Shown here: positions 1 to 64,000 of the stretch, one piece after another
Layout of the letters: each line of letters opens with the position of its first letter
How positions within the stretch are numbered: position 1 is the stretch's first letter
From: Octopus sinensis
Lineage: Eukaryota
Length of the DNA stretch: 64,000 nt
Direction: 5' to 3'
Assembly (NCBI RefSeq): GCF_006345805.1
Contig: NW_021833076.1
Coordinates: forward strand, 1-64,000
Made by a program: the position numbers and the translations under genes
Notes under the pieces: generated by a model
The model's database searches: none
What the model was told of the DNA's origin: nothing
The model's input: the letters and a program-made list of their open reading frames with translations, nothing else

Positions 1-961
1 CATCGAACTTTACATTTACGACGCCCAGAGAACGAACAGGCCGGAATAATCGACGTCTGGCAGTACAACGTCGACCGAGAGTTTCTACAAATCCAGGAAA
101 TAGCCCAAAACTACCACTACATAGCAATTGTACTGCCCACCCCTACTCCCAGGACACCGAATTCCCCGGCTGCATCGAACAAGTCGACCACCGGGTTGTC
201 AAACACCACGGCTATCAAAACGTGGCTGCCAACCTCCGCCAACTAAACGTGATCCAAATCGGGATTTCCTTCTTCACGGAGGACGGACAGTGCCCTCCGG
301 GATTCCACACGTGGCAATTCAACCTCAAATTCAATCTCAAGTTTTCCCGCCTTTCCATCATAGACGGGAAAAATTCAACGAGTCCTCAATCCGACTTTTA
401 CAGAGCGCGGGCCTCAATTTCGAGGACCACGAGAAGTACGGAATCGACCACGACACTTTGGGGTGCCTGTTCTACACGTCGGGACTGATCCTCGACCCCC
501 GCAAGGTCTTTATTGGCTTCCACTGGTTTGTTGAGTTGTTTTGATGTGTTCAGTGCCTTTGATTTTGCCTATCTTGTCAAGGTTCTCAAGTCTGGGTTGG
601 TTCCGTCTTCGGAAACGCGTTTTTTTACTTATTTGAGAAAGTTTTTTCCGCGGATTTATGACTTGAAGTACATGATGAAGTCATGCAGGTCATTGCGTGG
701 GGGACTTCAGGATATTTGCACGTTTTTTGATGTTTGTTGTTGGGGGATGGTTTTGTAGATCAGACGACTGGGGATGCAGCATCAGGCGGGGAGTGACAGT
801 TGGGTGACGGGGATGTGCTTTTTTAGAATGAGAGATGTTTTGCTTTCTCTCTAGTTTAGCTGTTTTTTGCTCCTCATTTGAACGAACGACAGTATTGCAA
901 TATGCTCTTCTTTTTGGGAGGGGAAGCGATGCAGGAGATCACCGATGAGTCTTGTGTTTGA
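1..961 (+). CDS. CNOT7: CCR4-NOT deadenylase CAF1/POP2 (CNOT7/8 family), 5'-partial, five mini-introns
   Basis: Spliced translation gives IIDVWQYNV...YIAI|DTEFPG...TWQFNLKFNL...GFH|AFDFAYL...FFPRIYDLKYMMKSC..LRGGLQ...HQAGSDS, the DEDD nuclease motifs. GT-AG introns at 130-152, 341-363, 526-553, 732-758 and 837-859. Stop TGA at 959-961. CNOT7 versus CNOT8 not resolved. Confidence 0.93.
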
Positions 962-1130
962 ATTGAATTATCTTCTCTTTGTTTTATTTATTAAAAAAGT
1001 GATTTTTGTGAACGTTGGGTTGAATTGTGCTCATTTTTCGTTCCTTATTGCTATTTTCTTCACGTTTTCTTTTGATACTGGATTCCATTGGACTCGACAG
1101 GTTCGACGGAAAATGTTCAATGCATTATAA

Positions 1131-3384
1131 CAGCGTTTCCCAAAGTGGGTGCTGCGGCAAATACTAGGGGTGACCCAAAATTCGAAAAATTATTTTATTA
1201 CGTAAGTAAATTATAAAAAGTTGCAATTAGAGATAAAGAAACGAAAATAACTGTACGAATATCTGTTATACGAATTTGTCAAGTGTTGTGAACAGCTTTT
1301 ATCGAAAGCCGAATGTAGGCTTTGTTTGAAAAAAACTAGCACTTTTACTTGTTCTGAGAAGATAATGAACATAGTGAAAAGTTCTGTTTATGAAGCACTG
1401 ACGTCTCTTTCGAAGTAATGACATACTTCTTTTGTGACTTAGATTAGCTATTTAATTGCCAAAATGGGTGAAGCACATTCGATTGGCTAAATACTGATCA
1501 AACCATGCGTAGAAAAGATTCTTCAATATTTTTCGGTGATGATGATTCCAAAAAGATTGAACTAATTTCATTTTCCAATAACACGATTAGTAGGAGAATA
1601 CATGATATGAAAGCAGAACTCGAATAACAGTTAATAACACGAATGAAAAATCTGCTTTTAGTCTGCATGGATGATTTACCTATATTAATGATTTTTATTT
1701 GTTATTTCTGCAATGAATCTATCGAAGATTTTTTTCTTTGTGAGTCGATTAATTTTATTTATTTATTATTTATTAAATCAAATGAAAATAAATAACAAAT
1801 ATTCAATTGTATCAATAATTATTTTAATGAAACAAATATTTCCTAGATAAACTGTATCAGCGTTATCACTGCGGAACCGGATGTCTTAATCGGTCACACA
1901 ACAAAAATGGGGGAGACAAGATTGACCAGAAGAGACACACGACTCTGTTTGGATTAGTTAGTTCATTGGTAACATGTTCTCTTTCTGTCTTGTTCTTTCT
2001 ATAAAAAAGCGTGGACTGCCTGAGCGAGATGGGAGACATGTCAACATGTTTACATTCGCGTAAGGGCTATTTACGATTTTTACGAAACTGTATTGATGTT
2101 TGTACCGATGAAGAAAAATCAATCACTGGAAAATTTTCTGGAGCAGTTTTTCGTATTAAAGAAATAGCTTGAAAATATTTTACCAATCACTGTATTCTGC
2201 ATTTGTGTCCAAAAATTTACCTATCCACTCAAAAAACCATCTCAATTCGCGGGCGTAACCTGTGAGTGTCGAAATCCGAGACCCGATCTACTGAACAAAG
2301 CTGATTGCCTTTCCGAACAAAGAACCAGATTTCTCAACTGAGAATGGAAAGAATTGGTACTTCTCCGCAAGTGAAGAGTACTTTCGCATATTTTTACATT
2401 CGGCAGTAGTGGCGATTGATTCAGGGGCGTATGTGGACATCAGCAGGTTCTTGGGCGAGAATGAGTCTACACACGTGCATTCCAGGAGGGACGACGGGCC
2501 GTCTCGAAGCAGGCCAAACGATGTTGATCAAGGGATGCGCGGAATGACTTAATACGCGATTGAAGGCGAATTTCTTTCCAAGCAAATTGCATTTGCGGGA
2601 GGTCCGGAATTTCAAGACCAAGCGAGTGCCACTTCATGACGGCCGATGATTACTCTGGAGGCACGTAAAAGATAAAATTATGGCTCTGTCACTAAAAAAT
2701 ACAATATTTGATATTATGTGTTAAAGAAAATAACTTCGAGTGTTTTCAACACAAACACGAATATATTGAGTCCACTACGTTGAACGAGGAATTTTTGTGA
2801 ACTAGTAGATCATTTGGAGCAATTAAAAGTGAATATAAAAAAACATTTTCCAGACAAAAAAGTGAATAATGATCGAAGAGTTTTTTTTGGTGATATTTTT
2901 TTGGTAAAAAGTTTTTTAAAAATATTGTGTAATTGTTTTTTACTATTAAAAAGTCGTTTATTGAGCTCCTTACATAATAGTCAATAAATCAAAAAAAATT
3001 TTTCGCTGAATATCAACAAATTCTTTAAATATTAACAGATCACGAATTGAAATAAGTGTTAAAAAAAGTTAAATAATTTTTAGATTTTAAACTGAATCAT
3101 TGTTTAGTTTTTGGAGTAAAATACAAAATCAGTATCCTTCATTGTCAGACCAGGCTGTCCATGCGCTCTTACCATTTTCGACGACATATTTATCATTTTC
3201 GTTTTCGTTATACACTGCGACCAAAGCAAAATACAGGAATCAATTAGATGCGTTGGTTGACATGAAAGTCCAACTCTCAAGTTTAACTCCTCTTATTAAA
3301 CGACTTTGTAATTGTAAAAAACAATTACACAATATTTTTAAAAAACTTTTTACCAAAAAAATATCACCAAAAAAAACTCTTTGA
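1131..3384 (+). mobile_element. Degenerate hAT (Buster/ZBED5-FAM200-like) DNA transposon, interrupted by insertions
   Basis: Left end CAGCGTTTCCCAAAGTGGG preceded by 8-mer CATTATAA with central TA. Remnant peptides ISFSNNTISRRIHDM (~1560-1610) and the C-terminal dimerisation region QYPSLSDQAVHALLPFSTTYL...TKAKYRNQL (3100-3384). Right TIR not found. Confidence 0.8.
2221..2680 (-). mobile_element. CRE-clade non-LTR retrotransposon fragment, nested in the hAT element
   Basis: Minus strand encodes QFAWKEI...LDQHRLACFETA, then TCVDSFS...TTAECKNMRKYSSLAEKYQFFPFSVEKSGSL...ARELRWFFEWI. This is closely similar to the fragment at 53198-53476. Confidence 0.8.
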
Positions 3385-3447
3385 TAAATTAATGAGGTTT
3401 TCACCGTGGTCTTAAATAAAATAAAAAATAAATAAAAATAACAGACT

Positions 3448-4312
3448 AATGGTTAGTTGTATTTCCTAACATTTAGATATAATTAAAAAATGAAACCAAA
3501 ATAGTTACTATGAATAGAGTTAAAAAATGTTAAGTTTTTAAATTTTTAGCAATTATCTTTTGTCAATAATTAGGTTCAAACTATGTAGGTCACCCTGTCA
3601 ACAATGAAGGTCGCAGGAGTGGGGCGCGACATACTATATCGGAATTATACAGTCGCATCTTATGAATGGACAATCCTAATAATCCCACAATAGAACACCA
3701 CCATCCTTCTTACCCGCGATCACTTTCCAGAGAAGAACACAGATTACTTTATCAACCCTTCTGACCTAACCTTAACTTAAAAAAAGTTGAAAAAAAATCC
3801 CTAACCAATAAATTTCGAGAAATTAAAAAGGCGCAGCAATACCGATGATTCCACAGGCAATTCGAGGACCACTATTCCCTGTGATTGGACTCAACTCATG
3901 TTTGCCCCTGTTAAGGTCGTCGGCCCACTCGTGCAACTACAAATACATCCCTCCCACATACCACGAGTGTCCTCCCAATCACAGAGTGGGGTCCAATCAA
4001 CTGAATCTGCGCATCACGTACATCCAAATTCGCCACTCCATCAGAAAATAACAAATTGCCCAAATCACCGACATGTCTGATCAACAGAGAACGGGTACCT
4101 CTCTTCGTCAGTTATATCTCCGTGCACTTTTCCGAAGGGGTTGTAGTGACTACCCGCGGACGTACACCCTGCCAGTTTTGGGGAATGAATGTACCGTTTG
4201 TAAGGTCGCCAAATTCGTGGATATGAAACCCGTGTTGTCCGTCTGCGACTTTTCCGTTGAGAGTGGTGATTTTTCCGAAAATGTGAGTGGTCTCCGAAGC
4301 GGACTGTTTTAG
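3448..4312 (+). CDS. Unidentified multi-exon gene (approximate limits)
   Basis: GC-richer island with several GT-AG mini-intron candidates and a Cys-containing last segment ([13 protein letters not shown]). No family recognised and no complete frame could be assembled. Confidence 0.35.
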
Positions 4313-6082
4313 TTATTTTAGTTTATACTGCTTGGGAAAATTTGATAATTCCATGAATATTTAAATCAGGGTTTGAGAGCACACAAACAGCGTACGCCAT
4401 GCAACTGAAATTATAATTTATTTGCCATATTATTACGTCTAATAAATATCATTTTTAATTATATACAAAAATTAATTCTTCTAATCTTAGCTGACCTATT
4501 CGCTCAAGTTTTGAAAGCAAAAAATGTGAGACACATCCAAATCTACTATAGTTAGCTAGTTGATTTTTAGCGAAGAATATTTGCGAAGAATAAATTCACC
4601 TTCGTTGTTAATCAAGTTTAGAAACTTGAAAGCGAATGCTCATTTACAAACCCGATATAGTTGGAGTTAATTGCACTTTTTCCTTTTTTAGATCTTTCAA
4701 GTAAAGTCTAAAAATCCAACTTTAGTTTGTTTCATTCTTTATAAAGAGAATAACATTCCATTTCCATAAATTTGATAATTGACTTGCATTTTATTTAATA
4801 ATTCCAAAAACTTTTCTTTATAACAATGGAAAAAACCTTATTAACGCAAATTAAATGTGGAATTATACAAATTGGGACAGCATCATCGACTTTTGCCAAC
4901 AGAACTACATTTATTGAATAAAGTTAAGTTTAGATTTATCATCAAGTGTATTGTTTTATTGAAAATAATTATAAAATAAAGCCTATGAAAGCTTAGTGCT
5001 CATTTTACAATCCTTTAGTTTTTATTAAGAAGACTGAAGTAAAATTTGGACATTTTCTGAGAATAAACTTCAAACTCAGTTTGTAACAGAATAGTTTAAT
5101 GAATGGAATTTTATGGCAAGTCTAATGCTGAGAGCTGCAGTAATTTCAATTCTAATATGAAAAAATTTAGAGTGGTTGAAAAATAAATATAGAATGTAAG
5201 ATGTAGAGATAAAACACATTTGCGACATTTCCAGACGGTTGTAAATATTTCCTTGCTTTCTGAAAATCAAAACTTAGGAACAAGAATAATAATATTTATA
5301 GTCAAATAAATAAGAATCCGATTCTGACGATTCGTTAGGTTCATTTTGTTTGGTAAAAGATTCGAAAAAGACCTTTAATTTGATATAAACCTCATCTAAA
5401 TAGATAAAACTAGTAACGCATCTTGTTGGTCGTCTGCAAATATTGTATGAACTCAGACGATATTACACTCTGTCGTACAAACTAATACAGAATGATCTGA
5501 GAATACGTGATAGAAGGATTAGTTTTTGCAAGAAGAGATTTTTAGTTTTGAAAGAATGTGGATGAAGTCTTAACCATGGATGATCTAGTTATGTCTTTTT
5601 TAGAACACATGATAAACCATGAGCAACTCTAAAAATACATTTCAGGAAATTTCTGTGATGTAAATCCGAAATCAGCAAAGGACGACGTAGACCATAAAAA
5701 TGTAAAACCAGACAATCCTACCAATCTCCTTCACAAATAAACATTTAGTTGGTCAATATTGAAAAAATCATTAAGAATACGCGACGAATCTATCAGAACA
5801 GAGTTGAATGAAAAATTAATTTGGAATGTTTTAACATGTTCGAAAAATACATTATTTAGTATTATTTTTTAAACAGTTTCTATATAGCTTTTATATTTTG
5901 TATATCGGATTTTGATAAGAATCATCATTGATGACTCCAATTATTAACTACTTAAAACACAGTGAAATAAAAATACAAAATGACCAATAACCCATCTAAA
6001 AAAGTGCCCGCAATACTGCAATGAGTAAAAATACATAACTATCACTTTCAAATATAAAATGATTTTATTACTGAAAAGTCAA

Positions 6083-7867
6083 TCACCAGGTTTTACTCCA
6101 CAAAAAATGATGGACTCGCTTACTAATAACAGGCCCAACTCTTCTACACAATCACAAGTTGATAAAACCGTCTCCCATCGGAAATATTAGCCAACATGGA
6201 CAGTCGAGTGTCATCATCTGGACAAGACCGATATGCCTCAATCAACCTCCCCAGACTGCCATACTTCGTGGCGATCGAGGAACTCTTCATGACCGACATT
6301 CCTTCCACCTGACACAACACCATCGTCAGCATTGCAGACCCGGATATGTCCTCCAATATACCAATACCAGTACTATCGATTTCCCAAAACGGCGGGAAAA
6401 ATCTGAAAATGAATAGAATATTGCATCTTCTTTCCCGCGCTTTTCCAATACTTGTTCAATCGGCTTCACGTGGATGTCGACTCCCTGCAATGTGGGATGG
6501 GAATACCCTAAATTGGCTGCTCAGGTGACTGTGGACAGTCTTGAGCAACCTAGCAGTGGAAACTGAGTTGAATGTGCGATAAACACGAATTTGGTCGATG
6601 ATCAACAAATAGAGAGGGAATATACTTGTATGTTACATATGGCCTGTTGGAGAGAGGACGAGTTGAGTGAGCAGTAGAGTGCCCCTTTTCTACCATCCTC
6701 GACCACATACATTATATTCCTAATTCCTGTCGTTTTGAGGCGATGCTGTCATTTAGGCCTGTCCAATACCTTCTGCTCGTGGAGACGTCCGTCAATTATA
6801 GACGAGGCAAGGTCGTCAATTCGTTTCCTCTCCACAATAAAATCAAGCACCACATCGTCATCATCTATTATTTATTTATTTATTAAAATAAATAAATTAT
6901 ATATATTTAAATATTTAAACAAATATTTAAATAAATAAATTAATTACTCACGTGGACACACAGGGTGCTCAGAATGCCTTGAATACACCCACAAATAATC
7001 CCCCACAACCAGTTTGGTGACACAGTAGTCAATACTGGCCAACTCCCGGAAGAGCTGTTCATTCCGATTCCCACAGAACTCACAATTATCCACGTACAGC
7101 ACAATCCGCCCTCCCTCACTCGGATGCACTACCGTCCTCTCCCCTCCTGTCAACTCACTCGACTGAGCCCCCGAGCCCGCCAAATCTATTTCCGCGCTGA
7201 TGGTTGACCACAGTCTGGTCCCTTCTGGTGTCAGACAGTACCTTAAATATACAAAATGGTATATTTTCACTCAGTTGCTGTTTTTTTCCCGACGACTTTT
7301 AATTTTAGTAAATTTTTCATAGATTTCCATATTTCTGAGTCGTCTATTATTTAAATAAATAAATATACCAATGTTGTCGACGTGGGTGATGTACTTTTTC
7401 GATCTTTCAATAAGAACAGCCTTAGTTGCTCGATCATTCTCGTTGTTCTATATTGACAGAAAGAAAAAAACCTCAGTTAAAGCCATTATTAAGCCATAAC
7501 CGGCAGATCCCTCAGAATATGACGACACTGGGCGAGTTGGATTGCAAGGATTTGTAGTCCTTGTTGTCTCAGGATTTGTCTGTGCCAGTCTTTGGTCGAC
7601 CATTGCACACAATTTAGGTCCAAAACCCTCCAGGATTTTACAATCGTTGCCTGATTTGATTCGGATAGGGAATTTCCTTAGGGAGGCTGCGGCCTATTGG
7701 AATAGATGTTAGGTTAGTACTTTTCTGTATATAAACTTTGACATGAGTCCATCTTTGGAGGATTGGTCTTGTAGTTCTTTAAGCCATTTAAGGATATCAA
7801 CGTTGGGATTTTTGTTTATTTTTACTTTTCTTATTTTGTTATCAACAGGAGCACCACCTGACTCCAT
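6083..7867 (-). CDS. MUS81: Crossover-junction endonuclease MUS81
   Basis: N-terminal [12 protein letters not shown]...YRK|[33 protein letters not shown]. Winged-helix region [13 protein letters not shown]4 domain LVVGDYLWV...[21 protein letters not shown]-terminal HhH ...[15 protein letters not shown]. Confidence 0.92.
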
Positions 7868-8209
7868 TTTTTAAATATTTTATTTATTACGAGATTAGTA
7901 AGGCCAATTATATTATTAAAAGAATTAAAAATAATTGGTATATTAAAAAACCAGAAATGAATTAAATTAATATATTTTATATAAAAGAAAATTATTTATA
8001 TATGGAAAATTTGTTTAAAAAAGGCAGTCTGTCTTTCCCTCCATTTTTTGCTGAGATGTAAAAATGGATGGTTAACCATTAAAAATCAAATCACATTTTT
8101 GATGAGGAAACACATTTTCCTTCATTTTCGAAGAGAAAACAAAATTTTTTGAACTCTCCTTTGCCTCATTCGTCGTCCCTACAATCAAAACCCCCTCAAA
8201 CTCTCAATT

Positions 8210-9856
8210 TTAGCACTCATCTCCTCCCTCTCGTACTTCCTCACCAACGACCTCATCCATTTGTGTTTGAGGGCACTGCAGGGGGTCATCCTCCGTGCTG
8301 GATCCCACCTAAATTGATGAATAACGTCATCACAACTCGAGACATTTGGCTATAAAATCGACAAAAATCGTGTCGTTTGAGCCGACAGCAGACGCGAGAG
8401 ATTTGGAGGCGGGTTTGGACTTTCTTCTGCACTTGGAGGTGACAGTCAGTTTGTTATTTGAATCTAAACTTATTTTGTATATTTGACCAAAAAAATAGCT
8501 TTTCCTGGAAGAATTGGCAATCATGTGAGTGGGCGGGTAGTCGAGGACCTGAATTATGTAGGACAATTGTTCGTGTTCGTTCTCCCCAGGGAAGAGTGGA
8601 TTCCCCGTGTACAATTCCGCAAGGATGCACCCGAGACTCCACATGTCAATCAACGTGGAATACGGAATCCCCAGGATCACTTCCGGGGCTCGGTAGAACC
8701 GGGACTGGATGTAGGAAAACACTAATATCAACAGGACTGACCAACATCGTTTATCCTCGTGACAACTTGACCCAAAGTCAATTATTTTGCATTTGCTTTG
8801 GCTGTTTTTGAGTAGTAGAATGTTCTCCTGTGGGTTGAGTAAGGGGGATACGGGTTTGAGGTCACAGTGGATGATTTTCTCCTTGTAGAGCAAGACCAGG
8901 CTTTGGAGAATGTGGTAGTTCAGTTTCCGAATTGTGCCCAAACTCATCCCTCCAAAGTTATTTCTTTTCAAAGCTTCGTATAAACTTGTTCTAAACACTA
9001 AAAACTCCCCAAAACCCCAAAAGTTCAAAACAAATGCACAAATGATTACGAAAGTAAAAATACTCGTTCATGTGGACAACATTGTACAAATTTTTGGTGT
9101 CCTTTCGCAGGATTTTGTCCAACATTTCCACCTCCATCAACGCCTGTTGGTGGAATCTACCCTCGTCAGGAAAACTGACCTTCGTTTGTTGCGAATAAGT
9201 TTAACTGCCACTGTGCGGTCTAATTTGTGGTCGTGGCATTTGAGGACCTGCCCGAAGGACCCTTTTCCTAATTCCTCGATGACTTGGAATCGGTAGTGGA
9301 GGTGGTCGTTGATGGTCTGTTGGTGGGGACGGAATACTTTTATGTAAAATCCCTGCTCGTTGTCAAATCCGTTGTTGTTTTTGAACTCGTTTGTTTCCCG
9401 TTTGCTCGCATTTGACCCAAAATACCAAATTTGTTTGTATTTGAGTATTTCCGACTGCTCGAATGTGGTCAACTTGTTTCCAAAATGGAGCAAGCAGTCT
9501 ACTTTAAATATTATTTCCAGACCTTCCCCGCTCATTGGGAGTTGGGCCCTGCTCGGCATTGGTGTGTTGCTGACTCTGCCTTGGAGAGACATTTTTCGGT
9601 TTGTTTTTTGAGTCCTGTCCACACGTTGTTTAATCTCGGGGAGAACGGTTCTGTCGGAAGGGATTTTGTTATGATTCAACCAGTTATGTTTATCCATAAA
9701 AAGGGAGACTATCAATATAATCCGAAATAACAGCACATAATAATTAGAATAAATATATATTACCCTATCGATCAGCTTGCTTTGATGGCTTAAAATGCTG
9801 ACAATCGATTCAATGTCACAATTCCCCTTTGTTCTTGTAAGTAGGATTTATACCAT
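8210..9856 (-). CDS. DYRK2: Class-2 dual-specificity tyrosine-regulated kinase (DYRK2/3/4); both ends approximate
   Basis: NAPA/DH-box region [12 protein letters not shown]...[26 protein letters not shown]|[28 protein letters not shown]. Several 24-nt in-frame introns. Confidence 0.92.
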
Positions 9857-10001
9857 TGTTGACCTTTGTGTATTATTTTTATTAGAGTTATTCTTTTGGT
9901 TATATATTCTAATAAATTATGTTGGTTGAATTAATTATGTGAATTTTAATCATTAAATAATAATTAATTTTAATAATTTAGGTCGACGTGGGGGTAAAGT
10001 A

Positions 10002-10358
10002 ATGATCCCTCGATTTGTATCATTTCCGAGAGTAATTTTTAATCATTTTTAAAAAACAAGTTTATTTCGAACGGTCAAATTAAAAAAATGAAGAAATACT
10101 GCCTCATCTCTGCAAGTGACGAATATTACAAATCTGTAATAATCAAGTACGAGCGATTATGCAGTCGTTTGTCCGAGGTGGACACCAAGGGAGTGGAACC
10201 CATGTGTTTTCCCAACGAAGACGAATTGTGTTCCGAATATATTCCATTCTAGGGTCGCCACTCTGAGATCAGACTCCGAAAGCAATGATATTGATAAAAA
10301 TATAATATTCAAAAACACAAAAAATTCTGTCAACGATTATTTTGTAGTTAAAAAGTAA
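10002..10358 (+). CDS. GATC: Mitochondrial Glu-tRNA(Gln) amidotransferase subunit C (absent from the ORF track)
   Basis: Two mini-introns join MIPRFVSFPR|FISNGQIKKMKKYCL...RLSEVDTKGVEPM...EL|VATLRSD...NDYFVVKK*. It contains the GatC signature L..VDT.GVEP, LRSD and the terminal YFV. Confidence 0.75.
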
Positions 10359-10759
10359 TTTAAATAATATTAATTCCAAACATTTTTCTATTAATATTGT
10401 TTTCGTGGTTTTTCTTGGGAATCTTTCATATTGCCTTGTTAAATGATTAAAGTCGAATAATAAGAATAAATTTATTTTGGACCGTACAACGTATCCGTGC
10501 TTACAGGAAACAAAAGTAAAGGATGGATTAGACAGAATCAATTTACGCCTGATTCTGTGCCCCACTGAACAGTTGGTGTAAAACCGAATTAACTTTGTGA
10601 TAAACTTTTTATCCAGATTTGGATGATCACGGCCGGTTACATTTTACCATGAAAAATTTCAATTTAACCTTGAACAAATCATCCTATTTTAATCATTAAA
10701 GATTAATGTATTTTATTTAAAATCTGATTTATTTTGAACCAATAATAAATTAATAGTTA

Positions 10760-13700
10760 ATCAAACTAAGCAGATCTCACTCCAGCTCGCTGATATCCAC
10801 TCTCCTTCTCTTGAAAGAAGAGTCTACTTCCAGCTGCCTCTTACTCCCCACTACCACATCTGATTCAACCATTGCATCTTTTGTAGCATTCATTGGTCGT
10901 CTTCATATTTGCATGCCATCTCCACATACCGGTTGGAAGCAGAAGCGTATTCTTCACCAGAGATTTTAATTCCGTGCTTGTGTTCGATCATCATACTCTC
11001 GAGCGTTCTTTCAGTACAACGAATTGGATGTATGTCCTCGTTCCTGCTTCAATAGATAGTTTCTTCATATAAATTTTTGAAGCATTTCGAGACAACTCCA
11101 CCCATGTCATAACCACAGGAATTATTTTTACTTGACAGCTATACAGAAGCGAAAGCTCACTTGCCAATAGGTCATACTTGTGACACTTTTCCACCTCCAC
11201 TTGCTTGAGGCGATCCTGTGAGGTAATACCCACTTCAATTAGATTTATTTCGTTTCTGACTTTGTCGTGGACAAAGATATCTGGCCTTGTTGTATTCTAC
11301 TTTTGTTTCGGTGAGGATTGTCGAATCAACCCTGATTTCAACTTTTCCCGTCGACAGTGTTGACTGAACAGAATGTCCCTTCAATCGTCTTGCTTTTTTG
11401 AGTCCATAAATTCGCCACAAGTTAAGGTGAATACACTTCACAACTTCTTGTGTCTCCGGAGATAATCACTGTTGAGCTTTTACCACACTGAGTAGCCATG
11501 TGGTCAACAGTTTTCTTGCTTTTCTTACATGATTGCATAATGAGTCAGCGGATGCAAAGAACAAGTTTCGATTTTGCAAAAGACAATACAATGCTTCGCT
11601 TCGTGGCCCATTATTTCCATTAGATAGCCATTCTGAGGTGCAAGTAAATCAACATTAGGTTCATCCATACATTTGAAAAGCACAGAATTTAGTGCTTTAG
11701 AACTAATTTTCTTTTGTAAATATTGTATCTGACTGGACTTTAGAGACTCCATAGTAATACTCTTCTTATAAATAATGCATATTTGGAGGATAGAAATCCT
11801 GCTATCATAGCCAAATGCCATTTATTCATTTTAATTACACGCAGAATCCCCGCCCTCCGTAAGCATATAGTTGACATATTTTCCAGGCTCGTAAGGAACT
11901 TGAAGAGCATTTGAAAGTACTGATGAAAGCCCTCTCCAAGAGCCTTCCGGTATAAATACAGTCTCTCTTTATTGCAGGTTTGAGATGTAATCTGAGCGAC
12001 GTAAGTAATTGCCGTATTTGTCTGTCAATATCATCAAATTCAGAAGGTTCAATATTGATTAGCCCAATATAATAATTATATAGTGACATATTCATTTATA
12101 GCACGAAACAGATTCACAGAGTTTGAGTTTTGTTTTCGATAGCATAGTTATCCTCTTCTTAACATCTCAAAAGATCGAGTCCATAACTCATTCTTAAGAA
12201 CATTGCTTCCACCATCTTAAGTACAACAAATACCGATATCCATTGATTCCGTCAGTAGTCTTACAACATGATAATGATTCCAAATTAGACGCTGATTTTT
12301 CTGAATTCATCTCCAAACACACAAATTTTAAAAAATCCGTTAACAGCTTCCATCATTTTGAGTAAAGTGTCTTGTTGAGAGGAAATATTTTTAGATCGTC
12401 AATAAATAGCAAATGATTAGTAGAATATGTTAACATATTGGGATCTTCCTGGTTAATTTCAAGTTTTGGAAACACGGAATTAAGGATCCTGCTTAGAGGA
12501 TCCAATACCATAACAAATAGTAAAGGAGACAATGAGTCTCCCTGTAAAATTCCTCGGTTTAACTTCACTGATCCAATTCTTCTACCTTCCATATGCAGCT
12601 TTACTGCCCACTTCTTAACTACGCTCTTCACAAAGTTTACGATCCAAAGCGCGATTCCAGAACAATCCAAAACGTGAAACAAAAAATCATGATCAACTGA
12701 GTCATATGCTTTCTTCACATCGACCCAAGCAGAATAAAGGCCATTCCGTACTCCTTGTTCAAACATTGGTTAATGAGAGCTTGCTCCTTGGCGCCTTGAC
12801 AATACTTCCTCGTTCCAATTGGTTGTCTGAAATTAGGCCAAATGCCTCGACAAAATCAGCCAGTTTTACATTAACACATTTGGTGACAAGTTTATACAAT
12901 GTCGGCATACACGTTATAGGACGTAAGTCCTTTGGGGTCTCACAATCATCTTTTTAGGAATCAAATATGTTATTCCAGTGTAAAACCAACTTTCAGGCAT
13001 GTACTCTCTATTAATTATTCGGGTTATCTCGTGACACAGAAATCCATGTAATGACTCCATTTTCTTAATGAAAAAGTTATATATCCCATCACACCACATG
13101 CCTTCCAGTTAGGAAGATACTTAATAACATTTCCAAAAAACTCTTCCGTAAACTCTGGAAGCATATGTTCAGCACAAGTAGTTTGTTTTCCAACAACGTC
13201 ATAATATTGAGGCCTCTCATTTCTCTCGCTCCAGACTTTTTGCCAAAAAGAGACACATTCTTCATCATCAAATCCATACAGCGTCACTTCCTTTCATTGT
13301 TAAGTCTCGATAGAATCTTTTTCGATTTAATTCAAAGCACTGATTATCCTTACGAAATTGCTTCCTTGAATTATGAACTTCTATTTTCTTATTGTTAATC
13401 TTAATCAGGTCTTGCAATAATATCTGAATCCTTGACAGCTCACCTTTCTTAGTTTTCTTATACCCATAGCGGCAGAGAACATCCATACCTTTTGCTTTTC
13501 AGATGGAGGTAGTGTTTGATTGGAATGAGAATTAACGATTTCCAATTCTGCAGATAATTTTGAAATTTTCTTTTCAATATTTTCTACCCATGTGCTCTGT
13601 CTCTCATGGTTAGAAATAAATATGCACATTGAGCAGCATATAGAATATCAGAAATGCTATTGATATCATTAGGATGATTATCTTTCGTAATATAATATAT

Positions 13701-13950
13701 CGCCGAATTCAATCCTGTCAATATATCGGTTTTCAAAATGTCACAATATATAATAGTCATTTAATAACGTAGTTTGATGTTTCTGCCAGTGTTGTGCTTT
13801 TTTGCAACTCTTGCTTCTCAGATATATAGTTTTAACATTTCTCGAAAGGAAGCAATATTTTTATCAAACCTCTCTATAATTCCAAATACAATTCAAAATG
13901 AGTGTAAATCGAAAAGTATATATTTTTTTAATTTGTGAGATTTAACTCAA
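10760..13950 (-). mobile_element. Degenerate R4/Dong-like non-LTR retrotransposon (RT + CCHC + restriction-like endonuclease); ends approximate
   Basis: RT motifs WVDVKKAYDSV, GILQGDSLSPLLF and NHLLFIDDLK. Zinc knuckle C..C...TVDHMATQC. After one frameshift, PDIFVHD...LIEVGIT...EK..KY. Multiple frameshifts. Confidence 0.88.
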
Positions 13951-14974
13951 ATTATCCAAAATCAAACAAATAACCTTGTAATTAATTGCTCTAACACTTT
14001 ACAAATTAAATTGTGGTATCAAGGTTACTTATAAAAAATATTTAACATTATTTAGAAGTTCCATATGTGAATTACACGTTGAACAAAAATTTAGTCTATA
14101 TTCTTTTGGTTTTAATAGAAAACATGACCCAGAAATTAACTCAAGAGAACATATAACCCTGGTGATTTTAGTAATTTTATACAATAAAGTTCACTAATAA
14201 AACTGGAATTACGTCTGTAAGACCAAATATAATTTACAATGTTGCATCGTTCCAGATAAAGACGTTGTCATCGAAATATACAATACAAATTTTAAACGAA
14301 ACTATTTCATTTAGTAGTCGCTTGAATTCTTTTATATATTTAGATTTTTCGTATATTCTCAAAAAAGTTAGTTTTATTATGCGCAAAATGTTCTCCAATT
14401 TTCTATTGATACAAGATCAAATAACTTCAGTTCTTGCAATTTGTGCATCGAGGATTCATGCAGTGAAACGACCAATAGTATTTATTGATTTTGCAATTTA
14501 GAAATCGGGCAAATATTAACAAATAAAACTGGCAATATAAAGATTGTTGTGAAATTCACTTTACCAGAAGGAAATAAAGAATTTTATCATTTAATTCATG
14601 AAATTAAAACCACACATATTTCTGTAATTTTACATTCTACTCTTGTAATTATTAGTCACCCATTTCTCGAACTAAAATCATTTTGTCAATCGTGATGTCA
14701 CTTCTTGCTGCAGTCATAATATCCCTTATGAGTATAAACATTTTTATTTGACTATATTTAGTATATCGGAATTACAACAATAGATATTACAGTAAATTTC
14801 GTATTCTTAATGATTTGCCTGATAATTTTCCCCGTGGAAGGGATTATTTTAGTCCCATTAATCTAACAATTAGTTGATATTTTAAAAATCATTCGTGTTT
14901 TACATTCTTTTTTTTTCACACTTTGATCTAGTATAACATTAACAGGTAACAATAGGCATTAAATAGATAACAAT

Positions 14975-15140
14975 ACGCAGAGAAGCAGCAGCCAAAAAAG
15001 CGACATGAAAATATTTTAGAAAATTTTTTTTTAATTTTTTGGTAAGAAGGTTTAAAGGACCTCACCATGTAGTCTGAGACATGCTTGTTGTTCATTTTAA
15101 GCAAAATCTAGAAAATATTGTTTTATTTTTTTGGGCGAAG
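14975..15140 (-). mobile_element. Deleted derivative of the Helitron at 32596-35684
   Basis: Reverse complement matches about 1.3 degenerate units of the 95-bp satellite, joined directly to the GTCGCTTTTTGGCTGCTGCT segment found near 35280. Confidence 0.75.
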
Positions 15141-15364
15141 GAGGCGGATCAATAACAAAGAGAAGGAAGCTGGAACAAAAATTCTCATAAGATATTTTTC
15201 CAGTTCAATTGATTTATTAATTTGGATTCGGTATTCTTAATATGTGACATGGGCAGCTGGATACGTATGGGCAACCGGTTACATTTTACCTTGAAAAATT
15301 TTAATTTAACCTTGAACAAATCATCCTATTTTAATCATTAAAGAAAGATTAAAATTAATTATTT

Positions 15365-15440
15365 TTTCAGTCTTTCCATCGGTACTGTCCAGACCCTTGG
15401 GAGCAACGGCGCCTGCTCTGCTGCCACAAACGTCACAGAA
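15365..15440 (-). mobile_element. Short CRE-like fragment
   Basis: Encodes APKGLDSTDGK, matching EPKGLDRGDGK of the CRE copy at 34441. It lies where the integrase gene breaks off. Confidence 0.45.
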
Positions 15441-15444
15441 TCAA

Positions 15445-16010
15445 TCCGATCCGACAAGGTCCATATAAGTAGAAAAGTGATCTTAAGTTGTTGCATACTT
15501 CTTTTGAAGATTTATGAAAAAGTGGTCTAACAAATGCAAATCTGAATAAATTGTTAAAAGACCTACTACTAACCTACAATAAACATCGATGACTGTTAAA
15601 ATCCATTTGTAATTATTATTTAAGACTGAAAACGTTTTTAGATCTACAAAATCTAGCTGAAATTTTTCATTCGGAGAAGAAGCAAAAATATGATGATTTA
15701 TATCACCAACCTACATTAAAAATTAAAAAGAATTAAAACTTTCAATGGACAGGCAAATTTACATACTTCACAATTTCGAATGACTTTTCTGATTATGTCA
15801 TTTTTAACAATGAAGTATCTTTGTCGAAACTCATATTCAATCTTGTTTACTCCTCCGTGTGAATATATTTGAGATACAATCTGCGCATTAATCGTAAATC
15901 TAGAGTACCTTTCATTGATTATTGTAAAATTCTCAATCTTTTTTACAAGTCTATATTTTGCTTGCCTAGAAAAATCTTCCGGAAATTTATTTTTCAAAGC
16001 ATCTTTTAAA
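15445..16010 (-). mobile_element. Truncated Ginger2/KRBA2-SCAND3-type integrase gene with two spliceosomal mini-introns
   Basis: HHCC zinc-binding region SHGGVNK...CEVC. Removing introns 15711-15739 (29 nt) and 15542-15573 (32 nt) gives EKFQLDFVDL...YKWILTVIDVYCR|FAFVRPL..KSSKEV...L..LF..YGP, the rve core. The second catalytic D is missing because of truncation. Confidence 0.82.
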
Positions 16011-16234
16011 ATTCAATACTTTGAAGAATCTTTGACATAGCCTCTACAAGAAGCCATTATAAGAAACAAATCTAGCACGCTAAAAATTTTCCAATAAGTT
16101 TAGGTTTACCAACATTTAAAAAATAACTTTTTAAATTATTTAAGTACATGAACAAAAACCAATTTAAACCAATACAAAATTCAGAAAACATTGTTAAAAC
16201 TACCTCAGAAAATGCATTATCCATTACTGATAAG

Positions 16235-17388
16235 TAGGGCAACCACAAATATGACCTTAAAATGATTCAAATATGACCTTAAAAATATGACTTTTTTGAC
16301 CTTATAATTAGAAAATATGACGTTATGGCCAGATAAATTGAGCAATTTTTGGCCTTTTTCGGAGGCGGAACTAAAAATCGGGACTAAAATTTATAAATAA
16401 TCAGATTTTTAGTAACAAACCTTATTTTTAAATTTCTTGGACTTTTAGTTATCTAAATTAAAATAGTCAAAAATTCAAAATTTTAAATAAAATTTTCCAA
16501 GAGGCTGGGATTTTATCCACAACCACGTACTTCCCAGAAAAACATGGCTAATAAATCATTCACCTTACGTCAGTTCTACTGGAACTTATACATCATTTAG
16601 AATTAAAATTTATTAAAATAACACATTAAATAAGGTTTAATATTTTCATCCTTGAAGTTTCTGCCTTTTGCTAAAAGTTTATTTAGCATCGAGAAACTTC
16701 TTTCAACAGATAATGTGGTTCCCGGACATTTCCATAAATACACGAATAATTCAGGAGGGAAATCTCTCAAATTAGCTTTTTGAATGCTATTCCATTGCAT
16801 TGAATTTGTTCTTTTTTTCAAATATTGTGCAATCTCACATGGATCTTCCCCAAAGTCGATAGAATTAATACATTGAATAGCATCTTTAACAGTATAAAAA
16901 GTATCTTCACATTTCTTTATTCCTTCGCTTAGACAGTTGTAAAATGATATGTTTGCTAGGTTCCGCTCCAGTGAATCAGAATCTATCGCCTTCTTTGCAT
17001 TCAAAACAATTTTTCCATTATTCGATAACGAGAAAACAATCCTTCGGATTTTGTTCAAATGTTTTGAATAATATGTTGCAGCATTAAGCCAGCTGCCCCA
17101 TCTTGTGACAACAACATCTGAAGGTAGACCAAATTCTGAAAAAAGCTTTTGACGACTTTTATTTTTAAGCGTCACAATCTTCATCGATGATATTAAGAAA
17201 TCGATGTCTTGATAGTGAGAACGCACTTTTAGTGCACAATTATGAAGTAAATGGGCGAAACAAGTAAGGTGAATCATATTCGGATAAAATATACGTATGC
17301 TAGTTGCGGCTGACATCATATACGGTGCAGCATCAGTAACAACAGTTGCTGGTTTTATCGAGTCTACAGAGACGTTTGCTAAAGACAC
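16235..17388 (-). mobile_element. hAT transposon (DUF659-type transposase), 5'-truncated
   Basis: 261-codon ORF with VVTDAAPYM, HLTCFAHLLHNCA, VVTRWGSWL and SVERSFS. Terminus TAGGGCAACCAC at 16235 followed by repeated ATATGAC subterminal motifs. Confidence 0.85.
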
Positions 17389-17389
17389 A

Positions 17390-17830
17390 GCTCGTGAAGA
17401 GGACGCGTATAGGCTCTCGTTAGAACATTTTAAGAGTCAAAAGGATACTGCTAGTAATTTAAAAGACAGTGATTGTGGATTAATGTGATGTAGATTAACT
17501 CGATGGAGGCAGAAATAGTTCAAACCTGTAATAACTTTAGTGCAAGTATTCACAATTTGGTCCAGGAGTGTCATGAGTCTGAATGCGATTGTTGTACAAG
17601 GATATCATTACGTATGGATATAGTTCACAACAGAAGATATCTTCTAATCTATATTGTAGAATTGATCTCTCAAGTCGACTTAATTGACCCGACCAGTATA
17701 TTCTGCCTCACTGTCTTGAATGGAGACAGTATTTATAGCTACTGGCTCCTCTGAACAGAAGGTTGGTCATCCTATATGCTGGCCATAGCTCTATACCTGA
17801 TTAGACTACGGGAAATATATTACACTACAG
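17390..17830 (-). mobile_element. Possible degenerate I-group LINE fragment
   Basis: Only a weak match (LDQIVNTCTKVITGL resembles the post-RT region of these elements). It replaces the 5' end of the hAT element. Confidence 0.25.
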
Positions 17831-17951
17831 GGGTGTCTTTAATTATAAAATCTTTGAAGGGAGACTATTTAAATAATATAATTTTATAAATATTAATAAA
17901 ACCAAAAATATTATTTAATTTAAATCAATATTTCTGGCATCTTTGACGATC

Positions 17952-19193
17952 ATGCCAGTTGGACTGTTCTCCATTTTAATTCGTTGTAAATCAATTCCGA
18001 CTCGATTCTTCAAGGATTACGGAGGTGTTGTGTCCTCGACTTCCTCCACCCCCGAAGAGTGGCTGTACCAAAGAGAAATTGACTCCAAAATAAAAAGTGT
18101 TGGTCCCCAAGTTCATTTCCCGCAGGAATTCAGTTCCTGTTCTCAACCACTCTACGACGCCTCAATGTACTACTTCTCCAATGGCGGGAAAAGAATCCGC
18201 CCAAAACTGACCTGCCTTGTGTCCGCAATCCTCAACTCCCACGGCGGCACATCAAAGCACCCATCACCACCCAAACTCGAATCAATCAATGAACATCAAA
18301 GCAGTATTGCCGCCATCGCCGAAATGATCCACGCGGCCTCCCTCACCCACGATGACGTCATCGACTCGAGTCAGATTCGTCGGAATATGCTTTCCCTGCC
18401 TCAGAAAATCGGGAACCTGCCAGTGAGTGTGTAGGGACTGATTGGTGTAGTCAGTCCTGGTGGGGAACTTTATTCTGTCCCGTGCTTCCATGGTCCTGGG
18501 CAGAATAGGGCGGCCGGAGGTGACCTGTCTGCTCGCACAGGTCATTGAGGATCTCGTGAGAGGTTGGTTTGTCTGGTAGACCTTGGAAGGGGAGTTGAGT
18601 CAGATTGGGAAGGAGAGTGACGACTTGGACACACTGATGGAGGACTACATGCAGACAATCTACAAAAAGACAGCCTCTTTGTTCGCTAATAGTTTTAAAG
18701 CTGTATTTGTGACGATGGGAGTGCTTAGGTGGCCATTCTCTCCAATCATCCGGACAGTGACAGGATATCGGAGACTGCCTACCAGTTTGGGAAGAACTAC
18801 GGACTGGCCTTCCAGGTAGGGGGATAAAGTGAGCAGATTATTGACGATATGCTGGATTTCACATCAGTGGAGGGGCAGTTGGGGAAGAAGACGAGTGTGG
18901 ATATCAGGCAAGGACTGGTGACTGCCCCGATTATTATTGCAGCCCGACTGGTGGGGGTGTGTGGTGAGTTGTAGTACTCGGAGATGCACTCTCTCTTGGT
19001 CCGTCGGTTTAGAGGGGAGGGGGATGTGGAGAGGGCTATTCGTATAGTCCGGAGGGGGGATGTCCTTCTTAAAGTAAGGCAATTGGCTGTGGAGTATGCT
19101 GAGTTGGCGGAGGTGGAGGCAGTTAAGATTAGTCCTACTATGTCTCGGCTGATGGTGGCTCATTGTAGGGATGTGGTTGAGAGGAGTAGTTGA
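17952..19193 (+). CDS. PDSS1: Polyprenyl (decaprenyl) diphosphate synthase, catalytic subunit
   Basis: GGKRIRP, EMIHAASLTHDDVID, DLVR|GELSQ, YKKTASLF and GLAFQ|IIDDMLDF. Both aspartate-rich motifs are intact. Mini-introns of 21-28 nt. Confidence 0.92.
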
Positions 19194-19261
19194 ATATTGA
19201 TGTTTTTAATAAATTATGATTTTTAACATTTTAATTTTTATTTAATTTAATAAATAATTAC

Positions 19262-20695
19262 ATGTGTCGTCTTGGTGGGTCTTTTGTGGATAAACTTTTC
19301 AAACTAACTCCGGGATTTTATTTAAGTTTATCCAACATAAAAATATTAAATTCCCCACAACAATTTTACCAGATTTTAAAAGTATTAAAAAATAAATTAT
19401 CAGTCCAATATATCTCAAGCTCAAAATCAAATTCTGTTGGCATCCCTCTACATTGGAGACGGAGAGAAGGAGAGGGAACTCGTAATGTCCCCACATCACT
19501 TTAGATGGACTGTATAAACCACAAAATGGCTAAAAACGTGCATTTAAAGACGAGTATTCTTCTCGACTATTCTCGTTTCTACCGCCCGTCCTCCCAAAAA
19601 ATGACCAACTTTGAAAAATACAAGCAAAGATTTCGCCTGTCCCTTTTTTCTGCCCAGAAAATGCAAATTGTGTCCTTTTTGGGTGAATTGTTGGGAGTGA
19701 TGCACATCAAGTACTACATCACCGACGACACCCTTATCCTCTCCGGGTCCCCTCTCCCCCTCCACGTGCAGGGCCAATTTGAGTGGGGCATATTTCACAG
19801 ACCGACTCGACAGGTATTTTGTGATACAAGACTGTCCCCCACTCGTCCAATTCCTGAAGGATGTCTTTGAAGTGATCGAGGATTATTCACATCAACTACT
19901 CCCACTAGAAAGGACTCCCAAAGACCTGTCCTCGTTGGGTCACAGCTTGGAGTTGGTATTTTCGCGGTATTTCAACGGAAACGTGGATAACCCCCATGAA
20001 GAAGACGGGATTGTTTTATTTCCTTTTATTCAGTTCGGAAAGTGGAATATTCGTCAGGAAGATATGTTTTTTGCTGCCTTTTTTGAATGCCTCCAAAAAA
20101 CGAACGAAATTTATTTTTCGACTGCTTATTTCAACCCCCCGTTATCCCGACTGTCCCAGTTTGTCCAACATTCGTCCCAGTTTACTGCTCTCACGTCCTC
20201 CCCACGTGTATTCCTCCACGTGATTTGTAAGGCCAACTCGTTTTTTGGGGAAGTGGGGACGAAAGGACTGGTTGTCCCATTTTATGAGGAACTGCAACGG
20301 GCGAGTGTGTCTCGACTGCCATATAGACTGTGTCAGTGGAAGGGGCAGGGGACATTCCACGCGAAGGGGATTTGGTGTTTGGAGTGCTCTCAGCGATGTG
20401 GGGACGACTTGGCTGTGACTGTTCTGGGGTCGTCCAACTACGGTGATCTCCTTTGGTTGTTTATTAGAGGAATGAGGTCACAAGAGAGGGATTTGGAACT
20501 GCAGTTTGTTATTGTCACTACCAATCCTGTCTTGAAGAATGAGTTGGAGAAGGTTGCTCTGTGAGTGTATGTTAGGAAATGGAATTTATATTTAATGGTG
20601 CTAGGCAAGTCAGTGTAGCCGATTTGCCATCAGTCGAGTGTTGTCTGCCGTTCTATTTGTCGCCTCTGATACATGTTTTTAAGCCTTTTTTATAA
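19262..20695 (+). CDS. PGS1: Mitochondrial phosphatidylglycerophosphate synthase (PLD superfamily)
   Basis: ILLASLYIG, GVMHIKY, GAYFTDRLDRY, TFHAKGIW, GSSNYG.RSQERDLELQ. Confidence 0.9.
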
Positions 20696-21769
20696 TTTTG
20701 TGTAAAGCAATAGTTTTAGGGTGCGTACATTATGTTTACAAAATAAAGTGTGCAGCTATAAAATAGTATGCCTCAGCGGACAAATATGCATTATGTTTAC
20801 AAACAGTTAAGGAAAACGAAACCTATGGGCCTTTTTGCTGATAAAAATGGTTTATAAACAGGGCCGTCGCCTGTGGGACCTGATGATCCCACAATGGTAT
20901 TAAAGAAGACTTTGTTGGTGATGCCGTTAAACCTCTTCTGCGATCATTGGGAAGGTTAATTGTGTCTCTGAATGGTGTCTTGGATCTCCTAGCCACGAAG
21001 TAAAGACATGGGAGGATATCAAGGGGTAGTTAGAACCTTGTCTTGGAGAAGTTCAATCATGGGTACTCGGCATAGTGCTCCAGTTTATGCCTCCAAAGAG
21101 CATGACTAGACGGAATAATAATGTGGAAGGAGATGCCACTCCGGCAAAGTGCACATAGAAGTGATCACAATCTTTATAAACGTGAATGTGTTCCTCATGC
21201 TGTTATTTCCATGCCATAACGAATAGGATTCAGCAACATGTTCAAATCAAGTTCGCGGTTTCTTAGTATTTGTGCTAGTAATGTGGCCAAATGTGTTTTC
21301 TTTCCATCGAAAGCCCGAAAAACACAATCTTCCTTAGGTAGTAACAATACTTCTTCTCTAAATCACGGAAGAATTGAAAAGTATCCGTTCACTTTTATAG
21401 GCAGTGAAAACAAGTCTTCTTCAGAATTGGCTTCTGTAGAGGTAAAGCTTTTATAAGAGGATATGGTAAAATTGTGCAAAATGTAATAATGTCACAGAAT
21501 TGTCAGAAGAAAAGGCAGAATCAAAGTGAGGTTCGGTAGAAAATTTATTTCTTTTAAAAGGATAGAAAAACTTGCCTAGAATAATTTGCACGTAAATTTT
21601 TATATTAATTTATTCGACTTACGAAATTTTTTTGAGCTCTAAAATGAATAAATTTAGCCGGGTAGTTTTAAACAAAAGTTAAGAATGTCAAAATATATTT
21701 TTTAATTCTTATCTATTTAATAATTTTTACATCTTTATATCTGCTTGGTTGTCCAAAGAAAAAAATGGC

Positions 21770-21970
21770 CAACGCTGGGAAGGAATGTGCTGTTTTTTGC
21801 ATACACGGAATGCGTCCATTGCTAAAGACTATCCATCTACGCGGTGTGGTAGGATGCTAAACAGTGATTATCCCCGAAGACATAATTAAGTGTATTCATC
21901 TTCACTTGTGTCGAATGTATGGAAATAAACAAAGCAGGAAATTGAAAGGACATTCGGTTGTGTCAATTAT
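21770..21970 (+). mobile_element. Second R4-like fragment (zinc-knuckle region)
   Basis: TRCGRMLNSDYPRRH...IKCIHLHLCRMYG.KQSRKLKGHSV parallels TQCGKKLNSDYLRRH...KCIHLNLWRIYGLKKARRLKGHSV at ~11400-11500. Confidence 0.7.
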
Positions 21971-21999
21971 TATTATCACTTTCATGAGAGCCATAATGT

Positions 22000-24050
22000 T
22001 TATAACCCCGCATGTGCAGCAAAAGATATTAGGGAACTAATTAGATTGGTTCAAGCTCTTCTGTTTTTAGCTAGGTTCCTCAAAGAGTCCAGATCGTCAC
22101 CAGATGTTTTCTTCACGGTTTTTAGATCGTTTTGTAAAGCAATAGGAAGGTAGTTCTCGATCTTCCACAAAAGCGTCCCGCGTAGCAGGATTGGTCTGAT
22201 AAATGTGTCTTATAGCATTATTTTTTGTTTTATGTTGTTCTCTTTCCGTTTTAGCCATAGGTTTTTTAGACTGTGTAATGCCGCGTTTGCCAGGGTTTTT
22301 CTTCGTATGATATCTTTACTATCTCCTAATAGAGAATCAAGTTTCTTAGTGTTTCTCTATTTCTTTTCGAGTGGGTTATTCATTCGTCTTATTTCTGTCG
22401 ATTCCGTTTTTCCCTGTTCACGGTGAGAAACCATTTCCCAAGTATATCTGGGGTTTTTCTAGTACATTTTCCGCAGTTTTTTGTCTTCAGAGATTAGGTT
22501 GACATCATCGGCATAAATCAATTCTTCTATTTTTTCTTGGTATAATAGTTTCAGTTCTCTTATAGCGGCCTCCAAGTATATTGTGAATAGTAGCGGAGAC
22601 AGAGAGTCTCCTTGAGGAGTGCCTGTGTTTTTACAAATTTCCTTGAATAGGTTTTTCCATTTCTCATAAGGAGCTCTGTGTTAGATAGAAGGACTGGGGT
22701 TATTCTTAGACTCGATTTGTCAATAATGCCTTCCAGCACTGTCATCAGTTTGTTTCTGTTAACTGAGTCAAAAGATTTTGATAGATTTATTCCCAGAATG
22801 TGGGTGGAATTGATATATCTTTGATGTGTCGTACATCTCCATCTGTGACTCCATACTGCATCAACTGTTAATTTTCTTCTCTGAACCCGCTTCGACTTTC
22901 GATTTATAGGCTGTTAGTTTTATTTGAATTTGATAATATAATTGGTCGTAGGTTTTCAACCCGTCCTTTAGGTTTATTCGGGTTTTTATAGGTATTAGTA
23001 ATCCCATCCCCACGGGTAATGTTGAGTAAGTCGAAAACATTTCATTTAGTAGTGTAGCGATTTTTTCAAAAAAGAGTCAGAGCCATATTTGAGTAATTCT
23101 AAGTTTATCGTATCTATACCATTTTCAGTTCAATTTTGACATTTTTTCAATGCAACATTCAATTTTGACAATGCGATTTGAAAATGTTATGAGTTACTGG
23201 GTAGGCATATTAGTCGATGTTTTCCATAATTTTCATCGAGGTAATGCGTAATTTTTGTCGCTTGTATACATTCAATAGAAACTTTATATCTTTCTAGGTC
23301 TTTACAGAAATTATTTCTTGATTGTGGCTTAGATCAGTGATTCTCAATTTTTTTTGGTGTCCCAAAAAGAAAAGTCAATGTACCAAACCAAGTTATTTTT
23401 TGTACCAAAAAACAAGGACTTATTTAATTTAGAGATTTAAAATATTTTTCTAACTATTTAATGAGAACCTTGTTTTTCATGCATTTTAATTAGTTTCTGA
23501 ATATCAGGGTCCAAGCGTGTTAAAAATAATCTGACATCTCCTCGCGAGCAGATATCAAGCTTGTTACGTTCATCGCTCAATATCCTTTTTTCTTTAAAAT
23601 TCTTTTTTCGCCAAAAGGTAGACAAATCCTGGTAGTTTTTCTAAGTATATTTTTTAAGGAATCTTCGACGCTTTCAGCCATTTCGTCAATTCGGCGACGA
23701 ATCGTATCATTACTCAAAGGTAAATTCTAGGAACATAAAAATGGCCACACTACTTGTAAAATTTCAGATGGTGAACTAATGAACTAATGCACCATTCGAG
23801 TATTTTTGATGTACCAAAATTGGTGCACATGCACCACGGTTGAGAATCACTGGCTTAGATATTCCTTTTGCATTGAACGTAAGAATCTTTAGGACAAGCA
23901 TATTCTCCTGTATCTTCTGCTTTCTAGAAGATTTTCTTAATTGTTGTACGGAAAAGAAACGTGGTACGTGTCATGAGGTATCAGAGTTAACATGTCCATT
24001 ATGACTGAAACGAAAGCCCAGCCGCATTTAGGCTTGCCGCTGAGTAATTA
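22000..24050 (-). mobile_element. Internally deleted APE-type LINE (RTE-like); ends approximate
   Basis: APE start LKILTFNAKG|...DLERYKVSIECIQ, split by the MITE. RT motifs LSKSFDSVNR, GTPQGDSLSPLLFTIY and YADDV. Confidence 0.75.
23335..23852. mobile_element. Non-autonomous hAT/Buster element with intact TIRs and TSD
   Basis: TIRs CAGTGATTCTCAA and TTGAGAATCACTG. Perfect 8-bp TSD GCTTAGAT (23327-23334 and 23853-23860). Internal remnant LSNDTIRRRIDEMA on the minus strand. Confidence 0.92.
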
Positions 24051-24716
24051 CTAGACCCCTCTTCCGATGTTGGTGGAACGGACATTAGGCCAATAAAATT
24101 AAACGTTAAATGCAAGCTCATATTAAATAGACAACATTGATATTATTATTCAAAACACATTCACAGAACCAAAGAATGTAAATTAACCAAGGTCCAGTTT
24201 GTGCCACACGTTTCGAAAGCGTCTCCATTGTATCTGTTCGTAGTTCTTTTAGACCGTTTGCGCATTTAAGTTTTCTTCCAATTTCATTAAGATCCTTGTA
24301 TAGAACAACAGAGGCTGGCCGGGTGTCTCGTGTGGCCTTTAATTAGCTTAGCTATCTTTTTACTTTTAGATATCGTTATTATCTTTTAAAAAAAAGAACA
24401 ACAGAAAGAGTCATTTTAGGTCTTCCTCTGAACGATGTTTTTTTTCATTAGTAAAGTAATTGTCCATTGTTATAAGTGTTAATATCCATTCTAAGCTCTC
24501 AGAACTAGATGCGGAGAATCAAACCCGATGGAAATTGAAGATGACATTGTGTCAGAAATGATCTGGAAATTGAAAACATGCATAACCTATATTTAATCAA
24601 TAAATTTAGTCATAATTTGGCATATTTTTATATTAGCAATCGACTGTCTAAAAGTATAAGAGCAAAAATGAAGACGTTGAATTAGAATAACTAATTAATT
24701 AACATAATGAGTTAAA

Positions 24717-25745
24717 TTATTCAGCATCCCTCTCAAATGGAATACACTCAACACAACTCAGAATATCACGCCCAATCGACTCCCTGCAAGCACAGAGCAC
24801 TGACCGAGACAAAATGTCAACATTCCCCCCTGCAACTACAAACGGAGACAAAACCATTATAAGGATTCATCACACACGCCCCCGCCTCCTGAGCTATAAC
24901 CACCCCTGCCGCATAGTCCCAAACGTGTATTCCAAACTCCAAGTAAGCATCTGCCCGACCATCGGCGACATAGCACATATTTAAGGCAGCACTTCCGTTC
25001 ATTCGAATTCTGTCAAAATCAGTCAAGGAAGCACCCAGCGACTTTGCAAATGAGATTCCGGTTGTTGGAAATCTTTTGAAGAGATACACTCTCCGACCGC
25101 CACCCTCCGTACTCTGCAAGTACCAATGCTCGACTCAGTTCTACTTTTTGACCTCATTTGTTACCAGAAACTGATGAGACTCGCATTTGTTGGCCATTTT
25201 TGAAGGCTCCCCGACCTGTGATGGCAGAAAACATTTCTTTGGTGGACGGATTGAAGACGACCCCTACGACAGGCTGATCCGTTAGTCCAGAACTCACCTT
25301 CTTCTGGAATGTCACTGCAATCGAGACACAAAAATTGGGAAAATTGTGAACAAAGTTGGAGGTTCCGTCAATCGGGTCGACAATCCACGTGAATTCGTCT
25401 CCGAGTCCCCCACATTGGGCGATGGTCTCTTCGCCAATAAATCTAAAATAGGAACTGAGAGGGACCTGTGGTCTTTGAACTTTTGGTTTTGGTAGATGAG
25501 GGTTTTTATTTTGTTTTCTATTGCCCTGTCGGTCTCGGTGACCAAATCGCAGTAGGAGGATTTGAATTCGACTTTTAGTCCTGTTTGTATTGCCTCGAGC
25601 ATCATCTATGGACTATTTTATGAATATACATTTCCGGCCATTGTGGCATATTCCTTGGCTGCCCTTTCGATTTCTTCCAAGTCAGTCTTGGGGAGATTAG
25701 AAAATAAGTATAAATAGTTGTGTATTATCTTAACAACCTCACCAT
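24717..25745 (-). CDS. IMPA1: Inositol monophosphatase
   Basis: [47 protein letters not shown] and WDYAAG. The first exon contributes only the ATG. Confidence 0.93.
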
Positions 25746-25965
25746 TAGAATTATAGTTTAAAATGAATTAACTAAATTAACAAAACTAGTTGCCTAATTA
25801 AGTTTTCAAACACACAAAATTCAGCTTTTTTTACAAACTTTTTAAAGATTCGACATTGGCTACCACACCTCAAAATTGGGTCGACATTCCTTTAAAAACA
25901 TGAATATTTGTAATGTGAATAAACATTAAAAAACAAAGCCAGTTAATTCAGACAGTAATGAAATA

Positions 25966-27062
25966 TCAACAATTCGATTCAAATAAAAGTGGAATGTATG
26001 ACCCAGTCATCCTCCGCCCGGTGACTGGATCTGTCCTCGACAAAAAGGGGAAAGACGGGTCAGCAAAGAAGACAGAATACCCATTATCCACCAAACACTC
26101 CTCTTCACTCGCCACCCCCAATCGACCGTCCTCGACAACACTGCCCAGTCTATGAGGGGTCACACCCCCCGACAGCATATCCCCCACCATCCCCCTCATC
26201 ACCTCACAACTCAGCCCTGATAGTTCTCATATCACTCAAACGTGGAATCAGCTCAGTCTCAACATTATATTCCGATATATCAAACACTTCCTGACAAAGC
26301 AGGGACTGGAGGATGACAGTCCCCACTCTGCGAAGTGATTCCCCCCACTGAGGAGTGCTCTCCTGGGGGTGGACGACCTGATAACTGACCTCCCCAAAGT
26401 CCCCCAGTTTGAAGAAGGCGTCGAACCCGAAGAACACATTGTCGGAGGATATGTCCCCATGAATTATGCCCAGTGAAGTGAGATACACCACAGCCTACAC
26501 TGCCAGGCCAGATTACCCTGGAAATGTCCACAAACAAGTCATGGCTGAGCATATCCCCCCGAAAATAGACCGACTGGATGGTGTACATGCGAGTGAGGCT
26601 GCCAGTCCTTCACTTGGCTAACCTGAGTTGACAGAGCTCTATTTGCATGTACAGTTGGCCTAATTGCACAAAGGCAGAGAAGAGGGACACACAGTTGTGT
26701 GGGAAATGGTCGACATGGCTCGCACTTCTTCCAATCGGTGTTTTCTATGGTTAGAAGTGGGGTACTTTTCCTGGAGGGAGGAGAATGGCTGTGTGTACAT
26801 TTTGATGGCGTACTTCTTTCCCTCACGTTTGGACTCGGCTGACCATATCTGCGGGTTATTGGGTGATCATACCAGGGTGTATGACCCAAACCCGATTCTC
26901 CGAATATTTTTAAACTCCTGTTCGAGGTATGGGGTTGTGCAGTCGGCAGTCACGTTTATTTCCCCTTAAGGTAACATTTAAGTGACCTACCGAATACTGG
27001 TATAGTTTATTTTCAGTAGAATAATCAATTTCCCCATAAATAGTATCACTTAGGGCACGCAT
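25966..27062 (-). CDS. PKMYT1: Myt1/Wee1-family protein kinase, divergent; ends approximate; one apparent 1-nt frameshift
   Basis: YLEQEF...IGFGSY, KYAIK, RLEEVR, HNCV, LYMQIELCQ, IIHGDISSDNVF and FKLGDFG. Confidence 0.7.
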
Positions 27063-27198
27063 ATGCAAAGTACACAACCACACTAGAACTTGTCAAAATA
27101 TCCCGCCTTTAAATTTATTAATTAATTTGAGATAAAATTCAAAAGTCCTTGTAAAATATATAAAGACTACAGAAATATAAAATCGAACTAAAAAAGAG

Positions 27199-28557
27199 TC
27201 AGTTTTCAATTGCCACAGCGTTGAGGGGATTCACCGAGTTCTCAAATAAAAGATCAAAGCCAACCAATATTCGGATGACGTCATCACCATCGACAATCCT
27301 GGGAAGTGTGTACTCCCCTTCTGAATAGCACAAGGACAGTCCAGCCAGCCCATACATCGTGTGGTACAAATCAGCCACCCTACAGTCCCCAGAATGACTA
27401 ACGTGCCAGGCTTGTCCCTCAGTCCGTCCCCCGTCTGTCCACAACACACCAAATACTGCGACAGTCCAGCTGGAATAATCAGACTGCCTACCACAACTGA
27501 ACAGTCCTCCACCCCCCAACGCCCGACGAGTGAGGACATGAGCTGCCCCAACCCAGAAGGAGTAGCAGGTGTCCACCAACTTATTGGGTCGTCCATTGAA
27601 GCCCCCCTCGAAGCACATTTGTCTCCGACTCAGCCACCGCTGAATGTCACCACTCCACTCACCAACAGACCAGACAAATCACATTTCCCTTCTTCCCCAA
27701 TAATTGTCAGACCCGCAATGGCACAGAAGGAGTATGAGCCGTGTGCCTCTGCTTGAGGGACAGCCCCGAACCCCCCTTCGTATGTCTGGCACTGGAGGAT
27801 GTAATCGGCCACTCCCTCGGTCAGTTGGGGGTCGAGGATGTCCAGGCATTGGGCAATGGAGAGGACACAGTAGGAGGCTCTGCATTCGAGGGAATGGACT
27901 ACCGAATGTCCACTTCCCCGTCCTGTTGGAGGCAGAACGAGCCGTCGGGGAGTTTCAGGCTTAGAAGAAAGTTTTTCATTTTTTGTTTGTCGACGTGATG
28001 GAGGGCGTGTAGGAGGGAGAGGGTGTTTATGGCTGCATAGGAGGAGGCCACATGTCCGAGTTGTCCCTTTCCGCCTTGAAATACATTATAATGATAAAAT
28101 ACCTCCGAAACCTCCGCTTTGTGGGTCATATGAGTCATCGATTATAAACTTGATGGCTCTAACATTGTCATGTCAATTTAAACTGATTTCTCACTTTCGG
28201 AGGCAAGGACACCCCCAAAATAGCCAGAGAATTCAAAATCCAAAAGCAAAGCCACGATTGACTGCAACTAAGTTTCTAATTCTCAAATAATAAGCACATA
28301 CTTCGAGGCAGGAAGGCAGATGTTTAATAGATTTGAGCAAATTATTCGAAATGGATTTATATTTGAGAACATATGCATTTTTGTCCAAACTAAACTTGCA
28401 ATAATGAGTGTACTTTTCATTAAGGTACTCATGGAATGCTCTCGAACACAACTTCTCTGTTGATTCCTGTCATTCATTAAGGGGAATTAACTTGGTGAAT
28501 ATGTGTGGGGGTCGTCCCCCCTTTTGTTCGGTTTTTAAACTGACAAATTCGATACAT
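27199..28557 (-). CDS. FNTB: Protein farnesyltransferase subunit beta
   Basis: SQSWLCFWILNSL, GGKGQLGHVASSYAAIN, DGEVDIR, CQTYEGG...EAHGSYSFC, FEGGFNGRPNKLVDTCYSFW and GLRDKPG...DLYHT. Confidence 0.88.
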
Positions 28558-28679
28558 TCGTCGCACCTCACTCAACACAATTTATTAAGGCTAACTATTT
28601 AATTAACTTTATTAAATAGTCCTACTAAAATTGATGAACTGCACCAATGAAGAGAATTTGATATCTACGTCAGGAATTC

Positions 28680-28975
28680 TTAAGCTGACGCCTAACTCTG
28701 TGCTCGATAAACCTCCTCCTGACGTTCACCCTTCTAAATTGCTTCTCGATCGTTCAGCTCAGACAAACTTGGCTCGTTTCCATCCTCATTAAACCACTAT
28801 GCACATAAAATGGACATTTCGATTTCCCCCTTTTGTCCCATTTGCTGTGCTGACGAAGACACAACTGCCCATCTATTCCGCTCTATTCCGATCTTAATTT
28901 GTCATTCACTCCCTGGAGGTCCTATGGGAGCAAACTTGGAGGACGCTGTTGTTTCTGCTGGTCTCATTATCTAAT
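28680..28975 (+). mobile_element. 3' fragment of an I-group (Ingi/Nimb-like) LINE
   Basis: PNSVLDKPPPDV...LARF and CPICCADEDTTAHLF (CCHC-type knuckle), frameshifted. Confidence 0.5.
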
Positions 28976-29024
28976 GCTAGGTGAAATGACACAAAACAAC
29001 ACAAATTAAATAACAGAAAAAAAA

Positions 29025-31838
29025 TCATGCAGAAGGATATGCAGACAGTAATTCGTTATAAAATTCTGTCATTTTGTCCAAATATATGGATAGAGTGTCC
29101 ATAATATCCACTACAGGCTGGGCTTCCGTGCTGGGAAGGACTACGGGAATACTCTCTATAATTTTGATTAAATCTTTAGTCGTCGTGACGACCATATTCT
29201 TCAATATGTCGAGAAAGTCAGTATTAATTGGCACAATCGAGTTGGCCACTGCCCTTATCTTGTGTCGCATATTGTCCATCTGATTACTTACACTCTTAAC
29301 CACTCCTTTGCACTTTTCCACGTACTCCTCCGCAGATGGACACGACTCCTAAACATGACCCTCTCCATTCACCATCGGAGACACTTCCATGAATGACTGA
29401 CCACTTGACACAGCCACCACACACTCCGACGATTTGCGGGCTAACCTACACATCACCCGACCAGTCAAACATGTTCAAATCAACCACCTCGGTCAATGCG
29501 GGCAACTATGAATGTAACCACCTCGGAATACCTCGTCCATCAAATCCAATGGAAATGACTCCATTTTATTTAGGAGGGCCTTACAGTCACGAATGATTGC
29601 TTACACTTTTGAAATCAATCACCTCCTTGTTGTATTTCAGCAATGCTCGCAAACGAATTGTCTGACTGACACTCATCTGACTGGCCAGTTCGTTAATACT
29701 CCGAATTCTCTCATCGAACGGGAAGGGTTGGGAGTGGTACTCGGGCAATGGGGAGACCACCTCCATCCCCGGCACTTCCAACCCTCCGAACAAGTCCCTT
29801 TTCAACACCTGTTCGATCTCTCCCTTACAGATATATAATTCGACACAACCAGGTGAGATATGAGCTCATTCGTGAATTTTGTGTCATCATCCCCCATTCT
29901 TCCACGGAATTGTTCCAAGTCCATCTCCAACAGGCGAAGACCCTCCAAGTCTGATCGGACACACTCTCTCAGTCCATTCTCGAGTGGGTCAACAGGAGGG
30001 ACACGTGATAACTCGTGTTTGGGAGCACATTCAATGAGATCCAACACCGTTTGTTTGGCATCATCCATAAATTGTTTTAAATGGACAATTCCCAACTGTC
30101 TCTTCTCCTCGTGGGCAATCAACTCACATTTGGTGGAGTGGAGACCCACAGCCCGCTCATGAGAACGAATAATTTTGCGAGACAACTGTCATTATTAAGC
30201 CAATAACCCACCTTGTTGACTGTACGCCTCGATTTGTAACTGGCACGTTCGTATGTATTGAACTGGGAGTCCAATTCGCCCACCCGTGCTGTCGAGGCTG
30301 CCAGTTTGTCCCCCAAAGTGTTGGAAATGGACTCCAATTGGGCCACAGTCTTCTTGGCAATGTCCAACTCGGCCTCCTTCTCCCTGAGAACACACGTCCT
30401 CGCATTGAATTGGTCATCAATCTCAAGTAGTGAGTACGTAACCAACCATTTGAATACTCTCGACAGCCAACTGATAACATTCCTCCAAATAGGCGACAGT
30501 CTTAGCCTGGTGGGACAGTTCGAGGGTGAATTCCCTGGGAGTTAATGACAGGAGTACTCAAAGTCGTCCTCCTTCATCAACACCCCCTTCCCCGTCGTGG
30601 CACATGTCAGTTGCTCCTTCAGTCGGTCGATCTCCCGTTCGAACATCTCCAATACACCACTCATCCAAACCTCCAGCAAACTGCCTCGTTGGAAGTCCTC
30701 GTTCACTTGTGGCTTGTTTTCGATTGTTTCTGCCAGACTGGCATACTCCAGTGTGCTCAGAGTCTCCTCGAATGACGAGGTGGATGGGGATATCGTGGCT
30801 ATTATCGTCGTCCGAGTACGCCCGCCCAACGAATCTTCAAGAATCCTCGTCAGTTTGCTCTCTCGGTAGGGAATGTGCTTGGCCTTTTCAGTCAGAGCTG
30901 TGATCACTCGTCCCAATGTCAGCAAACTCTGATTTATCTTCCCTACCGAATCACTCAACCCAAATAACCTGCTTCCCGTGCACGTTGGTTAACCGACCCC
31001 GATCTCCCCACATTCTCACTCCCCGCCAAATCCACCAAATTAAACTTGCTTGTTTTGACCACCCTTTCTCCATTATGTGAGTGGAAGGAGTGGAGGGTCA
31101 CCACGAACACAGCATGTGACCGACTACACTCACATCCACGCCTACCTCGACTTTTGATTGCACTCCGTCGCCCCCACTTGACGGTTCCTGACCCCCAATT
31201 GGAGTTGTCTGTACATTTGGTCTCGTCCTTCCACTCTGACCTGCGTCACTCCCTTGATGACCACCGAATTGGCCTACTGATGGGCATTACTCACAACTTT
31301 GGAGGTTATGTCCCGAAAGAGACTCAATTTGGAGACACACTGGGAGAACAGGTCGAAAATCTCCTCGTTGTATATCTCGATGTAGGACATCTCGATGTAG
31401 CCGTCTTTGTCCTGCAGTGAGACACCAACCATGCCTTTGTGAGGTCAAACAAGTCTGAGAGGACTCGGGGGATTATTCCCGCGTCTTTGCAAAGTCCGGA
31501 CTCGGAGGATTCCAGATTGCCCTCCATTGTGTGGGTCTTTCCGGAGGCAGTCTGTCCGTAGGCAAACACAGTGCAGTTGTACCCCGTGTGGACATCTTGG
31601 ACCATTGGGGAGACAATGTTGTTGTAGACGTCCTCTTGGGTGGTTAGATGGTCAAATATCTCTGAGAACTGGTATGTCTTCCGTCTGTCAAAAGAGGGGT
31701 CGAGTATATATAGTTCGTTACTATTCTCGATTCTTAACATTTTTGATTTGTTTTCTTTCTTGTTTAGTGGTCTATTTTCTGTAAAAATAACTTTTACCTT
31801 ATTCGTACGAAGGATTTGATACGCTCACAAGACTCCAT
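29025..31838 (-). CDS. KIF11: Kinesin-5 (BimC/Eg5)
   Basis: N-terminal motor with [26 protein letters not shown] and [15 protein letters not shown]...[31 protein letters not shown], followed by coiled coil. Confidence 0.92.
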
Positions 31839-32118
31839 TTAAAAATTAATTTATTTTGCGCCAGTTTTATAATTAAACAATTTTTTGACAATATTAGTTT
31901 TTATTTTAATATTATTTGTTTTTAATCTTCAAAATTTAATTAAAAGCAATCTGATGTTAAATCTCTCCAAAACGAGTATATGTACTGACATTTTCCTTAG
32001 TACTTTTAAAAATATAAAATACATATAATCTAAACTAGATATGATTTATGCTCAATAAATTTAATATTTATTTTAATAAATTATTATGCAATTAATCATC
32101 ACTCTTACGTTGTGGTAA

Positions 32119-32494
32119 ATGCCAAGCGGAAAATCGAAAATATCCATAAAATACATAGAGATAAAGTCCGCCGACGCCAGTCACTGACAAAAAGAAAACA
32201 AGGACTAATGAAAAAAGTGTTTTTAATTTGTGGGGAATGTAGGCTTATGAACTGAATGTCCTCACTCGGAGTGAAGTAGCCATCGTGATAGTTTCCCCCA
32301 ACCATAAGGTCTACGTGTTTGCCACAGAAATGCTGGATTCCTTCGTGAGTCCGGATAATGGGCCCAATCCATTAATGGACTATTGCTCACAAAATATAAT
32401 CTGGACTACTCCAGCATTATGCGTGAGGACACATCCAAATACTCTGAGGACGACCCGGAAATACTTTGAATCATATATTAATACATCTTTTTAA
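32119..32494 (+). CDS. SRF: SRF-type MADS-box transcription factor, one apparent 1-nt frameshift; 3' end approximate
   Basis: MPSGKSKISIKYIE / DKVRRRQSLTKRKQGLMKK|AYELNVLTRSEVAIVIVSPNHKVYVFAT. Intron at 32217-32242. VYVFAT resembles SRF VYTFAT rather than MEF2. Confidence 0.8.
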
Positions 32495-32625
32495 TGTCGG
32501 ATTTATGTGGTTTATTATCATATTTACACGCCTTTCATGTCTCCCTCCTTAGTTTATAATTGTGTGTAGATACACTGCATGAATGTATTGGATTATCTTA
32601 ATAATAAAATGGTATGGTGTGGTCT

Positions 32626-32682
32626 TGTCGTCGTCTGTCTGTGTGCTGTCTGTGTGTCTGTCTGTCTGTTCTGTGTGTGCAC
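32626..32682. repeat. Imperfect (CTGT)/(GT) microsatellite
   Basis: GTCGTCGTCTGTCTGTGTGCTGTCTGTGTGTCTGTCTGTCTGTTCTGTGTGTGC read directly from the sequence. Confidence 0.85.
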
Positions 32683-32702
32683 AAACAACTTCAAATTGGC
32701 AA

Positions 32703-34070
32703 TACGATGTCCTCGACTTACATGATGAGGTCCTTAAAACCTTCCCCCCAAAAAAAATTAAAAAAAATTTTTCTGCGTTTTGGTCAAAATGAACAACTAC
32801 GATGTCCTCGACTTACATGATGAGGTCCTTAAAACCTTCCCCCCCAAAAAAAAAATTAAAAAAAAAATTTTTGCATTTTGGTTAAAATGGACAACTACGA
32901 TGTCCTCGACTACATGATGAGGTCCTTAAAACCTTCCCCCCCAAAAAAATTAAAAAAAAAATTTTCTGCATTTTGGTTAAAATGAATAACTACGATGTCC
33001 TCGACTTACATGATGAGTCCTTAAAACCTTCCCCCCCAAAAAAATTAAAAAAAAATTTTCTGCATTTTGGTTAAAATGAACCAACTACGATGTCCTCGAC
33101 TTACATGATGAGGTCCTTAAAACCTTCCCCCCCAAAAAATTAAAAAAAAATTTTTCGGCATTTTGGTTAAAATGAATAACTACGATGTCCTCGACTTACA
33201 TGATGAGGTCCTTAAAACCTTCCCCCCCAAAAAAATTAAAAAAAAAATTTTCTGCATTTTGGTTAAAATGAACAACTACGATGTCCTCGACTTACATGAT
33301 GAGGTCCTTAAAACCTTCCCCCCCAAAAAAATTAAAAAAAAATTTTCTGCATTTTGGTTAAAATGAACAACTACGATGTCCTCGACTTACATGATGAGGT
33401 CCTTAAAACCTCCGCCAAAAATCAAAAAATTATTTTCTGCATTTTGATTAAAATGAACAAGCGAATGTCCTCGACATTCATGATGAAGTCCTTAAAACCT
33501 TCCCCCCAAAAAAAATTAAAAAAAAATTTTCTGCATTTTGGTTAAAATGAACAACTACAATGTCCTCGACTACATGATGAAGTCCTTAAAACCTTCCCCC
33601 CAAAAAAATAAAAAAAAATTTTCTGCATTTTGGTTAAAATAAACAACTACAATGTCCTCGACTTACATGATGAAGTCCTTAAAACCTTCCCCCAAAAAAA
33701 AATTAAAAAAAAATTTTCTGCATTTTGGTTAAAATGAACAACTACGATGTCCTCGACTTACATGATGAAGTCCTTAAAACCTTCCCCCCAAAAAAAAAAT
33801 TAAAAAAAAATTTTCTGCATTTTGGTTAAAATGAACAACTACGATGTCCTCGACTTACATGATGAGGTCCTTAAAACCTTCCCCCAAAAAAATTAAAAAA
33901 AAATTTTCTGCATTTTGGTTAAAATGAACAACTACAATGTCATCGACTTACATGATGAAGCCTTAAAACCTTCCCCCCAAAAAAAATTTAAAAAAAATTT
34001 CTGCATTTTGGTTAAAATGAACAACTACGATGTTCCTCGACTTACATGATGAGGTCCATAAAACCTTCGA
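32703..34070. repeat. Tandem array, about 15 units of ~95 bp
   Basis: Unit AACAACTACGATGTCCTCGACTTACATGATGA(G/A)GTCCTTAAAACCTT(C)n(A)nTT(A)nTTTTCTGCATTTTGGTTAAAATG. Successive starts at 32795, 32893, 32988, 33083, 33178, 33274 and 33369. Confidence 0.97.
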
Positions 34071-34278
34071 GGCAAAAATCTCACGTATTAAGAATATCCT
34101 TGATGAAAACGACAGCGAGAATATTAACAATGATGAACTCCCAATTATTCGTAATAAAGAAATTCAATTCATCCTATGATTTTCTCTTTAAAATTAAATG
34201 CATATATCATTATCGACCATGAATCAATTTTAAAGCTATTATCATATTTGACTTTGACAGAATGTGCAATCACAGATT

Positions 34279-34960
34279 GCACGACTTTGAATAGAGTGTG
34301 CAATTAACAGATTTTGAAAAACCACTTTGATAGTTGAAACCACATTAGCACAATCATTAACACAATTTACCACAAATTGACGCACGACCTTGAATAGAGT
34401 GTGCAATTAACAGATTTTGAAAAACACTTTGATAGTGAAAAACACTACCCTTCTGTCCTTGAGCCTAAGGGTCTCGACCGTGGTGACGGGAAAAGGCCGG
34501 ACGGCTCTACGTTGTTCTCGTTTTATTCTGGGAGACCTTTGGTCTGGGATTCCACTTGTGTGGATACCTTCTCAAAGTCTTTCATCAACGAATCGGCCTC
34601 TCTTGCTGGGTCTCGTGCTAATAAGGCTGAGCTTTCGAAGTGCCGGAAATATCAGTCTTTGATGGATGACTTTTGGTTTTGGCCAATCGTTGTCGAGACT
34701 TCCGGCGTCTTTGGCTCCGGGACCCTCACTTCCCTAAAGAAATTGGGACATCTTTGTTCTTCGCGGTCCAAGGACCCTAGGAAATTTACTTTCCTCATTC
34801 AGAGGATCCTGCTGGCTGTCATGCGTGGCAACAGCTGTTCCCTCCGTCTCGCTGGGAGAATTTATTAGTTTGTTGACTTTACTTAGTAGTTTGACCCTAA
34901 CACTTTGATAGTTGAAACCACATTAGCACAATCATTAACACAATTTACCACCAATTGACA
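34279..34960. repeat. 103-bp tandem repeat (two units), the second split by a CRE insertion
   Basis: GCACGAC(T/C)TTGAATAGAGTGTGCAATTAACAG starts at 34279 and 34382. The remainder of unit 2 resumes at 34899. Confidence 0.85.
34441..34898 (+). mobile_element. 5'-truncated CRE-clade retrotransposon with target-site duplication
   Basis: PSVLEPKGLDRGDGKRPDG...LVWDSTCVDT...KCRKY...PIVVETSG...QRI..AVMRGN. Flanked by AACACTTTGATAGT(T)GAAA at 34423-34440 and 34899-34917. Confidence 0.88.
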
Positions 34961-35002
34961 GCGCAATCAGAAGAATTTGCGTAAAATATTAACTATTTAG
35001 TT

Positions 35003-35238
35003 AAGTTTTTCGTAAAGATAGAATTTATTTTCGGTATGCCTCTTTTCCTAAACTTTTTTATTATTCAAAAATAATTTTTTCAATAGATAACCGAAGGAGG
35101 GAAGACGACCTTAAGAAAAGAAGTTTTTCGTAAAGATAGAATTTATTTTCTGTATGCCTCTTTTTTCCTAATATTTTTTATTATTCAAAAATAATTTTTT
35201 AAATAGATAACCGAAGGAGGAAAAACGAAGCTAAAGAA
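35003..35238. repeat. 118-bp tandem duplication
   Basis: AAGTTTTTCGTAAAGATAGAATTTATTTTC...GATAACCGAAGGAGG starts at 35003 and 35121. Confidence 0.88.
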
Positions 35239-35717
35239 AAAACGGTCAGCTTAAGGTAATTAATAAAATCTTTCTGTGTGTCGCTTTTTTGGCTGCTGCT
35301 ACTCCGCCTGCCATTTCCGCCAGTGGTTTGTCTAATCAAGGTCACTAAGCTAAATCTCCGGACTATAAAGGCTCTTAAGCATTATCTTACTTGGCTGTTA
35401 AAAAAATTAGACAGGTTGTTGCCGTGGCGGCAGAGATTTTTTTTGTTTATACTATTTTACAAATTTTTAAAGTTTTTTTATTTTTTTGTTTTTAAATTAT
35501 TTATTTTTATTTGTCATATATGCCAAGGAAGGACGGACGACAAACATCGTTTATCAACAGGCGATAGTATAGGGTTACATTAAACCAGGTAGTTTTATAC
35601 ATCTACATAAACTTATAGTTGTTTGATGAAACAGGCCCTCCGCAGGAGCTAGGTCGCGGTGAGCGAAGCGAGCTGCCGAGCTAGTTAATTTATAAAAATA
35701 ATGAGCTAAAAATCGTT

Positions 35718-37104
35718 CTAAAAGTCACTTTCGAACAACTCAGGGCGGAGACCTCTAAGCCAGTCGGCCATTCTGTGAATATTAACAAACAACAAACATG
35801 GCCTTTCCACACTCATTGGTCACCAAGTCAGGAAGAATGAACTGGTCATAGAAAGATGAGACTTGTCCCTGGTTATATAATTTGTAATCACACCTCAATT
35901 CAGTCCAATCAAGTTGTGGCAGTCCATGTTCTTCCCTTCTCTTATTATAGGCAGTGTAATTGACCTACAAACGTGGACAGGACAACCAACACTGTCCAAC
36001 AACAGTCCATAACTGGGGGCAATGGGGGCGAACACCTCCAATATACAAACTACAGTACTTTCCTCAGCATGAACAACTGCCCCAAATATGGTCGCCCAAT
36101 CAGCCCTCTGCACAGGGAAATGACCACGCCTACAATAACATGACAAATCACCAATCATCTTCCTTATTTGATGCAACAAAAAACTCTGTCCAATAATACG
36201 AACAGGCACGAATTGAATAGTCCCCGAGTCCCCCGGAAGGGACAGAGGAGGACACACCTCGACCGAGAAAATATGTCGGTGGTTAGTGGCCATCCTCATT
36301 TCCCTACAGTCATCACACTCTCCTACGTCCGGGCAGTAAAGTTGTGGAAATTGTGAGTGCCTCTGAAATCCTGCAGATACTCGTCCGCCTGCCTCAGCTG
36401 GGCCTCTGAGGACTCAGGAGTGGGCTAAACCTGAAATGGCAAAGTTTCTCCACTCGAACTGGAACATTGACACAAATGGGATACCAGGTCGGCCACTAGG
36501 GCAAAGGACGGGATATGGTATATATATGTTCTTGAACTACACAGGGTACGACTGCTGAAAGCTTTGGACACTTTTTGGGCACCTGGGAAATTTAATTATA
36601 TTTATTTTATATTTTGTTAATAATTAATAATTGTAATAGATATTACAAATAACACGAATGTCAGGTGGGAGAACTGCATTTATGTCATCAATTTTGTTTT
36701 CGACGTGTGAAGTCAGCTATTTTCACCACTAATAACAATACTTTTAACGAGACCATATTCCTCAGGGCAGACACCCCCTTGTCTGTACGGGCAGCCCTCT
36801 GGAACTTCAACTACGAGTAATTAAAGCCTCCAGACTTTGTCGAGGTTATCAATGTTGATCACTTTTACTTGTAGAAGTGCGTCTATAAGCTCACCCTCTA
36901 TAGTTCTGACACCCACCATCCTATCGTAGGTTTACTGAATAAGTACTTTTGCATTCCGTAATAATTGGATCCGTTGTAGCAGAGCACCAGTCCGTATTTT
37001 TTCTTATTTAATTGCCACAACTATTTTTGTTATTTTTAATATTGGACTATTCTATGGGAGGTTTTCTGCTTGGGTGACTCATGTTGAGTGTCCACGGAGT
37101 CCAT
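35718..37104 (-). CDS. PUS1: tRNA pseudouridine synthase PUS1 (TruA family), with apparent small indels
   Basis: YGLVLCYNGSNYYGMQ, FQRAARTDKGVSA, INAVLPPDIRV, SRTYIY, GTHNFHNFT and GQSFLLHQIRKMIG. Confidence 0.9.
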
Positions 37105-37388
37105 TTAACACGACCACACGAACGCACGAGATTGATAGTTTATTTAATAATTCGACTTTTAAGATGTTATATTTTTGAATACTTTCCTATTATTTAAATA
37201 AATTTGTTCTATTAAAATTTATAGTTAATTGAAACGTTTTAGAATAAAAATGGATCATATCAATATTATAGTGTGAGAAATCATTATAAACGTAGTTGTA
37301 TTAAAAATAGCCATATCCAATTATGTTGAATTGATTCTTCGATGATGATGGAAATTAAAAGCAAAAAATATGACAAAAATAATTTTGT

Positions 37389-38031
37389 ATGGCAAAAGAT
37401 GATGTATTGCAACTTAAAACAAACAATTTCAAAATTTATGTTATGGGAAGTAAAATGGTGGGGAAAACGGCTCTAATTTCGAATTATTTGTGGAATAGAA
37501 AACTAAATGGATATGTCCCCACCATCGGCGACACATACGAGGCAAAACTGGAGAACATAACTTTTAAACTCGTTGACACTGCCGGGACTTTGTTGTGTCC
37601 GATGATGATGAAGATCGCAATAATGGAGGCTGATGTCATCATTCTTGTTTATAAAAACGACGACGAAATGTCTTTCAAAAAAGTGAACGACATTTTTAAC
37701 CAAGTCTTATCGTTGAGAAATAGCTATCCTCCCTTCACAGTTTTTTTAGCCAATCAGTTCGAATATAACATAATAAAATAAAAACGGAATCCCACTTTTC
37801 CACCGTCATTTATAAGTTCTCGGTGATGGACGACACATTAGTCACTATTTTTTTCAAAGAACTGTTGCTCGGGTACTTAAAACCTGCTAGTTTCATAACA
37901 AATTTTGCAATTTACGGAAGGCGTCCCAACCATCAAACAATCTGAACAGCAGATTGTATATCAATGCTCGAGGCCGTTCTAATTTTTTAAAAATATATTT
38001 TCCACAAAAAAAACATGAACGATCAGGTTGA
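37389..38031 (+). CDS. Intronless atypical Ras-family GTPase, paralogue 1; two 1-nt frameshifts (pseudogene or assembly error)
   Basis: GSKMVGKT, YVPTIGDTY and DTAG. Collinear with paralogue 2 to the C-terminus if one A is restored near 37772 and another near 37900. Confidence 0.8.
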
Positions 38032-38104
38032 TTCTTAATAATTACTAACATTAATTACTAACATTTCTGGAACTATTTCTCAATTTTCACTGCTATTTTT
38101 AATA

Positions 38105-39745
38105 CAGTAAACCTCTGTGCTCGCCATTTTCGGGACCGAAGAAAAAATGGCGAGCAATAGAATTTGGCGAGCAATAGAATAATCAATAAATTTGTTGACA
38201 TTGAAATTTGAAAACATGTCCGTTTTCGATACTTTCCGATCATAAGTGAACTTCCAAGTCATATTTGAGCAAAGAAACAAAGAGAATAGAAAAAAATTAA
38301 AAAGAAAAATTACTAAAAAAATCTTTAATAGTTTTTTTTAATTTAGCCATATTTCTAATAACGGTTTCGATTAGTTCCAACGAATTATATCAAAATTTTC
38401 ATTTTGATAAAAGAATGACTTTATTCTTTTCAACATTTTCAAGCCTTCTCTGAATTCACATGAGATTCGTCATTATGAGTATCTTCATCGTCATATTTGT
38501 GTGGGAAAGAATATCCAGCAATATTAAGTAATCTTCAATTTCATCTATTTCGGTAAATTCATGATAATAAAATCATCTTTATCACCGGGTCCAATATTTT
38601 CAAGATATTTACCATTTGATCATAATTATCAATTTCAACAGTTGGTCTTCGAATTGATTTTCACATTCGATCCATTTTGAATGTCCGAAACAATTGCAAT
38701 TGTTTTGGTCGTTACTTTTTCCAGGCAAAATATGTAAAAAGAAGACCGTCTTTTAAGGTTATTTTTTTATGAGCTTCCAGTGGATTTTCTCCATTTTCAA
38801 TTTTTTCTAACATTAACTCAAATTAAGTTTATTAAAATGTCCTTTGAAGGATCTAATGATTCCTTGATCCATTGCCTGTAGAATTGTTGTAGTCTTCGAA
38901 GGTAGGTAAAGAACTTCAATTGACTGTAAATCAGCGTAAATTATGGGATGGGCATCGATCCACAACTAAAAGAATTTTTCGTTTTTTTTTAGATGCATAT
39001 CCATGTTAAAAGCCATTCGTTAAAAATTTTACTTGTCATCCATGCTTTTGGTGAATGACAGTAATCGACAAAATTTTGACTTTAAAATTTTTAAGAGCAG
39101 GTTCTGGAACTTTCCAATCATAAGTGGAATTTTTTGTCTGTCCCAGTCATATTTGAGCATAGCAACAAAGAAAAATCTAAAAAATAAATTAAAATTAAAC
39201 CGTTCTTTAAGGTTTATGTCCATGTTCACCTTCTGAAGGGGAGATTTGTAAAAAATCCCACAACTAAAAGAATTTTTCGTTTTTATAAAAATAGTTTAAC
39301 CAAAAAAATATTTTATGTCCACGTCGAACCTTCGACAAATACTTTTGAAGGGATAGATTTGTAAAAAATCCCAGTTTCATCAGCGTTATAAATGTTTTCA
39401 GCATTATATTGTTGAATCTTTGCAGAGATCAAAGAAGTAATGCATCATTTCTTGTTTTGATCAACTGCAGTAGATCCTGATTCTCCATGTACGCAATAAT
39501 GCGACGTTTTCATTAAAAGACAATCTTGTGCACTTACGCATGTTAAATTTAGCGTGGTTGAAATATTTTATATAAAAAATAGTTTAACAAAAAAATTTTT
39601 TTAAAAATTAATGGCGAGATTTAGAAAATGGCGAGCATAGAAATATTTATTAAATTTAACTAGAAATTTTTAATTTTTTGAAAAATATGTGGCGAGCAAT
39701 AGAGGTGGCGAGTAACAGAGGTGGCGAGCACCAGAGGTTTTACTG
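38105..39745 (-). mobile_element. pogo/Tigger-like DNA transposon, degenerate
   Basis: TIRs CAGTAAACCTCTGTGCTCGCCA and TGGCGAGCACCAGAGGTTTTACTG, with subterminal TGGCGAG repeats and TA at the left end. DDE_1 remnants IPLMIGK and LYLPSKTTTILQAMDQGIIRSFK. Confidence 0.85.
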
Positions 39746-40264
39746 CATCTATGTTGATTTAATGAATGAAAGAGGTCGTTTAGAGATACGTTCTAGAATA
39801 TGGTTTATGACGGGTGTTTCGAGATGCGGCCTCACTAGTCTAGGCTGCTACGAAACGTGTTATATTAAAATGTTGAAACTGTGGTCTCCTCGTGCCTCGT
39901 TTCCCAATTTTAATACCAAACAAATTATTAATAACAAATTTTTTGATAATTTAACGATCCCGTTACACATATTTTGAAACTTCCACCAATCTGTCTTTGA
40001 GTAATTAAAAACGTGTTTTAATTTTCCTCAAAACGTATTTCTCATGCAAATTAAAAAAGATAGACATTCCATGACTTATTTGCCCCACTGTATTTCATCT
40101 TCTTTCAAAGTGTATTTCTGGGATTTTGTTGAGCAGTTTTGACGATTTAAGCACTAAAAATCGTTAAATTGTGTATTTATTATAAATAGCCTCATCTAAT
40201 TATTCGAGATTGATTCTTCGGCAAAAATCGAAATAAAGTTAAAAATACCGACAAAAATGGTTTT

Positions 40265-40903
40265 ATGACAAGCAACGGGGTGTTACAACTTAAATCAAAC
40301 AATTTCAAAATATATGTAATAGGTAACCAAATGGTTGGGAAAACATCTTTAATTTCGAATTATTTATGGAACAAACAATTGAATGCATATATGGCGACTA
40401 TCGGCGACACATACGAGGCAAAACTCGAAAATATAACTTTCAAATTGGTCGACACTGCTGGTGCTCTATTGAGCCCGATGATGTTGAAGATTGCAATAAT
40501 GGAGGCTGATGTGATCATTCTCGTTTACAGGAATGGCGATGAGTCGTCTTTAAAGAAAGTGAATGAAATATTTAGTCGTGTCTTATTATTGAGAAACGTT
40601 TATCCCCCCTTTACGGTCTTTATTGCCAATCAGTTCGAAAATGACGCACACAAAATAAAAACAGAGTCATATTGTTCCACTCTCGTTTACAAATTTTCTG
40701 TGATGAACAACAAACTGGTCAGAATTTTTTTTAGAGAAATGTTGTTTGAATATTTAAAGCCCAATACTTTAAGTAAACAATTTTACAATCTACGAAAAGC
40801 GTCTCAACCTTCGAAAAATCTCAGTAAAAGATTTAGCGTTAATGCTGAATCCAAAAAACTTACCACAATATTTAGAAAAATGTTCAGGTATAAAAAGGCC
40901 TAA
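40265..40903 (+). CDS. Intronless atypical Ras-family GTPase, paralogue 2 (212 aa, intact)
   Basis: GNQMVGKT, ATIGDTY and DTAG. ANQFE replaces NKxD. No C-terminal CAAX. Confidence 0.85.
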   Translation: MTSNGVLQLKSNNFKIYVIGNQMVGKTSLISNYLWNKQLNAYMATIGDTYEAKLENITFKLVDTAGALLSPMMLKIAIMEADVIILVYRNGDESSLKKVNEIFSRVLLLRNVYPPFTVFIANQFENDAHKIKTESYCSTLVYKFSVMNNKLVRIFFREMLFEYLKPNTLSKQFYNLRKASQPSKNLSKRFSVNAESKKLTTIFRKMFRYKKA

Positions 40904-41189
40904 ATACGTGGTTTATTACTAACAGACTTAAATTACTAACCGTTCTAAAATATGCTCAAATTTTTCATTTTTTAGAATTCTAAATTTGACTTGAAAATGT
41001 TTTTTGTTATGTTTTTATTGTATTGAATACAATTAATAACAATTTGGATATATTCATCATGTAATTATTATTTGTTTATGCTCATTTTCTGACAATTTAA
41101 TGGAGAAGCGTGAACAAAAATATATTTGTTGTCTTTTAAAATGGACTATGAAAATGAATTCTTGATAATTCGATTAAATAAGTATCATA

Positions 41190-41880
41190 AAACTTGTGTT
41201 CAAAAATTTAAGTTTTACATGATATTTCTGCAGCCTTACCATGCTGCATCAAGTAGCCTTGCTTCTGTGACTAATTTCTGCTCATTTTTAAATGATTTTT
41301 CCGCATTCCTTTCAAGTTCAGCGTCTTAAAAAAGCATCGACTTTGAATATCATCGTGGTAACTACTTTATTTGACAAACACTTTCAGTTCATCTATAAAT
41401 GGTTTGTTATGTATATAAGGGATCCATCATTTGGACTATCCATTAGCACTTTCGGGTAAGTTTCACTAGAGAACACTGTATCCCAAAAGAAGGCTCCCAT
41501 TCTCACTGTTAAAATATCGCTCAGTACACACCTTAGGACCATAAAAAAACCGTTTGTCGGCTGAGTAGGTCTTACCCGAGTTAATGTGAAAAAGTTGATG
41601 AAACTTCAAAGGAAATCCCTAATTACAAAGATCAACTTCAAAGTCCTTTAGCAGCCACTCGCACATTGTCGTATAGTCATCATCAATCTCCTCACATACG
41701 AGCACCAGTTTAAAGTGAATGTCATTCCATTTATAATGACATGGCTACTAAATACCATAAGGTTACTTAAGACAGTAGATGAGTCTCTCCAGACTTCAAA
41801 AATGAACAAATCCAACATGAATTGAGCATTACTGTGAGTTACAAATTGTAATCTTATATAAGAATAAAAGAAAAATATGA
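41190..41880 (-). CDS. Possible unidentified multi-exon gene immediately downstream of VPS13
   Basis: Protein-like segments (WNDIHFKLVLVCEEIDDDY...; DAELERNAEKSFKNEQKLVTEARLLDAAW) separated by GT-AG mini-intron candidates. No complete model could be built. Confidence 0.3.
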
Positions 41881-41903
41881 CTATCAAAAAATGTCAGCGC
41901 CCT

Positions 41904-44900
41904 TTAATAGTCGAACATATTCACAAAAATCTCATAGAACGTCTAGAATAGAAAGCAGTACTCAAACTAGATCGTCCTCCATTTGTAGAGAGTAGTGCTT
42001 ACTTTTACACACTCCTCCTGTCTATAAAGTATAATTAATCCACTCTTACAGAAAATGTGATCCCCCTCTCAGTCAAAGAAGGTCTAAGAGTGATATCCCC
42101 AATATTCACATCCCAGCACACTGATACGGCGTTGGCCATATTTAATTTTAGAACGAAAACACGTCTAAGCATTACCAAATAAGCCAACTTTGACGTCAGA
42201 AAACACATTCCCATTTTGGGTCGTCGACATCTTCCAAAATGGAGCAACTCGAGATCCTCGTTCGAATATGACTAGAATGAACCCCCAGACAAACGGAGTA
42301 AATATAGTTCATTTCGGCCTCTTCCGGAGAATAGAAGAGTATCTGTCCTTCCGGAGATATCACACGACTGAATCTCGAAATCAATGGGACATGCTCCGAT
42401 TGGACGAGCATTCTGAATATTTCGAATAGGGAGGACAACAGGTCAACCATTCCTCCCAAAGGGCGCACAATTATCCCCACAACCCCCACAAGGACACCTA
42501 ATGCATTGTTCGACTTCCACAGACCTTTGACTACTCCTCTACACTTTTGGAGACGACCATACTGCACTGGCTTAGTAAAGACCCCCACTGATCCCATTAC
42601 AAGGCCCCTTCCCAACTCATTCATTCCGAAGTAGAAAATGGCCGTAGGTGTCTTGGCACGCCTTTTATTGAGAATGCGTCTTGTCTTATATATGGGATCA
42701 AAGGACAGGGACGAGAGAAACTTGCCTGAAGATGCAAAAAATAGTGAGAATGAGTGGGCAGCCCCCCCTAAGAGTTGAGGCAACAATCGAACCAATGACG
42801 CTGTCGAGGAAGCTGTGGACTCCACTGACGAGTCCTTGAGCGAATTCCTCCGGTCCCTTGACTGCCCCTTGGATTGGCTCGTAAAAGAGATCAGTAATGC
42901 CAGAGGAGACATTGTGGATAAATGCGTAGGGGTTGCCCAGGACATCCGCCCCCAACACGATTGCATAGAATTGCCTCATCGTCTGGAATATGACAATAAC
43001 AGACTTGATGCTTATAATGACTGAGGACAGCCCAAAACAGATTGCTGAGACTGTACACGCGCGAACGCTCCTCAAAGTAGCCCAGTCGGAGTGGAATGGA
43101 CGTTACACTGATGAGTGCGGACATGAATCCTTTGATGAAGGACATGACGTAGTTCCATCCAGACGGAGATGTCTTGTCATCCACCACGGACACCGAAAGA
43201 GTACATTTGAGAGGAGAAATGTGGAGCAACTCGAAATAGAATGAGGAGGAAGTGTTGGAATATTCGCTGAGCAATGTCTGCATGTAATAGTCTGCTGTGT
43301 CCCGAGTAAGGGCCTGCTTATCCAAAGTCTCCTCCCAGCCAAATGACTCCAACACGTCCCAAAAGAAGCCCAAGTCGACATTGGCATTGAACTCTTGCAA
43401 TAACAACACGGCATATCTAGAATGACGTGGGACTGCCAACTTGACAATGGGGATATCCTCCCTTGACCTCACAACCAAACTGCCTTCTATGAACGGTCGA
43501 GGACACTTCGACACGACGGGGGACAGGATCACCGAAAACGCAGCCTTCCTCTGCTGACAGTTCAACTGGAGGTGATTTATCTTGACGTGGGACCAGTGGC
43601 CCTTCTCAGATTTGCCATGTTTTAGCCACAGTCCGTCATTGCACCGCCGGACCACTCTCCCTTCGTCGACACAATATGTTTCGCTGTCGTTCTTACAAGT
43701 ACTAATTTGGTGACTACCTTCTTCTCTATTAGCTCCAGTTGACCATTCCTCCGCTTATCTTCCAACAGTCGTCTGTCAGACTTGGGGGCCTCCCAGACGG
43801 GGGTGGAGTAGTCAAGGGAGAGGTAGAGGAGTTCGGTCTTGGATTTGTTGTCGACGTACGACACTCCTAACTCGCTGAGTGCCACTTCCATCATGAAGTA
43901 TGGTCTGTTCACTTGGGCACTCTGATTATAAGTGCAATTCTCTACATTATTCAAGTACAGGGCCAGTTCTATGTTGTGGGTAAAGAGCAGTGTCCGCAGT
44001 ACCCCTTCGAGGAAAGACACAAAGTAGACTTGTTGGCCATTGATCACGAATTGTTCAAATTTGTCCTAAAATAGTGACACGAAATGTACCCCACTCATCG
44101 ACACTGAGAAGGAGGGGCCACTCACGAATGAGCATTCCGCCACCAATGGTTTCCCCGGATCCGCCCACAGATAATATAAATAAGAAAGTGAGTGCAGCCG
44201 CTGTTTTGATTGCGGGACATCCTGTTGACAGTAAATCACCGGAATCGAGCTGAGTGCGTTCACAAGACAGAATGCTGCTCTTTCCACTGTTCCGTCATAC
44301 AAATAGACGGTCAGAGATGACTCGGTTTGTTGACAATCCACGTAGACCAGCAGTAGAGACGACAGTTGGACTGTGCATGAGCGAGACCCCTCGATGAGAC
44401 AAGGCTTACTAATAGTCACCAAGTCACTCTGCAGGCCGAATCGCATAAAAACAGACTTGGACCCATTGTCTGGCCAGAATGGAGCATATCCGTCTAAGAA
44501 AATGATAAAACTCAAATAAACTAATATCCACGGGAGTGGGCGGTCGGTCAGGATCAATACTGAATACAAAAATAGGATTTGAGGTTTTGTTGCAAATGAG
44601 ATAGAACGGGGACATGATTATTATTTTGGTCAATGGATACTCAGTCAGGTAGTTGCTTGCAGTTATCTGAAGTCATTGAGGAGGACTACTTACCAAATGA
44701 CACAACTTTTTAGTCTTTAAAGAAAGTGTCACAAAACTGGAGGGTATTGTCAAATTGTACAACCTCGACCATTTACTCCCCTCACATTTAATCCTCATCT
44801 AAAATGACCAATTGGGCAGTACTTTGGCCTTGTTTACTACTTTGGGGCACAACAAGAGATATTCGTCCTCCCTACAAGTATGTTCTACCAAAGAGTGTTC

Positions 44901-47900
44901 AGTCTGCAATGACAATACTCGAATAACCTTCCTACACATGCAACCACACAGTCCGGGGTCGTTCATTTGATATGTCAACACAAGCCCGGTCTTGTTGATC
45001 ACCCAGTACGGACAGAATATATTCCACACTCTCCCTCCTTTACGAAACACAGTCTGAATTCCCAAAACCTTGGAGTACTCAGAATACAGGAAACCATGGA
45101 CATAGAAGAATATACAAATTCGCAATATTCCTCTCCTTCCTCCCCGCCCTCGAACAATGTCCTCGAACATCTCCACTCAGACGATTGGTAATCCAGCAAC
45201 TGCAATAAAAACAAGGAGAAATCACCAGATCTATTCTATCGCCATAACAGACTCCCCGCAGGTCAAGGCATTCCATCGACTCAATCTTGTCTTGATTCCA
45301 ACCCTATCAATCAAATGCCCAAATCTGCCTTCAGTCTGATTGAATAAGGGAGACAGTTCTGGATTACAAGAATTGGGTGAATGTGCACTACTTGCACAAA
45401 AGCAGTCGCCCCTTCACATTTCACTTGAATATATTCAGTAACCACCTTCAGTCTAACACAGAGGACAACCTGGAGGTGAATGCTTTCCGTGGGTATACTA
45501 ATGACCATTCCTTGAGGAGAAAGCAAATCCTCTAATGAGACTTGTTCGCAGTCTTCCACTTTTCCATCCTTGGAGCAAAACGTGATATATTGAGCACTGA
45601 GTGCGGGAATTGGGAGGTGGCAATTAGAATGTGCAGCAATGAAATATCTCTCGTCCATCAAACAAGTTAAATCCAAGTTTAGATGATTACGCAACTTGTC
45701 ATTAATTGGATTACTAAACTTGAATTGTCGACCTGAACGTGACACTTATTTGACTGTATGACAGTTCAACTGCAGAGATGAGGACCACGCTCGAGGACCC
45801 ACCAAAGAACTGATAGGCTGTCTGGACTGCAGATCTCACCTCCAATTTTCTCTTCTGCTTGAATCCTTCCATCTACAACTCCACACACCGTCTGTCACCG
45901 AAATTGAGAAATTGTAATCATTCTGACGATGCTCACTACTCAACAAGTCGAGGACCCGGTGATCTGACTCGACGTGGGACTTGTGCCACATTTTGAGTAA
46001 CTGGCCGTGACCCAGGGATTCCGTGTCCCCACCACCACTGGTCATCATTCGTGGGTCGACGGATATGACAAGCCCAAGCCCAGACTGATTGTTGAATACC
46101 AGGGGAGCCTTTTCCACCGAATCATCCGAATAAACAAGATTATAGGCGTCAGTAAATTCCTAATCATAGCCCACCAAATCATACTTTTGACAAATTGGTG
46201 AGCAGTTTACAAGAATATCCAGTCAGTGTGATCTCCAGTCGGTCTCGAGAGGAAAATTTTAACGACAATTCGCCGTCTACAGTTCGTGCATTCCTAGTAC
46301 CGGAATTTGTATAAGACAGGGCAAATGTCCACGGTTTGTGCTGACCACGTTCGATGATTGGCTCAATCAATGGCTCCCATAGTGAATTATTGTTGTTATA
46401 ACAAACAGCCATTATAGTGCCAGTACTCTCCAAACTAGACTGGCACTAAGAGAGGGGAATACATTATTCTGACGAGTTGTCATTTGGGCATTGAATGTCC
46501 CGTCCATCGTCACCAAAGGGGGAGCATTCGGGAGATACTGAGACGACATGTGCACCAAAATCGTGTCAATATCTACTTTCATCTTGGTTGTCATATTGCA
46601 CACTGTCTTGTCCGTGATCTCTGTCTTTTCTAAATTTGTTCAACAAGTGGCAATAACTTGTAGGAATGGTTAGAAATGGAAAAGAATCCACATTTAAAGA
46701 ACGCGGACCCCAAGAATCCACGGAAACTGACTCTTTCGTTTGGTCCTTTACGGCCGACTGTTGAGTAGAAACACCGGACAAAGTAGCAGATAGACTGTTG
46801 ACTACTACAGGAGACAGTCCAATTGTTATTGTGGGAATATGGACAGTTGATTCAATCAGTTGGTCATCATATACCCGATTATACAAAACTTTGATTGGTT
46901 TGACGACCTATCATGTGAAAAGGAGGAAAACTGTTATGTTTGTTTCGAAATGACCCCTCTCGCAATATTTACCAGCAAATAATTCCGTTTGATTAAAAAT
47001 GAGATCAAATTCGGCAGAGTGCTGATTCCAATTCCCCTCGTAAGACAAAACACTCTGCCAAATTAACCACACAGGAAATACTCTGAGAAGGAACCCTTCT
47101 GTGATTTTGCCCGATTCGAGCAATATCACATCCACCGAGGAATCCACACTCACTGTCATCTCTCCCCCCATTTTGACAGGCGTCTCGGGATCATCATCCG
47201 TTTTCTCCGGCTTGCTGATTATGGACAAAATAGTCAGCACATACGGGAGGTCGAGAGCCAGTATAAAGGGAACTATTTTCGCCTTGACTGCCAATATAAT
47301 CGACTATCACAAACTCGAAGTATGGACAGACTCCACCATATGAGAATATTCTACAAAATTGGCAAGGGAGTGGCCCCCTTTCCTGTACAGGACAGTCCGA
47401 TTAGATTTCGTCGGCCGGGCGTCCTTGATGCTCAAATCAAGAATGGTTATTCGATAGTGACTCCATTCCCCGAACTCTACCCTCACCACAAGATGGTCGA
47501 TATCAGCATGTCCATAACATGAGTCTCGGGAATGACTAATAAAGTCGTCTATTTTCCCCTTGAATGGTATTACTTAATATTTCACTTGTTTGAAATATAT
47601 TTCCAGTTCGATAACCCCAACCTCTATTTCCCACTCCATAGACATCTTCGACTCCGAGGAGATGGGCACTTTCGCAGAACTCTTATCGCCATACTGTGCC
47701 TCACTCGAAGGAATAGATGTATTTGCGAATGCCTCCAGGAATAGGACGTAATCAGACCGACTGGCCTCAATCTGAAATCGAGTAATTCTGCCCATACACT
47801 CAGCTTTGGGACAGTCCCGTGTATTCTAACAAGCCCACGGCCATCTTGTGGACGGGCAACTGTGAAAACTGCGGAAATGGGGAGAACCAGGTCACAAAGA

Positions 47901-50900
47901 AGGGAATAAATATCTAAATATCCATCAAATAGTTGAATTCTGTAAAATAACCGCAATAAATGTGCACCTCTGCAAATTGAGGGAGTCGATGGACACTCGA
48001 ATGTATTCCATCGGCGTGTCAGTGATGGCAAACTCGTTAGTAATACTCAAATCACCAAAGTCGGCTAAAATGCAGTCATTTGAGTCAGCACATCTCGGAA
48101 ATCTCACTTCCGGGGCATTTACATTTATCTACTCGATTCTAATTTGAAAACATACATTTAATTTAATTCTGCTTTGTCTTTTTAGCATTTTTGCAGATTT
48201 GTGAACAGCCAGGTTAATCTTCTCCCCTATTTTTGCTGAGGGAGACATCGGGCCGTCTGTCAGTATTTTCAGATGGTCCAGAAATGTCCAAAAAGGAGTC
48301 AACACTTTTGTCAAATAGACAATTCGGATCTTCCTCAGGAACAACTCGATTTCCATGTATTTCTCCTGATTCCAGACACGGATACTGCCATGGGCCACTC
48401 GCATGTTTTTCTCCGCAGTCACAAAATGACGGTATGGACAGTTTTCCAACAGTGAATCCACTGCCACACTTCCAAGTTCGAATTTTATTGTATTAAGGTC
48501 ATCAGTAAATTCCGTCACTGTCGAAAGATCCTTCACTTTGATTTCCACTCGTTCGTTTTTTGTGGTTGTCATTTCCAACAAGATTGAGTCTATTTGTGCT
48601 GTAAAAACAGTCTCCTTGAATTCCACCGAGGACAAATTAGTCGGAATGACTTGGCCGTGACTGTACGACGAGAATGTCTTAATCGAGCCTTCCTTGGGAA
48701 CACGAAGAGAGGAAACGAAAGTGAGAATCCCCACAAACACGTCTTCATAGACAAACAAACTGAACTTAGTGAATCGTATATTTATATTCAGTCTCACCCC
48801 TCCATATATCTCCACAAACCCAGGATTGTCTCTGTTAGCCTACATGTCCTCATACTACGTGGCAAACCAATGTCATGTCCACAGTCAGCAGACAACCCTG
48901 TCGAGCTGTGTCGGGAGAAGACAATATTTGCAAACGCCCATCACTTTCGAGTAGTTTGTCCAGAGAGAGAGAAATTATTGAGAATGTCAAGTTAGTGGCA
49001 CGTGTGTTTACACTCATGGCACATTTCATAGAATTAATTGTCAATAGCAAGTCGTGTGCATTGATTGTCAATTTCAGACAAACCTCCATGCTTATACAGG
49101 CAGGGATACCTTTTGGATTACAAAACATAAATTAATGATGAATAAATCGACGTTTTCGGATACTTCTGGCTCGGACTGCCGAGTTTCCAGCATTTTGGCC
49201 AGTCTATATTCATTCTCTGCTTGATTGATGGAGCATATCTCTTCTTCTATCTCCCGGTCTGGTGACTCCAACGTTGGTAGCGTCTCAGAAAAGGCCAGCA
49301 ACTTTGTCATTTTGTCTTGGCTCAATATCAATTGAATCGAAGGCAGTTCTCCATCCACCAGAAATCTACAAATGTAAATCAAGCATACTTTGGATATTGA
49401 GGATCCACCAGGATGCACTTTTTGATGTGGAGATTTATGGAAACTGGGAGTAGCAGATGGAAGGGGGAGTGGTCCTGCTTGATTACATGTCGCCAGTCGT
49501 CATCTTAAATGGATTAATAGATCCACCCTTTTCACACAGAAGAATCTGAATTCGGTTGAGGCTGACCAAGTAGTGGTCGTATATTAGTTCTTCTACTTTT
49601 GGGTGTCCAATCCAGTACTCGGGATGGACAGGAGGGTTAGTTTTCCCAAGTCGGCCACAATGAGTGAAGAGTGTCTAAGCGAGGTCACTCAGTCAGGCCA
49701 CCTGAAATAGTCCCCAGAGTCAGGAATGAGTAGTTTAATGGCTTCAAAATCAAGAGAAATGTCTGCAAAGTGTTTGCTCTGGAGTATGTTCCTGATCCCC
49801 GTCGACGACTTGTCCCGCAGTTCTCTAATCCTTTCCAATGTCTCCATTTGATATCTGCACGTGGGAATACGAACACAACCCTTTGAACACCAGCGAGTCG
49901 GGCGGAGTCAGAAAGCAAATGAGATCTCTGGCAATGTCCTAAGAACTGACCACAGCCGCCTACCTTTGTATAGGTTATCAAAACTGGCTGAGTCTTCACT
50001 CGGACAAACACAGAACACTCTGTTTTGACAGGGTTCAGTTCAAAGTCGCCGTCAATGAACGCCTTCTTGTCGACAGTAACCATGTTTTCCATAAATGTAT
50101 AATATTTCCCATCCTCTTGGGCATGGACTATTTTAAGACTGTGGAGGGACAGTTTCATTCTGAGTAAAGACAGGAGAACACCTTATTCCGTTCGAGGAGG
50201 GTCGGTAGAATATTGTTGAGCTGAATTTGAATGACTGCAGTCTGATTGGTCTGGTTGTCCTGAATATGTCAGTTTGACTACACAAACCGATCATTAACTC
50301 GAAAAGAAAAGGACCTCACGACGAGGCTCAGCGAGTAGGCAACATACTATGACATTTGGATGTGTATTATACATCGAGGGGGTAATTGGACGAGTCCGGC
50401 ATGTCGTCGCTATATCCGATTGCTTCGTGGAATTTAATGCGTTCTTGTTCCGTGAATTCTAACTCAAAATCCTTTTCTACAATTCTCAGATCAAATGGAC
50501 TTAGTGTGCTCCCACTGCTCCACAGATATGCCCCGATTCGACCAAACCATCCCTTCTTGTTGGCCGACTCAGAGTTCTCTCAAATACCCATGATTATCAA
50601 CTCACCTTATTTCTGGCAATCTTACGGGCTAGTACTAGGCAGAATAAGTCAAGCTGCGTCTCCCCAGACTAGTGGATGGTAACTTGCCTAATACAGAAAG
50701 GTGCGTTCTGGTCTCTGCGGAGATATTCCTGTCCCCCTTTGTCAGCAAGCAGTCGTATGCCTCGATGTACTTTTTGAACACGCGATAATATTCGAGAGTT
50801 GCCGCAATATTTCGATATTTGCTTCTGATTTGTGTCTCCATTATGCACGTGAAGGCATATTTCCACCTGAGTAATTCGGAATAAATACATCAGGCGCAGA

Positions 50901-52181
50901 TTTGTCTTCAAACTTCCTGCAGGGCGGAATTTTCGATATCTGAGAGCGATGGACCGTAGATTGAGGGAATCCTGCAATTCTAGAATGCTCGCGTACTGCA
51001 AAACCGTCAAGACAACTCAAACCTGCAATCTGTCCAGCGTCAGTTCGAGGTTGCCGAGCTTTACTTGTCCTCTCACTTTGGACTGAGTGTAACCCACTTC
51101 TCTCGGCTTCATGTTTATTTCCAATTTGGCATCCAAGGACAGTGGAAGTAGCACTTGTCCAATAATGCTCCCATTTGAATGACCTCCGATCGTCCTGCTC
51201 AAATACTCCTAAGATTTAATTATTCCTCAAACTTTTATTTCATGAGCGGATTTGTCCGCAACGAGACTCTGGCAGTCAGCATCACAGTAGACGGTCAGCG
51301 ATCGAAGTTCAGCTAGCTACAATATTTTGACAATTAACATAAATAAATCAGTGTACCTAAATACTTATTAATTTAATTATTTAATTTGTAGCTAGTTAAT
51401 TAATAAATAAACTATTGCATAAATCTGTCATGTGGTCACCTTGTTAAAAATGAAACGAGTCTCAGTGATGATAGTTTGCTTCCAATCCTCACCCACAGTC
51501 TACGAATGGTCAGTCCAAATGGCTTACTCTGACGACAATATCGTTCAATGTGACCCCCAATGACAATGGTTTAGTCACATTGCTCGAATCCTCATACCGA
51601 ATATGCACATTCCTGACCGTCAGCTGAATATTCTTGATGACCTGAAGTAGAATCATCTCCACATATCCCGTGGAACCATGACTCTCTACCCTCAACACTC
51701 ACACCTCACTTGTGGGTTGACTGTTGCGCTCGATTCTCTCCAAGTCTGCCATTTTCTTAGCCTGGGTGAGCCTGTCTTCCTCCTCCTGGTTGTACGACTG
51801 GCCTGGGAGTGAGGACAGTGCCCCACCATCGCTGGGCCGACAACACACGAGCACGTCCGTAATCTCCCCTACGACGGGGGCCTTGTAGATATTCGTCCAG
51901 GGAACTTGCAGGCGAAATGTGCCTGCTGAGTGAGTCCCATTACCAATGTGGCCGTAGATTATGCGGACTGGAATGTTGTTGTCTTCCTGCGTGATTAGAC
52001 AGGTGGGGTACAAAGATGGTCGTCCTCAGGGTCAGGTCTTTGAGGAGGATGTCGCCTATTGTGGGTGGTTTGTTGTTCTACCTTTCCAAATGTTCGTCTT
52101 GAGCTGGTCCTTGTCGAGGTTACAAATGTAGTCCCCCAGAGCTCGATTTAGGATGTCGGCAACCAGACTCTCGAATACCAT
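41904..52181 (-). CDS. VPS13: VPS13A/C-type bridge-like lipid transfer protein, many mini-introns
   Basis: Chorein N-terminus [31 protein letters not shown] and [25 protein letters not shown]-terminal LGADVLGNP...[18 protein letters not shown] and GVLVGVVG...RPLGG. A versus C not resolved. Confidence 0.93.
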
Positions 52182-53197
52182 TGTGGGTCAACCGGATTTT
52201 ATTCAGTAAATATATATTTATTTATACACCAAAATACTTAAGTAAATAAAAAGCAAGTGAGTAGATGTGGATACTTTATATATTCAGTCGGCCAATCAAT
52301 AAATCTTTATGGAATTATATATTCTAAAGAATGGACGATCAATTAATAATGATTATAAATCATCCATAAACTCTTCGAATCATTCATTTTTGTGACGGAA
52401 TACATTTTTGCCTTCTATTTTTGGAGTGTTGATTTTCTCCTAATCAGTGATTAGGTAAAGTACATGCAGGCTGACCTCAACAATGAAAACTATTCTTATC
52501 AGATTTTTTGAAGACAAATACACAGTTGGATAGAATAAAGAATTTCAAAGTGATATGGCTTGCTCGACAGGAAATGAATACTTTAATAATGAGTCTTGCA
52601 AAAGTTTTTATTTTTAAGACAGACAGCCACACATTAATTTTTTATTTTGCTACTTTTTTTAATTTGGGCAAATGGGAAAGGCCTCTCCATTTGCATAATA
52701 TCCTTATTAAACAGTGACAATAATTATTTTAAATACCAAAAATACTCAGAACATGGTGAAATGTTTATTATTAAATCTTAAACAGAAGAAATATTATGTA
52801 CGATAAAATAATAATTGAAACGCCTTGATTAATTTGAAAACAGATCAAAACATGTGTAAAAATTATAAATATTTGATTTTATCATAGAAACCGCTATCAT
52901 TGAAAATTGCCCGGGAAAAGAATATTCCATTTCGAACTACCCTAACAAATAGTATGTCGCGCCTACGCTGGTGACCAGAGCGACCTTCATTGTTGACCTA
53001 CATAGTTTGACACTAATTACTGACTAAAGACAATTGCTAAACATTTAATAAATTTATTATCATGTTCATTTTCGACAAAACAAAGCCTCTCAAACAAATT
53101 GTGGAAAATTTCACTAATCTATAATATAGAACAATATAAATCAGTTGTTCACACATTTTTTGCTTCGCCTACCTCTTAGAACCTAAATAATTCTTTT

Positions 53198-53476
53198 TTG
53201 ATGTCCGCATCCGCCCCTGGATCTATTTTCACAACCGCGGAATGCAAAAAGATGCGGAAGTACTCCTTACTTATGGAAAAGTTCCAATTCCTCCCATTCG
53301 CATTTGAGACTTCCGGTTCCTTAGACAGTAAGGCAATCAGCTTCGTTCAGGAGATCGGGTCCCGCATGTCTGCTCTCACAGGCGACGCCCGCGAATCAAG
53401 ATGGTTTTTCGAGCGGATATTTCTTGCGATAGTACGCTCTAATTCTTTCTCGATCGCGTTGGCTTCCCGTCCATGA
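53198..53476 (+). mobile_element. 5'-truncated CRE-clade retrotransposon (3' end of the RLE domain)
   Basis: AECKKMRKY...FLPFAFETSG...FERIFLAIVRSN, near-identical in peptide to the copy at 2221-2680. Confidence 0.82.
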
Positions 53477-54231
53477 AGCTTTCAAAACTTGACTGATTTC
53501 TTTTTTCAGTAAATCCCGAATTAAAAAAATTTTCGTACCCCTTATTGATTTTTAAAAATTTAATGAGAAAAAATAGTCAATTAATGAAATGGATGGTGCT
53601 CTTTATCAACAACTAATCTTCTTACATCTTTGGATAAAAGACACATTGAAAATCATCCTTAACATTTAGTCCCGCACGATGGACTGATTTTAAATTGAAT
53701 AATGATGAAAATCAACAAATCGATTATATATAATCCAATGTATTGATATCACATCAAAATTCAATGAATTTTGGAAATTCGAATAAGTTTTTTAACTAAC
53801 ATTTGAAGATAAATCATAAACTTTACACAAAAAATATTTATCATGATTAATTTCAGTATATTTTCGTCTCCGACCCCCTACTGAATATTGCATTCTTCAG
53901 TCAGAAATGAACTGATTTCATTTTAGTGACCTGATTTAAATTTACCTATCAAAAAAATTGATATAGATTATTTGAAACGAAGGTGAGCGAATATTTTCTG
54001 TTTTGGTAATAAGACCATTTGTTGAAAATAATTTGTCTTAAGACGAGAACACGGATAAATACTCAGAACATGAAAGCGAAACAAATACTCATATGATGTC
54101 ACCCAAATTCCTTAAATAAATAAATCTTTGTTATAACAAAAATAATCCAATATTATCTACCGACTACCGAAAGTGAGGACTACTACGACAAATGTAAAAA
54201 GACACAAACCGACTCCTGGTGACAGTCCTGC

Positions 54232-55037
54232 TCAGGTTCCTCCAGTTGACTGCCAAAGTACAGCCTGTATGTATAATTCACCACCGAACTGACAGCCTCC
54301 TACAAATACAAATATGCTCAAACTTCCTCGATACTCATCAAAAACTGATTGGCAGTCAAAACAAGCATGCACATCCTCGCCACCAACACCTTCGACGGCC
54401 AATACTCTACAACACTCGGCCACACTCCCATCTCCCAAACTGGCTTCATCCCCGTCCTCGCAAGCAAACAGGAAGCCACCACCACTTGCTGGGCTCCCAG
54501 GGCCGAACACGACACGACTCGACTGACCTTCTCCCTCACACAACTTCCGCAGTTGTTCACCCCCGTTTTCACGGAATCGACTGTTTCGTAGACTGCCGAG
54601 ATCTTTCTTCCCGCATACTGGCCTGCCATGCGTCCTTTTTCTTCGATTTGCCCAGAAACGAGGCTGGCCACCTTTTCCCTGTCGCCCAAAGTTCGGGTCA
54701 CTTCCGAACAGCGAGACTCGATTTCCTTTTTGAGAGCCACCGCAGAACTTCCGAATTCGCCAATTTCAGTAATTGTTTTGTTGTATATCTAATGAGTGGC
54801 TGCATTGTGGTTTACCTCACGTGGGGTCATTTTGACTATTCTTATGTTGTTTTCAAGAATGTCAATTCCGCTGTTCAGAATATTGTTTATTTTGCAGGCT
54901 ATAGTTCTTGTCCCACTCAGGTCGACTGCCTTCTGAGCAAGAAATGCGACTGGCGACAAAATTGGCAAATTTGCAAATCGTGTAAGAGAGTCTTGACTAA
55001 TTATTAATCCAAACAAATGATACCACCTGACAGACAT
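54232..55037 (-). CDS. Perilipin (PAT-family)-like lipid droplet protein; 3' end approximate
   Basis: QDSLTRFANLPILS and ACK...GIDILENNIRIVKMTPRE|I resemble the PAT domain, followed by amphipathic repeat-like sequence. Two mini-introns resolved. Confidence 0.55.
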
Positions 55038-55334
55038 AAATTAATAATTTATTTATTTCTCTATTTATATTATTATCAACTTTATCCAAATAATATATTT
55101 TAAATTATATACAAAATAATCAAAAAATGTATGTATAACAATTAAAGTGGTTTTACAAAGTATCAAAAATCAAAGTCGAGGACTTGGTTGCTAGGGAATC
55201 GCCCAGTTAAAATATTCGGTCTCCAAATCGACAAATTAAAAAAACACATGTTATTGTCTGTTTATTATTTTGGCAAAATCCAAATGAAAGTCGAATAAAA
55301 GTCAATTGGTTGCCACTGACTTAATCGACCAAAA

Positions 55335-56077
55335 ATGAACCAAAAATTTTCGTTCGGAAAAGTAGTAGTCGATTGTGAGCGTAGACGTACGAGGATCAGC
55401 TGATGCGACTGATAGGCCAACACCTCCACCTGTGCTGCAGGGACAAACTGTGCTACGTCGGGGAGGAGGACGAGAGTTTGGTGGAGACCATCAGCGAGGA
55501 GTTCCAGTTGATCACTCCCCCTAAATGCCTGTCTCCGCGGTCACTCTTCACTTCCGTCCGCCGGAATACAAGCATAGACGAGTACTTCTCGACCTCCTCC
55601 ACGATGAGGACTCGTTTCAACCGCCTCCTCGTCGTCCACTGCTACCACAAAATTGACAATTTCAAATGGTTTCTCCAAAGCATTTTTTCACAAGTTTTTG
55701 ACACAAACCATTAAAGATGGACAGGGATTTCCGGATTATGGTCATCGCCCGTCCTCCCGCCCTCAACACGCTGCCCGCCCTCCCACGTGCAGGGGAGAAC
55801 TACCACATCGACATTCTCCGTGACCTCAAAAGCTTTGACTTGGATATCGACTACCAGGTGGGTGTTGTGGTCAATGCAGATTGAAACGATTGTATTCTGC
55901 ATTCACAAAGAGGACTGGTTCCGCATGCTGGCCGACGGGTTCCCCCACGACCAGACGAAGGACAGTCAGGGGGAATTTAACTACGCGGACAGTGTGGTCG
56001 AAATGAAGGACCGTCTTATTTGTATAAGCGCAGGGAGGTCGACTCACTCACACAATGTCATTATTGACAAGACTTGA
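55335..56077 (+). CDS. Uncharacterised class I SAM-methyltransferase-like protein
   Basis: A 23-nt intron joins MNQKFSFGK|TYEDQLMRLIGQHLHL...LCYVG...RFNRLLVVHCYH...IARPPALNTLP...EMKDRLICISA. The family call is from remembered motif resemblance only. Confidence 0.45.
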
Positions 56078-56318
56078 TTTTCCCTAATTTACCTCCACAT
56101 TAACACCCCCCCTTGAGACCATCTAGAGAAGCACTCAATCCTTAGGCGAGTGCCCCATATGTTAACACCCACCTCCTTCCTGCACTATGAAGCACTCAAT
56201 CCTTAACCAGATCACTCCCACTGTTTGAATAAACATCCCGCTGTGGAAGCAAGTTTTGTTTACCAATAAGCTGACAATTCCCCTCACTACACAACAGAAA
56301 GAACACAAATAAGAAATG

Positions 56319-56985
56319 TCAAAAGATAGTTTTATCGACGGCCGAATCAACGGGGGAAGACACGTCGGAGGGGTTAGGAGTGAGTTCATAGTTGTAGAGG
56401 AGTATTCCCGGACGGTTGAGTCGGTCGAACTGCCCCTTCAGTCCAATGTAGTAAATGCGAGTGGACTCTGCCCCGTAGTTCTCTGGGAAGTAGAGGGACA
56501 GACTGGTTATGTTCTTCATTTGTTGGGTTGTGCTTGTATTGAACACCATCACCTCATTCGCAGAATTCCCCACCACAAACTCCACGTCCGCCTTCGGGGG
56601 GATTCTCCCAAAATTCGTGAAGGTCACGTTTTTATAGCTACCGCTGAGTGTAGTGCTTACATTTTGAGTTTGGAGGGATGGGCTCTGCCGACTCCCCCGT
56701 AGAGCATGACCGACTCCAAGTTGACTGACCCTGTGAATCTACGCACTTATTCCGGGGAATGTACGAGAAGCTGAACAATAGTTCGGGGTCAACGTCACTT
56801 TCGACATAATCGGGACTGTGGCGTTGCTCGTACGGTTTAAACACAGTTCTTCCTGTGCCTCGTCTTTTTTCGTTCAGGCATATCAGAGATGTAAAGTCTA
56901 TTCTTTGGTATAGACTGTAGCCTTCTTCCTGACCAGAGTTACTCTTTTCTCCACAACAACAACCACCAGAATGATTGTGCATCAT
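56319..56985 (-). CDS. PITHD1: PITH domain-containing protein 1
   Basis: HNHSGGCCC, YSLYQRID...CLNE...GRTVFKPYEQR...YVESDVDPELLF, and SLSLYFPENYGAESTRIYYIGLKG. Confidence 0.92.
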
Positions 56986-57039
56986 GACTAACAACAAATT
57001 GTTTTGATTATATTTTATTTAAAAAATCAAATTAGTAAT

Positions 57040-59307
57040 TTAATTCAACAATGATTTATCAAATCCTTTTTCTGATTTTTCAAAATCATATTCGAGACGC
57101 AATTTTCTCAATTCGTCAGCAGCCCTTTCTCTAACAAAGATTAATAAAAATTCCCACTTTTGCAATTTCTCGTCCAGAAAACGCGTCCTAAGTTGCCTTA
57201 AATCCGATTCGATGCCAGTGCAGGAAGCCTGTGTGAGTTTCAAATCTCTCTGAAGTAGTCCGCTTTGACCCGGTAATCACAAAAAATACTTTTCCTTTTG
57301 CAAAGAGGCCACTTTCTCTTCGAGGGTATCAATTTTTGACTGTTTTTTGTCGATTGTCAATTCTTGCTGTGTTCGCGTGTGTCTGACTGCCTGCAGTGTG
57401 TCGTCGAGGAATTGACATTTCTGTCTCCCCTCCTCGATCTGCCTTTTCAGGTCATTCATCTCCCTGGCCTGTTGGTCGACCTCCTCCTCCAACTATAAAT
57501 GTCATTCACAGTCCTCCCTTCTGTGTGCTGTCCTCCTGCTCGGCCAGTCGACTCCGCAACTCCTCATTTCCCTGTTTTAGTTCGAGTTGCATGTTGCTGT
57601 CCGTCCTGGCCTTGTCTTCGGCCAGTTTATTTCTCGTCTCCCACATCATTACTTGATTCTCCAAAGTCCCCACTGTGTAATTCAGTCGATACAATTCTCT
57701 TTCCAAATCTCGCTTTTCTTCAAAAAACTACGTCTTTGTGGCAACCAGAAGTACTTCCCGATTTTCCCGTTCTAATGCTGCAATCTCCTTGCCCAATTTC
57801 TCGGAATTTTGCACCTGTCTTTTGATTTCTGCCATTTCGGCGTCCTGTCTGGTCTTTTCGGAAAGTGCAGCAGCCTCCGACTGTTTTATTACCCTCGCCA
57901 ATTCTCTGTTTTGGTGAAGAGCCTCACTCAAGTCGTGCTCCTGAATACTCTCGTCACCAGACTGACCAGTTCGAGATTCTGCTGGGATGTCCTCTCCTGG
58001 TATTCCTCAGTTTCAAACGCTTTGATGGAGTTTCTCAGATTGTCGCAGTCGCTTTCCAGTTGACTGAGTGTGTTTGATTGCTTGGCCAATTCTTGTTGTT
58101 TGTTGTCCAACTCGTTTTTGAGAGCCAGCACGTGACTGTCACTCATAAACAAACTCTTTTCGAGTTCTTTGATGGCGAGGTCACTTTTATTATGAAATAT
58201 TTGTACCTCCTTTCGCGTGTGTCTTTGAGCATATTCCGAGCCTCCTCCAACTCTTTTCGAATTTCCTCGTTCTGTTCGTCGTTGTGCTGTGTGGAGAACA
58301 GTAATTGTTTATTCTCTTGTTCCGTGTGTCTCAGGTCTGCAATCGTCCTCCGAATCTGCATATTTGTAGAGATATACATTTGTCATTTGTTCTTCCATGT
58401 CTGCCACTTTTATGCGCAGTTCGTCTCTTTCGGCTTTCACATTTTCGTGGACACTTTGAGATCTTCCTCTTGTCGGCTTGATCACCTCCATTGCTCTCAG
58501 AAGGTCGGCGATCTCTGTTCTGTAGTGTGCACACTCGTCTTCCACATCCCGGAGGTGGTCTTCCATCAAAAAACTTATTTCGCGTCTACATGTTCGTTTG
58601 GTCTTCAAATCGTGCATTTCGTTCAGGATTTGTTTGTCTAAGTTTGTGAACTGACTACGAACTGGTCGAAAGTTGTCTCTCTAATCGAGAGGATAGTTGG
58701 TCCTTGGATTTGTGGACGTTTTTTAACAATTTTTCCAGTTCAGTGCTCCTCTCTTGTTCCCTCACTAACGCCTGTTCGGCCAGTCCGCGTTTTCTTTCAA
58801 GAACCACGTTATCCTTGATGGTGACATTACGCAATACTTTTATATAGGAGTCGATTCGTTTGTCTGTTTGCCGTATTTTGTCTTCATCTTCAGTCAGACG
58901 AGTCTAAAAGTGATCTCTCGAACACCCACTGATTGGAGTAATCTTATTTGTTGGGAATAGGAAGTGTTTTGGTCCTCTAAATATGTGTTCTTGTTAAGCA
59001 GGACTTGGATCCGAGCCCTCAGACGGTCAATTTCGATTCGGTTATCTCTTCTCTCTGTTTGAACATGTTCTTGATTGGAGTGATGATGCCTCCTATTTGT
59101 GCGCATATTCAAATATACGGCTGATTGAATATTATTTAAGTCATTGCTGGGGTTACTACTAGTTACGAGCCTGGATACATAAACATATCTTTTAAGTCAT
59201 TATGTCCGTCGATTCCCCATAAATCGATTTGAAATAAAGATGGTGGAAATGACCCTTTTTGAGTATTGTCTGGCTATATTGAGGGGACAAAACAAAATGG
59301 AAGGCAT
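57040..59307 (-). CDS. Long coiled-coil protein, CEP135/TSGA10-like; start approximate
   Basis: Continuous heptad-rich exons. EDHLRDVEDECAHYRTEI and VKAERDELRIKVADMEEQM resemble CEP135 segments. Confidence 0.5.
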
Positions 59308-59403
59308 TTTGGAAAATAAAAATCCATTTATATAAAACAAAAAATCAGATCATAATTGTAATAAAATAATATTAGCACGTGAGTCGAGTGGCAACAGGCC
59401 GAC

Positions 59404-60899
<1,496 letters not shown>

Positions 60900-60949
60900 G
60901 AAATTAAATACTAAAAATTTATATTTAACCTTTGTTAATCTACGTTAGT

Positions 60950-62400
60950 GAATTTGCGTTCTATCCATCCTTCATTCCTGAAATTTATTGATCAGGAATG
61001 GTTCTATGCACGTAGAGTATTGAAAGGTCTCCAATTCTAATTGAAATCGTTCGAGAACTTTCAGCATTGCCGTAGCAGTTTTCTTTCTGCTGATTATATG
61101 ATTTTTAAAAGATCAAAATGCATCCACAACTATTCCGAGATATTTTAGATTTTTCTCGTATTTTATTATTCCACTGTCAATACAAGTTTCCTTTTGGAGC
61201 ATTTGCCAATTTCATTGCCATATAAAAATTGAAATGATTTCAATCAATGTTGTTGATATTATAACCAATAAATATATCAAAGATTCCTTCATCTCAGGTA
61301 AACATTTTCCATTTCGATTAGATTTGACCCATCCATATTTACTATGTTTGGCATTGCAGTCTCAATTGGGTTTTCATTTTCTTCCATAAAATTTTTAACG
61401 ATCCGCGAATAGTCCTTCAACCTTCTATACCTCCAATGGTCCATCCAATAGAAGTTTTCTAATCAATGGATACTAATTCACATAAGTTTTGTTTAATGAT
61501 TCTTGGATTCCGAACTTGATGTTCCTGATTGATATTCCCGTGCCAGTGTTAGTACCAGGAATATCAATTGAGTTGTATCCAGGAATAACGATACTTCCAG
61601 ACTTTTTCATTTTCGTCTCATTAATGATAAGCTAAGAAGAGCTATCAGCTCTGGTGCCCGTTTTCGAAGGGAGCGGGCATTAACCAGGGTAATCCTGGTT
61701 ATATTTGATCTATTTAGCGGCTGTCCCCCTCTTTTTGGAGAGACACCAAACCAAGTAAAAGCTTGGCATCTTGTTTGTTCTGGCCACGTCCTTAATAGAT
61801 CTTTTGAGATCACTGAATATATCAGATCAAAGTCGACCTGACTGAGGTCCAGTTCCCGGAGATGACAATGTCTGAACAGTTGATGAGGCATTGTCGTTCC
61901 CTCCTTCTGAACTCCAAATCCAGTAGTTTTTTTATCTGCTGGAATATTCCAACCTCCCCATGGCTTCAAAGATGATTTTGTTTATCAATTTGATTGATTT
62001 TGGCATTTTCAAATGCAGCTTTCAGCAGTTTTAGTGCCAATAATTTAGCTTTGTTGGTTCTTTTGCCATCTGACAGCCCAGATAATTAGCCAAATGGCTT
62101 AGAGAACCGCAGTTAAAACATTTTTTATGTTTGAGACTTTGCAATCTGTTCCAACATGTACGCCAGAGCAAAATAGACATTTCTCCTGATTTTTTCAGGA
62201 ACGTACTATGTGGCCAAACTGTAACACTCAACCTTTAAATTCAAAAAGTCGATTTTTAGCCCCAATCGTACAATCGATTGAGCTTCTTCACCATTCGGAC
62301 GTCCGCAATGTGGAGGAACTTGCCATTTAAACGGATTTCATATTGCCTTGAAAATCTTTATTGATCCCATTGAGGAATTATTGACTTAGAGCACAGCAGT
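60950..62400 (-). mobile_element. Internally deleted I/Jockey-group LINE; ends approximate
   Basis: Gag-like knuckle CFNCGSLSH, APE start ITLVNARSLRKRAPEL, and RT thumb KYLGIVVD...FKNHI...YSTCIEP. Confidence 0.75.
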
Positions 62401-62469
62401 AGTCATGATCTATTTCAGACAATGTTGACCTGACTAAGTGAACTCGGCTAAGTTGACACAAATCTCCGC

Positions 62470-63459
62470 ATGGAAAGATTAGGTTTGTTTAAATTGTTCT
62501 TGGATAATAATTAATTATCAAATAAAATACATAAATCATTAGGAGTTGTGTGGTTGTGTCAAAGATGGAAGATAAAGGTGAGAATGTGAATTGGATGTAC
62601 GACAACAAGATAAATAGAGAAGATTTCCTACTAGGAAAGAGAATTACAAATGAAGATGTAACGAATTTGGGTATCATTCGAGTGTGATCACAAATAGCTG
62701 AGGAGAGCAAAAAACACCTCAAAATGAAGGCATACATGGACATGCAGGCCAAAATGCGGGAGGATCCTCTCTACATAGTCCGGTAGTCAGTCCACTCATC
62801 ACTCGCAGGAAAAAGGAATTAGAGGCGAGGTTCAAAATCATCAACAATCCCATCAAAATGAAAAGACTGCGCCAACAAGTAGTGCTCCCCCTTCATTGTA
62901 GGTCGAAAGAGAGTCCACCACTGACGATATGCTCCTCACCAGGTGGACAGTCCAACTCATCTGCAGGTACTTCAAAGAAATCGTGGGGCAAGAAGGACAG
63001 GAGCAGGGAGGCGAGGAACCCGAAACACCAAAAAAGCGTGAAGGGCACAAGAGGAGTTCACGTCACCACGAGGAAAGGCATTCTCGGTCTAGACGTGACT
63101 ATGCGAGAAGTGGGAGAAGAGGGGACAGCAGAGAAGAGAGGAGTGGGCGAAGAGGAGGCAGTAGAGAAGAGAGGAGAAGAGGGGAGAGTAGAGACGAGAG
63201 GGAGGAGAGGATGGCCAGAAGGAGGGAAGAAATGTCGAGGGATGCTCAGTTGCATGCTCAGCAAAGACTCAGTCGACTGACTGCGTATGAGAATAAAGTG
63301 AAGGAGGAGGAGACGGCGACTAAAAACATGTCTGCTGAGGGAACAGCATCCTCGCTGTACATTGGAGGTCTGGTCAACAAACATTCAGAGGAAACTAATT
63401 TGGAGTCGGAGGTGAGTCGAAGAAGGTACACGAATAAAGGAGTGGACAGAGATGACTGA
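62470..63459 (+). CDS. CWC25: Step-I splicing factor CWC25; conserved N-terminal segment not found; start uncertain (62470 or 62565)
   Basis: VNWMY...REDFLLGKRI, DMQAKMREDPLYIVR and IINNPIKMKRL, followed by an R/E/S-rich tract and NLESEVSRRRY. Confidence 0.85.
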
Positions 63460-63496
63460 CTGTTATAATAAATTGGCATTTCAATTAGTATATATA

Positions 63497-64000
63497 TTAA
63501 TCAAACGGACTGTCGACCGGCTGGCGATACTTTGGATTAAAAAAGTTCCAAATAACAATGGTGTCGTCGTGCGAACACGTCATGATCTGGAATTTGTCGA
63601 ACATTAGTCTGAACACTCGCCCAGTGTGTTCCTGTCGGGTGGCACAACACGACTAACTTGTTTAGTGGCAATGCAGTGCTGACGGCTGTTCCACTCGGAG
63701 GACATGACGGAACGATAGTCCCATATCTTGATCTTACTAGGCAGTAGACAGAGAGTGCCAACGCATCGTAGGAGCCACTGACAATGTAGTCGTCACTGAA
63801 GCGAATGCATCTCACCAAGTCATCATGTCCAGACAACACACGCAGACATATTCCCTCGAAAATGTCCCACAGTCTGATCGTCTTGTCCGAACTCCCACTG
63901 GCCACAATGTTCCCCCGCTGGTGAAGACATGCAATGCCCCGTCTGTGCCCCATCAATGTGTTCCTGACTGTCAACGTCTCCCTCGACCAAACCTGCACGT
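63497..64000 (-). CDS. BTRC: beta-TrCP (FBXW1/FBXW11), 3' part; runs off the window
   Basis: GHRRGIACL...[12 protein letters not shown]...[17 protein letters not shown]...SGSYD and [20 protein letters not shown]. Confidence 0.92.

Follow-up and report, generated by a model that had tools for sequence, protein, structure and literature searches.

A C/A-to-G/T strand skew along the genes of a compact animal-type genome, possibly a mutational asymmetry aligned with transcription

Introduction

In most unicellular fungi, C is favoured on the coding strand at the 5′ end of genes and G at the 3′ end, 4-fold degenerate sites and UTRs included, and a C-bias has been reported at the transcription start site (TSS) of invertebrates (PMC3315797). 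The fungal bias was read as the product of distinct mutational regimes of initiation, elongation and termination. The skew described here, from a 64-kb window (the whole stretch of DNA analysed), is a strong variant of this gene-end skew already known from yeasts. As in fungi, mid-gene values are intermediate and amino-acid usage differs between the two ends of a protein. However, the AT skew of fungi is flat along genes, with (A−T) positively correlated with the GC skew, whereas here T−A flips together with G−C. The fungal bias is a linear ramp that peaks in the promoter and 5′ UTR; the present change is an abrupt switch, with no bias seen upstream of the ATG. The amplitude is also larger here, with the G+T fraction going from about 0.42 to 0.63 in single genes and the pattern visible by eye, and the present host has an animal-type genome with introns of ~23 nt.

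Transcription-associated strand asymmetry was reportedly described in mammals by Green in 2003, Touchon in 2003, and Polak and Arndt in 2008. The mammalian coding strand carries a G+T excess in introns, and the skew jumps at the TSS with divergent transcription. The G+T versus A+C axis and its visibility in introns are shared with the window, and the mammalian sign is that of the 3′ domain and of the VPS13 introns described below. Nevertheless, a mammalian gene keeps one sign with a maximum just past the TSS, whereas in the window the sign is reversed over the promoter-proximal ~0.5 kb.

Bacterial ori/ter domains and human N-domains resemble the present skew in that GC and TA skew jump abruptly upward (5′ to 3′ on the reference strand) and in a deamination-type axis. 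Replication skew units, however, span 10^2–10^3 kb, whereas those of the window span 1–2 kb, have a length-dependent amplitude, correspond to genes and do not occur in transposon DNA. In vertebrate mitochondria, the G+T-rich and A+C-rich H/L strands are ascribed to deamination (C>T and A>G) of whichever strand is transiently single-stranded. There too the strands divide into G+T and A+C and amino-acid composition is affected, but polarity is single per molecule and the gradient is set by single-stranded time; the present skew is nuclear, gene-by-gene and two-state. Mirror-image base-composition anomalies are also said to occur at the ends of the gene-sized chromosomes of hypotrich ciliates (Prescott and Dizick in 2000, Cavalcanti in 2004). 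The likeness lies in gene-sized units with mirror-image intrastrand skews at both ends, but the ciliate anomalies are of the purine/pyrimidine type, cover about 50–100 bp beside telomeres and lie on separate molecules, whereas the present ones are of the keto/amino type in contiguous genes on 64 kb.

Results

Skew was measured throughout as KM = (G+T−A−C)/N in ~19 host genes of one 64-kb window, whose genome is compact and animal-type, with introns of ~23 nt. An initial annotation had noticed by eye that gene islands begin C/A-rich and end G/T-rich on the + strand, and its six hand counts were all exact on recount: A25 C21 G7 T7 at 18241–18300, A14 C7 G22 T17 at 19081–19140, C27 G9 at 27601–27660, C4 G21 at 27961–28020, and, in CAF1 introns, C12 G3 at 130–152 and C0 G12 at 732–758. 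The skew along genes is a real observation. The + strand rise occurs in 16 of the 19 host genes (z from +1.7 to +7.3, binomial p = 0.004), in 5/5 genes of the + strand and 10/12 of the − strand; the exceptions are U55, the PITH CDS and a cut WD40 gene. Read in the sense direction, genes on either strand begin C/A-rich (15/17 genes at 100–200 nt from the ATG) and finish G/T-rich (15/18 over the last 100 nt). From 5′ to 3′, runs of three or more G become more frequent (9.4 to 17.5 per kb) and runs of three or more C less so (13.0 to 7.3 per kb). The skewed domains are ~0.5 kb long and tied to gene ends, with neutral middles in long genes, and the amplitude declines from ~0.25 in 1-kb genes to 0.03–0.07 in VPS13. 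G−C and T−A skews change in concert along host genes, which indicates a transition axis. This agrees with the deamination-type signature on the keto/amino axis proposed initially, as strand-asymmetric C>T and A>G transitions predict such co-variation.

The CAF1/CNOT7-like gene (1–961, + strand; Pfam CAF1, profile and step fit; 5′ end cut by the window) is C/A-rich on the sense strand to ~504 and G/T-rich from there on, the G+T fraction going from 0.40 to 0.67. PDSS1 (17952–19193, + strand; hand model, orthologues at 41–45% identity, PF00348) switches abruptly at 18422/18423, the boundary of exon 1 and intron 1, with G+T fractions of 0.42 and 0.61 on the two sides. The gene initially named PGS1 (19505–20695, + strand; no Pfam match) switches at ~20240, within a single continuous 261-codon exon. 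On the − strand, switches lie at ~4092 in the Cu/Zn SOD gene (3823–4400; Pfam Sod_Cu), at ~26574 in a Myt1-like kinase gene (25966–27062; weak Pfam Pkinase) and at ~27730–27776 in the farnesyltransferase beta gene FNTB (27199–28557; Pfam Prenyltrans). The gradient is strong in the inositol monophosphatase gene (24717–25605, − strand; Pfam Inositol_P), with + strand thirds of −0.31, −0.01 and +0.18, and is present in the PUS1-like gene (35718–37104, − strand; weak Pfam match). An unnamed gene (54183–55037, − strand as given by the model only) forms a clear C/A-to-G/T unit. A DYRK-like protein kinase gene (8185–9620, − strand; Pfam Pkinase; N-terminal limit uncertain) has a positive + strand trend overall with several local flips. 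As the initial annotation had held, the pattern is weaker in VPS13, in the S6K-like kinase gene (59404–60899, + strand; Pfam Pkinase; switch ~59723) and in the CWC25-like gene (62565–63459, + strand; weak Pfam CWC25), where it is masked by purine-rich Glu/Lys/Arg coding.

Several loci depart from one unit per gene. MUS81 (6144–7867, − strand; Pfam HHH_8, ERCC4 and EME1-MUS81_C, with sequence and reading-frame continuity) contains two C/A-to-G/T units with switches at ~7184 and ~6418, and the sense strand resets from G/T-rich to weakly C/A-rich at an AT-rich intron of 87 nt and ~4% GC (6865–6951, − strand). The switch of the PITH-domain gene (56078–56985 with its 240-bp 3′ flank, − strand; Pfam PITH) lies at the stop codon (56351), so the CDS alone appears exceptional; the convergent U55/PITH pair acts as a single island with one switch. 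At the FNTB/kinesin boundary the skew flips downward at the FNTB ATG (~28536) without a strongly AT-rich spacer. The kinesin gene (29025–31838, − strand; Pfam Kinesin) is C/A-rich at 4-fold sites in the first 450 nt of its CDS (−0.45), has no G/T arm at its 3′ end and has a GC-rich downstream flank. In the 10.7-kb VPS13 gene (41466–52181, − strand; Pfam VPS13_N), the terminal 450-nt stretches of the CDS have 4-fold KM values of −0.17 (5′) and +0.29 (3′), the interior has no trend and the introns lean G/T uniformly at about +0.1. Two Ras-family paralogues (37389–37781 and 40265–40903, together 37389–40903, + strand; Pfam Ras), intronless and AT-rich, provide a negative control within the window and have no gradient. 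Nor has the transposon-rich block at 9900–17800 (no strand assigned; RT fragment 12353–13760, hAT-like ORF 16603–17770), whose AT-rich segments lack flanking skew. The absence claimed by eye for transposons and Ras genes was borne out, with |z| < 2 for both paralogues, two RT fragments, the hAT-like ORF and the transposon block.

At 4-fold sites KM climbs from −0.15 over the first 130 codons through 0.00 (+0.006) mid-gene to +0.13 over the final 150 codons, in the expected direction in 14/16 genes (Wilcoxon p = 0.0013). On the sense strand, G is lost and A and C are gained in the 5′ domain, and C is lost and T gained in the 3′ domain; codon positions 1, 2 and 3 shift in one common direction. 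Intron interiors give −0.10, +0.09 and +0.21 by thirds of the gene, and the gradient across 87 short interiors (Spearman 0.44, p = 2e-5) is present on each strand (0.48 for + genes, 0.42 for − genes). A change of sign within genes is found at both kinds of site in this window. The amino-acid composition of PDSS1, compared with 80 orthologues that are compositionally flat along the protein, has a C-terminal shift of +0.46 ± 0.14 in the direction of the skew. Introns, 4-fold sites and the 3′ flank uphold the initial claim that protein constraint does not explain the skew.

The argument that independence of gene orientation speaks against transcription was a logical slip, since a sense-strand gradient that changes sign yields the same mirror image. 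Because the sign flips along each gene, + and − genes alike run from C/A-rich (left) to G/T-rich (right) on the + strand; this pattern is its own reverse complement, and orientation independence is therefore uninformative. In coding regions the sense KM of the 5′ and 3′ thirds sums to +0.03 (p = 0.37), indistinguishable from a perfect mirror, and the orientation-dependent evidence thus rests on flanks and introns, to which poly(A) and splice signals could contribute. The G/T arm continues ~150 nt beyond the stop codon (+0.11, p = 0.006), whereas the C/A arm stops short of the region upstream of the ATG (+0.02). The difference between the two flanks has p = 0.005, and the uniform G/T lean of the VPS13 introns is a further sign of some orientation dependence. 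A GC-rich downstream flank goes with loss of the 3′ arm (rho = −0.68, p = 0.002).

The switch takes under about 150–200 nt, and logistic widths of at least 80 nt were rejected (0/30 simulations). Its distance from the ATG ranges from 308 to 833 nt across genes. GC at switch points is 0.44–0.60, and neither an AT-rich nor another recognisable element was found there. The profile of 1-kb genes resembles a square wave, and in PDSS1 and CAF1 the C/A arm peaks beside the switch rather than at the edge.

Discussion

We tentatively favour, with confidence a little short of even, a mutational asymmetry aligned with transcription units and acting in two regimes. Over the promoter-proximal ~0.3–0.8 kb the coding strand would lose G and gain A and C, over the last ~0.5 kb and the 3′ UTR it would lose C and gain T and G, and the middles of long genes would stay near neutral. 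Each regime may match one phase of RNA polymerase II transcription, early or late. Candidate sources are R-loops at the 3′ end, antisense transcription within the 5′ domain, and unequal exposure or repair of the template and non-template strands. The skew was probably built by strand-asymmetric transition mutations or by their repair, and its origin appears mutational rather than selective.

The fungal and invertebrate precedent (PMC3315797) was counted in favour of this transcriptional reading. So were the sense-strand counts of genes skewed near the ATG and over the last 100 nt, the co-varying G−C and T−A skews, the neutral-site gradient, the joint shift of all codon positions, the intron gradient, the pull on PDSS1 amino acids, the skew past the stop codon but not upstream of the ATG, and the restriction of both domains to the terminal 450 nt of the VPS13 CDS. 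The FNTB/kinesin flip, the flat transposons and Ras paralogues, and the unskewed flanks of AT-rich transposon segments were placed on the same side. Counted against it were the mirror symmetry of coding regions, the variable and very sharp switch position, the mid-gene MUS81 reset at an AT-rich intron, the single U55/PITH island and the loss of the 3′ arm beside a GC-rich downstream flank. We know of no Pol II transition as discrete as the observed switch.

The initial annotation had proposed 5′ resection from breaks in the AT-rich spacers. In this reading, recurrent germline breaks in the nucleosome-free spacers that flank genes, such as meiotic DSBs near promoters and terminators, would be resected 5′ to 3′, leaving ~0.5 kb of the 3′-ended strand single-stranded and subject to C>T and A>G changes. 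We regard this as unlikely, though ahead of the other alternatives. It gives the correct sign on either side of each spacer, and the base signature fits, with G loss and A gain at sense 5′ ends and C loss and T gain at 3′ ends. Domains reaching ~0.5 kb from the ends with neutral middles in long genes, the near-perfect mirror symmetry of coding regions, the MUS81 reset at the 4%-GC intron, the U55/PITH pair behaving as one island and the missing 3′ arm without an AT-rich flank also suit it. However, two overlapping broad gradients should cross smoothly, whereas the mid-gene switch is abrupt and widths of at least 80 nt are rejected; the C/A arm of PDSS1 and CAF1 is strongest beside the switch; and the flanks are asymmetric, with skew past the stop and none upstream of the ATG. 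Moreover, AT-rich segments of transposon regions lack flanking skew, the reset is absent or weak at three further long AT-rich introns, and the FNTB/kinesin flip lacks a strongly AT-rich spacer. We know of no precedent for such skew amplitude at hotspots. The break idea is accordingly weakened by the abrupt switch, the flank asymmetry and the unskewed transposon segments, while its deamination-type axis stands. Neither a DNA-break nor a replication-origin cause is demonstrated by the data.

Selection on the nucleic acid itself seems somewhat less probable still. C/A richness at the 5′ end would leave the pre-mRNA free of structure or make R-loops and G4 near the promoter less likely, and a G/U-rich 3′ region would promote pausing, R-loops and termination where spacers are 50–500 bp; the ‘C-avoidance’ idea of McLean and Tirosh is grouped here. 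The whole pre-mRNA is covered, introns and 3′ UTR included, G3+ runs rise and C3+ runs fall from 5′ to 3′, and the abrupt two-state shape has a designed look. The arrangement of local composition also shifts predicted pairing from local to long range, but MFE z-scores against local-composition shuffles (−1.3, −0.4, 0.0, −2.1, −0.1) give no sequence-specific 5′–3′ complementarity, which disfavours the fold-back of transcripts suggested initially, and overall folding is neither weaker nor stronger than in global shuffles. Amino-acid composition is altered, which would be costly under selection, the expressed-looking Ras paralogues lack the pattern and the interiors of long genes are unconstrained. 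A variant based on avoidance of cryptic splice sites fails: the expected GT × AG product is 0.0054 in the G/T arm, above the 0.0041 of the middle.

A replication origin or internal divergent promoter central to each gene island is very improbable. Initiation would occur at a fixed point marked by the upward G+T jump, by analogy with bacterial oriC and human N-domain borders, and the abrupt upward jump of GC and TA skew within each short gene, the square-wave-like profile of 1-kb genes and the agreement in sign with a G- and T-rich leading strand are in its favour. Units of 1–2 kb, however, would require every gene to fire and every 100–400-bp spacer to be a terminus in each S phase. One origin per island, as suggested initially, is disfavoured because amplitude should ignore arm length, whereas it falls from ~0.25 in short genes to 0.03–0.07 in VPS13, whose skew is confined to the terminal ~450 nt. 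Switch points (GC 0.44–0.60) carry no AT-rich or recognisable element, and transposon DNA lacks such domains.

Chance, an annotation artefact or a protein-composition effect has practically no standing and is already contradicted: protein composition can dominate local skew, as in CWC25 and a coiled-coil gene with purine-rich Glu/Lys/Arg codons, but the pattern is present in 16/19 genes with z up to +7.3, extends to introns, 4-fold sites and the 3′ flank, and appears in a PDSS1 whose orthologues are compositionally flat along their length.

Generality of the skew and the sites involved

The 64-kb window is 39% GC, with gene islands of 43–51% GC set among AT-rich spacers and transposon debris. 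Strand asymmetry is expressed here as KM = (G+T−A−C)/N, which is positive in G/T-rich and negative in C/A-rich sequence. A rise from C/A-rich on the left to G/T-rich on the right of the + strand is found in 16 of 19 host genes (z +1.7 to +7.3, binomial p = 0.004); counted by strand, it occurs in 5/5 genes on the + strand and 10/12 on the − strand. The T-A and G-C skews shift jointly. The initial annotation had described this rise from hand counts, all of which were exact on recount, and its observation is confirmed as real. It was also right that the pattern is weak in VPS13, S6K and CWC25. The Ras paralogues, both reverse transcriptase (RT) fragments, the hAT-like open reading frame (ORF) and the transposon block carry no gradient (absolute z < 2 in all). 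All results come from a single window with about 19 genes. Their models came from a purpose-written dynamic-programming splicer with strands fixed by Pfam; intron boundaries are approximate, and the models of MYT1, S6K and the middle of SOD1 are partly garbled.

Protein constraint had been judged unable to explain the skew, and this holds, since intron interiors and 4-fold degenerate sites both follow the gradient. The KM of 87 short intron interiors is −0.10, +0.09 and +0.21 in successive gene thirds (Spearman 0.44, p = 2e-5), and the intron gradient is present on each strand taken alone. At 4-fold sites, KM rises from −0.15 over the opening 130 codons through +0.006 in mid-gene to +0.13 over the closing 150, with the gradient seen in 14/16 genes (Wilcoxon p = 0.0013). 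GC skew at these sites goes from −0.17 in the first 130 codons to +0.17 in the last 150, and T-A skew from −0.13 to +0.08; the latter moves from −0.07 to +0.18 in introns and from −0.22 to +0.28 in CAF1. The 5′ domain, at the sense-strand start of the gene, is short of G and has an excess of A and C at 4-fold sites, and the 3′ domain is short of C and has an excess of T. All three codon positions move in one direction. The skew at 4-fold sites implies that amino-acid choice is not the driver.

The skew is visible by eye and strong enough to tilt the make-up of a protein from its N- to its C-terminus. In the one gene compared in this way, PDSS1, amino-acid composition relative to 80 orthologues is −0.23 at aa 80–157 and +0.46 ± 0.14 at aa 300–372; the orthologues are compositionally flat along their length, and PDSS1 is pulled in the direction of the skew. 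The best PDSS1 match in the protein database is 41–45% identical, the proteins of the window's own genome being absent from that database.

Domains and the switch between them

Over the ~400 nt that follow the ATG, sense KM is −0.09 to −0.13 and up to 15/17 genes are C/A-rich; over the closing ~500 nt it is +0.07 to +0.17 and up to 15/18 genes are G/T-rich. Long genes are near-neutral between these end domains. For instance, the coding sequence of VPS13 has a 4-fold KM of −0.17 over its opening 450 nt and of +0.29 over its closing 450 nt, and the 8.5 kb between are trendless. The kinesin gene starts with a 4-fold KM of −0.45. In short genes one domain directly adjoins the other, with an abrupt switch: for 12/13 units a step describes the profile better than a linear gradient does, the G+T fraction going from ~0.44 to ~0.63. 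A parametric bootstrap rejects logistic widths from 80 nt upwards (0/30 simulations), and 40 nt is a borderline case (2/30). The switch lies 308–833 nt from the ATG, and downward flips fall in spacers. No recognisable element was found at the switch points, where the surrounding sequence is GC-rich. An association with introns was rejected, because the 5/11 switches within 35 nt of an intron are about what chance gives with one intron per ~200 nt.

Some genes depart from this plan. CWC25 contains imperfect, purine-rich repeats of 27–33 nt (63105–63211) that encode a stretch rich in Glu, Lys, Arg and Gly, and the purine loading of these repeats masks its C/A to G/T pattern. The coiled-coil gene (57040–59307) is likewise purine-rich on its sense strand. 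The Ras paralogues (37389–37781 and 40265–40903) lie in an AT-rich stretch at 34–35% GC, without the GC enrichment and skew of the other host genes, and may be retrocopies or silent in the germline.

Orientation of the pattern

The independence of gene orientation had been taken as a pointer to a process acting at DNA ends. This argument fails. On reverse complementation left and right change places, as do G/T and C/A, so a pattern that is C/A-rich on the left and G/T-rich on the right is its own mirror image, and a gene on either strand then reads as C/A-rich at its sense 5′ end and G/T-rich at its 3′ end. A transcript-oriented gradient that changes sign gives the same picture. What discriminates is whether the sense profile is exactly antisymmetric about the centre of the gene. 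The coding thirds are a statistically perfect mirror (the 5′ and 3′ sense KM sum to +0.03); as antisymmetry is not rejected (p = 0.37), coding regions alone leave a process blind to orientation possible.

The flanks and introns are not symmetric in this way. The G/T arm, the gene-end domain, reaches ~150 nt beyond the stop codon (KM +0.11, p = 0.006). On the other side, the C/A arm does not extend upstream of the ATG, where 150 nt have a KM of +0.02, and the stop and ATG sides differ (p = 0.005). Intron KM crosses zero at ~20–35% of gene length, and the 44 introns of VPS13 lean uniformly to G/T, at about +0.1 throughout. Part of the asymmetry of flanks and introns could stem from poly(A) and splice signals. 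A third departure from the mirror is the lack of skew beside AT-rich segments of transposon DNA.

The repeating unit

The unit of the pattern may be the gene or a block bounded by AT-rich sequence, and the cases are divided. MUS81 holds two skew units, with a reset at an 87-nt intron (6865–6951) of ~4% GC; this intron contains AATAAA-like strings and resembles an intergenic spacer. The gene labelled U55 and the PITH-domain gene, a convergent pair (55403–56985), behave as one island with one switch, their stops being 240 bp apart without an AT-rich spacer. These two cases favour the block. Pointing the same way, genes with a GC-rich downstream flank lack the 3′ arm (rho = −0.68, p = 0.002). Against it, FNTB (the farnesyltransferase beta gene) and kinesin flip at a common boundary without a strongly AT-rich spacer, and no clear reset is seen at three further long AT-rich introns, one in PUS1 (36583–36704) and two in VPS13 (51317–51439 and 41794–41881). 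AT-rich segments within transposon DNA are also without flanking skew, and AT-richness alone is therefore not the anchor. A second convergent pair, CWC25 and the WD40 gene (62565–64000), has stops 77 bp apart, again without an AT-rich spacer; with stops so close, the 3′ UTRs in both pairs must overlap or be very short.

Possible mechanisms

We tentatively favor an asymmetry aligned with the transcription unit, probably mutational and divided into two regimes, a reading that we hold with somewhat less than even confidence. The axis of the skew is that of transitions. The 3′ domain matches the usual C>T and A>G bias of the non-template strand, and the 5′ domain looks as if the template strand were exposed, or as though the non-template strand retained its G and T lesions. 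The molecular step might lie in a difference between early and late Pol II complexes, in 5′ antisense transcription or in 3′ R-loops. Deamination of methylated CpG was rejected as a source: CpG observed/expected is 0.73–0.80 in all domains, and the excess of TpG versus CpA does not track the skew. The mild CpG depletion is equal in the 5′ and 3′ domains.

Alternatively, breaks in the spacers flanking genes, followed by resection, could have left the skew. This would account for its sign, its reach of ~0.5 kb and the cases of MUS81 and U55/PITH, and the opposite skews at GC-rich spacer flanks, typically positive on the left and negative on the right, are as expected. Nevertheless, we consider it unlikely. 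Breaks and resection predict symmetry about the spacer, a maximum at the edge and a smooth decay, whereas the flanks are asymmetric, the switch in mid-gene is abrupt, and the C/A arm of PDSS1 peaks beside the switch. The silence of AT-rich transposon DNA is also hard to explain. Slightly less probable again is the wider proposal that both domains were written by a DNA-end process at nucleosome-free, AT-rich spacers flanking genes and not by transcription, through recurrent germline breaks resected over ~0.5 kb or through a programmed fragmentation into pieces the size of a gene. The lineage has been reported to eliminate chromatin and to form extrachromosomal circles (PMC6543705). Were such a process at work, each gene would bear a heritable footprint of the strand left single-stranded at each of its ends.

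Selection on the pre-mRNA or the DNA is a still more doubtful explanation. Fold-back of transcripts, raised in the initial annotation, found no support: minimum free energies (MFE) of five pre-mRNAs against local-composition shuffles gave z of −1.3, −0.4, 0.0, −2.1 and −0.1, and thus no specific complementarity. Avoidance of cryptic splice sites for the ultra-short introns was rejected, as the expected product of GT and AG peaks in the G/T arm. One replication origin per gene would supply the abrupt upward jump in GC and TA skew, but is very improbable, since amplitude set by fork polarity should ignore arm length and gene content and instead falls from ~0.25 in 1-kb genes to 0.03–0.07 in VPS13 and is absent from transposon DNA.

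Comparison with known gene-end skews

In most unicellular fungi the GC skew is known to take opposite signs at the two gene ends, 5′ and 3′ (McLean & Tirosh 2011; PMC3315797), to extend to 4-fold sites and UTRs and to have amino-acid consequences; a C-bias at the transcription start site (TSS) of invertebrates is cited in the same work. As in fungi, the coding strand of the conforming genes here favours C toward the 5′ end and G toward the 3′ end, 4-fold sites take part, and amino-acid usage shifts between N- and C-termini, as shown for PDSS1. The fungal skew reaches the promoter, 5′ UTR and 3′ UTR; here it enters the 3′ flank and is near zero in the 150 nt before the ATG. In fungi AT skew stays level from one gene end to the other; here it flips together with GC skew, and the switch is step-like and the amplitude larger. 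The mammalian type, a G+T excess of one sign throughout the coding strand, is reversed here in the first ~400 nt and is matched only in the VPS13 introns.

Gene-end skew as such has thus been described already, and what we rate as new are the AT flip, the step-like switch, the amplitude and the host lineage. The gene and intron statistics of the window fit Dicyema japonicum (PMC6736024), a host assignment that is not proven; a myxobolid with comparably short introns (PMC13644364) is a possible alternative host. The genome of the window is one of ~5,000 short genes with 23-nt introns. The D. japonicum genome has 36.7% GC, 49% repeats and a mean exon of 198 bp (PMC6736024). No report of skew in dicyemid nuclear genes was found in the searchable literature, the Dicyema skew work found being mitochondrial, and neither the dicyemid genome papers nor the ultra-short-intron paper mentions skew or asymmetry.

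If the pattern extends genome-wide, the intragenic strand asymmetry would be unusually strong for an animal, and models of codon usage, gene-finding programs and phylogenetic models would be misled for an already long-branched parasite lineage. Gene-end skews may arise from mutagenesis or repair specific to a phase of Pol II transcription, from breaks made during recombination at promoters and terminators, or from selection on pre-mRNA. A sharp two-state skew with an AT flip offers a cleaner handle on this question than the fungal case.

Genes and repeats of the window

Pfam and orthologue searches placed CAF1, PDSS1, the S6K-like kinase, CWC25 and the two intronless Ras paralogues on the + strand. 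On the − strand they placed Cu/Zn SOD, MUS81, a DYRK-like kinase, inositol monophosphatase, the Myt1-like kinase, farnesyltransferase beta, kinesin, the PUS1-like gene, VPS13 (10.7 kb), the PITH-domain gene, the coiled-coil gene and a WD40 gene truncated by the window end. PGS1, named in the initial annotation, lies on the + strand and has no Pfam match, and two further genes are unnamed. The window genes use the standard genetic code. Introns are GT..AG and mostly 18–34 nt long; a few, of 87–123 nt, are very AT-rich. No tRNA gene was found by ARAGORN in the 64 kb, nor any Rfam family at the gathering threshold.

Transposon debris spans 9900–17800 and 20750–24500. It includes LINE-type RT fragments at 12353–13760 and 22357–23040 and a DUF659/hAT-like ORF at 16603–17770, all on the − strand, ~35% GC and unskewed. 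GpC is under-represented in gene domains (observed/expected 0.66–0.68) versus 1.01 in transposon DNA (9900–17800), and CpG is mildly depleted everywhere, in genes and in the same transposon block (0.73–0.85). A 95-nt unit is repeated in tandem at 32703–34068 (14.4 copies, 91% matches), is C/A-rich on the + strand and is immediately preceded by a (TG/TCTG)n tract at ~32640–32679; the gene called there by the dynamic-programming finder was rejected as false. A 120-nt unit is present in 2 copies with 90% matches at 35003–35240, within the spacer that lies upstream of the PUS1-like gene region.
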